This document shows, in pieces, positions 1 through 64,000 of a DNA stretch of 64,000 nucleotides (positions are counted from its first letter, which is position 1; each line of letters starts with the position of its first letter). The DNA comes from Trichoplax adhaerens (Eukaryota; Animalia; Placozoa), in contig NW_002060959.1 in assembly GCF_000150275.1 (NCBI RefSeq), positions 246,371 through 310,370 on the forward strand, written 5' to 3'. The notes under the pieces were generated by a model that was not told the origin of the DNA, made no database searches, and saw only the letters and a program-made list of their open reading frames with translations. The translations under genes and the position numbers were made by a program.

Positions 1-486
1 ATCGCAAATGCATGGTTTTAATATGTACGGATAGCTTTTAATTAAGCTAATTTTCATCGGGATAAAGATTAATCAATTGGAAGGTGACTTTCTATAATAA
101 GAGACCTATCTGTATAGCAAGGTTCATAAAGATTGGTCTTTTTTAAGCGTTTCACTTATAGATTTTAAAATTTAAACATGTCGTAGAAAACGGATCACAT
201 TGTATAACAAGATTCGTGCGAGTGTACAGAGAATTTCAACCTATGCAGCTCAAATACCACTAATATATTTTTAAGTTAATGCGTTATTACCCTTTCAGAG
301 ACTGATTTCGTCCTTAAGATTGGTCGCAACCAACGTTACGAATCTTACGGACAAAATCAGTCTTAAGGCCTGCCGTAACAAATATGCAAAGGAATATAAA
401 GTCTATGATAACTAGCTGCTATCAGATTCCATAATCGAATTCTAATCTAACAATTTCATAAGCTTATTATTTTAAATACTAGGAAC

Positions 487-3136
487 CTTCTCATCGTCTC
501 CGTAGCCATTATATGCACTAGATTTAAAGAATTGCATAAGATTCAGAGAATCGTGCACATAGTCCTCTCCTATAACATGAAGAACAAGGAAAGGTATTAA
601 TGAAAGGACATACTAGACTTTACTAGTGTAAATTATCAAGCATGGATTCAACGCCATGATCACAATAAGAGACTACCGCTCAAAAGAATAGGTAATCAAC
701 CTGATTTTAAGCCAAAAGACAATTACATTTGAATAATCGATTTGAAAATCATTAAATTGTAAGACCTTGTTCTAGAAAGATGCGTGATCTATGTGCAAAG
801 TCTACGATGTGACTATATTCAATCTTAAGAACTATTATTACTGATACAGCAAAGGTATTAAAAAAGCGACGAGAAAAATCGAATTAATTAAATAAATGTA
901 GACATTCCTTTAAACATTAATAAAAAATTTTCTGATTTAGCTGCTACACAATTTGGTTGAAATCTATTTACCTTCGTGTAAAAGAGTTTCACGGTGTTTA
1001 TCGTACCTGATGATAGATTAAATAGCGACTATACATTAAACATTACAATCAAATTAAGTTGCAAAATCTTCGTTTTAAATGGCGCATAAAACCTTCGTAT
1101 CATAAATCAAGTTTTTAAACTAAACATTCCTGATTAATTAGTAATATCATTAATAATAATTCCCTTCTGTATCATAGAAAGTAATGAAGTGTCAGCTAAA
1201 TTGTGTAGTAAGCTAGTTGAGCAAGTAAAATACAAAAACTATGCTTATCCATTTATTCGCAAGTCATATATACAAGGATATAGTTTGAAAATGACCACTT
1301 AGGTTAATGTAGATTACACTAACGTTAAAGTTTTCACTCTACATGAAGCTAGATTAATATAAAAATTGATGACGAAATCTTATTTATTCCAAAGTTAACA
1401 AAATTTTAATCGATACATATAAATTACGGTTGCTACCCAGTATTATAAGTCGTGAGATCATTGGCACTTGAAAGAGTAAGAAATCTTTACAACTTAATCA
1501 TTGACATACCAAGCTCGTTCATGAGGATCGGAGAGAACTTCATATGCTCGTAAAATTTCAGTAAATAGTTGAGTATATTCTTCAGCCTGATTAATATTTT
1601 TATCTATATATTGATTAGTAAGAAATACCGAGAAAAACCTTTGTGAGTAATCTGTATGATAAACAAGTGCCTATATCCAATGCCTACGTAAGTGTTATCG
1701 AAAACTGAATAATATCACATTACCATCAACGCGACAGAATTAATCGACATTTAATATCTAATACGAGCAAGCGACTGAAATTACTATCGTACTTAATCTG
1801 CCATGAGCGACTATTGTCACATACATAGCGATGATTCTGATACTATTATAAAAGATGTCATGGTAATTGATTGCTATTTAAATGGCTTAAATTAACTTTT
1901 CTAGTGCAAGACTTTGAGTAGAGTGATAGCTTACCACAATCCATTCTAACCGGCTAAAAGTATTATTATACCCAAAGTAGTGTTTGAATATCAAATGCTT
2001 ATATGGAATTATCTGTGAATACAGTATACTGATTGCCAGCTAGTTTAACAATATTGGATAATTTAGATATCCATTGGATGGTTGTTTCTGTATCAATATT
2101 AGTAGTAATACTTGAGAAATATCTATAATACATCAGTCCTGTTCTGAATGAAGTGCTGTTTGACCAAAGATATAATTAATGTGATCGATTAATTTCTACT
2201 AGTTGATTGATCATCCTAGCTTGTTGTTTATGTACTTGATGTATACGTTGCCTCGTCATTAGAGTATGCGATCGTTGATTAATATGGTATTAAAGTGTAC
2301 TTGTGTTCCATGTTATTGACATTTACGAAAATACTATATGATTTACACTAACCAATGCTAGGTATAAACTGGAAGATAGACGAGTAGCGATGAGAACAGT
2401 ATTACCATATCACCTTGAGAATCAGTAGTATGCTTCTACTTGTACTTGTGCTCAATGTATTCGGTCATTCTGGGATTGAAGTAACGCATCAATCTACCTG
2501 GTTTGTGGATCATATTACTGCGCATAGACAGACCGAATACATTCAACGATCACCTTGGACGTGATCAGCGTAACGAAAAATAACTGCAATTTAATGCGAT
2601 CCGATACAACTATTTGATTCATTGAACTCCTATTGGTGTTGTATTACACACTGTACACTGTTCAGAATATCATTTACAATTTGGTCAGGAATGGTTGTAG
2701 TTTGAATTCATTGATTTTATTTTTTTTTCAGTATGATAAAGTAAGTAAGGGGGAAAAAAATGCATGTAGATGGTCTTTATTTATTATTCATCCTAAAATT
2801 ATATAGGAGTTGATACTATTCTGAAAAAGGAATTAATACTGTAGAATACATTCATTTTGCTGATGCAGCAAAATGAATGAAACTACAGCCAATGCTAGTT
2901 TGCTAAAAAATCCATGATTCTGAATATCCTTCTCATATCATTCTTAACTCAGCATAAAGTAGGGTTATTAAGCAAGTAAGAAGTGGATAGATTCTATTCT
3001 ATTTTAAATAACTGTCGACTTATCACCAGCATCGATTACCTGGATGATATTTTAAAGCCAGTTTCCTATAAGCCTTTTTCAATTCTTGCGTAGTGGCTGT
3101 TCTTTCCACTCCCAAAACTTCGTAGTAACACCTCAT
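487..3136 (-). CDS. DNAJC21: DnaJ homolog subfamily C member 21 (Jjj1-like), 5' part. Exons 3136-3040, 1603-1510, 1006-972, 569-487; continues beyond the left edge
   Basis: Manual splicing at GT-AG sites with consistent phases gives [103 protein letters not shown]. This is a J-domain with HPD followed by the DNAJC21-typical ERAWYD.HRE and YxGYGDDEK segments. Confidence 0.92.
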
Positions 3137-3182
3137 GATAGGCTACATTGAATGGATGAGCTAAGCAGGAATGTACCGCTAG

Positions 3183-3240
3183 CCAATGCAATAAATGACC
3201 AATCACAAGAGTAAAACTACTCCTTGATGCTGACACCAAT
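3183..3240 (-). promoter_or_regulatory. Three CCAAT boxes, putative DNAJC21 promoter
   Basis: CCAAT at 3183, 3199 and 3236, about 50-100 bp upstream of the DNAJC21 ATG at 3136. NF-Y boxes work in either orientation. Confidence 0.45.
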
Positions 3241-3427
3241 GCAGATTTCGATTTGTGAATGATGGAATGATCCCCTACAAAGCGGCCGAATTTGCAATGA
3301 ATATTGCAGGTGTCCAGTTGCAGCTGGCTAGATGATCCAGTCCAGCGAGGACTTTACGCCGGTCACTGTCCTTCAGGTAACCAAGTAACGGAAACACTGT
3401 AGGATTCCGTTGAAGACTGTTCAGTAA

Positions 3428-3675
3428 CTGTACAGTACAGTACAGTAATGTAGTAGTATTGTCTCTTCGGTGTCCGTCTGATGCAAGACGATGATAAGAC
3501 TGTACTGTACTGAGTGTACTGTACACTGTACACTGTACAGTAGTCGATCACCGTACAGTACAGTGTACAGTACTGAGTTGTCCTTCCTGAGTACTATGTA
3601 CTGTAATAGAACTGTCTCTTCGGTGTCCGTCTGATGCAAAACGATGATAAGACTGTAATATACAGTACTGTACTA
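3428..3675. repeat. TACAG/CTGTA pentamer-rich tract with a 44-bp direct repeat
   Basis: GTCTCTTCGGTGTCCGTCTGATGCAARACGATGATAAGACTGTA at 3461-3504 and 3614-3657 (1 mismatch), set among TACAG/CTGTA runs. Confidence 0.85.
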
Positions 3676-4362
3676 TGACTTTTAAAAACCGATTCAATGC
3701 CTGTTGCCTGTAGGTTATTGAAACTCTAGTTTTTGCGTTAATACTTATGTAGAAGTGATTAGCTAAAAAGAGACGGCCTCCCTTTATTACAATTTCTTAT
3801 TAAAAATCCGAGTAAATAGCGATGACAACTGAAGTTAGTGAAATTATTAAAGAATCACTTCAAGAGTTCAAGTTCATTTAGGGGCAACTTGGTAATGCGT
3901 AATGACTAATTGAAGTGTCAAAAGTTATCATTACATGTAAATAGCGATAGCGATTACATCCATTGCCATTTCTTTTAGTATTATACACTCCTACAACACA
4001 GATTCATCTTAATATTTGAAAAATTTTATACGCCCAGATTCGTTTAAAACAAATATTTTGATGTTTTCTATGAAGGATTAAACCAATAGAAATGACAAAA
4101 ATATCGGCATAATATTAATTAGGACAAGTTCTCCGAAAAAATCTGCAATATGAGTAGTACATTTACAGTCATCATACTGTTTTTACCCGGCAATAATCAC
4201 TTATTACTTGATAACGGGACTAGAGAAAATATTTTAATAATGTTATTGAATAATGATCAATCATTATGGTCGAACAACATCAAAACAGTTGCAATAGTAA
4301 TCTTGTCCTTTAAGACAACCTCAATACCATTTAATTTTATCTATCAATTATATTATGATACA

Positions 4363-5937
4363 TTATCCGATATTCATATCGCTAGTATCTGGTAGAAATA
4401 GTGATACTACACCGCCTAACAGTCCTATCAATGCAAACAGTATCAAGCAAGCTGTACAATTTAGGTTAAAGAGTTCAGCAAATATAAACATACCTAAAAT
4501 ACAAGAGCTAATGGCAGAAAAATTTAATATACCCATAGCAGTCGACCTTACATGCGTTGGAAACAATTCTAAAGTCCAGGTAGCTAAAGGAATCCATCCG
4601 TTATTTGCAACCATCGTAAAAACACACACAAGGATCCTGACTGCTATGATATCATCGATTATTAGCATTGCAGCTATAGAAAATACAGCAACAAAGACTA
4701 AAATGATGAATAACCATTTTCGACCTACTCGATTGACTAGCGTAATACATGCAATCGAAAGGGGTATAGTTAGTACATTACCAATTAAAATGTTAACACT
4801 GACACTTGTTATTTGCTCAGTACTGACACATACTGGACTATTGGTATACAAATGATGATTCAAAGGGGACGGCGAAGTTTGATTATAAGTATGCCAACAT
4901 CGTTTACCCATAGTATAATATGAAACCACGGTCGGTAGCCATACAATTAAGCCTTCTTGACTGAAACAGTAACCCATCCACGCTGCTGATAATAATAGTA
5001 ATCGCTTAAGCCATGGTTGCTGATATAATTTTTCGCCTTTTTGCTTTTTAGTATTAGACTCATCCATTTCATCGCCTCTTATAACTATGTCGCCTAACCT
5101 TGATTTAATTAACTTTTCAGATGAAGAGCCATTTCGTTTACAAATTGAATTGATTCGATCTATTTTATCTAAAATAGGTTTAATACCGTCTTTGTTAACT
5201 ATTGCAAATCGTATACTATTCGGCATGTAGAGTAGAAGACAAAAACCGAATAGAACTGGTATATTAGTTACTAGAAGATACACACGCCAGCTAGAAAAAT
5301 GGATCTGGCCTAATTTGATATGAAGTGGATGAGGCAATATAACTAACGCCATTAAAGAACAATAAAGGCCTCCAATTATTACAGCTATAGCTGTACGACA
5401 TCCGAGCAACTTCCCTCTAAATGGTCGAGGGAAAAATTCCAACGCGTACGAACCACTGATAGCAGCCATAGCACTATCAGCAAAGCCAATTATCGAAGCC
5501 ACGATGACTAACATAGTATAGTTGTAAGCAAAAGCAGCTACTACGATCATTATTAAGTAGACGGATATAGAAATGATTAGAATTTTTCGTCGACCTAGGG
5601 TATCACTTAATTTACCCAAGACGACTGAACCAACTGCAATGCCGACCATAAAAGATATACTTAGCCAACCTTTATTGCTTTGGTTTATACCTATATCACA
5701 GGCAGTTATAACTATAAAACCAACGATGTTATAAAATATATTATATCCAGAATGGCAAAGTCCACTGGTTATAAATATAGCATAATGAAATAATCCAATG
5801 TCTAAGCTATCAACGATTTCATCCACACTTGACGACGAAGTAATAGATTCACAATTGAAATTACCCTCTGATTCGCTTAGTAATGCTGTTTTATCGTTAA
5901 TTTTGTCTTGTTCACTGTCCAATCCCTCGAAACCCAT
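4363..5937 (-). CDS. SV2-like MFS transporter, paralog 1 (most divergent), intronless
   Basis: About 12 hydrophobic segments, MFS motif A GKLSDTLGRRK, EFFP..RG, FSSWR, ELFPT.VRSTA, LPDT. First ATG is at 5937; the track start at 5949 is TTG. Confidence 0.9.
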   Translation of the reverse strand: MGFEGLDSEQDKINDKTALLSESEGNFNCESITSSSSVDEIVDSLDIGLFHYAIFITSGLCHSGYNIFYNIVGFIVITACDIGINQSNKGWLSISFMVGIAVGSVVLGKLSDTLGRRKILIISISVYLIMIVVAAFAYNYTMLVIVASIIGFADSAMAAISGSYALEFFPRPFRGKLLGCRTAIAVIIGGLYCSLMALVILPHPLHIKLGQIHFSSWRVYLLVTNIPVLFGFCLLLYMPNSIRFAIVNKDGIKPILDKIDRINSICKRNGSSSEKLIKSRLGDIVIRGDEMDESNTKKQKGEKLYQQPWLKRLLLLSAAWMGYCFSQEGLIVWLPTVVSYYTMGKRCWHTYNQTSPSPLNHHLYTNSPVCVSTEQITSVSVNILIGNVLTIPLSIACITLVNRVGRKWLFIILVFVAVFSIAAMLIIDDIIAVRILVCVFTMVANNGWIPLATWTLELFPTHVRSTAMGILNFSAISSCILGMFIFAELFNLNCTACLILFALIGLLGGVVSLFLPDTSDMNIG

Positions 5938-7429
5938 TTTCCCATACAAGTTTGCAAATAGATGAAGTGACTTAACTTATAATCAAATCAGCATTAGTAG
6001 TATTACTAAACATAGAATATCTAATTTCAATTTTAGAAAAACTATGGTGCTATTAGTACGAACTTTGCAATCAGGACTGTATTGAAACGTAAATAGATTT
6101 TACTTAGTAATAAGCTAATTCTGCTGGGTTACGAGAAGAAATCAACATTTCAATCAGTCATTATCAATATCTTTTCCCCCGAGGATTATGCCTATCCTAA
6201 TCATCTTTCTGTCATAGGAAATATAAACTGTGATGAAATGCGTTACATTGTTAACATTTCAATTCAAAAGATGCTTGATCTGAATTATTCGCTACTAACT
6301 GTATTTAGTTAAAGAATTTATATAGAATTTTATAAAAAGTATGATTCTATTCATCTAAATTAAATGCGATCACACACTATATCATGATCAGACTTTGCAT
6401 TAAGATCTTTAAAGCATACTAAATCTTTTAAAATATTACATCCATAATAAAAGAATAGATCTGTCAAAACTATCAAGAAACTTCCCGTAGGACTATAACA
6501 TAATACTATTGCTCTTTCCGTAGCAATGCATAATTGAATTGAGGCTAGCGTAGAATCCACTGTACTAATATAATATAGCTAGTAGCAAACAAAATTTAAT
6601 TAACCCAAATCCCTATTGTTAGATTCAATTCTCTAATATTAGAATAGGTTAGTTTTCTTGTCTAGAATATTTCCGAAGTTAGTCGGAGATTAAGTAAAGT
6701 AGATAGACTAGTTTAGGTCTGATCACAAAAGCTATTTCGTGAGAAGTTTTTTCATAAGATAAGAATATTACCACCTTATCAGACTTGTTATAATAATAAA
6801 ACACTAATAAGATAATGGATTCTAAAAAACGGAGAATTTACTTACTTCACCATTGGCTTACATTGTCTATCGTCTTTAACAATGTTTGCGATTTATGCAA
6901 GCCAATGGTAAAAATATATAATCAAAGTTAGTGTAAATTAATTATGCGTATGCTTAATACAAAAATTGAACATAGTCTATACAGGATATTATTGTCATCG
7001 AATTACATGCAGGCTAAATATTGCTGAAATGATACCTAATTCTACATACATTGAACTTTATTTAGACATATACAAACAAAGTTGAACTATAATACCGATT
7101 TTACATAGTCTTGAGAATCACCTACATATTGCATTCTAAAACCACTTATCGCTTGGAGATAAGCAGAATCAAAATAAGTTATTAACTATTCAACATATAC
7201 CAATCTACAACTTAGTTCAGGTTCAATAAATGATATCAATAGGCATATAGTATCATAATTAAGGAAAGAATTTGCTCCATTATTTTCTAATGAACAAGAT
7301 TTGACGCTGTATGTGTAACAATAATCTATTAGCGAACAAAATATTATTGGTACTGTGAGATTCCACAGTATGGTACATCGGTTTACTATGGATAAGTAAT
7401 ATTTTTAGAATCTGCTTTAGCAGAAATAA

Positions 7430-9040
7430 TTAATCAATATCAGCATTAGTTGTGTCCGGTAGAAATAACCCTGCTAATCCAGTTAGCAGACCTAACGATG
7501 AAAATATTATCAAAGTTGCGGTACAATTCTTATGAAACAATAAAGAGAATGTTATCATAGCTAATATGGATCCTGTGTGCCCTATTACATTGAAAATGCC
7601 GATAGCTGTTGATCGAACCTTTGTAGGAAATAATTCCGAACTCCAAGTTTTATATGGTATCCAGGTGTTGTTGCTAATCGATGTAAATAAACTCCCCAAG
7701 ATCAATGCACTTAATTCGTTATCTATTAGCAGTATTAATAAAATACAAAATCCACAAAATGTTATCATTGGCCAATAAAGCCATTTTCGACCGATGCGGT
7801 TCACCAATAATAGACACATGATAGCAATAGGTATAGAAAATAAATTTCCAAATAAGATATCCATAATGACTTTTTTCAAGTTCTCACCAACTTGACAGTG
7901 GAAACTATCAAAACCTAGATCATGCATTGCCTTTTGGGAAACGTTATGTATTTGATGATGGCTATGCCTACATACTTTACCACTTGTATAATAAGAAACG
8001 ACAGTTGGAAGCCATATGGTAAATCCTTGATCACTGAAACAAAATCCGAACCATCCAATAGATAGTAATAGAAATCGCTGAAGATATGGTGGTTTTAAAA
8101 AAAGTTGAAAGTGTCCTATTTCGTTTTGGAGTCCATTCTTAACTGCCATCTTATTCTGATCGTCAAGATGATCAGAAATTGGTATCAAAGGCATGGTGTA
8201 TTGTTTTGGAAAAATTTTATCATTTTGGCAGCAAGAATTTATACGATTAATTTTATCTAGTACAAGCCCTACAGTTTTCCTTTCAGATTTTTCCAATGCA
8301 AATCGTATACTATCAGGCATGCAAGGCATTATGCAGTAACCAATCAACATGGGAATAATATTAATGAGAAGATATAGTCGCCAACTTGAAAAATAGATGT
8401 TTCCCATACGTTTATAAAAAGGATGAGGTAAAATAAGTAAAGCGATAGTCGAACTAAATAAGCTTCCTAAGATTAAGAATCCAATCATACTTCCAGCCGC
8501 TATACCTCTATAACGTCGAGGGAAAAACTCAACTACGTAAGTATGAACAGATACTGCAAGGCCGCCGTGTGAACATCCAATTATCGAAGCCATAACCACT
8601 AACATGTTATAGTTAAAAGCAAATGCAGAAGCTAACATCGATATGACATTTATTGTTAAAGAGAAAAGAAGAATTCTTCTTCTACCATAAATATCAGCCA
8701 TTCTACCAAGTACGCCAACGCCAAGAGCAAACCCGATCACCAATGACATACTTAACCAACCCCTATTACTTGTATTAATATCTAAATCACATGCCGAAAT
8801 AATTATAAAACCGATCGCTTGGTAATATATACTATATCCAGCAAAGCAAAGGCCGCATGATATTAGAATCAAGTAATGGAATAATCCAATCTGTATATCC
8901 TCAACAATTTCGTCCATACTCGATATCGAATTATTCGGATCTATCGTAGAATCTGAATCAAAGCCAGCTTCTTCATCACTTTTTAATTTCTTTGTATTGT
9001 CATCGTCGTTGCCGCCAATACACTCTTCCTTGATGGCCAT
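7430..9040 (-). CDS. SV2-like MFS transporter, paralog 2
   Basis: 536 aa ORF with GRMADIYGRRR, SACDL, FSSWR, ELFPTKVRSTA. Confidence 0.92.
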   Translation of the reverse strand: MAIKEECIGGNDDDNTKKLKSDEEAGFDSDSTIDPNNSISSMDEIVEDIQIGLFHYLILISCGLCFAGYSIYYQAIGFIIISACDLDINTSNRGWLSMSLVIGFALGVGVLGRMADIYGRRRILLFSLTINVISMLASAFAFNYNMLVVMASIIGCSHGGLAVSVHTYVVEFFPRRYRGIAAGSMIGFLILGSLFSSTIALLILPHPFYKRMGNIYFSSWRLYLLINIIPMLIGYCIMPCMPDSIRFALEKSERKTVGLVLDKINRINSCCQNDKIFPKQYTMPLIPISDHLDDQNKMAVKNGLQNEIGHFQLFLKPPYLQRFLLLSIGWFGFCFSDQGFTIWLPTVVSYYTSGKVCRHSHHQIHNVSQKAMHDLGFDSFHCQVGENLKKVIMDILFGNLFSIPIAIMCLLLVNRIGRKWLYWPMITFCGFCILLILLIDNELSALILGSLFTSISNNTWIPYKTWSSELFPTKVRSTAIGIFNVIGHTGSILAMITFSLLFHKNCTATLIIFSSLGLLTGLAGLFLPDTTNADID

Positions 9041-10754
9041 GCTCGCATTTAAGAATAAATGAATCCCTAAATTAGATTATGTAATTGTGATCACTTCATA
9101 AGCTGCATAGTTAACAGACTGAAATATCGCTAAAACTAAAATATTAAAGTCTACAATCTTTACGAAATGGATTTTTAGCCCCTAAGATTCTCAATCTCTC
9201 GTGTCTGTTGTAATCTAAATTAAGAAAACACAATTGCTATAACTGGCAGAAATCAGTACACAGTTACTATATCGTTAAAGTAACTCTAAAATTTTTGTAT
9301 ACTGCATAACCAATCATTTTTTATCCCGTGGGGTATTATACTGAGCCTTGAATGCGACTATGATTATATGATTTTCTGAAATAGAATACATTGATTCTAT
9401 ACAAATTCCCATTGCGTACAATTAGTCAATCGATAACACCAGTAGCTTAACAATGCAAATTTAAATCGAATTCATAGAAATAGGTATATGCAAACATACT
9501 AAAATACTAATTTATCTTTGTTTTAAACTGAACTTGACTTTATGATTTAATCGCTAACATCAGTTTACGAATTACGAGTAGATATCCTATGACAATACTA
9601 TTATCTAGGTTTCTAAATTGAAATAATTCAATCGCTCTTTTCCAGATATGGTAAAGACAAAGATTGTTGATAGTTACCCTTATCACTTAAAGAATCGCTG
9701 CCGTGTTTACCTGATGGGTAACTTTATTATCTACTGAAGATGGAATAAAGCTTCTATTTTTGCTCATATTTTTTAATTTCACATCATTCAAGAGATTATC
9801 AAATCAAGATAGCTTTTCACATATTAGTCCATCTTCTAAGATTTGTTGTCTTTGGCGTCCAAAATTATTATTGCTGTTGGTCAACATTATTGGTTAAAAA
9901 TGCCATATAAATCTTATTTAGCAAATTATCACTTACTATAGAGAGTTTACCGTCGTTTACATCAAGGTTATACTATAATTAACTCTTGATTACAAAGCAG
10001 TAGTAAATCCAATTAAATTATATTTAATTAACGCCTACGATTTCTTATAGCAAATTCACCACCTTAGGAGTAATTTTAAGTGCGTTATCGGACGTACATA
10101 GCAAGATTATATCACTCAAATCTAGAATTTACTGATATTCTATATAGTATTATTTGTTGCAGAAAAATCAGTATTAGATAATCTATCTTTAACAGTGTAG
10201 TGCTTAGGTTTTACTACCCCTTACGTTCGCAGTCGTCGAACTCAAATTCTGAGTTATTAAAATTGAGCAAGTTTTTAACGTGACACAAGCTTTAAACAGT
10301 TTATGATGCCATTATTATCCATTAGTTCACTTACAATATAAATAGCGTCGTCTTTAATTATTTAGTAAAATTGAATAGTTTAAATGCTCTCTGGCAATTA
10401 CCTTTATTATGAATAAAGCAATTCGCTTTCGTGCCATTACATTTATTTCCCTTGCAGATTGTAGACTTTATTTAATTCCTCTCCCTCTCTGTATGTATAA
10501 TATTAACAATGGAGTAGAGGCCTAAAATATTAGCAATATGTGAATGTATCAGTAGTATTATAATTAAGATTGATAATGTCTAATTATTTTATAATAATCT
10601 AAAGTTAAGGCCACCTGCATAACGAAAATATCACAAGGTAAAATAATTATCGGTGCTACTGGATGACTCCTCATTACAGAAGTTTATAGTATACGCGTAT
10701 AATTTTAAATGAATACAGTGCTTATATTTGTTGAAAATATTTTCCAAAAAATAA

Positions 10755-12362
10755 TTAACTGATATCAACATTAGTTGTATCAGACAGAAATAATGCTGCA
10801 AACCCGCTTAATAGACCCAGAAATGAAAAAATTATTAAAGTTGCTGTACAACTCTTATAAAATAGTAAAGCAAAGATTGTCATGCCTAATATTGATCCCG
10901 TATGTCCTATTAAGTTTAAAATACCAATAGCGGTTGATCGAACCGTAGTAGGGAATAACTCTGAACTCCAAGTTTTATAAGCTATCCATACGTTGTTACT
11001 GATCGATGTAAATAAGCATCCCAATATCAATACACTTAGTTCATTATCTATTAGCAGCATTAATAAAATGCTCAATCCACAAATGGTTATCATTGGGCAG
11101 TAAAGCCATTTTCGACCGGCACGATTCACCAATAGTAAGCATATAATAGCTACAGGTATAGAAAACAAATTTCCAATTAGGATATCCGTAATAACTTTTT
11201 TTAAGCTCTCACCAGTTTGACAAAAGGACACATCAGGAAGTATAGGATGATTTGCTTCCCATGATGAATTAAGCATTTCGTGATTGTTATGCCAACATGT
11301 TTTACCACTTGTATAATAAGAAACGACAGTTGGAAGCCATATGGAAAACCCCTGATCACTGAAACAATTTCCGAACCATCCGACCGATAAAAATAACAAT
11401 CGTTGAAGCCATGGCCTTTTAGTGAACAAGCGAAAGTGTTCTATTTCATTTTGGAATCGATTCTTGTTTGTGTGCTCCTTGCTATCGCCTAGGCTAACAT
11501 GATCTGGTATCGAAAGCAACTGATATTGCTTATCTTTATCATTACTACATTTACAAAATGAATTAATTCGATCAATTTTATCTAGCACAAGCTTTATGCT
11601 TTTCTTTTCGGACTTTACTAACGCAAATCGTAAACTATCTGGCATGAAAAGCAGAATGCAATATCCAATTAGTATGGGTATGATATCAATAAGAAGATAT
11701 AGTCGCCAACTTGAAAAATTGATACCACCTATGCGTTTATAAAATGGATGAGGTAAAGTAATTAAGGCAACAGTCGAGCTAAACAAACTTCCTAAGATTA
11801 AGAATGCAACCATGCTTCCAGCAGCTAATCCTCTCTGACGTCGAGGGAAAAATTCTATAACGTAAGTATGGATGGTTACTGCTAGACCGCTGTGTGAACA
11901 TCCAATTATTGCAGCCATAACCACTAACATATTATAGTTATAAGCAAATACTGATGCAAACATCGACATTAAATTTATCGTCACAGAAAAAATAAAAATT
12001 TTTCGTCTACCATAAGCATCAGCCATTCTACCAAGTACGCCAACCCCAAGAGTAAAACCAATCATCAGTGATAAACTTAGCCATCCCTTGTTACTTGCAT
12101 CAATATCTAAATCACACGCCGAAATAATAATAAAACCAATGGCTTGGTAATATATGTTATATCCAGCAAAACATAGACCGCACGATAATACCATTAAATA
12201 ATGAAATAGTCCAACTTTTAAATTGTCAACAATGTCGTCTATACTAGACGTCAAACCATTCGAATCCATCGCACATCCTGCACCAGAATTTTCTTCGTCA
12301 TCACTTATTAAATGTTTGGTATCATAATCATAGTTATCGTTGCACTCGTTTTCGTTCGTCAT
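10755..12362 (-). CDS. SV2-like MFS transporter, paralog 3
   Basis: Same motifs as paralog 2. First ATG is at 12362; the track start at 12371 is TTG. Confidence 0.92.
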   Translation of the reverse strand: MTNENECNDNYDYDTKHLISDDEENSGAGCAMDSNGLTSSIDDIVDNLKVGLFHYLMVLSCGLCFAGYNIYYQAIGFIIISACDLDIDASNKGWLSLSLMIGFTLGVGVLGRMADAYGRRKIFIFSVTINLMSMFASVFAYNYNMLVVMAAIIGCSHSGLAVTIHTYVIEFFPRRQRGLAAGSMVAFLILGSLFSSTVALITLPHPFYKRIGGINFSSWRLYLLIDIIPILIGYCILLFMPDSLRFALVKSEKKSIKLVLDKIDRINSFCKCSNDKDKQYQLLSIPDHVSLGDSKEHTNKNRFQNEIEHFRLFTKRPWLQRLLFLSVGWFGNCFSDQGFSIWLPTVVSYYTSGKTCWHNNHEMLNSSWEANHPILPDVSFCQTGESLKKVITDILIGNLFSIPVAIICLLLVNRAGRKWLYCPMITICGLSILLMLLIDNELSVLILGCLFTSISNNVWIAYKTWSSELFPTTVRSTAIGILNLIGHTGSILGMTIFALLFYKSCTATLIIFSFLGLLSGFAALFLSDTTNVDIS

Positions 12363-12414
12363 ATTTTCCAAAAGCCAGATTGTAATTTAGACTGCAACGT
12401 ATAATTGTAATGGC

Positions 12415-12440
12415 TATATATATATATATATATATATATA
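12415..12440. repeat. (TA)13 microsatellite
   Basis: Perfect TA run about 50 bp upstream of the paralog 3 ATG. Confidence 0.95.
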
Positions 12441-14560
12441 TTACTAATATAGCAAAAAATTAGGTAAAGTAATCAAGATTTAAAGTTTGACACCACTATT
12501 TAAAAGATTTTAAATATACACAGGACCAAATTTCCATACGTCTCATTACATGCGTCTATATTACTATAGATATTAAATTCAACATCAGCATGCATAATCA
12601 CCACCATCACTCCCTTGCGAATTACAAGCAAATATCATGTGACAATGTCACTGTCTAGACTTATTAATTTGAAGAATTTAAGCGCTCGTTTGCTGATACG
12701 GTAAAATTGCAGGTAGTAAGATGGCTTCCTTTATCTTTTGAAGAATCACCATTCATTTCGCGGATAATTTTATCACCTATCGAAATAAGAGGAGAAACGC
12801 TTGGCTTCTTGCCTATACGGTAAAATTCTGCATCATACAAGTAGTCTTATACTTATAATAGCCTTATACACACAATGGAAAGATAGAAAAGATAAAGTTA
12901 CAGCGATATAGCATTTATAAATTATTTGCACTGTCTCTGTATGGCGTATTAATATCGGTTATGCACTCGTGTCATATTGGATCGGAAAGCTAGAGTAATT
13001 GAAAGTCCTCTTACTTGTAACTTTAAATATAATAATTGAATGAATATTTTAAGCTAAATAGAAGAGGCAAACGAAGCAACAGCAATTTAACATTAATTAA
13101 TTGTACATTAGTCTATTGTATTTTATCACTACTATCATTTGAATATAAAACTGCACTATCAGACATATGATTAAAAAGTATTATTATGCTAAAGGTTATA
13201 ACTACTTTTAAAATATCACAGTTCAATAAAATTATTGTAAGCGTGAAAGAAAGGCTGGTTAAACAAAAATTTTTAAGATATTATACGATAGCTTTTCATT
13301 GTTACCGTGTTGATTTAGTCTATTTTTCGTAAACCATTTTGCTTTCAATCACAGTTTATTATCGCTAGGCTTCATATGACTGTGCATTCTTCCTTCATTA
13401 ACAAGTAAATTGCTATAGAAAATGTTGTGGACATTTCCTGTAAAGTTTGTTTCCAACAAGTTTTATTCGCTACTTTCGAATAATGAAAGATAACAAAGCA
13501 ATGGCATTGCTTTATAAGCATCATATTGAAAATATAATTAGTTTACGATGATTGATTCTTAAAATATGGATGTAGCGTAACTTTGTGTTGGATTGTAGAC
13601 TATTAGCCATGTTTAGTATGATAAGCGATAGTATGACTTTCCATGTTTATCTTAAGACGTAAATTTCTTTATACTACTAAGATTTGTATTTTGGTCCAAT
13701 ATCTGTAAATGTTCATGTAAAATCATAATCCGTATGAAGTTAATACTATAGACTTTTGTTTCTTAATCTTTTAGTACATGACTAGGTACGGCCCGGTAGG
13801 ATGCAAGCTATAAGCTATTCAGTATTCATGGCACAAAAAGTGCTCTAAACGGTATGATATTATTATTACTGTATAAATTTAGGATGGGTAGATCAGGATT
13901 TATGACTCAGCCATTTTAACGCTGTAGGAGTACGAGTATATCTGCACGATCTATTACTCAAACTAACTGTGAAGTAAATACTCGTACTTACAGTATATTG
14001 TAAGGCAAACAGGCTTTTTTCAAGCCAATCAATATACCACAAACTCATGGATTTAATATAGAATTCTGATTCTGCAAATGAATTCAGTCAAAAAAATGCA
14101 TAACCTACATCGTATTCAGTCTAGGTGTGTCTATAGTGACACTGCAATCTACGGTCCTTTAATTGGATCTACAACTACTGTTCTACGCTTTATCCTCCAG
14201 ACAACTTCACTACTAGAAGTTTTACTCAAGTTTAAATACCATTTATAAATAGTAATTTGTGTAGCAGTTACAAAATTAATGAAATACTATCTATCATTTT
14301 TCCACTCTCAATCATAACTTAAAGTAGAAGATAAAGTTTTATTTCAATTACATTTACCACTAGCAAATTTCTATAAATACACTTATCAATCATGTATATA
14401 TGAAAATTATACTTAATTACAGATGCCGCCAAGGAAGGTACAAATACAGTAATTAAAAGAAGTCCAGAAAATTTAGAACCTTGCTCATATTAATTTTCTA
14501 ATATCATTGAATTGAAGTATACACTGTTAACTTATAGAAACATATACTTTAATTGCAGAT

Positions 14561-15232
14561 ATGGTCGATGAGAGCACAAGCACGGCGACAGTGGCGAACT
14601 TTGTATGCGTGACTTGCAATAGTCCAACAAGCGGTGCTCATCAGTGTTCCAGCTGTAAGAAGTATTGCCATGCACTTCCAAGTTGCTGTGAACTAGGAGA
14701 GGAAAAAGACTTCGGTACACCCGTCACTTGTTTGCTTTGCTGCAAAGTAGCTCGAGTAAAAGAGAAAAGCCTTGAATCGAAGAGAAAACAAGAAGAACAG
14801 AAAAGGGTGATGTTGACCAGGTCTAGAAAGCGCTTCAAGAGTGCTCACATTGATGATACTGTCCTTGTTCCAGTGCCAGCAGTAAATAGGGGACGTGTCA
14901 ACTTGAGTAACGTGAAAGCTGTAATAACGGAGAGCTATGGCAACAATTTCTTCAAATTAGGCACTAAATACGGAACTTTAAAGCAACGTTACTCGCGTAA
15001 TCAGTTTACTGTTTGCACAGAACGTTATATTCGTACTACAGATGTCCCTAGCTGCGCTGAAATTTCGCTACGTGAATTAGTTAAAAAAGAATCTGCTACA
15101 GGCGGTCAAGGAATGTTTAAGTGCAACTGTAAATCAAACTGTAGAAATTTCAAGTGTAAATGCTTCGCTGCTAAAGAGAAGTGCAATAGTAGATGTCATA
15201 GTAATAGAACTTGCAGGAACAAAACCGAATAG
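14561..15232 (+). CDS. C-terminal part of a Ginger2/KRBA2/SCAND3-like transposase (Cys-rich domains, no DDE core seen)
   Basis: CxxC..SGAHQCxxC..YCH finger, DTVLVPVPAVNRGR, FKLGTKYGTLKQRYSRNQF, ISLRE and GGQG-CxC...CNSRCH...CRNK terminus, recognised from memory of this family. A TTGCAG acceptor ends at 14558. Confidence 0.75.
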   Translation: MVDESTSTATVANFVCVTCNSPTSGAHQCSSCKKYCHALPSCCELGEEKDFGTPVTCLLCCKVARVKEKSLESKRKQEEQKRVMLTRSRKRFKSAHIDDTVLVPVPAVNRGRVNLSNVKAVITESYGNNFFKLGTKYGTLKQRYSRNQFTVCTERYIRTTDVPSCAEISLRELVKKESATGGQGMFKCNCKSNCRNFKCKCFAAKEKCNSRCHSNRTCRNKTE

Positions 15233-15717
15233 TTCTTCAATACATGTTACGGTAACTATACTGAATACATTAATTTAGCGGTAACGTACCTTAATTTTGT
15301 GATGCTTATTTGAAATTCATAAACATTAATTCATGTTAATCAAAACAACTTAAATTATAAATAAATAAACTTGACTAAGGATCTTTTAAGCAAAAATAAC
15401 TTGGCTTCTGATATTTGAGATCTTATGGTTAGCTTTAATATTTTTGCTATAAATGTATTTTGAATTTGTGATGCGAATTTTTAATTATAAATCTTAGGGA
15501 AAATTAACCATCTAAATCTTAATTCGTGATCATTAAGTTAAATTCGACATAAATATTAACTTAAACATTACCAACGGTCTCTTTCGTAATTGAAGTTAGA
15601 TATTCTGATGTTTACCAGGAGTTTTGAATTCGTTGTAATCCTGTAAACTTAACGAAATAAATGGTAAAATAGATTGCGACTTACTTTTAATCTGTCATGT
15701 AACTTGAATTTTTGCAT

Positions 15718-15966
15718 GGTCATTCTCCAGATTTATCAGTCAATTTACAAAAGGATCGGTCATTTTCTAGATTTCCACTCATTTTATAAAATGATTGGTC
15801 ATTCTCTAGATTGACCAGTCATTTTTAGAAATAACCGGTCACTCTCAATATTTACCAGTCATTTTATAATTGACCGGTCATTCTCCAGATTTACCCACCA
15901 GTCATTTTACAGAATGGCCGGTCATTTTCTAAATTTACGATTCCGAAAGTCTGGTCTTTCCCAGGA
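15718..15966 (+). repeat. About 40-bp subterminal tandem repeats of the transposon right end
   Basis: GGTCATTCTCCAGATTTACCAGTCATTTTA-like unit at 15718, 15758, 15797, 15837, 15876 and 15920, plus a partial copy near 15952. Confidence 0.8.
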
Positions 15967-17014
15967 TTAAATGTTTTTATACGGCATTTTACTAAATATC
16001 ATGCCAGATACAGTGGTCTGCTTTGCCTCTGTAATTATAAGAAGCAAGTCTAACTAAATAAATTACAGAAGTTCTCCATTTAAAAAATTAGTTGGTAAAT
16101 ATCAAAATCTTTGCAAGGCGAAAAGGTCGGATATTGAATTTTTGAATTCACAGGCAAAATAAATGGAAGTTTGTGAGGTTGATAGATCAAGAATCTTCAA
16201 AACTTTAGAAAATTAAGATTTATTGAACAAAACCTCCTTTACGAAGATACAACGTAATCGATTAGCTGAGGACCTCTAACGAGAAATAACTATCTTACCA
16301 TACTAAACTACTCGCTTATATACCTTTCCACGTTTACAGTCTTAGCACCTTACTTACTACACACTTCAGTATTAGCATCTCAAATACAGAACAGTTTACA
16401 CCTTTCATGTGAAGCTCTAGTGTGAGCACTGTAGCGCTCCTCTTCAAAAGGATTACGGTTACTAAGCTAGCTATATTTAATGCTTAAGCTTCTAACGAGA
16501 ATATCTATCACATGTTGAACACAACACCTACGATAGACATTACTAAATATATCATCAACTTAGAATACAATATTACACTGTCTTACAAAATTTTAAATCA
16601 AAATAAATCATAATATCACCACTACTGCGCATCTATTGCTACGAGAGCTGAAATTTTAATGTTAATATCTTTCTATAGAGTAAGTACCGTACAAGGTTTA
16701 TGTACAATTAAAAAACAGGTTAGATGAGTTTACAAATGTACAATTTACGAAATGGATGTCATCTAATAAGATATTGAAACATATATCGTTGTAGATAACA
16801 AGAGCCTTTGCTTTAGGTCCATTTTTATATTTCTTGAAGTATCCAGACCGCCATGAATTCTGATACATTCTATATCTTATTGATTGGCCATCATCAAATT
16901 AGAGATAGGGTTAGATGGTGTTACGTTCGTAATATATATGATACATTCTATCTTTCAATGAGATCGTACATTTTTGGATTATTACGTTACAGAGTAATAG
17001 ATGGTAATTAACAA

Positions 17015-18622
17015 TCAGTTAATGTCAAAATTAGTTGTATCTGGTAGAAACAACGCAGTAAATCCGCTTAGGAAGCCTAGTAATGAAAAGATTATCAAAG
17101 TTGCTGTGCAATTCTTATTAAATAGTACAGCAAATGTTGTCATGCCTAATATTGATCCTGTATGTCCTACTATATTTAAAATGCCAGTTGATGTTGATCG
17201 AACTTTCGTAGGGAACAATTCTGCACTCCAAGTTTTATAAGGTATCCAGGCGTTATTACTTATCGACGTAAATACACATCCCAAGATTAATGCTCCGTAT
17301 ACGTTGTCTATTACAACCATTAATAAAATGCTCAATGCACATATTGTTATCATAGGAAAATAGAGCCATTTTCGACCCACACGGTTAATTAATAAAAGAC
17401 ATCCGATAGCGACAGGTAACGATAGTAAGTTTCCAATTAAAATATCTATAATGACTGTTTTTAATTTCTCACCATTTTGACAAGCTGAACTATTAAGATG
17501 TAGACTATGCATTGCATTATGCGATATGTTATGAACATGTTGATGACTATGCCAACATGTTTTTCCGCTTGTATAATAAGAAACGGCACTCGGAAGCCAT
17601 ATCGAAAATCCTTGATCGCCGAAACAAAATCCAAACCATCCCACTGATAGTAGTAACAATCGTCGAAGCCATGGCTGTTTTCCAAAAAATCGAAAGTGTT
17701 CTAATTCATGTCGAAATCGGCTGGTTTTGCTATTATTCTCTTTACGATTACTTGCGCGAGGATGAAGTGATGTCAAAGGTAACGCGTATTGCTTATGTAA
17801 ATCATTCCTACATTTGAAACACGAATTAATTCGATTGATTTTTTTTAATACGAACTCAGCCTTTTTCCTTTCGGATTTTGCCAACGTAAATCGTAAACTA
17901 TCAGGTAGAAAAAGCAATATACAATAGCCAATTAATGTGGGTATCATAACGATGATAAGATAAAGACGCCAACTCGAAAAATAAATCCCTCCTATCTTGT
18001 AGAATGAATGCGGCAATGTAAAAAACGCAACAGTAGAGCCAAGTAAACTCTCGAAGATTAGAAATGAACTCATACATGCACCAGCGATCCCTCTATACTG
18101 TCGAGGGAAAAATTCCATTAAATAATTGTAGATAGTTGCTAATAGACCTGCGTGTGAGCATCCTATTATTGCTGCCAAAATCACTAGCATGTTATAGTTA
18201 TAAGCAAATGCAGAGAGTAGCATAGCTATTAAATTGATCGTCAAAGAAAATAGAAGAATTTTTCTTCTACCGTAAGCATCAGCCAATCTGCCGAATATAC
18301 CAACACTAAGAGTCAGGCTAATCATCATCGATAGACTTAACCATCCCCTGTTACTTATATTGATATCTAAATCACAAGCAGAAATAATAATGTATCCCAT
18401 TGCTTGAAAGTAGACATTATATCCTCCATAGCAAAGACCACACGATAAAATAATTAAATAGTGAAATAATCCGACGTCGATGTTTTCTACTATATCATCG
18501 ATACTTGATATTAAATCATTCGAATCAATGGTACAATCTGAACCGGCGTTTTCATCAATATCACTTATTAAAGCCGTTTCTTCACCGTCTTCTCTCTCTT
18601 CGAATTGATTCTCGATCGTCAT
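17015..18622 (-). CDS. SV2-like MFS transporter, paralog 4
   Basis: 535 aa ORF with GRLADAYGRRK and the other family motifs. Confidence 0.92.
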   Translation of the reverse strand: MTIENQFEEREDGEETALISDIDENAGSDCTIDSNDLISSIDDIVENIDVGLFHYLIILSCGLCYGGYNVYFQAMGYIIISACDLDINISNRGWLSLSMMISLTLSVGIFGRLADAYGRRKILLFSLTINLIAMLLSAFAYNYNMLVILAAIIGCSHAGLLATIYNYLMEFFPRQYRGIAGACMSSFLIFESLLGSTVAFFTLPHSFYKIGGIYFSSWRLYLIIVMIPTLIGYCILLFLPDSLRFTLAKSERKKAEFVLKKINRINSCFKCRNDLHKQYALPLTSLHPRASNRKENNSKTSRFRHELEHFRFFGKQPWLRRLLLLSVGWFGFCFGDQGFSIWLPSAVSYYTSGKTCWHSHQHVHNISHNAMHSLHLNSSACQNGEKLKTVIIDILIGNLLSLPVAIGCLLLINRVGRKWLYFPMITICALSILLMVVIDNVYGALILGCVFTSISNNAWIPYKTWSAELFPTKVRSTSTGILNIVGHTGSILGMTTFAVLFNKNCTATLIIFSLLGFLSGFTALFLPDTTNFDIN

Positions 18623-18846
18623 ATTTGTCGATAGCTATATAAAATCAACCGATATAGAAATACAGTGATTAAATTCGTCAAAAAATAAGACAGGAAACGA
18701 ACACGCAGCTTACGATCACCATCTTAATCGTAAGAATTTTATTTTAAGAATTGATCAATGTTCCTTTCTAATAGCTGATACAACGATAAAGAACGATTAA
18801 ATGTGACTATGACAGCTAAAACGTACATATGAGCGATATTGTCCAG

Positions 18847-19181
18847 GGAGATGCGGGAAATTTCGAATTTATGGTACCAACGTACTGTACCAACAGAAAG
18901 TGGTCCTGGTCCTGTAGTACTGTACACTATACTGTACTCAGTGTACTGTACTGTACTGCACAGACTGTGTAACTAACCATGCATATCCCCCGTTATTAAT
19001 AATGCACTACGTAACGACATGTAACAGTACTGTACTGTACTGTATACATAAGTCTCATTTGTACTGTAGCGGAAACGCTCTTCAGAAGAAGAGTAAGAAC
19101 AGTGTACATATGCAGTAGTGCTGTAGATCATACTGTGTAACTTTGCAGTTTGCACGTAATTTCGAAATTTCCCGTATCTCC
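18847..19181. mobile_element. 335-bp MITE, PIF/Harbinger-type
   Basis: 21-bp TIRs GGAGATRCGGGAAATTTCGAA (18847-18867 and 19161-19181, 1 mismatch). CAG is duplicated at 18844-18846 and 19182-19184. A paralogous empty site TATTGTC-CAG-AACTAG lies at 21771-21786. Confidence 0.9.
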
Positions 19182-19689
19182 CAGGACTAGTATGTACAAT
19201 GCATAAGAAAGAAAATTACTCGTAAGAGTGAAGTTTCCTGTATCATACACAACCCTTCGTCGATTTAAATTAAAACCAACAACGTTCTCCATGAAGAAAA
19301 TCTTATCAATCGCTTCTTAATCCCAAATGGATTAGTAATACAATGAACACTATCATTAAGTCATGTTTGCAGAATCGAAACAATATGAATGAAGATAATA
19401 TCTTGCTACTGGTATGGATAAAGTGATTTAAATCTATTATTAATCTATGTGGGACCCAACTTTGATATGAATAAAATCCATCATGCCCTTGCGAATTATC
19501 GGTTATTTCAAAGAAGGAAAGATTATTGTCCGGATGGTTCTTTGGCATAATTTAAATAACTCGTCTTTTGTCATGGTAAGTAGGAAGATTGTAACAGCAA
19601 AGCATTTGGTACTTGATAGTGAAGAGTCGCTGATATATCTTAAACTTGCTACTTTAATACGTGAAAACACTCGCTAACGGGCTAATCAA

Positions 19690-20090
19690 TCTTGCTAATA
19701 ATGATACTGCAATCATTTTTTGTCTACTCTAAGCATTAGCAAGTCTATCAGATATGCCATCACCATTACCATAGCCAAGTAAATAAGATATACCAATCCA
19801 ACACTTATTATTTATTTCTATTAATTTCTAAATTGCATATTCCAACAACTACGACACTGATCGCTTGATAAAACAAATAATAACCATTTAGGCCGAGTCC
19901 ATAAGCTCGAATGATTGTATCGTATAATAAAATAGTCCAATGCCTATAGTATCTAAGATCTAATCGGTACTAGATGTTAAATTAATCGAATTAGTGACGT
20001 TATCTAAACCATAAAACTCTTCATTTGAACTTGGTAAGGCTGCTTTATCGTCAACATGATCGTAGTCTTGATACTCCCTCTCAACTACAT
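19690..20090 (-). pseudogene. Decayed 5' fragment of an SV2-like gene
   Basis: Translates as VDDKAALPSSNEEFYGLDNVTNSINLTSSTD*ILDTIGIGLFYY, followed by frameshifted remnants of the CDLDIN and GRLADxYGRRK regions. Confidence 0.8.
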
Positions 20091-21200
20091 TGTTAATGGT
20101 TCTAATGTGTGAAAGTTCCAGAAAATTGTCATAAGTGCAAAAGAAGGACTATACTCAGATAGTCCTTGGTAGAAGTTAGACGAACCTGACTTATGTAATA
20201 AAGTGAAATTTGCAAGAAACTGCAGTTCTTGATGTATTGTTGACGATCACTTTATGACATCATTTTACATTAACTGCAGTCTATTATCTCTAGTCATCTG
20301 TAATGAAGGTTAATATTTAGTATTCTCCTTCATAGAATATTTCTTTATTTAGTAATGTATTGTAAGATGATTTAAGATTTTAGTGTAGGACTTGCAAGTA
20401 ATATCCAAATTAATGTAGATGATAGTGGAAGGATTGTGTCAGACAGTATAATGTTATACCTATTGCAAGACTCACTTAAACGGCTTTTTAATTTATAAAG
20501 TAAAACATATTAAATAAACTGGTATTGTTCCCCTAATCTCTATCTTGGTTCAAAGTGTCACCAACCTTAGTGTATCTTAGCAAAATTAAGCTAAATTATT
20601 ACACATCGTATAGCTTTCATTCTTCTGTTTTCTTACTCGAATGAAGTTAAATGCTGGTTTTTATTATACAGATTAAAATATACGAGCTATTGCACGTGTA
20701 GTTATATAATACGACCACAAAGAATTCTGAATGTAAACCTTTGATATTTAAAGCTACTTCTTATCATTTTAATAACTATTATATGTAAATAAGTAAGTGG
20801 CTATTAAAAGTATTATCAGCATTTCCAGTGAGAATTTGCACGCAACAAGTTTTACCACTATTTTCGAGTAATGAAAGACAAAGCCAAAACTAAGCTGTTA
20901 TGCTTCACAAGAACAACCTAAGAGCCCAACGATAGTTACTTACTGAATCCTTTATTTCGTAACAAAAGCATTACTTTATTAACTACTATAACGCAATTAA
21001 TTACTTAACGTAAGTTTTAATATAGAAGAATATCAGCGTTCGTATATTTTCCTCTTATTTTATTAATATTCATAATATGGTCCAATATCTATAAGTTTTC
21101 ATGTAAATCATAATCCATATTGAAGTTAAGGCGATAGACTTTTCTTTCTTAGTCTTTGAATAGGTGGCTAAATACAGTCCTGTAGTATACAAGCCATAAG

Positions 21201-21554
21201 CTATTCACGATACAAATAGCGTTTTAATAGCATGATGTAGTTACTGTATAAGTTTATCATCGATAGACTTAACCATCCCCTGTTACTTTTATTGATATCT
21301 AAATCACAAGCAGAAAGAATAATGTATCCCATTGCTTGAAAGTAGACATTATATCCTCCATAGCAAAGACCACACGATAAAACAACCAAATAGTGAAATA
21401 ATCCGACGTCGATGTTTTCTACGATATCATCGATACTTGATATTAAATCATGCGAATCAATGGTACAATCTGAACCGGCGTTTTCATCAATATCACTTAT
21501 TAAAGCCGTTTCTTCACCGTCTTCTCTCTCATCGAATTGATTCTCGATCGTCAT
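21201..21554 (-). pseudogene. 3'-truncated duplicate of paralog 4
   Basis: 21256-21554 is about 97% identical to 18324-18622. The frame then runs into intergenic sequence and stops at 21201. Confidence 0.88.
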
Positions 21555-22269
21555 ATTTGTCGATAGCAATATAACATCAACAGCTATAGAATTGCATTGA
21601 TTAAATTAGTCAAAAAATAAGACACGGAACAGATACACAGCTTACGATCACCATCCTTAGTCGCACGATTTTTACTTTTTAGATTTAATCAATGTTCTTT
21701 TCCAATAGCTGATACGATGATAAAGAATAATTAAATGTGACTATCATAGCTAAGATCTTGCAGATGGCACTATTGTCCAGAACTAGAATGAATATCGCGT
21801 AAATCAGAGAATTTCTTGCAAGGGTCAAAGTTTCTTCTATCATGCAAAACACTTTGTAAAGATGTGTTAAAATCAATTACGTTCTCCATGACAACATTCA
21901 TGTCAATCACTTGTTAATCCCAAATGGATTTGTAATAGAATGAACACCAGCATTAAATCATATTTGCCGGATCGAAACTATATGATTCAAGATATAACGG
22001 TTCTATCGGCTTAGCAAAAGTAATTCAAATCTATTGTTAATTTATATAGGTTCCAACCTTGACGTGAATAAAGTTTGTCACTCCCTTACGAATTGTAGGT
22101 TAGATCAAAGGAAGGAGAATTATTTTCCGCCTGATTTTCTAGTAAAATTCAATAGCTCGTCTTTTGATAAGGTAAGCAGGGAGGATCGTAGCAGCAAAAC
22201 ATTTATCAATTAATAAGACTATCATCGATAAATCTTAAACTCCCTACTGTTATAAACAAAAGAAACTGC

Positions 22270-22676
22270 TAATGTGTAAATTAATCTTACTAATAATGAT
22301 ACCTCGATAATTTTTCATCTATCCTAATTCTTATCCAGTCTATTTAATATTCCATCACCAAGACTATAGTTTATCAAATAAGATACTCCAACCCAACCCT
22401 TACTATTTCTATTAATTTCTAAACTGTACACTGAAACAGCTATGAAACCAATCGTTGGATAAAACAAATAACAGCCATCTATGCCAATTTCACAAGTTCT
22501 AATGATTGTACTATCTAATATAATAGTCCAACATCCGTGGCATCTTGTCGAAGCTACATGTTAAATTAATTGAATTGGTGACACTGTCTAAAGCATAAAT
22601 TTCTTCATTTGAGCTTGGCAAACTTGCTTTATCATCAACATTATCGTAGTCTTGATACCCTCTCTGAACGACATTG
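22270..22676 (-). pseudogene. Second copy of the decayed SV2-like 5' fragment
   Basis: Aligns with 19690-20090 and translates as VDDKASLPSSNEEIYALDSVTNSINLT. Confidence 0.78.
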
Positions 22677-22867
22677 CTAATGGTACTTCGAAATAAAATT
22701 ATACTGTTCTAAAAGATATCAAAATCTATCATCAATTTACGGCTTACAACTAAATAATTTTTTTTTTAATTTACACCTTCAATCGAGAAGAGCGTTTTCG
22801 AATCTACAGTAATTTACACTCATAAAATTATATTTATTGTAGACATCACCGCCTTAGCCCCTAACAT

Positions 22868-22995
22868 CAAAAATTACTTGTTGCAGTCTAACAACTATAA
22901 GAAAAATCACTAATACATGAAATCAACTACAAAATGCTCAAAAAATTACTCGTTGCAGTTTAGTTACTGTAAGAAAAGTCACTAACGCATGAAAT
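22868..22995. repeat. Two-copy direct repeat (about 56 bp, period about 71)
   Basis: CAAAAATTACTYGTTGCAGT...AAGAAAARTCACTAA..CATGAAAT occurs twice. Confidence 0.8.
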
Positions 22996-25468
22996 TTGTT
23001 GGATTCAGTTAGGTCATGCATTTAATTCTTATGTGAATGATAGCCTTCAAAGATGAGCTCTACAATTAATAATAGCTTCTAAGTTGCTCTTTATTTGTAT
23101 GCTATGGCTACTGTAGCAAACTATTTAAACAGCATTTTCTATTTCGCAACGAAAACTTTAAGACTATGGCTGATTAGATTTCACGTATTTTTACCATGAA
23201 TAGTACTTAGTGACGTTATTCTTACCTGTTATGGTATATCATGCGTCCCAGAGACTCATGATATACTTCTACGTAATAAAATTAAAAATTTTTTCGAGCT
23301 CAAACGTAAAATGCCTAAATGAATCGGTTTTCGTGGCTTAGCTATTTGTTAATCTGAATTCTGTAGCCACTAGTAAATCCTGATATTTATTTACAATATT
23401 TTAAAAATTAATTTTTGCAATTAGTACGTGATCCTATCGTGGCCATCATGCATGGAAATGTAACATTTTGCATGGATTTTTGAAAACTGCACACTTGGCA
23501 ACATTAATGGTAATTTAAGCGTAAAATAATATTCTACTCATACTACTACATATATTATTAATTGTCTTACTACTAAGTCGTTATAATTATTGGCAGTTTT
23601 CGCTATACTGAAACTTGTAAATGGCTACGTCTAGAATATTAATAATTGCACCGTACTGAGGTGGTCATGAATTATAAGAGCGATCACTGTAATTATTTAA
23701 TCGTTCTGACTAGTGTTAGTGTCTGAAAGTTTTAAGCGTATTTTGGCTAGCACATTAAAGTAATACTCCAGTAAGCGAATCATCGAGTTAACTTTATGAG
23801 GAGGAATGAGCTGGTCTTCATCCATATAGATCCCTAAGACTTAATTGGAGATCTTAATCGACCCTAACAATCGATTTCAAAGAGCTTGGTTCCAGATGAC
23901 AAAATTAGCTTTTAACAGTAACTTACCATCAAGAATCAACGGTAAATCACAACATACAGTAACAGTATCGACTTTGAAAAAAACTTTTCATACTGTAATT
24001 CATTGCATAAAATTACGCCATTGGTAAAGATTTTATTAAACACTATGCATCTACCATAAATCGGCATAAATTATTGGTGTAGTTTGATAACAGTATGAAA
24101 ATAAACTATGCCTAAAATTATTAAGCTTCGATGACGCAATATATTTATTCCTACGAGAATTATAGATAGAAGAAAGTTATCATTAAATAAACAATAGCCT
24201 GAATCTGTTTTTCATTCATATGGTAATGTTGCAATTAGTTTATTTATAAGCTTAATATACTACCGTAATCACGTTACAACGTAATACTAATTTTAAATTA
24301 CTACTGTAGCGAGTTGAAATCACTGCAACCATATGAATAAGCTATTTGTTGTAGCATTTGTATTTCATTAAAAAGGTTCTACTTATCAATGTTTAGCTCT
24401 TGCACTTTCTAAGAAGAGTCATTAATAAGGCCATTAAAGAATCTAGAATACTTTACTTTGTCAAATATAAAATCATTACAGACCACTTCCCATATGATGT
24501 ATCGTATATATCGATATATCACAGCTATTATCGTACGGTTAGTCTCACGTTTCGATGATTTACCTGCAGATTTTATGCAATAGGATAATTTACCATATAT
24601 TTTCGTCGAAATAATCCCTCATCACAGCATAAGTAAAATTAATATCGAATAAATAAGACCTATGGCCGATATTGCTTAGATCTGCTACAACCAAATTTTA
24701 TTGAAAATATACGGAAACGTAATTAGACGCGATTATTTCTTATTATATAATATATAGATATTATCATACATTATGTTATCGAACAAAACTGGTTCCAACA
24801 GTATCAAGGTCTGGAGTTTGGGTAAATTTTAATTGCATCTATTAGTTAATAAAGCGTAACTGCAATCGTTCATTTCTTTTTCTCAGTAATTCTATTACAG
24901 TCACCTTCGCTTTTGCTAATTTTCTTTGTTTATGAATCTTTTAATATTAATGTATTATAACTCTAACTTTAGAATGAATATATTACAAGTTTGATAACAT
25001 TACTAATTTACCGTTTCTAGAAAATGACAATCTCCTCTCTAGAGCTACAATTGTTACTGATGCTGCCTAAAACACTTTAAAAGCATCAATTATCCTTTTT
25101 AGTACTAACTATCTCTCGAACATCGAACCGCTAGAGTCAAAATGACAATATGGATGTCTGATCCTGTTAAATTTATTATTTCTAGAGTAGACCTTAATGA
25201 CAACTTTGAATTCGTTAACACCTAAACGTATAGGTAGAAGTATATTCCATGATTTCTATCATAACCATTCCAAATTCCATTTGCTTAACCATATAACACA
25301 ATTCAAAGTACGATCGTACTTATAAATGTTATTGCTCAAAATAACAAATTTTATTTGTCCAAAATCATTTTAAAACAAGAAGAATACACGTAATAATTTT
25401 GAAAATAGGTGTACGATAAGCCATATAATCTTCACCACCTAAATCAAGTTCTCTACTCTATCATCCAT

Positions 25469-27085
25469 TTATCCAATATCAGTATTAGTTGTATCAGGTA
25501 GAAATAATGCTACAAATGCGCTTAGCAAGCAGAATGAAGAAAATATTGTAAAGGTAGCTATACAATTAGAATAAAATAGTGAAGAAAATATTATCATCCC
25601 TAGTATACCTCCAAAATATCCTATAAAACCGACAATACCAGCCGCAGTCGATCTGAATTCAGTACGAAACAATTCTGTAGTCCAAATTTTACAAGGTGTC
25701 CATCCATTAACCGTAATAGACGTGAAAATACATGCTAAGATCATGACACTTTGTGTATTATCGAATATTAACATCATTATAATACTTAAGCCACTTATGG
25801 ATACTAAAACGATGTATAACGCTTTACGGCCAACACGATTTATCAGTAAAAAGCATAAAATTGCAGTAGGTATTGATAGCAGATTACCAATCAAAACATT
25901 TAGTACGACAGATTTTAAACTTTCGCCAGATTGACAATCAAAGTTAGTAGAAAGCATAAAATGTGTTGCATTCCATGATAAATGATTATCTTTACTAGCA
26001 TGATGATGCCAACATGTTTTACCACTTACATAATAAGCAGTGACTGTTGGAACCCATAGAATAAATCCCTGCTCGGTGAAACAATATCCAAACCACATAA
26101 TAATTAGTATCAGTAATCGTTTACGCCAAGGTTGCTTCATAAGTTTGCGAATATTATCCATAAAATCCTTATAGCTATCGTTTCTAACATTATCATAGAT
26201 ATTATTTAGTCGTACATCAAGATGATTTAATTGAAAATGAATTTCTTGATAGTAAGAATCACTAGCAGAGTTAAAGCAAGAGTTAATTTGATTAATTTTA
26301 TTTAACACATTTCTTATGCCCTTTCTGTCATTGTTAGCTAAAACAAATCGTAAACTATTAGGCATGTATAAAAGTATACATAAACTTAATAAGGTGGGAA
26401 TAGTTCCAATCAGAAGATAAAGTCGCCAACTTGTAAAGTATATGGCACCCATAGGGATATAAAATGAGCGCGGTAAAACAACTAGGGCAATAATACTTCC
26501 AACTGTTGTTCCAAGCGTGATAAATGTAGATAAAACTGCTCCAGCTCTACCCCTATGGCGTCGAGGAAAAAATTCTGTAACATAAGGATAGACTGTCGTA
26601 CTAATACCAGCACAGCCTAGGCTAAAAGCGCCAGTCATAATTACAAACATGACGTAGTTATAAGCGAATACACATCCTAATATACTAATCCAATTGATTA
26701 GTAAGCAGAGAACGAGAATTTTTCGTCTTCCGTAAGTATCCGCTAATTTGCCAAATATACCAAAGCCTACAGTAATGCCTATCATAAAAGTCAGACCTAC
26801 CCAACCTTTATTATTTCGGTTAATATCTAAATCGCATGCTGCCACTACTATAAAGCCTAATGATTGAAAAAGCAAGGAATATCCACCGTAGCCAAGCCCA
26901 CACACTATAGTAATTACATAATGAAATAATCTAATATCGAAAGCATCTACAATCTCATCTATCTTGGATGTTAAATCGATCGAATCGGTCGAGTAATCTG
27001 AACTATAAAGTTCTTCATGTTGGTCCATCAACACCGTTTTTTCATCATTATCGTCGCTTGATAAAAGCGACTTCTCAGTAACCAT
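25469..27085 (-). CDS. SV2-like MFS transporter, paralog 5
   Basis: 538 aa ORF with GKLADTYGRRK, FTSWR, ELFRTEFRSTA. Confidence 0.92.
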   Translation of the reverse strand: MVTEKSLLSSDDNDEKTVLMDQHEELYSSDYSTDSIDLTSKIDEIVDAFDIRLFHYVITIVCGLGYGGYSLLFQSLGFIVVAACDLDINRNNKGWVGLTFMIGITVGFGIFGKLADTYGRRKILVLCLLINWISILGCVFAYNYVMFVIMTGAFSLGCAGISTTVYPYVTEFFPRRHRGRAGAVLSTFITLGTTVGSIIALVVLPRSFYIPMGAIYFTSWRLYLLIGTIPTLLSLCILLYMPNSLRFVLANNDRKGIRNVLNKINQINSCFNSASDSYYQEIHFQLNHLDVRLNNIYDNVRNDSYKDFMDNIRKLMKQPWRKRLLILIIMWFGYCFTEQGFILWVPTVTAYYVSGKTCWHHHASKDNHLSWNATHFMLSTNFDCQSGESLKSVVLNVLIGNLLSIPTAILCFLLINRVGRKALYIVLVSISGLSIIMMLIFDNTQSVMILACIFTSITVNGWTPCKIWTTELFRTEFRSTAAGIVGFIGYFGGILGMIIFSSLFYSNCIATFTIFSSFCLLSAFVALFLPDTTNTDIG

Positions 27086-30000
27086 AATTTAAAAATACTA
27101 TAACATAAAATTCCAATCTTTTAGTAGAAAAATATGAAGCTTGAGCTACCTAATGATAATCTTACTTAAATATATTAGCTCTTTTAAATCCTTCGATGTT
27201 AAAGAGAGTAAAAATTTTTTCCTGATTTAATCCATTTCGATATAACAGCAATAGTAATATTTAACCTTTTAACTTATACTTAACATTGTTTATATAACAA
27301 AAAGCTTTTATGCTAACCTTGCAATTGTATAGGGATTCAATTAGACACTAAATCGTAAAGGTTCGATGATGAAATCAATCGATTCCTTGGAGAATTACTG
27401 CAGAAAAGTGTAATCGCGTCATGAACAATAGTCTAAAATTAACAAACTATCTTTGGGGTTTTCTGGTAGCGAACATGAGGTCGCTACCGGCGACTTCAAG
27501 CTTATACATTATAGCTATCATACTGTTTTCCGATCACCATCATCATATATCAGAAGTAGCTTTTCAATAGCTATCATTAGTTATACTTTTAACATAAAAG
27601 TTCAATGTTTTTAGCGGAAACATATAGTAATAATGAATTTATTAGTTTAAATAACATAACAGTTATTAAATTCAAACACTAGGAAATTAGGGAAAAACAC
27701 CAGTTTATTTAGAATTTAGAAAACAACTTATAAAAATCAATTAAAAATTATAATAAGGGCAGAATTACTGCCTCAACCAATCAAACTACCTACGTAAAAT
27801 ATGATCTACTTACGAATTTATGAAAATCCAAATCTTCATTTTCTATCTTGAACTAAGACTTGAACCACTTTTCTACTGAACTATGCCACCTTTTAAATGC
27901 TATGCATAGCATTTGGTGGGATCAGACTATCAAATAACTATTCTAAAAGATCGGAACGTTTGGATTATACCGTATTCAATAACGAAGTGACATTATTTCT
28001 ACTGCATTTTGTAATCAAAGTTGGCTACAATTTTTGTCATAGTTGAAGCATGAGTATTATACTGACTAAATATATCACATACTTTACAATCTAACATCGT
28101 GATATTCTTATCAAATTATGCTACAGAATATTCTTAAGTTCTAAACTGAATAAAGTAGTCGGGTTTACAATATGTGTTACAATGCTTAGTTAAACCTACT
28201 GTGGTTAAACCAAATTAAGTTATTTTTTAAGCTACAATACTTATTTAAATAATAAAAAAACTTGAAGGAGAATTTTTAAAATTAACCTGCATTACAATAT
28301 TTAGCGTAAGTAACTCCGTGATGTTCTCGCTTAAATATACAGTATCTTTTAATGTTTAGATGTTGATGAGCGAAGAGCTATATCATTGTAGTGCACTAGT
28401 TCCACACCCCGTCATGTTGCTGACGAATCGTGAGCTCAACACTCTTTTAATAAACAAATATTATATAGATTGTAGTGTAACTCTAAAAAAATTCTTAAAT
28501 ACAGCTTATTGAATTTAAAAGTTACATTCTTCGCTAATTTCTACAATCAAAGGCTATTGCATAGTCAAATATACTAGTATGTGTTGTATCTAATCCTACA
28601 ATTTCGTTCTCAGCATGTGCATTAGCTGTAAAACTATCAATGCTAGCGATTTCGTTAGCTACAATAGTCACAATGTCAATATTTCTCACGTTACTTCATG
28701 ACAGCATACATACTGCTATACGGTAAATATCTGACGCTATTAAAGTTTAATATGAAGTATCCTTTATCTACTAAACCCTCATGTATTTCTCTACTTAGCA
28801 ACTAAATCTGCTATTACTGACTCTTTGAATCTTCTAGCGTGTTCTTGACTTAATCCATTCTGATAGGACAATGTTACGAACGTTTAAGCTCGGACGAAAG
28901 AATCCATCTATTCCAAAGGGAATTACCGAAGATAAATGTAGCTGCGTCATTATCTCTAGTTTAAAAGCTTACTTTGCATTCAGATATTAGCATAGTCAGA
29001 AATAAATTATCCCATATGACTTTTCTACTTCATAACCATGGCTTTGTACTATTCATGCTTCACTACCATATGCATATACGGTTGTTCTTACATAAAATGA
29101 TAGCTATTACTCTAGACTAGTTATGCTTCACTTTTATACGATATACGAGTTTTTCTCACATGAAATAATTGCTACTACCATAGACTATTCATACTTTACT
29201 TTTATACTGCAGTACAAAAGTATTATGGCTGACTCTTACCTTGCACTACTGTGTTATGTGGTATCGAGCATACAGCATGTTTCTGTAACTATACATTGGG
29301 TTTTCATTTAAGCCTAAATGGCTTAATGTAATTTTTTTCACTTTGATTTTATGGGAGTACTAAATGCCTATTGAAGCCATCTCTATATTATAAAATATGA
29401 TTTCAAAGAGGTTCCGACTTTAAGGCAATTGCTCTACCGTGAGTAGCTATGTTAGTGATGAACTCCTGAAAAGCAGATTATGATTCTGGTTGCGAGAGAA
29501 TAATATTTTATCTCTACGGTAGACTAAAAGCCTTCAATAACGATTAATGATATACATTAACAATGGTGACTATAAAATTTTAAAGTAGTTCAGTATCCAA
29601 AAAGCAATTGTTAAAGATAATCATTTGCCATATACTAATAAAAGTGCTTCAAACGATGATACCTTATAACTATTAGAATATACTTCCTAGATAATTTTCC
29701 TTCAGTGCAATCAACTTTAATTAACTATTTATTAAGCAATAATAGGATTATCCAATAAAGACAGTACAAAGTGAAATTGTAAAAACTGCCCTTCATTTTA
29801 TAGTCTACAAGTTGTAGCAGTATAGTAGTAGGGCAGTAATGTCAATAAAACTCAAGATAAATGCTCAACCATGGCTGCATCATTACTACTATATTATCAA
29901 ATAGAAGAGTGTTGAATAGAATTGTTTAAAGAACTAGTTAGAAAATAAAACTTATATTATATTATGTAATTACAAGTTTGCGATAAGCTCGTTAAGTACG

Positions 30001-31481
30001 TAAATACTAAAATTATCGTACAATGAAATTTTCTGATATTGATAAAATATATCTTACTAAATTAATGCTAAATGTCAAGCAAGAAAGTATTGAATTTCAC
30101 TACACTAGATGGAGAGATTTTTTCACTCCAAAGAATAGCGTTTAAACTTAATAGGAATGCTTTGCCGACTAACTAGATGTCTTTGAAATCCTTACTATTT
30201 AATCGGTGTGCAAATTAAATTTTATTGCAACCTTATCTCCTTCTCCATACAAAAAATTAAACTCGGTTAATTTTATATCGTTTCTTTCTTTCCTACTATT
30301 GTATTTGTTGATTATTGCAGCGATTACTGCAGTGAAGACTTTGAAATGTTCCAAACAGAAAATTTTAGAAGATCAGAAGCAAGCTAGTAACAGCCAACTA
30401 CATATTATAATCACAAATGCTATTAATGTATCGACAATTAACAGCCAAAAACAAACTTTCTCAATAACACAACTGTCACAATTTCACTTCTGCGACAAGG
30501 TAACGTACAGTAAAAGTCTATAAGTAGCTACTGACTTAAACGCCCTTTTACTTAACGTTAAACACACACAGCAAAAGACTGTAAAGAGGAAACTTTAATT
30601 AGCAAAGATATATCTACAACTTTTTACCGCCACTGAACTCAAACGTTCCCGTTTATATAGGAACCGTCTAATTTGTAAGCAACAACAGTATTATTGTTAT
30701 TCCTTGCTAGGAGAAATATCTCGAACTGAGATGTTCCTTACATAGCTTTTCTATCAGCAAATATTTTGAATCTCTAACTCATACTCAATCTTAATCTAAG
30801 CTCGTAGGTTATCTAATTTAACTATCTTCAATTAGAACTTGAATCATCTTATTGCTATCTGTCACACAATAACAATCCACATCAAGTATGTAATGAACTA
30901 TTAAAAACAACATCCACGTTAAGGCATTACTTATCTTACCTAGCACTACAAATATGGATATTCTCCATACTAGCTACTACTGTACTTATTATATTATCCT
31001 AATGACAAGGTAACACCGTAACAGCAACTTGTTCGGATAATATTTCTATATCATTCCTTTTCAATGAATAGCTCAGGCTATACAAGATAAATAAGAAAAG
31101 GAACATATCAAGGTTTATAACTCTTAGATTCATAATCCAAGTCAAATAGTGGATTTCTTAGATCTCATTCAATCACGAATGAGTTAAAGTCATAAAGTAC
31201 AGTAGATGAATTAGATTAAATGTTGTTGGTTCAAGGTAGCATTTAAATCCAATAAAAATGAAATTATTTAAGATTAGGATTAAATTCTCTTCGTACCCAC
31301 TTTTTTGTCGATTCTTCTCTACATGTTCTGTAACTAGGAACAGCTATGTCTCTAATCAAGGTCATTTCTATTTTATTAAGCGTGCTGCTTTCAGTAGTTT
31401 GTAACTATCTTATCCTTATAATTATTCTCATAAAATGTTGTCATTCTTTTCACGAAAATATCTTTATCACTTATTAGCTCA

Positions 31482-33101
31482 TTATCCAATGCCTAAGTCG
31501 GTAGTATCCGGTAGAAATAATGCTAAAAATGCGCTTAGAAAGCCAAGTGCGGAAAATATTGTATATGTAGCTATGCAATTAGTATAAAATAACGCTGCAA
31601 ATATCACCATGCCTAGTGCACCTCCTAAATGTCCATTTACACCTATGATGCCTTGGGCAGTTGCTCTAAATTCAGTACGGAATAATTCTGTACTCCAAAT
31701 TTTAAGCGGAGTCCACCCGTTAGTCATAATAGACGTAAAAATGCAAGCTAGGATGAGGACGCCCTGTAAATTGTCGATTATCAATAATAATAAAATGCAT
31801 AAACCACTCATAGACGCTAAAATAATGTATAATGCTTTCCGACCGATACGATTAATAAGTAGAACACATAAAATTGCGATAGGTATGGATATTAAATGAC
31901 CAAGAAAGATATTTAATATCACTGTTCTTATATTATTACCGCTTTGACAGTCCGAAGCGACATTTTGTGATGAATGTGTAGTATACCACGATAGATTGTT
32001 ATTCTTGCCGCTATGATGATGATGCCAACATGTTTGGCCATTCACATAATAAGCAATAACTGTCGGTAACCAAATTGTAAGCCCTTGTTCTGCGACGTAA
32101 TATCCGAGCTGTACCAAAGACATAAGCAATAACCGTTTACGCCAAGGTGGTTGCAGAAGTCCCCGAATATCTTGCAGAAAAGTATTTCCTTTATCATTTT
32201 CAATATCATCACTCATTTCTTCTATTGGTAAATTGCGATGGCCTACTTTACAATAAATAACTTGTTGATAGGAATCGACTTCAGTCTTATAACAGCTATT
32301 AATTTGATTAATTTTATTTAATACGTCTCGAAGACCTTTCTTATCGTTCTTAGCTATTACAAATCGTAAACTTCTAGGCAAAAATAACAGTGCACAAAAA
32401 CTCAATAAAGATGGAACAGAGTCTACAAGTAGATAAAGTCGCCAATTTGTAAAGTATATCGCGCCAATAGGGCTATAAAATGAATGAGGTAATATAACTA
32501 ACGCGATAACAGAACCATAAATATTACCAAATATTAGAAATGACGATAAAACGGTAGCCGCTCTACCCCTATAACGACGAGGAAAAAATTCTAACAGATA
32601 AGAATGAATAGCTGCAACAACAGCAGCATGAGTACTACCAACCAAGCCAAACATGATAACAAGCATTAGATAGTTATAAGCAAAAGCACTTGCTAACATT
32701 CCTATTAAATTTATTAGTAACGCGATGACGAGAATTTTTCGTCGGCCATAAACATCAGCTAACCTACCAAATATGCTAGCACCGATAGCAAGGCCGATCA
32801 TATAAGCTAGACTTAGCCAACCTTTATTATTTCGATTAATGTCTAAATCGCATGCTGAAATAATAACAAAACCGATCGATTGATAAAAGATAGAGTATCC
32901 ACTATAGCCAAGTCCACATATTAAAGTGATAATATAATGGAATAATCCAATATCCAAAGAATCGACGATCTCATCTATTCTGGATGATAAATCAATCGAT
33001 TCAGTCGAGCAATCAGAAGTATAGAGTTCTTCATTTTGGCTCAATAAACGGGTTTTATCCTTGACATTATCGTTATCCCGAAATTGATTTTCAACCGCCA
33101 T
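31482..33101 (-). CDS. SV2-like MFS transporter, paralog 6
   Basis: 539 aa ORF with the family motifs and a CWHHHH loop. Confidence 0.92.
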   Translation of the reverse strand: MAVENQFRDNDNVKDKTRLLSQNEELYTSDCSTESIDLSSRIDEIVDSLDIGLFHYIITLICGLGYSGYSIFYQSIGFVIISACDLDINRNNKGWLSLAYMIGLAIGASIFGRLADVYGRRKILVIALLINLIGMLASAFAYNYLMLVIMFGLVGSTHAAVVAAIHSYLLEFFPRRYRGRAATVLSSFLIFGNIYGSVIALVILPHSFYSPIGAIYFTNWRLYLLVDSVPSLLSFCALLFLPRSLRFVIAKNDKKGLRDVLNKINQINSCYKTEVDSYQQVIYCKVGHRNLPIEEMSDDIENDKGNTFLQDIRGLLQPPWRKRLLLMSLVQLGYYVAEQGLTIWLPTVIAYYVNGQTCWHHHHSGKNNNLSWYTTHSSQNVASDCQSGNNIRTVILNIFLGHLISIPIAILCVLLINRIGRKALYIILASMSGLCILLLLIIDNLQGVLILACIFTSIMTNGWTPLKIWSTELFRTEFRATAQGIIGVNGHLGGALGMVIFAALFYTNCIATYTIFSALGFLSAFLALFLPDTTDLGIG

Positions 33102-34660
33102 TACTGTAAATATTTTGTAGTAAAACTTGGCATTTTAACGGAAAATATCAATCTTGCTAACGAATTTTACTGCTTTTTTTAAGCGAATCGCCTAAAACTA
33201 AACGTCGAAGAGTCCAAAAAGAGAAATAAATGTCTAATAATTCGATTCGTACCGAAAAAATTGGACAATGTAACCGGGATAGAGCGCAATGTGGCAATTC
33301 TCACGAGAATTGTTTTCTTTAATAAATACCTTAGGTGAGTTAATAATTAATACGGCTCAACAGTCACCGTATGTAACAATGCTAGTAGAGAAACTAATTG
33401 GTTCAATTCATAATGTGAATGTCTAATGATCAATGATTAGCTTTGCTAAATCTCAAGAGGATAACAGTTGAGCATGAATAATTTAGCGTTAGTAATCGTT
33501 ACGTTGGGCAGCAAGTAGACTATGATTCTGATTAATTTTAGAGTCAATATCTAAAGTACTGATATTTACTAACGGCCAGTTATTCAGTACCCTAAAATCA
33601 GTCATCATCAATAGAATTGTACTGATTGATCCTATCTAATTTTAACACAAAGGAATTAGCAATTTTGAGCTTATTAATATCGCTATTTTCGTGAATAACT
33701 TAGCAGCCACTACAGTTGTATTTTTATAGTATTGCTGCTTGTAGCATCACTTCCTATAAATAATCTAATTTTAGAAATAAGTTGTAAATCATAGTATGGA
33801 ACTATACATCTAATTTATATAAGGCTCGAAATTTAATTTATTTGAGGATTCTTAGATTTAAAATATGCCACAAAAGCACTTTATTTCAACATTAAAGAAT
33901 GAATTATATAATTAGCATTGGCAATAGAACTCTATTTTTCACCATCAAATATAAAATTATTATTATTAACAGGTAAAAAACATAATATAACTTCGGAAAC
34001 GTTAAATTTTGATATATTTAATATCAGCTTTAAATATAGATTACGGGATAATTACAAGACCATCCTAAAACGAAACTTGGCTAATATTAGCTAATATACC
34101 GAATTCCGAAGTTGTAATAAGTATTGCCTTATTTCCTATGAAAGTATTTTTATATTATTGAATAATATTGTGTAAGCTATTCAATTTCTTAACAATTTAT
34201 TTCAGCCTCTCAGAGTAAAATGTCAAATACAACTCCAGTCAAAGTTACTCCAGAATGAACACCAGATATACTCTTATTAGACTCTTTATCAATTTAAAAT
34301 TTAGAGATATGAGCATACCAATCCGGCCTTCAAAATAAACACGTGCAATTAAAATTAAATAAATTTTCTATAAACAAAACTTGCTGTTTTCTTCCGTTAA
34401 TAGTGCGTCTGTGGTATAGTCCAAAATAAACTATGTTTGCAAGTATGATTTGTGAATAATAGTAGAAGAATTTATTCAGGTAAAGAGATGTAACCAACAA
34501 GAAAATGAGGCATTGGTCGTGTTATTTTGAGATTCTTTATCGTAAATTCTGTGCTCGAGATCATTCTCAGAAAGCAATTTTCTATTGCTTATTAGCAATT
34601 AAGACCCATAGACCAGTTATCGCTAGAATTGTGTATGTATCTCATTTATTGGTTTATTAA

Positions 34661-36277
34661 TTATCTAATATCAGCGTTTGTAGTATCAGGTAGAAATATT
34701 GCTGCAACAGCTGTTAATAAACCTAATGCAGAAAGTATTATAAGTGTAGCTGTGCAACTAATATAAAATAAAGCAGCGAATATTATCATCCCTAGTATAG
34801 ATCCAAGATGTCCCATCATGCTCGCAATACCAAGAGCGGTAGTTCTAAATTCAGTACGGAATAATTCTGTACTCCAAATTTTACACGGTGTCCATCCATT
34901 CGTGGAAATAGACGTAAAAATACAAGCTATGATCATAGAGCTTTGCATAGTATCAATTATCAATAGCAGTAAAATACTTAAACCACTCATAGACGCTAAA
35001 ATAATGTATAATGCTTTCCGACCGATACGATTAATAAGTAGAACACATAAAATCGCGATAGGTATGGATATTAAATGACCAAGAAAGATGTTTAATATTA
35101 CAGTCCTTATATTATTACCGCTTTGACAGTCCGAAGCGACATTATGTGATGAATGTGTAGTATTCCATGATAGATTATACATGCCGCTATGATGATGATG
35201 CCAACAAGTTTTACTATTTACGTAATGAGCAATAACTGTCGGTAACCAAATTGTAAGTCCTTGATCGGCGACACAATATCCAAGCCATACTAAAGATATC
35301 AATAGCAATCGTTTACGCCAAGGTGGTTGCAGAAGTTCCCGAATATCTTGCAGAAAAGTATTTCCTTTATCATTTTTAACATCTTTACTCGTTTCTTCTA
35401 CTCGTAAATCGTGATGGCCTACTTTACAATAAATAACTTGTTGATAGGAATCGTCTGTGGTCTTACAGCAATTATTAATTTGATTAATTTTATTTAATAC
35501 GTCTCGAAAACCTTTCTTATCGTTCTTAGCTAATACAAATCGTAAACTTCTAGGCATAAATAAAAGTACACAAAAACTCAATAAGGATGGAATAGAGCCT
35601 ACAAGTAGATAAAGTCGCCAATTTGTAAAGTATATCGCGCCAATAGGACTATAAAATGAATAAGGCAATATAAGTAATCCGATAAGGGAACTATAAACAT
35701 TTCCAAATATCAGAAATGACGATAAAACGGCAGCCGCTCTACCCCTATAACGACGAGGAAAAAATTCTAAAAGATAAGAATGAACGATTGTGGTGATACC
35801 AGCATAAGTACTACCGATCAAGCCAAACATGATAACAAGCATTAGATAGTTATAAGCAAATGCACTTGCTAACATTCCTATTAAATTTATTAATAACAAG
35901 ATGACAAGAATTTTTTGTCGACCATAAACATCAGCGAATCTACCATATATACTAGCACTAGTAGCAAGGCCGATCATAAAAGCTATACTTAGCCAACCTT
36001 TATTATTTCGATTAATGTCTAAATCGCATGCTGAAATGATAACAAAACCGATCGATTGATAACAGAACGAAAACCCACTAAAGCCAAGTCCACATATTAA
36101 AGTGATAATATAATGGAATAATCCAATATCCAAAGAATCGACGATCTCATCTATCCTAGATGTCAAATCAATCGATTCAGTCGAGCAATCCGAAGTATAA
36201 AGTTCTTCATTTTGACTCACTGAACTTCTTTTATCCTTGTTATTATCGTTATTCTGAAATTGCTTTTCAATCGCCAT
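34661..36277 (-). CDS. SV2-like MFS transporter, paralog 7 (sister of paralog 6)
   Basis: 538 aa ORF with long near-identical tracts to paralog 6 and about 1.1 kb of homologous upstream DNA. Confidence 0.92.
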   Translation of the reverse strand: MAIEKQFQNNDNNKDKRSSVSQNEELYTSDCSTESIDLTSRIDEIVDSLDIGLFHYIITLICGLGFSGFSFCYQSIGFVIISACDLDINRNNKGWLSIAFMIGLATSASIYGRFADVYGRQKILVILLLINLIGMLASAFAYNYLMLVIMFGLIGSTYAGITTIVHSYLLEFFPRRYRGRAAAVLSSFLIFGNVYSSLIGLLILPYSFYSPIGAIYFTNWRLYLLVGSIPSLLSFCVLLFMPRSLRFVLAKNDKKGFRDVLNKINQINNCCKTTDDSYQQVIYCKVGHHDLRVEETSKDVKNDKGNTFLQDIRELLQPPWRKRLLLISLVWLGYCVADQGLTIWLPTVIAHYVNSKTCWHHHHSGMYNLSWNTTHSSHNVASDCQSGNNIRTVILNIFLGHLISIPIAILCVLLINRIGRKALYIILASMSGLSILLLLIIDTMQSSMIIACIFTSISTNGWTPCKIWSTELFRTEFRTTALGIASMMGHLGSILGMIIFAALFYISCTATLIILSALGLLTAVAAIFLPDTTNADIR

Positions 36278-36592
36278 TACTACATAAGTCTTGCAGTCAA
36301 ACTTGTCCTTTCAACGGAATATATCAATCTTGCTAACGAACTTTACTTTTCCTTTAAATACATCGTTTAAAACTTAGATATTGAAGAAAGAACTAAATGT
36401 CTAATAGTTCGATCCGTTTCCAAGAATTAGATAATATTATCGGGATAGAGCGCAACGTAGCAATTCTCGTGAGAATTATTATTATTAATAAGTAGCCAAG
36501 TTAATAAACACTGCGGATCAACAGTTGCCGTACGTAACAATACTAGAAAAGGAACTTATTATTTCAATTCATAATGTGAATGTCTATTGATT

Positions 36593-36860
36593 ATTGATCA
36601 GCTTTTATTTAGTCTTAAGAGAATAACAGTTAAGCAGGAGTGACTTAACGTTAGATTCATTAGGGTAGATCGAAATTAGGTCTATGATTCCAATCAATTT
36701 TAAAGTGAATATCTAAAATACGATGCTTAATTATTGATCAGCTTTTACGTAGTCTCAAGGGAATAATAATTGAACAAGAATGATTTAATTTTAGATTCAT
36801 AACGGTAGGTCGCAAGTAGACTATGATTCTGATCAATTCTAGAGTTAGTATCTAAAATAC
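36593..36860. repeat. About 140-bp tandem duplication upstream of paralog 7
   Basis: ATTGATCAGCTTTTA...TATCTAAAATAC at 36593-36721 and 36733-36860. Single copy upstream of paralog 6 (about 33432-33560). Confidence 0.8.
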
Positions 36861-37454
36861 TAATGTTGTTAACGGCCAGTAATTAAGCATCTCTAAAATC
36901 GTAGTTATCGTCAGCAGAGTTGGACTGATTGATACTATTCACTGTATTACAAACGGAATTAATACTTGCAAGCTTGTTAGTTTTTCTTTTCTCATGAGTA
37001 GCTTAACAACTACTACGGTCATAATTTTATAGTACCACTGCACGTAGCATTATTTCCAATTACTAGTCGACTTTAGAAATAAGTTGTAAATTATAGAGCA
37101 GAGTTATAGTGTCTGCTAATTAAGCAAAACTAGCATTTATTCCGTCCGTTTTAAAAAATTGAAATACAATTAAGATTTGAAGTATGTTCTAAAAATATTT
37201 TATTAAAGTATTACAGAATTACACTTTATTTTTCATCATCAATTATAAAATTATCACTATTAAAATGTAAAAAACATAATAGAATATTAGAAGTATTAAA
37301 TTTGACCAATTTAACATCAGAATAAAAAAATAAGTTATAGGATAAATATAAGACGGTACTGAAATAGAACTTGCCCAATGGTAGCAAATAGACTTAATTC
37401 CACAACTGTAACAAGTATTGCCTTATTTCTTATGTAATTAATAGATATAGATAT

Positions 37455-38045
37455 AGATATAGAAAATAATACGAAAGTGGTTACGCAATTGGTATAAAAT
37501 AGTGTTGCAAATAATATCATGCCCAATATTGACCCTAAACGAGATATTACATTTAAAAGTCAATAGCAGTTGATCTGAATTCAGTACGAAATAATTCTGT
37601 ACTCCAAATTTTATAAGGTATCTAGCCAGTATTTGTTATAGATGTAAAAATACACGTTGAGATTGTAACACTTTGCATGTTGTCCATTAATAGAATCATT
37701 AAAATATTCAATTTTGTAGTAGATACCAATGAAATATACAATAATTTCCAACCAACGCGATTTATAAGTAAAACACATAAAATTGTAAAAGGAATTTAAA
37801 ATAGATTGCCAATAAAGATATTAAATAATATTGTCTTTAAATTGTCATCAGTTTGGTAAATTAGAGTCGACATGATTCAATGAGTACGTAAAATTCCATG
37901 GTAGATGGTCCATGTCGCTATAATTATACCAACATATTTTACCTCTGATATAATGATACTTTTCTTGTCATTCTTGGCTAACACAAATCGTAAACTATGA
38001 GGCATAAATAAAAGTACGTAAAAACTTAATAAAGCAGGTATGGGG
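37455..38045 (-). pseudogene. Decayed 3'-half fragment of an SV2-like gene with an internal deletion
   Basis: IPALLSFYVLLFMPHSLRFVLAKNDKK is joined directly to the GKxCW loop. Frameshifted WSTELFRTEFRSTA and GMILFATLFYTNC follow, ending in an (ATATAG)n run. Confidence 0.88.
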
Positions 38046-40423
38046 CTGTAGTACAGCCACCACATATAGCTTAGATTACGATTCAAAATTGTACGAGTAT
38101 AGGCTAAACTGTACGCTAGGTAATAAGACTGCATAAGTGTCTAATTGTGGAAGATGTTTACACTACGTATTGTAGTAATTGTATTGAAATGCTTATATTA
38201 AAAATCGCAGGTAATAATAGATAGCATTAATTATGTTAGTACAGTGAGATTTGTATTGTGCCGCTTCTGTCCTTGGTAGTTAGACGAACCTAACTTCTGT
38301 AATAAAGTGAAATCTGCAAGAAACTGTAGTTCTTGATTTATTGTTTTGAAGATCACTTTATCACAACGGTTAGCGAGTAGTTCATGTAAATGGCCGCAAA
38401 GCATCTAAAGATTAATCCGATGACTTAGTACAATACAGGAAATCATTATAAGTAAGCCTAAAATTAAATTCTCATCTTTTATGCAAGAATGAACTGCCGC
38501 ATAGGTTACTTGAATTTATTGCTTCTGTATTGATCGATGCTTTCGTAGTAAATTGTAAATTTGCTTGGTTAATATTCAAATCACTATACCCAAATAAATT
38601 ATAATATTATATGTTAAAAGTCCAAAGTAGCTATTAATAGCTTTCTTTAAAAAATATTACTGTTACGTCACTGTTTTTCATATGTTTAGTAATATTAAAA
38701 TAGCAAAGACAGCATTACAATTTAAGGGCTTATAAATTCATTATCAATCTTAAACTCCTACTGTGAATACACCGAGACAGGCTATCGTTACAATCTTCTT
38801 GCTTGGAAAATATCTTCTCTAGAAATTATATTATTCTTTTTCTAAATATCATTATGCAATGAAGGTCAACTTCTATAATTCTCCTCCAATATTTATATTG
38901 TAATAGCAGTTGAAGCTTTTAAAATTTAACTAATTTAGTGCGATTTCAGAAAATTTTACTTAGTATCATAATGCCGTGCGTTGTAAGCCAGATGACTTCA
39001 TGGAGGGAGGAGTAGAATTTAATATGAATAATACGAAATAGTATAAATTGTTAAGAGTTGTGCTTTGTAAGATTGTGATTTAAGCGATAAATTTAGTTAA
39101 GATAATACACTTGCTCTAATGTTGATAAAACTGCTTGCTAAATTTAATCATAAAATACTGTAAATCTTAATTAGGCTATATTATGTTGTAATAGAACATA
39201 GGATCAATCCAAACGTTTTGATCTGGATTCTTATTCAATTAAGATCGCCGGTCTGTCTTAGTGTTTTCTTATTGCTACATGACTACACTGTTGTCACAAA
39301 TTAATTCTTGTGATCAGATGCTACTAATCTCGTAGATTACTTATATGCTCCGACGATGAAGTGCAACATTGGAAGACCAATTAGTATTACACAAGTACAA
39401 AGCCATTTTAAGCCGAAATAGTATGCAACAGAATATTAAGAGCTTGAAACGCAATTTGGCTGCTCGTCCTTTAGAAGCTAGCTACAAACCTGCGGTCCGT
39501 ATTAGCGAATTTTACCTTACGCAATATTATATATGTTCAGTAAACTCAACCAACAAATTAGATAACGGAAATCCAGGGTTAGTAGAGCCTAAATGAACTA
39601 TCTAACAACAAGCGAATTTCTTGTTAACGACATCATGGCTAAACGGAGAGTAGAAGATGACAATTATGCCATCTCTAGAATTAGTATTAAGAGTAGATGG
39701 TATTCGTCGATTTTAAAATGGCCAAAGAAATATTAAAAATGAATTTTAAACTCTAAACTTCTAGAACTACAGTAGAAAATATGCTAAATGCCATATAGAA
39801 TTTTTTGTGTTCAGCAATAGATTTTAAACGCTTTTGGCTCAAACACCCGACTACCCTGTATCTCGTGACTAGCTTAGAATAATTCAGAGATAAATTGATA
39901 GACTAATATTACCAACCGTCCTGTGTAAAATATAAAAGGTGGTATTATTCAGGAACTGAATAGTTTAAGATAGAGAGATAAAAAGATAAAAGTTGCAATA
40001 ATCCTAAAAATCATGAACAATGTCATTTTTAGATAGTTTGGCTTTAAAGTAGTAGTTCTACGCTTTGATAGTCCTTTTTTAGTGATTTTATACGGTTGCT
40101 GTTAATAGCTAACATAAACTAGTATTTCTCCTAAACTTAAGTTGAGCTAAAATTTGAAGCTGTCAGTTTTAATAACTTTTTTACGTTTATTATCAATTAT
40201 CAATATATTTCAAAAATCATCATAAAACGGTACGACTCGGATAACGACATTTATTTCTACCAACATCTTACTTCATCAGAGCAATTTTTAAAATTAGAAG
40301 TCCTAAGAATAATAACCACAAAAAAATACTTGTATTTGCCTGATTAAAAGTGTACAAGCGTAATCTTTACTACAAAAATCGGGTAATGGAATAATTAAAG
40401 AATTATATACGTATAAAATACAA

Positions 40424-42040
40424 CTATCCAATATCAGAGTTAGATGTATCGGGTAGAAATAAAGCTGCAATTACGGCTATTAGACCTAGTGAGGTAAACA
40501 ATATAAGTGTAGCTATGCAATTACTATAATAAAGTGCACTAAATTCTATTATACCTGCTATAGCTGCAGTATGCCCTATTACAAATAAAATACCAGTAAC
40601 AGTTGTTCTGAATTCAGTAGGAAATAATTCTGTACTCCAAATTTTACATGGTATCCATGTATTAATTGTAAACGCTGTAAAGATACTTGCTACGATCATG
40701 ACACTAAGCCTATTATCCAGTAAGAGAATCATTAAGATACAAATAACACAGGTGAATGCTAAGCAAATAAATAATCTTTTACGACCAATACGATTAATGA
40801 ATAAAAAGCATAAAATTAAAATTGGTAATGACAACAGATTGCCAATAAAGATATCTAATATAATTGCCTTTAAGCTATCACCAGTTTGACAATCAGAATT
40901 GATGCTATGTAATAGACTTGTGGTATTCCATGATACATTTTCTGTCTTATTATGATTATGCCAACACGTTTTACCACTCGCATAAAATGACATTACAGTC
41001 GGTAGCCACATAGTAAATACTTGATCGGAGGTACAATATCCGAGCCATATTATAGATAATAATATAAATCGTCGGCGATTTGGTTCTTTCATCATTTCTC
41101 GAATATCATCCATAAAATTTCTGTTCTTTTCTTTTCTAATATTGCTATCGATATCATTTTCTTGTAAATCAAGAAGATGGGATAGTTTAGAATATGATAC
41201 TTTTTCATACGATTTGGATGTGTTGGTAAAACACGAATTGATTTTATTTATTCTGCGTAATACATCTCGAAGACCTTTCTTGTCGTTCTTAGCTAAAACA
41301 AATCGTAAACTATTAGGCATAAATAAGAGAATACAGAAACTTATCAAAGCTGGTATAGCACCTATGAGAACATAAAGTCGCCAACTCGTAAAGTTGATAG
41401 AACCTATAGCATAGTGAAATGGGTGGGGTAATAAAAGTAATGCTATGGCAGAGCAGTATAAATTTTCAAGTATAAGAAATGAAGATACAAATGCGCCAGC
41501 TTTACCTCTAGAACGTCGAGGAAAAAATTCTATAACATAAGTATGGGAAACTGTAGCAATGCCACCATAGGCAATGCCAATGAAACCATTCATAATAACA
41601 AGCATGATATAATTATAAGCAAATACACACGCTAACACACATACTAAATAAATTAGTAACGACATTATGAAGATTTTTCGTCTACCATAAGTATCAGCTA
41701 GTCTACCAAATATACCAGAACTGATTGTATAGCCGATATTAAAAGCCAAACTTAGCCAACCCTTGTTATTTCTGTTAATGTCTAAATCGCACGCCGAAAT
41801 GGTAATGAAGCTAATGGTTTGATAGCACACAGCATATCCGCCGAAGCCAAGTCCGGATCCTATCATGATCATATAATGAAAGAATCCAATATCCAAGGAA
41901 TCTACTATCTCATCTATATTGGATGCTAAATTATTAGAATCGCAGGAGAAATCTGTATCGGAAAACTCTTCATTTTGATTCATCCTAGTTGTACAATCAT
42001 CATCACCACTGTCTGAAAAAAGTTCCTTCTCAATAGCCAT
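40424..42040 (-). CDS. SV2-like MFS transporter, paralog 8
   Basis: 538 aa ORF with the family motifs. Confidence 0.92.
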   Translation of the reverse strand: MAIEKELFSDSGDDDCTTRMNQNEEFSDTDFSCDSNNLASNIDEIVDSLDIGFFHYMIMIGSGLGFGGYAVCYQTISFITISACDLDINRNNKGWLSLAFNIGYTISSGIFGRLADTYGRRKIFIMSLLIYLVCVLACVFAYNYIMLVIMNGFIGIAYGGIATVSHTYVIEFFPRRSRGKAGAFVSSFLILENLYCSAIALLLLPHPFHYAIGSINFTSWRLYVLIGAIPALISFCILLFMPNSLRFVLAKNDKKGLRDVLRRINKINSCFTNTSKSYEKVSYSKLSHLLDLQENDIDSNIRKEKNRNFMDDIREMMKEPNRRRFILLSIIWLGYCTSDQVFTMWLPTVMSFYASGKTCWHNHNKTENVSWNTTSLLHSINSDCQTGDSLKAIILDIFIGNLLSLPILILCFLFINRIGRKRLFICLAFTCVICILMILLLDNRLSVMIVASIFTAFTINTWIPCKIWSTELFPTEFRTTVTGILFVIGHTAAIAGIIEFSALYYSNCIATLILFTSLGLIAVIAALFLPDTSNSDIG

Positions 42041-43804
42041 TATTAAAGCTAATGGAAAACAAAATTTTTCACCGCACTTTTTACAGAATAACCAATCTTG
42101 TGGCCAAATTATCTCTTTCGCTTGAATGAATCTTTCAAAATGTAAGCTTCAAGATAGAAAATTTGACAATTTGACCCATTTACTTCAAAAATAAGATTGT
42201 TGTGTGTGAAATCGCCACACATTATTTAAGACAATATGTCTTACACGTTACAATCAATTGGAATCTATTCATTGTTTACGCCAGTTTTCGCCCAAATAAA
42301 ATTATTAATTAGGCTAGTAAACCTTTACGGTGCTTACGTAATGTATTCCTATGAGAATTCCATCCAGCCAGTAAGGTTACAGTAATAAGAAACAACGTAA
42401 CTGGGAGTTGATTAGAAATGATGCTTATTTTATTTATTAATGCATTTTTCTCAATCATATTAGCTACATTTATGTGACTATAAGCATATTTAAGTATCAA
42501 AACTAGCAATAGTGTACAACATGTTCGAAATCGCAGTAGTACTGATTAGATTTGAATAAATTTTTTACTGCCTGAGCATAGTTAAATTATTGTATTATAT
42601 AGCTTCCTTTCGTCTACCTATTATATTAGACGGGGAAAGTTAGAAGTAATAAGCACGAAATGTTCGAAATGCCACAAAACTTATTCTACTATAGCGATAT
42701 AATAGCGTTCATCGACTTTTAATGATGTCGTATGGGAGCCGTCACTCTGCAAATACTTCGAGAGTCTAGAGAAAGAGCTAACTTTTATGACAGTTTAACG
42801 TAGTACAAATTTGACTTTTTAAAATTAATGAGACTTAAATTGTGCACTCTACGCTGCTTAAAAAAAGTTAATTTATTATTACTGCAACGTAAGATAAGTA
42901 TTAACACTAAAATTTATAGCGTACTAAAATAATATTACATTTATATGACGTGCTGCGAGCAGAAATTCCACTTGGAAATCTTAAATTAAGGGTAAATACA
43001 TACTATGTGCATAATATGTGTTACAGACAAGTTATTAACTCTATTCATTTATTTGCTGTTTGGTTAAGTTATAACTCGCCCGCTCTCAATGACGAGTTAT
43101 AAACTGATCATTCAACTATTAATTGGCGTATCATCAAGACGGTTTATAAAGTGTGGCCCATACATTCCATCGATTGTAAACTGCAAAAGCGATTATTGCA
43201 GCTTTATTAACTGATTGCGAGTATTACCAAACAAATCCAATCATTTATAGACTGACTCTTACAATTAAATATTAGTTATATATTGACCCTCACAATCAGA
43301 TGTCAATTATTTAATTCTAAACTGACAGGACGAGTTAAAGATTAATCCTTAACAATCATATGCCATTTTATATATTTATTCAAGCCAGCACTATTACAGT
43401 GATCAATGACTACGTCTTCCAACTTACTCTTCGATTATTCATAGAGTAATGGATGATAGAATGCGTCACCTGTAGTATAATCCTTGCTACTGAAATTATA
43501 TATTCCTGTTGACTAATTACATATAAGAGCATGATAAAAGTGTCTTCTCAAAAATAAAACAATAACTGCAATTTCTTGTAAACTGCACTTTAGATAGGCA
43601 AAGTTTTGACTATTTCACTTTATTACATAAGATAGCTTCCTCTAACAACTTCCAAGTACTATCTATAGACTATTTCTGGGCTTTCTCCAACAAATTGATA
43701 CCGTATTTATGCAATCTTAGAATTTCACACACAATTTATTTATTTTCGTACAATCTGAACATACTTAGTCTTCAATATATTTGAGACTGTATCATAATGA
43801 GTAA

Positions 43805-45418
43805 TTATCGAATATCAGAGTTAGATGTATCGGGTAGAAATAATGCCGCAATTATACTTAGTAGACCTAAAGAAGCGAATATTGTATATGTAGCGATACA
43901 ATTTATATAATACAGTTTCGCGAATAATATTAAGCCTACTATAAGTCCTGAATATCCTATTACGAATAAAATACCGACAACAGTCGATCTGAATTCAGTC
44001 CGAAATAGTTCTGTAGTCCAAATTTTACAAGGTATCCATGCATTAGTAGTTATCGCTGTAAAAATACATGCTATTATCATGACACTTAGCCTATTATCTA
44101 ATAACAGTATCATTAATATACAAAATCCGCTAATAGATGCCAAGATAATATATAATACTTTTCGACCTACTCGATTAATAAGTAGAAAACAAAAAATTGT
44201 AACTGGTAATGAAAATAGATTGCCTATAAGAATATCTAATATAATAGCCTTTAAGCTATCGCCACTTTTACAATCAGAATTGACACCATTGTATAGATGT
44301 GTAGTATTCCATGGTATATTTTCTGTCTTATTATAACCATGCCAACAAGTTTTACCACCCTCATAACTAGCCATCACTGTCGGTAACCATATGGTGAATC
44401 CATGATCGGCGATAGAATATCCGATCCATACTATAGATAATAATATAAATCGTCGACGCCAAGGTTGTTTCATTAATTCTCTAATATCATCCGCGAAATT
44501 TCTACGCTCTTCTTTTCTAATCTTACTATGGATGTCATTTTGTTGTAAATCAAGAGTCGTTATTTTAGAATATAATACTTTATCATGCGAAGTACGACTA
44601 GTACTAAAACACGAATTGATTTGATCAATTTTATTTAATACATCTCGAAAAGCTTTTTTGTCGTTCTTCGCTAATACAAATCTTATACTATTAGGCATAA
44701 ATAAAAGTGTACAAAAACTTAATAACGCTGGAATAGCGCTTATGAGAATATAAAGTCGCCAACTTGTAAAGTAGATAGAGCCTATAGCATAGTAAAATGG
44801 GTAAGGTAATAAAGGTAACGCTATGGCTGAGTTGTATAAATTTTCAAGTGTTAGAAAGGAAGACAAAACTGCACCAGCTCTACCTCTAGAACGTCGAGGA
44901 AAAAATTCTAAAACATAAGAATGAGCAGCTGTAGCAATGCCGCCATAGGCGCAACCATTGAAACCGGTCATGATAACAAGCATGGCATAATTATATGCGA
45001 ATGCACACGCTAGCATGCATATTAAATTAATGAATAACGATATTACGAACATTTTTCGTCTACCATAAGTATCAGTTAACCTACCAGATATACCAGAGCC
45101 AATAACGGAACCGATTATAAAAGCTAAACTCAACCAATGCTTGTTACTTCTGTTAATGTCTAAATCGCATGCCGCAACGACAATGAAACTGATTGTTTGA
45201 TAAAATAAGGTACATCCACCGAAGCCAAGTCCGGACGCTATCGTGATTATATAATGAAATAATCCAATATCGATAGAATCTACAATATCATCTATATGAG
45301 TTGTTAAATCATTAGAATCGCTAGAGTAATCTGTATCCGAAGGCTGCTGCTTTTCATTGATTAAAGCTGTTTTATCGTCAACATCACTATCTGTTTGGAC
45401 TTGCTTCTCGATCTCCAT
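43805..45418 (-). CDS. SV2-like MFS transporter, paralog 9
   Basis: 537 aa ORF with the family motifs. Confidence 0.92.
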   Translation of the reverse strand: MEIEKQVQTDSDVDDKTALINEKQQPSDTDYSSDSNDLTTHIDDIVDSIDIGLFHYIITIASGLGFGGCTLFYQTISFIVVAACDLDINRSNKHWLSLAFIIGSVIGSGISGRLTDTYGRRKMFVISLFINLICMLACAFAYNYAMLVIMTGFNGCAYGGIATAAHSYVLEFFPRRSRGRAGAVLSSFLTLENLYNSAIALPLLPYPFYYAIGSIYFTSWRLYILISAIPALLSFCTLLFMPNSIRFVLAKNDKKAFRDVLNKIDQINSCFSTSRTSHDKVLYSKITTLDLQQNDIHSKIRKEERRNFADDIRELMKQPWRRRFILLSIVWIGYSIADHGFTIWLPTVMASYEGGKTCWHGYNKTENIPWNTTHLYNGVNSDCKSGDSLKAIILDILIGNLFSLPVTIFCFLLINRVGRKVLYIILASISGFCILMILLLDNRLSVMIIACIFTAITTNAWIPCKIWTTELFRTEFRSTVVGILFVIGYSGLIVGLILFAKLYYINCIATYTIFASLGLLSIIAALFLPDTSNSDIR

Positions 45419-48108
45419 GGCCGTATTTAAGTTGCTTGAAAAAAGATTTCACTAAACTTTAATAGAATATATCAATCTCGTTGCCAAATGATGATTCTGC
45501 TTAAATTAGCGCTTTAAAACTGATGTTTAAAGATAGAAGATTTCAAGCTTTGACCGACTTTAAAAAAATTGAACAGTGAGCGACGTAAAACTCTCAACGT
45601 TATTTGAAGTGATATATAAAATCATAAAAATTTAGAATTTATTCCGTGCTTAAACAAGTTCGTAGCCTGTATAAAAGTAAATTATTTATTAATTAATAAG
45701 CTTTTCGTGGACAACCGAGTAAAAGTATCATGTATAGTCTTCGTCATGAAAAGGAAGCATTACAGTATGTGATAATGTATTGTTTCTTCCATTACTCTAT
45801 GAATGACCAATAAACAAGTGGAAGGATATTGTAGCATCGTTGTTAGCTGGATAAAATTCTCACAGGAATACGAAAGAGAAATCATCAAAGCTTAACTTTG
45901 ATCAATTGTCATTGCTAATGGATGCTCTATTGTTACTTTTGGTCCCTAAAGATGGCTTCTTAATATTAAGTACAAATCGTTGTAGATTACTTTCAGTGAA
46001 TAGGTAAGCATTCTGATCCCATCAGATTACGGCTTCCTACTACTAGTAGCGGCAATTTCAGAAGTATTTTTTTGTATCCTATTTTCAGCCACCCGTTCTG
46101 AGAGATAACAGAATTATTCTGTTAACCACATCGATCAATGCTTTAATCTGTGGATTAATGTAATAGTCATTGTTATTATACTATACTCTTAGTGTCATGG
46201 TGCAGCTACAAGTTGATCCTATCTTATAGTCGGTTCTATTCCTAAAAACGGGCTGTAAGCGATCACATAATGCAATCGTTTCTGCTAGTAGTATACACTT
46301 GCAAACATTTATATCATTTTATTACCAGAAAGTCTTGAAGATATTTTACATAATAATTTTTAAATTTAAAAATGTGATTTACCTATTCTAAAATAGTACC
46401 GAATGATCAAATTAATATCAGTATCATATGTATATATAAAATGATCGAGGACTAGAGTAACAATATTTTAGATAAAATATGTAATGTAAGACTGCCAAAA
46501 TAGGTCATATAGGATAAATCAGTCAATCAAATAATATCATTTTAATAAGATCGACTAGACCTTATTTTGCTTTACTGATACAACTCATAATAAAGTTAAT
46601 TTAACTCAAAAGAGATTAAAGTCTGCTTTATTACAGTTTATAAAACTACTAAGCCCGTAATATAAGATAGTCTAAAAGAAGTAAATAGTACAACAAGTGA
46701 ACCTCTTTCTAATTTTTATCCAAGTTTCTATCTAATAAATAGCTTTCTTATATATGATCGATATTTGCATCGAACTACTCACCACAATCATGTACGGTAC
46801 GGTAGTTTAAAGCAAATTATTGGAATCTCTTTTACGCCACCGCTGTCAATAAGCTCTTAATAGGTCTCTGTTTAAGGCCAATTTTAATTAAATAATAATG
46901 TAAATTTATTCAACAAATGAGGGCACAGAAAATACACATAAATAACTTGATAGCGTTGTAAAGAGAAACTTTAATTGAGTGTAAATCCGCAAATCTTTTC
47001 ATTTTCACTCTATTTCTTTCATATTTTAAAATAGAAAAACACTGATCCATAGCATGCAAATAGGGAGGGGGGGGGGGTAGACCAATTTCGACGTAGGTTA
47101 ACTAATGAGAGGTAGTGTGCTAGCTGACGTTATCAAGTTGGAATTTTAGATCAGAATTGAAGGTTTGATATTAAAGTATATCAGACGGCGGCAGTAATGC
47201 GGTAGATCAACAGAGCAGATAAGCATTGAGAAGTTGATCAGCGTAGAAATTAACAGTAGTATCTGATATTTAATTGTGTTAGCATACCGAACACTGATCA
47301 GGGTATGCTATTTCTAATGCAGGATTTCACATCTGTAATTAACGATAACGAGTTTATGCTTAAAAATATAGAACTGAAGATAATGCTATGTATTTTATAG
47401 TATGTAAATCTAATATATAAATATAAAGTCTATATCCGATCAATTGTATACTGTTTATGTAAATACTAGTTAGTACAGTACCGGTAGATGATGCAGATGT
47501 AACGCATGCAACGTACCTGGAAAATGATCGTCTCAGACTCTTAGCATGTAAAGCTAATACATAAATATAAATACAATATTATGCGTTCGTTAATAAAAAG
47601 GGTAAATTACGAATGGAAATTCGTACGAGCTTAATAAACTTAAAGGATGTAAGAATTTTATTCAGAATCTGCGAGGAGCGTACATCACAGACTCGATGTA
47701 CTCGACAACCTGAGCTCTTTCTACATCCTTCGATTGAAGAACACAAATTAAAGACATTATTATCCTTTCTATATCTCGTACATCCTATGTGCTGTGCCAC
47801 CTCACGACATTACACAAATAATAAAGCCAGTGCACTTAGTACTCTTAAGAAATCACATATCAACAATAGCAACATTTAAAATATTAAAAATCCAAAATAG
47901 TCATGTATAGCTTTAATTAGAATTCACCGTTGTTTGTAGTATGCTTTATAAGACTAAATGACAACGATAGTAGCATAGATTTAGACATTTAAATTTATTA
48001 CCAATCTTAAATTGATATTATTCATATAACACAGAGATAATTATGAATTCGTCATTCCCTTACAATCATTGCTATCGAAAAGCGAGTAATCGAATTATTC
48101 AGTAATTA

Positions 48109-48140
48109 CTAGTGCAAACTCCCGTCGCTTTGCTGACGGT
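48109..48140 (-). mobile_element. Helitron-like 3' terminus
   Basis: The minus strand reads CCGTC-AGCAAAGC-GACGG (hairpin, 48139-48122), then 9 nt, then CTAG (48112-48109) followed by T. This is the canonical Helitron end geometry. Confidence 0.65.
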
Positions 48141-49521
48141 TTAAAGAAGCGAATATTGTATATGTAGCGATACAATTTATATAATACAGTTTCGCGAATA
48201 ATATTAAGCCTACTATAAGTCCTGAATATCCTATTACGAATAAAATACCGACAACAGTCGATCTAAATTTAGTATGGAATAACTCTGTAGTCCAAATTTT
48301 ACAAGGTATCCATGCATTAGTAGTTATCGCTGTAAAAATACATGCTAATATCATGACACTTAGCCTATTATCTAATAACAGTATCATTAAAATACAAAAT
48401 CCGCTAATAGATGCCAAGATAATATATAATACTTTTCGACCTACTCGATTAATAAGTAGAAAGCAAAAAATTGTAACTGGTAATGAAAATAGATTGCCTA
48501 TAAGAATATCTAATATAATAGCCTTTAAGCTATCGCCGCTTTTACAATCAGAATTGACACCATTGTATAGATGTGTAGTATTCCATGGTATATTTTCTGT
48601 CTTATTATAACCATGCCAACAAGTTTTACCACCCTCATAACTAGCCATCACCGTCGGTAACCATATGGTGAATCCATGATCGGCGATAGAATATCCGATC
48701 CATAATATAGATAATAATATAAATCGTCGACGCCAAGGTTGTTTCATTAATTCTCTAATATCATCCGCCAAATTTCTACGCTCTTCTTTTCTAATCTTAC
48801 TGTGGATGTCATTTTGTTGTAAATCAAGAGTCGTTATTTTAGAATATAATACTTTATCATGCGAAGTACGACTAGTACTAAAACACGAATTGATTTGATC
48901 AATTTTATTTAATACATCTCGAAAAGCTTTTTTGTCGTTCTTCGCTAATACAAATCTTATACTATTAGGCATAAATAAAAGTGTACAAAAACTTAATAAC
49001 GCTGGAATAGCGCTTATGAGAATATAAAGTCGCCAACTTGTAAAGTAGATAGAGCCTATAGCATAGTAAAATGGGTAAGGTAATAAAGGTAACGCTATGG
49101 CTGAGTTGTATAAATTTTCAAGTGTTAGAAAGGAAGACAAAACTGCACCAGCTCTACCTCTAGAACGTCGAGGAAAAAATTCTAAAACATAAGAATGAGC
49201 AGCTGTAGCAATGCCGCCATAGGCGCAACCATTGAAACCGGTCATGATAACAAGCATGACATAATTATATGCGAATGCACACGCTAGCATGCATATTAAA
49301 TTAATGAATAACGATATTACGAACATTTTTCGTCTACCATAAGTATCAGCTAGTCTACCAGATATACCAGAACTGATTGTGTAACCGATTATAAAAGCTA
49401 AACTCAACCAATGCTTGTTACTTCTGTTAATGTCTAAATCGCATGCCGCAACGACAATGAAATTGATTGTTCGATAAAATAAGGTTGAAAACCTCCAAAT
49501 TGACAGCAACTTTGCATTCAT
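48109..49521 (-). pseudogene. Doubly truncated near-identical copy of paralog 9 forming an open 470-aa chimeric ORF
   Basis: 48142-49485 is colinear without indels with 43868-45211. The ATG and first 12 codons, and the last about 10 codons, come from unrelated flanks. Confidence 0.8.
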
Positions 49522-50859
49522 TTTCTGTAGTCTATAAAACAGTATTATTTACATGAATATAATATTACGATTATGACAACTAAGGACTACGCTAAGGTTC
49601 CCTTTTAAAAGTTCTAAATAGGCATCTACATTAGACCCATTTTTTTATAGTCTATAGGGTGATTTATTTAAACAAATACATAACAACCATAGCGTCTATG
49701 GTACGGTTTCGAAAGCCTCGAAATCGGCAGCTCCAGTCAAGCGGTTTAAATCAACAAGTATCTATTTAAGTCCCCAAACATACTCATTTAGAGCCGCATC
49801 TACGCGAATAGAAGGAACTATTTTATACGCTCCTACGTCTTATCGTATAGAAGATTTCTAAGTCATTAATGGATAAAATAAAGAATTATTAAATTGAGTT
49901 GTTTTGGCGTAATATTCGACAAGTTTACTTAATTAATGCCCCATGTCACATAACCAGGTTGCATTAGCGAACGATATTATTCAGTCAGTTGTACTGATGG
50001 TCTAATTTACTAAAAGATAGAAAGAAGAAAAGTTTGACAACATCAACAATAGTGGCGTTTAATTATAATTAAACGCCACTCTTCTTGATTAATTAATTAT
50101 CGTAGGTAAAGGTCCGGGGAGAAATTATCCTACAGCCTCCGTTGTCGACTATTCCCTTAGAGAATTGCGGCTACAATGATGATGAATCACAGATGGACAC
50201 TAGAGAATTACCTCCAATTTTGAATGACTATAGTGTCTGTAATGACCATCGCTCCATTATTTTTACTGTCCGTACGGTAGTTATCCAAAACATTCTGTCT
50301 TAAACAGGATTAATTTCATTTAATTAACTAATATCGCAATTTTCCTGCATCATATCGCATCGAATAATTTGCAGCTTGTATCAGTCTCATACTGATATCA
50401 AATCGGTACCAGCAGGGTGATATAGATACAGATATACTGATACTTTTAGTGAGATACTAAAATAATGCTAATATTGTACTACTGGAATATACTGTTAAGA
50501 TTAATATAGGTACTTGGATAGGTACGATTTGTCACTAAACACAAGTCGAATGCCGTCTGGTGGCCTTCGGTAAAATGGCATCCGCACTGCAGGACACTTT
50601 TTATTTCGTATCGCGATTGTAGGTTTATTACTAGCATGCAGTATATTAAGGGTTCGCTATACTACATATACTAAAGAAATTTCACAAGTGTTGATGCATC
50701 CATCTTTAAATTAAATAAAGCATGTTTAATACGTCTAATTTTAATGAAGTAACCTGAAATAGACGTCACAGAAACTGATGTAGTATTATATCTTCGAAAT
50801 TATTTTAAATAGCGTGAGAGTAACTAAAACTATCAATAAAATAAAGCTTGGTGGTATAG

Positions 50860-52460
50860 AATTAATTATCGATGAGTAGCATGGTTGAAATACTCAATGC
50901 AGTAGCAAACAGCAAATATAACACTTTACGACCTATTCGATTAATGAGTAGAATGCCTAGGTAAAATAGCAACGGGTACTGAAAATAAATTACCAAGTAA
51001 ATGATTGCCTTCAAATTGTTACCCGTTTGACAATTGAAAGCGAAAGAGTGCAATAAATGTGTAGAATTCGTTGATAGATGATTCTCCATGCTATTGCGGC
51101 TATGCCAATATGTTTTGCCTTGGACATAATAAGTAAGGATTACGGATAGCAATATGGTAAATGCCTAGTCACTGACACAATAACTAAACCATACTCTCGA
51201 TGATAGTATTAATCGTTAGCGCTATGATGGTTTCATCATTTTACAAATATTGTCTATATAGCTTTCACGTCCTTCATTTCCAGTTTGATCATCGATGCTT
51301 ACATCGAATTGACTTATCATACAGTAAATAGATTGTTGCTGTAAATTCTTTTCAGTGTGTCATAACGAATTAATTTGATCCATTTTCTGTAATATATCTG
51401 AAGTGGTTTTCGTGTCGTTTTTACCCAGTGCAAATCGTAAATTAATTATAATAGGATACATACTGTACACTTGAATAGATATAATTGGGATAGTCCCTAC
51501 CTATATGAAGGTGAAGTTGCTAATTTGAAAAGTGGATGGCACCCAAAAGGAATGTAAACTGAATGAGGTAATAAAAGTAAAGCAATAGCAGTGCCGAGTT
51601 AATTTCCTAAAATTGTAAACGAAGACATGATTACAGTAGCTTAACCTCCATAACGACGAGGAAAAAATACTAAAATACAATACTAAAACACAATTATGAA
51701 TCGTTGCGTTTATCCCACCATAAGTACTTTCAACGAAGCCTGATGTGACTGCTAACATAGCGTAGTGATAAGCAAAGGCGTCTGCCAATACGCTGATTGA
51801 ATGGATTACTTAAGCGATTATGAGAATTCTTCGCCGACCATAAGTATTGGCTAGTCTACCAAAGATGCTGGCACCGCTGGTAAGGCCCATCTTAAATGCC
51901 AGGCTTAGCCAACCTTTATTATATCGGTTAATGTCTAAATCGCAAACGACAACGACAACAAAATTGCTAATACTGTGTATAGGATATGAACCATAGTAGA
52001 GTCCTGTCACAAAACAGCTTGCGTGATGTTTCTAAACTAAACTATCTACTCTTAAGGTTCCCCGACTAACTCCGGACATCCTCAGTAAAGGACAACTAAC
52101 TTATTCCTATACTATAGAAAACGAGTCCAACGATAGGTTTAGGTTATTAAATATTTTATTATGGACTATAACAGCTTAGTACCAATGTACTGTAGCGTAG
52201 CCTTGGTGGAACTGAGATTAGAAATTAAATTATTAGCAACTTTACTACTAGCCACTTATCACGGAGCATCAAGCTCCGTAACAAGTCCACACTCTATAAC
52301 GATTATATAATGAAATAAAGCAATATCGAAGGAATCGATCCTGGATGTCAAATCAATCGAATCAATAAAGTGATCCGAGCTATATAATTAATTCTTCATG
52401 GTAACTTATTAAAGCGGTATCATCAACTTCTTTTTGAAATGTTTTTGGTCAATCTTATGG
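50860..52460 (-). pseudogene. Heavily decayed SV2-like pseudogene interrupted by a solo LTR
   Basis: Fragments VCDLDINRYNKGWLSLAF..GRLANTYGRRR, AFAYHYAML, YYVQGKTYWH and LINRIGRKVLY in shifting frames with stops. Confidence 0.9.
52005..52283 (-). mobile_element. 279-bp solo LTR
   Basis: TGTCAC...GTAACA termini (TG..CA), 5-bp TSD AGTCC at 52000-52004 and 52284-52288, and a minus-strand AATAAA near 52155. Removing it restores the TM1 coding sequence. Confidence 0.8.
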
Positions 52461-52911
52461 AAAAACATTATGCCACTTACTCCAAGTAAAATTAGATTAT
52501 ACTTAGATCACCTCGATGATAATTCAAGGAGTCCGGTCTTATCGTTATTACTGTAGTCATCGGCAAAGCATCCATTGCAAGTATCCATTGAAACAAACCA
52601 ATATCGAAACTAATATGGAAGGAATCGATCATTTCATCGATCCTACAGTAGATGTCAAATCAATCGAATCAATAAAGTGATCAATAAAGTGATCAATCGA
52701 ATCAATAACGTGATCCGAGCTGTACAATTCTTCATCGTGACTTATTAAAGGGGTATCATCAGCTTCTTTTTGAATATTTTTGGTCAATCTTCTGGAAAAA
52801 CATCACGTCACTTATTCCAAGCAAAACTAGATTATACTTACATCAACTCGATCTGAATAGAGTCCGAGCATATCGTTATTACTGTAGTCATCGGCAAAGT
52901 ATCTACTGCAG
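52320..52911. repeat. About 300-bp tandem duplication of the pseudogene 5' end and upstream DNA
   Basis: 52320-52580 aligns with 52612-52911 (GATGTCAAATCAATCGAATCAATAAAGTGATC...ACTGTAGTCATCGGCAAAG). Confidence 0.85.
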
Positions 52912-54357
52912 TCTCCAAACATACTCACCTAGAAGTGTATCTACACGGATGGAAATTATTATTTTATACGTCTACTGGTATAGAAGATTTGTATGTTATT
53001 TATGGATAACATTAAGAATTTTAAATTGAGCCATTTTGGCGTAAGGATCGATAACTTTACTTGGTGCCCTATTTCTCGTGACCTGGTTGCATTAGCGATA
53101 TCATGTAGTCAGTTAAACTGATAGTCTAATTTGCTTGAAAGATAGAATGATGAAAAGTTGGACAACATCAAGAATGGCGCAAGGCAGCAATAGTTTGGTT
53201 TAAAAATTATTCTGTCCTATTAATTATCATCATCATCATTCTTGTCCATTAGACGTTGGATATGATTTCTTTCTAATCATAATCAGTTGAAAATTACTAC
53301 TATTCAATGGCCGTAATGTCTGCATTTGATGTTTTATGACTTCTAAGAGTATATTTATAACTACAGTACAGTAAATCTATTGTACAATCAGTCATCAGGG
53401 CAAAGCAACTACAATATTAATTTGGATTTGAATAATAATTTGCTTGGATCAGCTGGATGAAATTACAGTACAGTATTCGTATTATGATGAGAGTCGTGCG
53501 TGGATCTTTTCTTGTTTATAGGAGACTTTTTGGGGAACCATGAATTACCTTGATTGCAGGTCCAATCTTGATCTAAGTGTTCATTTGTGGCATTGCAATC
53601 TATATTTGTTTCATTAAAATGATCAGCCTGTATTCTATCTATCCCTTGCGTAGTAAACCTTACGATGTGGCTTGTCATTTCCGGCAGAATAAGGGCGATA
53701 CTAATTGAATTCCGCTAATGCGTTATTTTCCCAATCGTGTGCAATTCCTAGTCTTCTACTGTAGACTAATAATTGATTTTTCATTATAAGTCATCATACT
53801 CTACTAATATACTACTCATTAGCCAATATACTTTCTTTGGAACTGTCATAAAAGTAATCTCAAATAATCAAAATAATAGCAGTACAATTTGCAACTATGA
53901 TGAATTCAAATCAAATGGAGTGTTGTGTAGAACCTTTGCAACTCCCACATTAGCGATATCCTGGGCAATAAAATGAAAAGTATGTTGGTTTATCTTGTCT
54001 CTTGACAAGATAAATTATTTGATTACATTCCAGTTGAAACTCAACATGTAGATGGACGTATATAGTCATTATGAGTCCCTTTATTTTTTCGCTATTAAGC
54101 AATGCTTTACTTGCCAGATTTTGTGGAAAATGTTTTACGTGAGAAGTCCGTAGGATATTATTGCGCCATGTTGACAACATAGTGATGAATTTAGTTCATT
54201 ACGGCATGTAGATGGTGATCCATGATGACAGTCCATGCCAGTATTGAATTGATGTAATGAATAACATTTTCATCGTGGCACTTGGACAACAGATAATTGC
54301 TATGATAAATACTTTTCGAACAATTGTATCAAATAGTTTAGCTTGTTTTAATATTAG

Positions 54358-54444
54358 CGATCAGATGACCGATAGTCCTACATCACTTAGCTATATCGCT
54401 CCCCTTTTTGTTGATTTTCCATTGGATTCCCGCACTTGTATACC
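54358..54444 (+). other. Candidate internal exon of an unidentified gene
   Basis: TTAG acceptor, GTAAGT donor, 87 nt, open phase 2-2 frame DQMTDSPTSLSYIAPLFVDFPLDSRTCI. Confidence 0.35.
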
Positions 54445-54994
54445 GTAAGTAACCACTGTTTGATTTAAATTAATAATATGGTAATGTTGCTTATTGTAAA
54501 GCGTTGCAGGATAGGAAACAGGATCAATTTCTTGACGTAGACTAGTAAAACTCACTTATCCTTTTACTGTACTATCATTGCAGCCTTTCGCAGTTGGAAA
54601 TTTTCTGCTTGTGCTGTAGTAAGAATTAGCGAATACTGTCGATATTACTGTGCGGACATGAAATAGGATCGATTGTTTCAACGTCGACAATATTGCTGTT
54701 TACTGTCCTTTCACCGTCATTGGCTAGTCGAAATTTTCTGTTAGTACAGTAAAATAGGATAATTTTCTTTAATGTGGATAGTAGAGTACTGCAAATCTCT
54801 TTTTATCCTTTTACCGCCATTGGCTAATGAAAATTTTCTGCTAGTAATAATAATATAATCATAGATATACTGTACGCGTATTCACAACATGAAACAAGAC
54901 AGTTTCCTTAACAAGTACTGCAGTAGTGGTAATAATGTTCTTTTTCTTTTCTAGTATTAGCAATCTTAGCTGGTCTAAGAACAATCATTGAATA

Positions 54995-55910
54995 AGAGAT
55001 TCAGGCAGAACATGAATCAAGATAGTTTGCTTGATAATATGGACTACTACAGTGCAATAGTAAAGCTCTTTTATCCTATTGGCAATATTGGAGATTCGAG
55101 AGATGAAACACGATCGTTTTCTTAACATAGACTACTACAGTCCATAAGTAAAAGCTCTTTTATCCTATTAGCAATATTTTTTAGAGATTCAGGACATGAA
55201 ACAGGATCGTTATTTTCTTAATATAGACTACTACAGTCTATTAGTATAAGCTCTCTTATCCTATTAGCAATATTTTTAGAGATTCAGGACATGAAACAGG
55301 ATCGTTTTCTTAATATGGACTACTACAGTCTGTTAGTAAAAACTCTTTTTATCCTATTGGCAATATTGGAGATTCGAGACATGAAACAGGATTGCTTTCT
55401 GAACATATACTAGTACAGTCCATTCATAAAGCTCTTTTATCCTATTGGCACTATTTTTAGAGATTCAGGACATGAAACAGGATCGTTATTTTCTTAATAT
55501 AGACTACTACAGTCCATTAGTATAAGCTCTTTTATCCTATTAGCGGTATTTTTAGAGATTTAGGACAAGCAACAAGATCATTTTCTTAATATGGACAACT
55601 ACATTCCATAAGTAAAAGCTCTCTTATCCTATTAGCAATATTTTTAGAGATTTAGGACATGAAACAGGATCGTTTTCTTAATATGAACTACTACAGTCCA
55701 TTAGTATAAGCTCTCTTATCCTATTAGCAATATTTTTAGAGATTTAGGACATGTAACAAGATCGTTTTCTTAACATAGACTACTACAGTCCATATGTAAA
55801 AGCTCTTTTATCCTATTAGCAATACTTTTAGAGATTTAGGACATGAAACAGGATCGTTTTCTTAACATGGACTACTACAATACGTTAGTGAAAGCTCTTT
55901 AATCCTATTA
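54995..55910. repeat. About 92-bp minisatellite, about 10 copies, with degenerate copies out to about 54500 and 56800
   Basis: Unit GAGATTCAGGACATGAAACAGGATCGTTTTCTTAATATAGACTACTACAGTCCATTAGTATAAGCTCTTTTATCCTATTAGCAATATTTTTA. Confidence 0.95.
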
Positions 55911-57186
55911 TTTCCTGTCAGTCAAACTTTGACTGATCTAATAACATTAAAACGTACAGTAACTGAGATTGATGATATAAAACAGGATCGTTTTCTTAAA
56001 AGCACGATTAGACTGTTAGTCAAGCTCTTCCATGAACAGAAGCAGTAGTAAAGCTCTTCTGTCCTTTTCTTGTCATTGCAACTTTTACTATTTTCACAAT
56101 ACTAATGGAGATTGCGGACATGAAATGCGATAATTTCCTACGTGAATAATTGTATTAGAATAGGAATCAATCTTCAGGACATAGCATATGCGTAAACTGT
56201 TACAATATTAAAGCTCTATCCTCCTATACCTATCATTACAGCTTTCGCTGATGTAATTAATCACAATTCTAATTTGAGATGTTGGACAAGAAAGAGGCTC
56301 GTGAACTCAATAGACGCGTAGAATAATATAACACAGTAGTAAGCTGTATGATTCTTTTACTATTCTTTGCAACTTTTGCTAATCTGGTAATAATGAATAA
56401 TTACAGTATAGAGATTCAGTCATTCAGAACATGAATTGAAGGTTGGTTTTGTTAACCTCCGGGTAGATATGGACGGCAGAGAAAGTTCGGTTTACCTTAC
56501 TGTTGTTGGCACTTTCGCTGATGTAATAACTGAGTAATAGCAGTAGAGATTGAAGACATGAATCTTAAAGGGTAGTTCCTTGTATAGGTTAAGGATTAAA
56601 AGAGTAAAACTCGACCACCCTTGAATTTTTGTTATTGCTACTGGCGCTGATCTAATAATTCATTATTCAATAATTCATGAGTAGTCGCGAAAGAGCAACC
56701 TCGATATCCTGTTAACGGTCATTGCAACTTTCACTGATTTAATGACAACCAATAATGATAGTTGGATATTGATGATCGTTTTCTCAACATGATCTTAGAT
56801 AGTAGTCAAGCGTTTTTTCCCTTTCATGTTAGCCGAACATTGGCTGGTCTAATCATGGCGATGGGTAAAATAGAGTTAGTCTTTATTGGTTGTAAAAGAG
56901 GCATCATTAGTTGTATCCGATGACCTTGGCTGTAATAAAAACAAGATGTTGCATAATGTCATTATTTGTTAGTACAGTAATTCAATTATTGTAATTACTC
57001 TACTGCTAATAAGTTTAATCAGCCTTCTTGTTCAACTCATGCTACATTGTCTTGTCCATTAGAATAGCCAATGCCTAAGTTCTAATTTGAAAGGATAACA
57101 TTGGAAAAATAAATGAAAAAAAAATAATAATTTACACAACAACAATAACGAATGCGACATCGTCATAATGCAGCAGTTGATGGATC

Positions 57187-57236
57187 NNNNNNNNNNNNNN
57201 NNNNNNNNNNNNNNNNNNNNNNNNNNNNNNNNNNNN
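57187..57236. other. Assembly gap (50 N)
   Basis: Run of N. Confidence 1.
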
Positions 57237-57805
57237 CATTTTCTTTCGCCAATCGCCCGACTTACCTTGTTCTGCTCTTCCTCCATTTTCAACTCCAGTT
57301 TGATTTGTAATTAATGACTCGTAGTAGCTTGACTTCCTGCTTCCTCCAATCCTTCTTTGTTCACAGTAATGTTCTCTTTTACCAATTCCCTGGATTAACA
57401 TAACAAAGTTGGTGTCATTATCCACATATTACTGTGATTATAAAAAGGAATTCAATGGAATTGTTTTCCTCTTTTTTGCTCATCATATTAAATATTTCAT
57501 GACGATAAGTTATCATTATTGACGTCATGAACGATAGCACAGCGACATAATTTCAACTCCAACAGTGTAGTGATTCAATATTATGATTGGAGAATAAATA
57601 AAGTTGCAGCTTATTTTTTTTCCAAGTGTATAGTAATTGAATATTGATTGCATTTTAGGCACGAAACGAAAAGCAACAACATTGTATCTCTTTACCATCC
57701 GCGTGGACTGCAAGGAGTCAAAAGGTTTCTTCAATGCTATTTGTTGAACAAGGAAAATTGATACTCAACACCTAACATTATTATTTTGTTGACATTATCC
57801 AATAG

Positions 57806-57877
57806 AGAAAGTCAGCCAAGCAAACTTTTGAAACGTGATGAAAAGGATTTGAAAGCATTATTTGCAGTCCTTGAAAG
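57806..57877 (+). other. Candidate internal exon of an unidentified gene
   Basis: AATAG acceptor, GTAAGT donor, 72 nt, open phase 2-2 frame ESQPSKLLKRDEKDLKALFAVLE. Confidence 0.35.
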
Positions 57878-58199
57878 GTAAGTCATGGTCCCTTTGTAGG
57901 GCAACGGATTCTTGCACTTTGGCTGTACTGTATTGAATAGACTCGAGTGAAAATTAGAAGACGAGACCTATTCCAAATTTTGAAAATTAGGAAAAAAAAG
58001 ATGGATGATTTCATTTAGCTCCTCCATCAGGCTTCATCCACTACTTGAGTCTGTCGGAGTTTATTTCAAACTTTGAAAAAAAGATCCGATGAGTTTGCCC
58101 TAGAGCTCATTTCATTTAGTCCATCTGATTAATCAGACTTACTGCATCATTGGAGTCTATCATAGTTTCAAATTTTGGAAAAAAGATGGAGAATGAGGG

Positions 58200-58880
58200 C
58201 CATAGTTGAACCAATCAGTCTTACTATACTATTTGAGTCTATCACAGTTTTATTCAAATTGGGGAAAAAATGGATAATGAGCACCATGGTTCAATAGTAA
58301 GTTGAACCAATCGGCCTTACTATATTATTTGAGTCTATCACAGTTGATGTCCATTTCAAATTTGGGGAAAAAAATGGATAATGAGCGCCATAGTTCAACA
58401 GTAAGTTGAACCAATCAGCCTTACTATACTATTTGAGTCTATCACAGTTTATACAAATTTCAAATTTGGGGAAAAAAATGGATAATGAGCACCATGGTTC
58501 AACAGTAAGTTGAACCAATCGGCCTTACTATACTATTTGAGTCTATCACAGTTGATGTCAATTTCAAATTTGGGGAAGAAATGGATAATGAGCGCCATGG
58601 TTCAACAGTAACTTGAAACATGCAGCCTTGCTATACTATTTGAGTCTATCACAGTTTATACAAATTTCAAAGTTAGGGAAAAAACGGATAATGAGCGCCA
58701 TCGTTCAACAGTAACTTGAAACATGTAGCCTTACTATACTATTTGAGTCTATCACAGTTGATGTCAATTTCAAATTTGGGGAAGAAATGGATAATGAGCG
58801 CCATTTGGTTCAACAGTAAGTTGCACCTATCGGCCTTACTATACTATTTAAGTCTGTCACAGTTGATCCAAATTTCAAAA
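58200..58880. repeat. About 104-bp minisatellite, about 7 copies with degenerate flanks (about 58000-59150)
   Basis: Unit TTTGAGTCTATCACAGTT...CAAATTTGGGGAAAAAATGGATAATGAGCRCCATGGTTCAACAGTAAGTTGAACCAATCRGCCTTACTATACTA. Confidence 0.95.
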
Positions 58881-61800
58881 TGAAGATTAATGAGTAACAT
58901 GGTTCGATAGTAAGCTTGTCCTGTGATATATCATCCGAAAGCTAATTTCATTTAGCCCTTCAATTAGGCTTATTAAACTATTTTAGTCTATCACAGTTGA
59001 TCTGAATTTCAAATTTTGCACAAAAGATCAATGAGTAACATGGTTCGACAGTCAATTTGTCCCGTGATGTGCCATCCTAAGCTAATTTCATTTCGTCTCC
59101 CAAATCAGGCTTACTGCACTATTTTAAAACGATGACAGTTTATACAATTTAAGTCCCACTGGCGTTGATGGTAATTATGTTCACTTGAACGATAATGCGG
59201 CTCGAAATGGATGAATACAATGTGGAAGTAGCAATTCAGCATGATTTATTTTGAAAGGTAGATAAAAAATAAGTGATTTTGAGCGGATGTCGGTTATATA
59301 ATATCAAGTGTGATGGTCTTCATGTTTTTCTAGCAGAAAATGAGAGGGAAATAGTATTGGTTCATGCAAGGACTAAATTGGTTTTTGCTAATTGGGAAAG
59401 ATTGGAGTCAAACATGGGAGAAATGGAAAAACCAGTTGTGATGACGAGAGCTAAATAGCAACAAGACCTTTTTGCTTGTCAAACTAGCAATTCAATTTGT
59501 ACTTTGCAACTTTCAAATCACCCCTACCCTGTCTTGCTGTCTTGTTGATCGATTTATTAGCATGCAAAAAGAGACTAGACTCAAAACAACTTTGTCGTCG
59601 GAAAAAAGGAAAAAGCGAGGATTAAAATACAGTCTCTAAAATAACAGTCATAATCCAAGTTTTTGCAGTCTAATTGAAATGGGTTCAAGTTAAATTTCTT
59701 CCTATTCGCTGTTGTATTCCCTTTTTGCAATGGAGATTGAATCAATATGACATTATCCAATTGAATTATCATTCTGTTTGCTGATGCGAAAATTAATTCA
59801 ATTGGTCACTGTATTCTTATTACAAGCTGCACAGATTGAACCTGAAAAATAAAAATCTTGTTAAAACATAAATCAATTACAATATTGGCGTCTTTTGTTA
59901 TCGATGTTGCAGTAAATTACTTTTTCGACATGCAAGTTAATGAGGGAGCCTTGAATAATTAATGCAATTACAGGTTCAACATAGATACAACGCTTGGTGA
60001 ATTGGTCCATTGGCTTGATATTCAACTGATTTCTTGCCTTTATTTGTATCAATCAATCGTCATTTCTCTCCATTTTGCATCGAGCCAATACAAGCAGAAA
60101 TCGTCTAATTCATTTCAGATCAACATTTCCTACTTTTGTCCATGCATATTGTTGTGGCAATCGAAATCAATCCTTACTTTATTCCTTTTACAAGTATTTT
60201 ATAACGTTGGCCATTGGAGATTGTTTACAACTCAATTTTGAAAGCAAGGTAAATGAAAGAGTAGTTACTGTAAAATTGTAAAAAATTCAACCGTAGCAAA
60301 GCTTTTGCTAATCCTTCTTGGAAAGTTTCCAACACTTCCAGTGCTTAGAATGATCTATCTTGTCCACACCAATTCATCATTCCCTTGGACAATGAATTCG
60401 GTTCGTTGTTGATTCCATGTATCATTTTTTTTTTTGGGGGGGGGGGGGAGGGAGTTATTTCAACTCGCATACCAACGGTGGATAACATCCGATAGACGAT
60501 ATAGCAGCATGCCAGCAAAGTATCCTTGCTGACATGGAACTGCTTGAACAATCGATTGCACTGTAGTCTAACAAGGAATAAGAATATGGCAGAATGGAGA
60601 TAGATTGATCTTGTTCTCCTTCTCTAATAAGAATACAGTAAAAAGGGCAATCGTCTTGTGGCAATCCTAATGCAAATTTGGCTTTGTTTTTATTAGTCGC
60701 GTCCATCCACTCCTTTACTCTATACAATAACGTGGTCAATCATGAAATAATTCGTTCTATAAATTCAAATCTTTCTCCTCGATTGACTAGTATAAGACAC
60801 ATAAAATGGGAAAGAAATTCAAATTAGGCTTTGATCGATACCATTCCCACTTGATGTTGTTGTTGTAGCCAAGGTAAAAGTCGATCCACCATCGTTGCCA
60901 ACCACTGGACTGACGTAAAATGGTCGTCCACAGCAACGTAAAACATGATTAGCCATTGCATTCTGGTATCGCAGCAACTTGATCAATATTGTTATGCAAT
61001 GGTTCATTTTATTTTGACTGCGATGGATATCATGTTGATAGCATGGTAGCGAATCTTTTCATTGCCTTGCTATCCAATATAGAATGATCGAATACGCATT
61101 TAATGAGTTGGATAATATCAACTAGGGTTGTAAAATTAGGGTACGCGATTTTCATGCGGTAGTCGTCTAGGGATAAGATAAACGGATCTTTCCATTGCCC
61201 CTCCATCCAATTTAACCATGATGTGCTTTTCCCTTTTTTATGAAGACACTCTATCTTAACGTGTTACATCCTACTGTTTCTTGGTTGAAGGCTCTTTTCA
61301 TCATCTTGCTTTGCTATGTATAAGTGATGGGCTTGATTGCCTTGTTGTTAATAGAGAGCCATAGGCTGCATCATAGTGTTTGCAATCATTTCAATTTTAT
61401 TGAATGGTGTCCTATCTCAAGTTGAAAAGTCTCCATCGATATCCTACTGTTTATCAATCTCATGACCTTCCTTTGCCATGCATCAAGAATATGCTTGATT
61501 GGCGTCTTGTCAAGAAGATCCATGACAACCTTGCTCAAAGGGGATAAAACTGTTCAAGTTAAATTATGGCTCACTGAGATAGGATGTTGGTGTTGCTGTA
61601 CAACAAAACCAACACTCTTTCAACGCTAATTTATGTTGAGTAATGCAATTCCATTTATTTTTGCATTGACTTGACAACCGCTATCTCTTCTCCCCATGAT
61701 CCTGACTGATAGAGAAGTGCTTCACGACGTCATCTATCCTATCCATCCCTTGGATAGAGTCCTAACTTTGTGTACGCCTTTCAAATGGTCACTTTGGCAA

Positions 61801-62640
61801 CGTTAATTGCCTAGTGATAAGACCATCATTAAAAAGAAACACTTGGTCTTTCAGCCATCAGCGGCAAGACCTTTGAACTCGGCTTTTGCCCAATTTCCAT
61901 TGGTAGAGTTGAAATACCCGTGTACACATCGATAGACTCGTTTATCGAGCAGGATTACATTGGCAAATGATTTAGTGATTACAAAGATTGAATTGAAACT
62001 ATCGGAGATTGTATTGGTTTGAATTGGTTGAGCAAGCGGTTCCGATTTTTGTTTCCCTCCTTGCGTCTAGTAGAGATTGGAGAATAGAGCCTTGATCTTG
62101 TCCAATGGGAAAATGTGGTTATGCCCATCAAGCTGACAACAGGTTTGTGTGTCCATGATGATCAACTATCGTTGTCTATCCTTACTTGATTAGGCTACAC
62201 AGTTAAAGAGTCTATCTTGAGCTCCATAGAGCATGGGTAAAATGGTGGAAGGGATTTTGAACGGGCTTGCAAGGTTTCATTGAGCGCTTTGAAGGGTTGG
62301 CTATCCTCGATAGCGCTACGCTCCCTATCTACAGTAGACGCATTGAGTATATTAGCAAGACGAGACGTGACTAATCTGCCATTAGTACAGTTTACTCGTC
62401 CATGGACAAGAAAGAGATTGCATTTCTTGTACTCTATGTACGCCTATATCCTTGGCACAACGTGAGCGATCATCGAGTTGATTCCATCACCCGAATATCG
62501 GCGATAGCGCTGCCATTTTGATTGGCATTGGTTCGCAGTAATATTGGAGTATGATTTGCTCATTTGTACAACCTTCTAGTTGCAATCACAGAAAATAGTA
62601 GAAGCAATTGTTGGACTAATAACGTGCCTATAGAATATAC

Positions 62641-63435
62641 ACTACGACAAAGATGGACTTTTTTTCCATACCAAAGTCTTTGGTAGAAGGGATAAAGATA
62701 CGCTCTCTCTTCAGCGCAAAAATAACCTCCATCTATTTTATATCATTATGTACAGTGCACCATTAGTCTTTTCCATACCTAGAATCGATGGTAGAAGGGA
62801 TAAAGACACGCTCTCTCTTTAGCGTAAAAATAACCTCCATCTATTTTATATCATTATATACAGTGCACCATTAGTCTTTTCCATACCTAGAGTCGATGGT
62901 AGAAGGGATAAAGACACGCTCTCTCTTTAGCGTAAAAATAACCTCCATCTATTTTATATCATTATATACAGTGCACCATTAGTCTTTTCCATACCTAGAG
63001 TCGATGGTAGAAGGGATAAAGATACGCTCTCTCTTCAGCGCAAAATGTTGATAGTCGTCAATTAGCTAGAATTCCTACAGTATCCCATTCTCGTCCATGT
63101 GCCATGTCGAGATGGTTGCAATTCGGATAGTCTTGGCCTCTATTCCATGTACAGAAAATAGCATAAGCGATCGTTGGGCTAATAACCTGCATCGATCATG
63201 GACACTACGACAAGCATGGACTTTTCCATACCTAGAGTCCATGCTAGAAGGGATAAAGACACACTGTCTCTTCAGCGCAAAAATAACCTGCATCGTTCAT
63301 CTACTGTACAGCACACTAATCCAAGCATGGACTTTTGCATACCCAGAGTCTACGGTAGAAGGGATAAAGATACGTTCTCTCTTCAGCGTAAAATGATGAT
63401 CATCGTCAATTAGCTAGAATCCCACAGTATCCCAT
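62641..63435. repeat. 108-bp minisatellite nested in a larger two-copy repeat
   Basis: CCATACCTAGAGTCGATGGTAGAAGGGATAAAGACACGCTCTCTCTT at 62666, 62773, 62881, 62989 and again near 63225 and 63340. Confidence 0.93.
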
Positions 63436-64000
63436 CGACGGATTGATTGACGAGAACAGTACTATCCCTCTAGGCCCCAGAATGGAGATGGTCTACAATC
63501 ATTTGACAATTGTTAGCAGAGTCAATATGTTGCTCTTTTCTTTCTCCATTTCGTGGAGGGCTTACGCTGCGCCACCGTCTAGGATGGTATACCATCCTAG
63601 ACGGTGAAATCAATCTGATCGAGTTGTACTTGTTGAACAAGCACAACGACTCCAACTCCTGTTGTACAGTAGAGTCTATCGAAGACATTATGGCACAACG
63701 TGGAATCCACTGGAGAAAAAACCTTGCTGGCTCCACTCGACAGGCAATATAGCAAGAAGAGGAGCCTGGAGACGAAAGCGCTCTCGAGCGCATTGATGAC
63801 TCTCCATTGGTTAGGATAACGATTAATTAAGGTGATTGAAATGAGAAAATGGCAATCCTATTGACCATTTTATATAGTACTACACTAATGCAAACTGCTA
63901 GAGATTACTCTACTGGGAAATGAAAACGGTAGGACTACTGTACATTATGATATCGTCGACGACGACGACCTGGGCAATAAATGTACAAAGTGGTGGCGGC

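Follow-up and report, generated by a model that had tools for sequence, protein, structure and literature searches.

Single-exon SV2-related transporter genes in tandem arrays of Trichoplax adhaerens

Between positions 4363 and 52911 of the stretch of DNA analysed here (the window, 64,000 nucleotides), similar intronless genes follow one another on one strand, which raises the question of where these genes come from, how they multiplied and what their products may do. The array is a real, selected, placozoan-specific expansion of a single-exon MFS family, and its host, which the initial annotation had guessed to be a neuron-less placozoan, is Trichoplax adhaerens. Our preferred reading, with a probability of roughly 0.6, is that the three arrays of this genome are a single-exon offshoot of the SV2-type MFS branch (SLC22B/AMTF9 in the broad sense), evolving by tandem birth-and-death under purifying selection and with a rebuilt pocket.

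Gene content of the array

The ORF listing gives nine intact single-ORF MFS genes of 524 to 539 aa and one truncated copy (g10), and tblastn added five decayed fragments, making six broken copies; all lie on the minus strand. Together these agree with the claim of nine intact and at least six broken intronless genes, and the adjoining intron-rich housekeeping gene was found as well, at the left flank.

<1-3142, minus strand: left flank gene, a multi-exon DnaJ/ZUO1-like/zf-C2H2_jaz gene
4363..5937, minus strand: g1, intact, single exon, 524 aa, the TRIADDRAFT_60683 model; listed ORF 4363-5949; H2 orthologue 524 aa
7430..9040, minus strand: g2, intact, 536 aa
10755..12362, minus strand: g3, intact, 535 aa; listed ORF 10755-12371; one in-frame stop in the Trichoplax sp. 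H2 orthologue
17015..18622, minus strand: g4, intact, 535 aa
19657..20085, minus strand: psiA, N-terminal fragment, codons ~3-142, 5 stops
21255..21780, minus strand: psiB, copy of g4 codons 1-100 (21255-21554, 93% aa) with ~225 bp of upstream DNA; 91% nt identity to 18324-18846
22249..22669, minus strand: psiC, N-terminal fragment, 2 stops and a frameshift
25469..27085, minus strand: g5, intact, 538 aa; AF2 model, pLDDT 84
31482..33101, minus strand: g6, intact, 539 aa
34661..36277, minus strand: g7, intact, 538 aa; 84% nt identity to g6 including ~450 bp upstream
37464..38062, minus strand: psiD, C-terminal remnant, internal deletion, several stops
40424..42040, minus strand: g8, intact, 538 aa, the TRIADDRAFT_60691 model
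43805..45418, minus strand: g9, intact, 537 aa
48097..48141, minus strand: end of a high-copy repeat, ~45 nt, hairpin CCGTC..GACGG then CTAG
48109..49521, minus strand: g10, open 470-aa ORF, partial g9 copy
50865..52760, minus strand: psiE, decayed, nearly full length, at least 6 stops plus frameshifts; N-terminal pieces duplicated as far as ~52917

As listed, the nine intact ORFs are 528 to 539 aa long; g1 and g3 probably start at their first ATG (5937 and 12362), which makes them 524 and 535 aa long. All ten of g1 to g10 exceed the Pfam thresholds for MFS_1 and Sugar_tr, and the ten ORFs align end to end at 41 to 70% identity. The motifs reported initially (SNKGWL, GRLADxYGRR, LPH..F.SWR and ELFPT..RSTA) are all present in the alignment of the copies. 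Matches of the array proteins include a 99% identical protein of Trichoplax sp. H2.

Affinity to SV2

The best matches in a profile search of the PDB were SV2B (193 bits) and SV2A (182 bits), followed by a next best score of 75 bits, with SLC22A6 at 71 bits. The top fold match of the g5 model was SV2A (9okf, E 4e-21, TM-score 0.84). In an exhaustive profile search the placozoan copies scored above 400 bits, after which scores fell to 273 bits; every descriptive name among the sampled non-placozoan matches was SV2 or SV2-like, the others being nameless or generic, and the nearest named relatives are 'SV2B/2C-like' proteins of invertebrates and fish.

SV2A, SV2B and SV2C (SLC22B1-3), together with their invertebrate long-form orthologues, have the same 12-TM MFS fold as the array proteins and are their best match in both sequence and fold. 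SV2A/B/C also share with them the CDL loop after TM1, GxLADxxGRR, EF.P...RG, SWR and EL(F/Y)PT..R.TA, as well as a glycosylatable luminal TM7-8 loop. In contrast to SV2A/B/C, the LD_SV2 pentapeptide-repeat luminal domain was not found in the array proteins, their N-terminus is short (about 50 residues) where that of SV2 is long, and the genes are single-exon and present in 17 copies.

The central pocket, judged by its residues, also appears to have been rebuilt relative to SV2. The signature D-E-R-W-Y-Y-W-N-D-E is common to the long SV2 proteins and to a conserved group of short SV2-like proteins. In the array nearly all of this signature is replaced, namely the equivalents of the TM1 Asp/Glu pair, of the TM4 Arg and of Trp300, Tyr461/462, Asn667 and Asp670 (now Lys), as well as the Glu of PESPR; the TM10 Trp of SV2 (Trp666 equivalent) is retained in every array copy. 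Most window copies carry Y, Y/F, A/T, L, D/E, Q, W, I/T and K at the pocket sites, g1 deviating at several, and the copies of the array on C1414 (see below) have intermediate pocket residues. Diversification among paralogues is centred on the cavity helices TM4 (p 0.004) and TM5 (p 0.03), which vary more between paralogues than between orthologues matched for overall identity, in what is a crude comparison of 12 tests with a Bonferroni p of about 0.05 for TM4.

The proposed match to SV2/SLC22B therefore holds in part: the proteins are SV2-related by best PDB profile, fold and named relatives, but are not SV2 proper because they lack LD_SV2, have a short N-terminus and have the pocket signature replaced.

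Genome-wide family and its proposed founder

The T. adhaerens genome holds three arrays (C1398:154.7-187k, this window and C1414:1267-1308k) with 17 intact intronless single-ORF copies in total. The intron-containing relative that was to be looked for exists as a conserved multi-exon paralogue on another contig (C1401:~1,700,975-1,704,343; at least 5 exons). It is 53-59% identical to the conserved short 'SV2C-like' orthogroup, of which it is the T. adhaerens member, and it retains ADAVE, the TM4 Arg and WNALD, the three signature sites read.

This 'SV2C-like/SV2B-like' orthogroup (520-550 aa; cnidarians, lophotrochozoans, amphioxus and fishes) resembles the array in length and architecture and has no LD4, and an N-terminal [DE]xxxL[LI] motif occurs in 9 of its 13 sampled members, as in most array copies. 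Unlike the array, it is intron-rich (48.7 kb in Hydra, 13.3 kb in Lingula), is represented by a single gene within ±10 kb at the Lingula locus (the sole locus with neighbours visible) and retains the full SV2 pocket signature. Its members are ~50% identical across phyla, whereas identity between them and the array proteins is no more than 26-33%.

One clade on a long branch unites the intronless copies (100 SH-aLRT; the stem measures about 1.0 substitutions per site). A single retrocopy as founder, as first proposed, is plausible; no mark of retroposition survives here, and the introns may also have been lost by another route. The absence of introns from every copy, their grouping in one clade and the existence of a conserved multi-exon paralogue speak for the retrocopy. 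AU tests on the parent gave p 0.14 and 0.39, and the clade may stand nearer either to long SV2 or to the conserved short group. The short orthogroup is a candidate source lineage of the founder (p 0.14, not rejected). The family would then go back to one founder free of introns, for which a retrocopied SV2-like gene with introns is the simplest source.

The premise of a normally small family proved to be a vertebrate view. Drosophila has 10 SV2-related genes (Perland et al. 2017, PMC5627054), and a large insect 'SV2-like' clade was found, to which a single Callosobruchus contig contributes six similar proteins. These insect expansions share with the array the lineage-specific multiplication of short SV2-related transporters, partly on one contig, and variable pocket residues, but they form an independent clade (96 SH-aLRT), and a sawfly gene, the only one examined, is interrupted by introns (558 aa spread over 3.9 kb), with no paralogue inside 10 kb.

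Duplication history

Nucleotide identity reaches 97.9% for g9/g10, 84% for g6/g7, 78% for g8/g9 and 77.6% for g2/g3. Trees of the copies give g1 | g2-g4 | g5,(g6,g7),(g8,g9), close to the grouping of neighbours suggested earlier (1 | 2-4 | 5-7 | 8-9). psiA and psiC, each taken with its flank, are 74% alike, so a unit of ~2.9 kb was duplicated, and by nucleotide comparison the duplicated units carry promoters and spacers. The dS of paralogue pairs spans from ~0.04 (g9/g10, estimated from difference counts) to above 1. Metagenomic relatives, whose placozoan origin is an assumption, interleave in the tree and pair with individual T. adhaerens copies; with the pseudogenes and the stop in the H2 orthologue of g3, this supports the claimed birth-and-death, short of proof. 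The founder would have been amplified by DNA-level tandem duplication, with promoters and spacers carried along, and later birth-and-death would have left some lineages old and retained and others recently duplicated, truncated or decayed into pseudogenes.

Predicted topology and function

The alignment of the copies shows little or no variation in MFS motif A (GRLADxYGRR) and in EFFPRxxRG, and the array proteins would be 12-helix secondary transporters. In the TM7-8 loop all 25 sequences carry one to three NxS/T sequons and 24 of them two Cys; this short loop, probably disulfide-bonded and N-glycosylated, would stand where the SV2 luminal domain would be. An N-terminal [DE]xxxL[LI] motif is found in 13 of 17 T. 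adhaerens copies and in 7 of 8 metagenomic relatives. Through AP adaptors, this acidic dileucine could direct most copies to endolysosomal or secretory-vesicle membranes, and it hints at a lysosomal or secretory role. Since the pocket appears rebuilt relative to SV2 and the paralogues differ most in TM4 and TM5, the copies probably carry small solutes unlike SV2's substrate and unlike one another's.

A plasma-membrane uptake or efflux repertoire of the SLC22A OAT/OCT kind, one that takes up nutrients or clears xenobiotics in the feeding epithelium, seems rather unlikely. The SLC22A organic anion and cation transporters share an MFS subgroup with the array and form tandemly duplicated, substrate-diversified repertoires; detoxification and nutrient repertoires are typically tandem, cavity-diversified MFS families, and here TM4 and TM5 vary. 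Dileucine motifs serve basolateral sorting too, and three of the nine intact window copies (g2, g7 and g8) lack the motif. The NCBIfam model TIGR00898 (OCT/SLC22 subfamily; cut-off 551) scores 148 bits, slightly above the 136 bits of the SV2 model. However, SV2A/B lie far ahead of any SLC22A chain in profile score (193 versus 71 bits) and in fold, the array proteins lack SLC22A's large extracellular loop between TM1 and TM2 (the loop here has about 10 residues), and most copies, like the conserved short group, retain the N-terminal dileucine in alignment.

Membership of the family in the SVOP orthogroup, outside the SV2-type branch, is improbable; it would make the array genes the 'Trichoplax lineage-specific duplication' mentioned by a preprint of 2026. 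SVOP and SVOPL (SLC22B4-5) are short, lack LD4, are conserved beyond vertebrates and are vesicular (PMC5438990), and the array matches the architecture described there for SVOP in its length of about 540 aa, its lack of LD4 and its short TM7-8 loop with Cys. The legend of Fig. S13 in that preprint (10.64898/2026.02.14.704838) places a Trichoplax duplication in an 'SVOP orthology group', and the genes it refers to may be those of the array. Against this, none of the names retrieved for the best 150 proteins of the exhaustive search is SVOP, the descriptive ones all being SV2 or SV2-like; atlas neighbours are SV2-like; and every copy keeps the TM10 Trp. SVOP/SVOPL are set apart from the array by retrieved names, not by direct comparison, and the SV2-type assignment over an SVOP-type one is built from the ranking of scores, the names given by sources and the residues of the pocket, the tree being without SVOP or SLC22A sequences.

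SV2A functions in synaptotagmin trafficking. That the array proteins are non-transporters with an SV2-like trafficking or regulatory role, for example as partners of exocytosis proteins, is very unlikely: the long synaptotagmin-binding N-terminus of SV2 is absent, the two MFS motifs are (nearly) invariant, and variation in the cavity helices is more easily read as a change of substrates than as a change of the surface that meets a partner. In favour of such a role, SV2 and SVOP are, according to reviews, without an established substrate (PMC5438990); galactose transport by SV2A in yeast is cited in a preprint (10.1101/2024.05.07.592960).

Selection and the edge of g10

The SV2-type offshoot that we favour includes purifying selection, which acts on the intact copies: dN/dS between H1 and H2 is 0.34 for g1 to g8 pooled (45.5 synonymous and 55.5 non-synonymous changes) and 0.20-0.35 for paralogue pairs, with dS up to 1 or more. 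Although 6 of 15 copies are broken and g10 is truncated yet open, a decaying retro-pseudogene cluster with frames open by chance deserves almost no credence, because these selection data contradict it, and the nine intact 1.6-kb frames and the persistence of single-ORF relatives in divergent genomes speak against it.

The truncated g10 matches g9 codons 70-517 over 48142-49485 with 28 differences in 1344 nt, its ends being unrelated, and lacks the cytosolic N-terminus, the start of TM1 and the C-terminal end. The high-copy repeat end at 48097..48141 begins exactly at the point where the likeness of g10 to g9 ends. Genome-wide, 361 first-look candidates for this repeat were found and 40 were scored, and the 39 located elsewhere are 87-100% identical.

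An array of intact and decayed transporter genes

The array of SV2-like genes is a real, well-observed feature of the window. ORF listing yielded nine uninterrupted minus-strand ORFs of 528-539 aa (g1-g9) and a tenth, truncated one of 470 aa (g10). All ten window ORFs pass the Pfam thresholds for MFS_1 (107-129 bits, cut-off 33.4) and also for Sugar_tr, and they align over their full length with 41-70% identity. Decayed copies were located using tblastn with the array proteins:

19657-20085, minus strand, decayed copy
21255-21554, minus strand, decayed copy
22249-22669, minus strand, decayed copy
37464-38062, minus strand, decayed copy
50865-52760, minus strand, decayed copy

Copy counts, strand, grouping of neighbours and sequence motifs, as reported in the initial annotation, all hold by ORF listing, tblastn, alignment and DNA self-comparison. 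In the self-comparison of the window, g6 and g7 match at 84% over 2.06 kb, g8 and g9 at 78%, and g2 and g3 at 77.6%, and a duplicated 2.9-kb unit was found in which the 5' end of g4 and a pseudogene had been copied jointly. Upstream and spacer DNA form part of the duplication units. A block, AAGATTG(A/G)T(A/T)TATTC, is common to the DNA upstream of g6-g9 and is partly present in that of g5:

33150-33160, 36330-36340, 42095-42105 and 45470-45480, shared upstream block, approximately 50-60 nt upstream of the ATG of g6-g9

Since this block was kept among g6-g9, promoter-proximal DNA travelled with the duplicates. Gene conversion is not needed to account for the similarity of neighbours, as the dS of 0.31 between g6 and g7 agrees with the 70% identity of their spacers.

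The left flank of the array is a multi-exon DnaJ/ZUO1-like gene. To the right lie tandem satellites (55035-55910, 58204-59150 and 62662-63045, with units of 92, 103 and 108 bp) and an assembly gap of 50 N (57187-57236), and no clear exons were seen between 53 and 64 kb of the window. The g3-g4 spacer holds a 40-bp repeat (15718-15938) and a plus-strand ORF of 223 aa (14561-15232) with a Pfam match to Znf_SCAND3 (32 bits, cut-off 27), which is probably a hAT/GIN-type transposase remnant. An ORF of 166 aa antisense within g1 (4355-4855, plus strand) is most likely a chance frame.

Selection and turnover of copies

Trichoplax sp. H2 has a collinear array, 98.5-98.7% identical to that of the window in nucleotide sequence. 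Between the two, g1-g8 differ by 45.5 synonymous and 55.5 non-synonymous changes, giving a dN/dS of 0.34, and paralogue pairs within the array have dN/dS values of 0.20-0.35 with dS ranging from 0.31 (g6/g7) to >1. For g9/g10 we calculated a dS of ~0.04 from difference counts. The H2 orthologue of g3 (NOWV01000294.1:3567-5183) is interrupted by a single in-frame stop, and its annotation splits it into genes of 320 and 173 aa; either H2 lost the gene recently or the stop is a sequencing error.

The initial annotation had described a birth-and-death array, and this description is borne out by six broken copies, by duplicates of mixed age (dS ~0.04 to >1), by the stop in the H2 g3 and by metagenomic relatives that pair with single T. 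adhaerens copies, g5-g9 and the metagenomic P0006-8 having multiplied separately (see below). In this respect the array has the ordinary history of a transporter family that turns over by tandem birth-and-death. Less ordinary are its probable retrogene founder and how thoroughly the SV2 pocket has been remodelled in an animal that has neither neurons nor a true SV2.

Family placement

The array proteins belong to the major facilitator superfamily by Pfam scores above the gathering threshold, 12 TM helices and motif A (GRLADxYGRR), in which G112, D116, G119 and R120 are invariant in the window alignment. The 12 helices are those of the AlphaFold (AF2) model of g5 (pLDDT 84, pTM 0.83). When this predicted structure was compared with PDB folds, SV2A was the best match (E 4e-21, TM-score 0.84, 22% identity), and Foldseek ranks 1-17 were all SV2A and SV2B. 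A profile of the array scored highest among PDB sequences with SV2B (193 bits) and SV2A (182 bits), followed by GlcP (75 bits) and SLC22A6 (71 bits). When 1.84 billion representatives were searched exhaustively with the profile, placozoan proteins scored >400 bits, after which scores dropped to 273 bits and formed a continuum. Every descriptive name among the sampled non-placozoan matches in the best 150 listed was SV2 or SV2-like, and the nearest clusters in a language-model atlas were also SV2-like.

The initial annotation had matched motifs of the genes to SV2/SLC22B. Profile, fold and nearest neighbours place them in the broad SV2-related MFS group (SLC22B/AMTF9), but not in SV2 proper. 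Unlike SV2 proper, every window protein lacks luminal domain LD4 (PF23894, LD_SV2, a pentapeptide-repeat beta-helix between TM7 and TM8), which Pfam matches at 40-135 bits in vertebrate and invertebrate long forms; the corresponding residues 422-539 of SV2B are skipped in the array alignment. The long cytoplasmic, synaptotagmin-binding N-terminus of SV2 (>140 aa) is also missing, as TM1 of the array proteins starts at approximately residue 53 and their alignment to SV2A at SV2A residue 146. Scores for TIGR01299 (synapt_SV2) reach only 124-137 bits in two stretches against a cut-off of 637. Because the luminal domain and the long N-terminus are missing from the alignment and LD_SV2 is not matched, the array proteins are, as judged by sequence, SV2-related short forms and not SV2 proper. 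Long forms with LD_SV2 above threshold do occur in invertebrates, as in three proteins of 650-667 aa (P0043 of Glandiceps, P0040 of Owenia and P0064) that group with vertebrate SV2A (100 SH-aLRT).

Two other placements were considered. SVOP was absent from the names looked up among the best 150 listed proteins and from the PDB chains matched; an SV2-type rather than SVOP-type identity is suggested by score ranking, names and residues. A 2026 preprint (10.64898/2026.02.14.704838) mentions a Trichoplax-specific duplication in an 'SVOP orthology group', which may be the window family. The array proteins do not fit SLC22A (OAT/OCT/OCTN): TIGR00898 scores are 141-149 bits against a cut-off of 551, and the large glycosylated TM1-2 loop of that family is reduced to approximately 10 residues.

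Relatives elsewhere in the genome

Searching the whole T. adhaerens assembly in six frames revealed further arrays on the contig of the window (C1398) and on a second contig (C1414):

C1398:154691-186997, plus strand, second array, six intact copies and remnants
C1414:1267574-1308616, third array, two intact copies and one broken copy

All eight copies outside the window are single ORFs, bringing the intact intronless total to 17, and two copies of the second C1398 array (at 174.9k and 179.3k) form a nearly identical pair. A relative on a third contig (C1401:~1,700,975-1,704,343) has at least five exons. Compared from singly read exons rather than a joined spliced model, this gene is, exon by exon, 53-59% identical to a conserved short group (520-550 aa, named 'SV2C-like' or 'SV2B-like') found in Hydra, molluscs, annelids, brachiopods, amphioxus, sharks and ray-finned fishes. 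Genes of this group span 48.7 kb in Hydra and 13.3 kb in Lingula, and the one sawfly SV2-like gene inspected has introns.

LD_SV2 had no match anywhere in the T. adhaerens genome and a long-form SV2 query found no counterpart of the luminal domain there, so T. adhaerens appears to lack a true SV2. Two candidate SVOP loci were discarded. An exon at C1414:1,337.7k reads ELFPTE and resembles instead another fragment of the intronless SV2-like family. At C1395:262000-285000 there are three tandem intron-bearing MFS genes, one translated exon of which reads, by eye, as a GLUT8/Tret-like sugar porter (PESPRFLV motif).

Origin of the intronless clade

The intronless copies and eight metagenomic relatives form one clade with a support of 100 and a stem of ~1 substitution per site (FastTree, IQ-TREE). 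Within it the C1414 copies are basal, the second C1398 array follows, and the window array occupies the most derived position. Two of the metagenomic relatives were looked up, and both are single ORFs on genomic contigs. The relatives pair with individual copies (g1, the T. adhaerens copies TaB_166k and TaB_162k, and the C1414 pair), while g5-g9 and the metagenomic P0006-8 multiplied separately in the tree; several lineages are therefore older than the split, and duplication went on afterwards.

A single retrocopied founder had been proposed in the initial annotation. The pattern is of the retrogene type, with 17 intron-free copies in one clade and introns in the C1401 gene and its Hydra and Lingula relatives. 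We infer parent and mechanism from this pattern: a single intron-free founder, most simply a retrocopy, would fit one all-intronless clade beside an intron-bearing conserved paralogue. However, no single parent emerged. AU tests (34 rows, LG+G4; the larger tree set has 70 rows) rejected neither a sister relationship of the clade to the conserved short group (p-AU 0.14) nor one to long SV2 (p-AU 0.39). Poly(A) and target-site-duplication marks in the flanks have probably eroded at this divergence.

Binding pocket, loops and sorting motif

Pocket residues were compared using the SV2A numbering and roles of Trp300, Trp666, Tyr462 and Asp670 (10.1101/2024.05.07.592960) and the two acidic TM1 residues of SV2 (PMC5438990). 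Long SV2 and the conserved short group have a signature in common: Asp and Glu in TM1, Arg in TM4, Trp in TM5 (Trp300), Tyr-Tyr in TM7 (Tyr462), Trp-Asn...Asp in TM10 (Trp666, Asp670) and the Glu of PESPR. The C1401 gene retains ADAVE, the TM4 Arg and WNALD, whereas the window copies retain only the TM10 Trp equivalent to Trp666. In these copies the TM1 pair is replaced by Y/F/C with Y/F/L/C (mostly Tyr with Tyr or Phe), the Trp300 equivalent by L/I/V (mostly Leu) and the Tyr462 equivalent by Q, E or H, Tyr-Tyr mostly becoming Asp/Glu-Gln. The Asp670 equivalent is Lys in eight of the nine window copies and 12 of the 17 T. adhaerens copies; a Lys-acid pair may lie within the cavity. g1 deviates from the other window copies at several pocket sites. 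The C1414 copies have intermediate residues. One genome holds a graded series from canonical (C1401) through intermediate (C1414) to fully remodelled (window array) pockets.

At equal overall identity (0.52), TM4 (p 0.004) and TM5 (p 0.03) are more variable among window paralogues than among orthologues of the conserved group, while the luminal loops and C-terminus are better conserved. Two Cys occur in the TM7-8 loop of 24 of 25 sequences, and all copies have 1-3 N-glycosylation sequons there. At the N-terminus, an aligned [DE]xxxL[LIM] motif is found in 13 of the 17 T. adhaerens copies, seven of the eight metagenomic relatives and nine of the 13 conserved short proteins sampled, but in only one of nine insect proteins. 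An N-terminal dileucine signal in lysosomal MFS carriers such as sialin offers a parallel. From the pocket, the TM4 and TM5 variability, the TM7-8 loop and the N-terminal motif we infer that the array proteins are glycosylated transporters in the membranes of endolysosomes or secretory vesicles, with substrates that would differ from those of SV2 and from one another. The lysosomal CLEAR motif TCACGTGA had no match in the window, where 0.6 would be expected by chance. As for expression, SV2 entries were not found in the supplementary data covered from Najle et al. 2023.

Significance and prior knowledge

The array genes are already in the public annotations: the window proteins match TRIADDRAFT_60691, TRIADDRAFT_60683 and 99% identical H2 proteins, and the H2 names are SV2A, SV2B and SV2C. 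Our literature search found no publication citing the TRIADDRAFT ids of the array genes and no published description of the placozoan arrays, their intron-free state or the rebuilt pocket. SV2 serves both as a drug target and as a toxin receptor. To our knowledge its transport function has still not been established, a question open for decades. The T. adhaerens genome is generally intron-rich.

The boldest reading, to which we give only about a one in five chance, is that a single SV2-type gene without introns gave rise in placozoans to a set of at least 17 solute transporters of vesicles or lysosomes whose binding pocket has been rebuilt. If true, learning what these non-neuronal paralogues carry could reveal what the SV2 fold transports. 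This neuron-less animal has one conserved SV2-like gene and a 17-fold intron-free derivative, and such multiplication under purifying selection, with change focused on the pocket, argues that the SV2 fold works as a real substrate-specific transporter outside synapses. The copies also offer many natural pocket variants for transport assays and, for genome evolution, a clear-cut example in which a probable retrogene founder was followed by tandem birth-and-death. The surprise is moderate, because the genes are publicly annotated and comparable SV2-like expansions exist in insects. The view that the family is normally small had to be given up, as Drosophila has ten SV2-related genes (Perland et al., PMC5627054) and an insect SV2-like clade includes six similar proteins on one beetle (Callosobruchus) contig.

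A truncated copy with a repeat end

The truncated g10 corresponds to codons 70-517 of g9, from which it differs at 28 positions, and both of its ends are foreign. It may have arisen through capture by a Helitron-like element instead of unequal crossover. The 315 nt on one side of g10 are unique. On the other side, its 3' break coincides exactly with a ~45-nt repeat end (48097-48141) that contains a short hairpin (CCGTC..GACGG) and CTAG. A first look gave 361 candidates for this repeat in the genome, 40 of which were scored; the 39 located elsewhere match at 87-100% identity.
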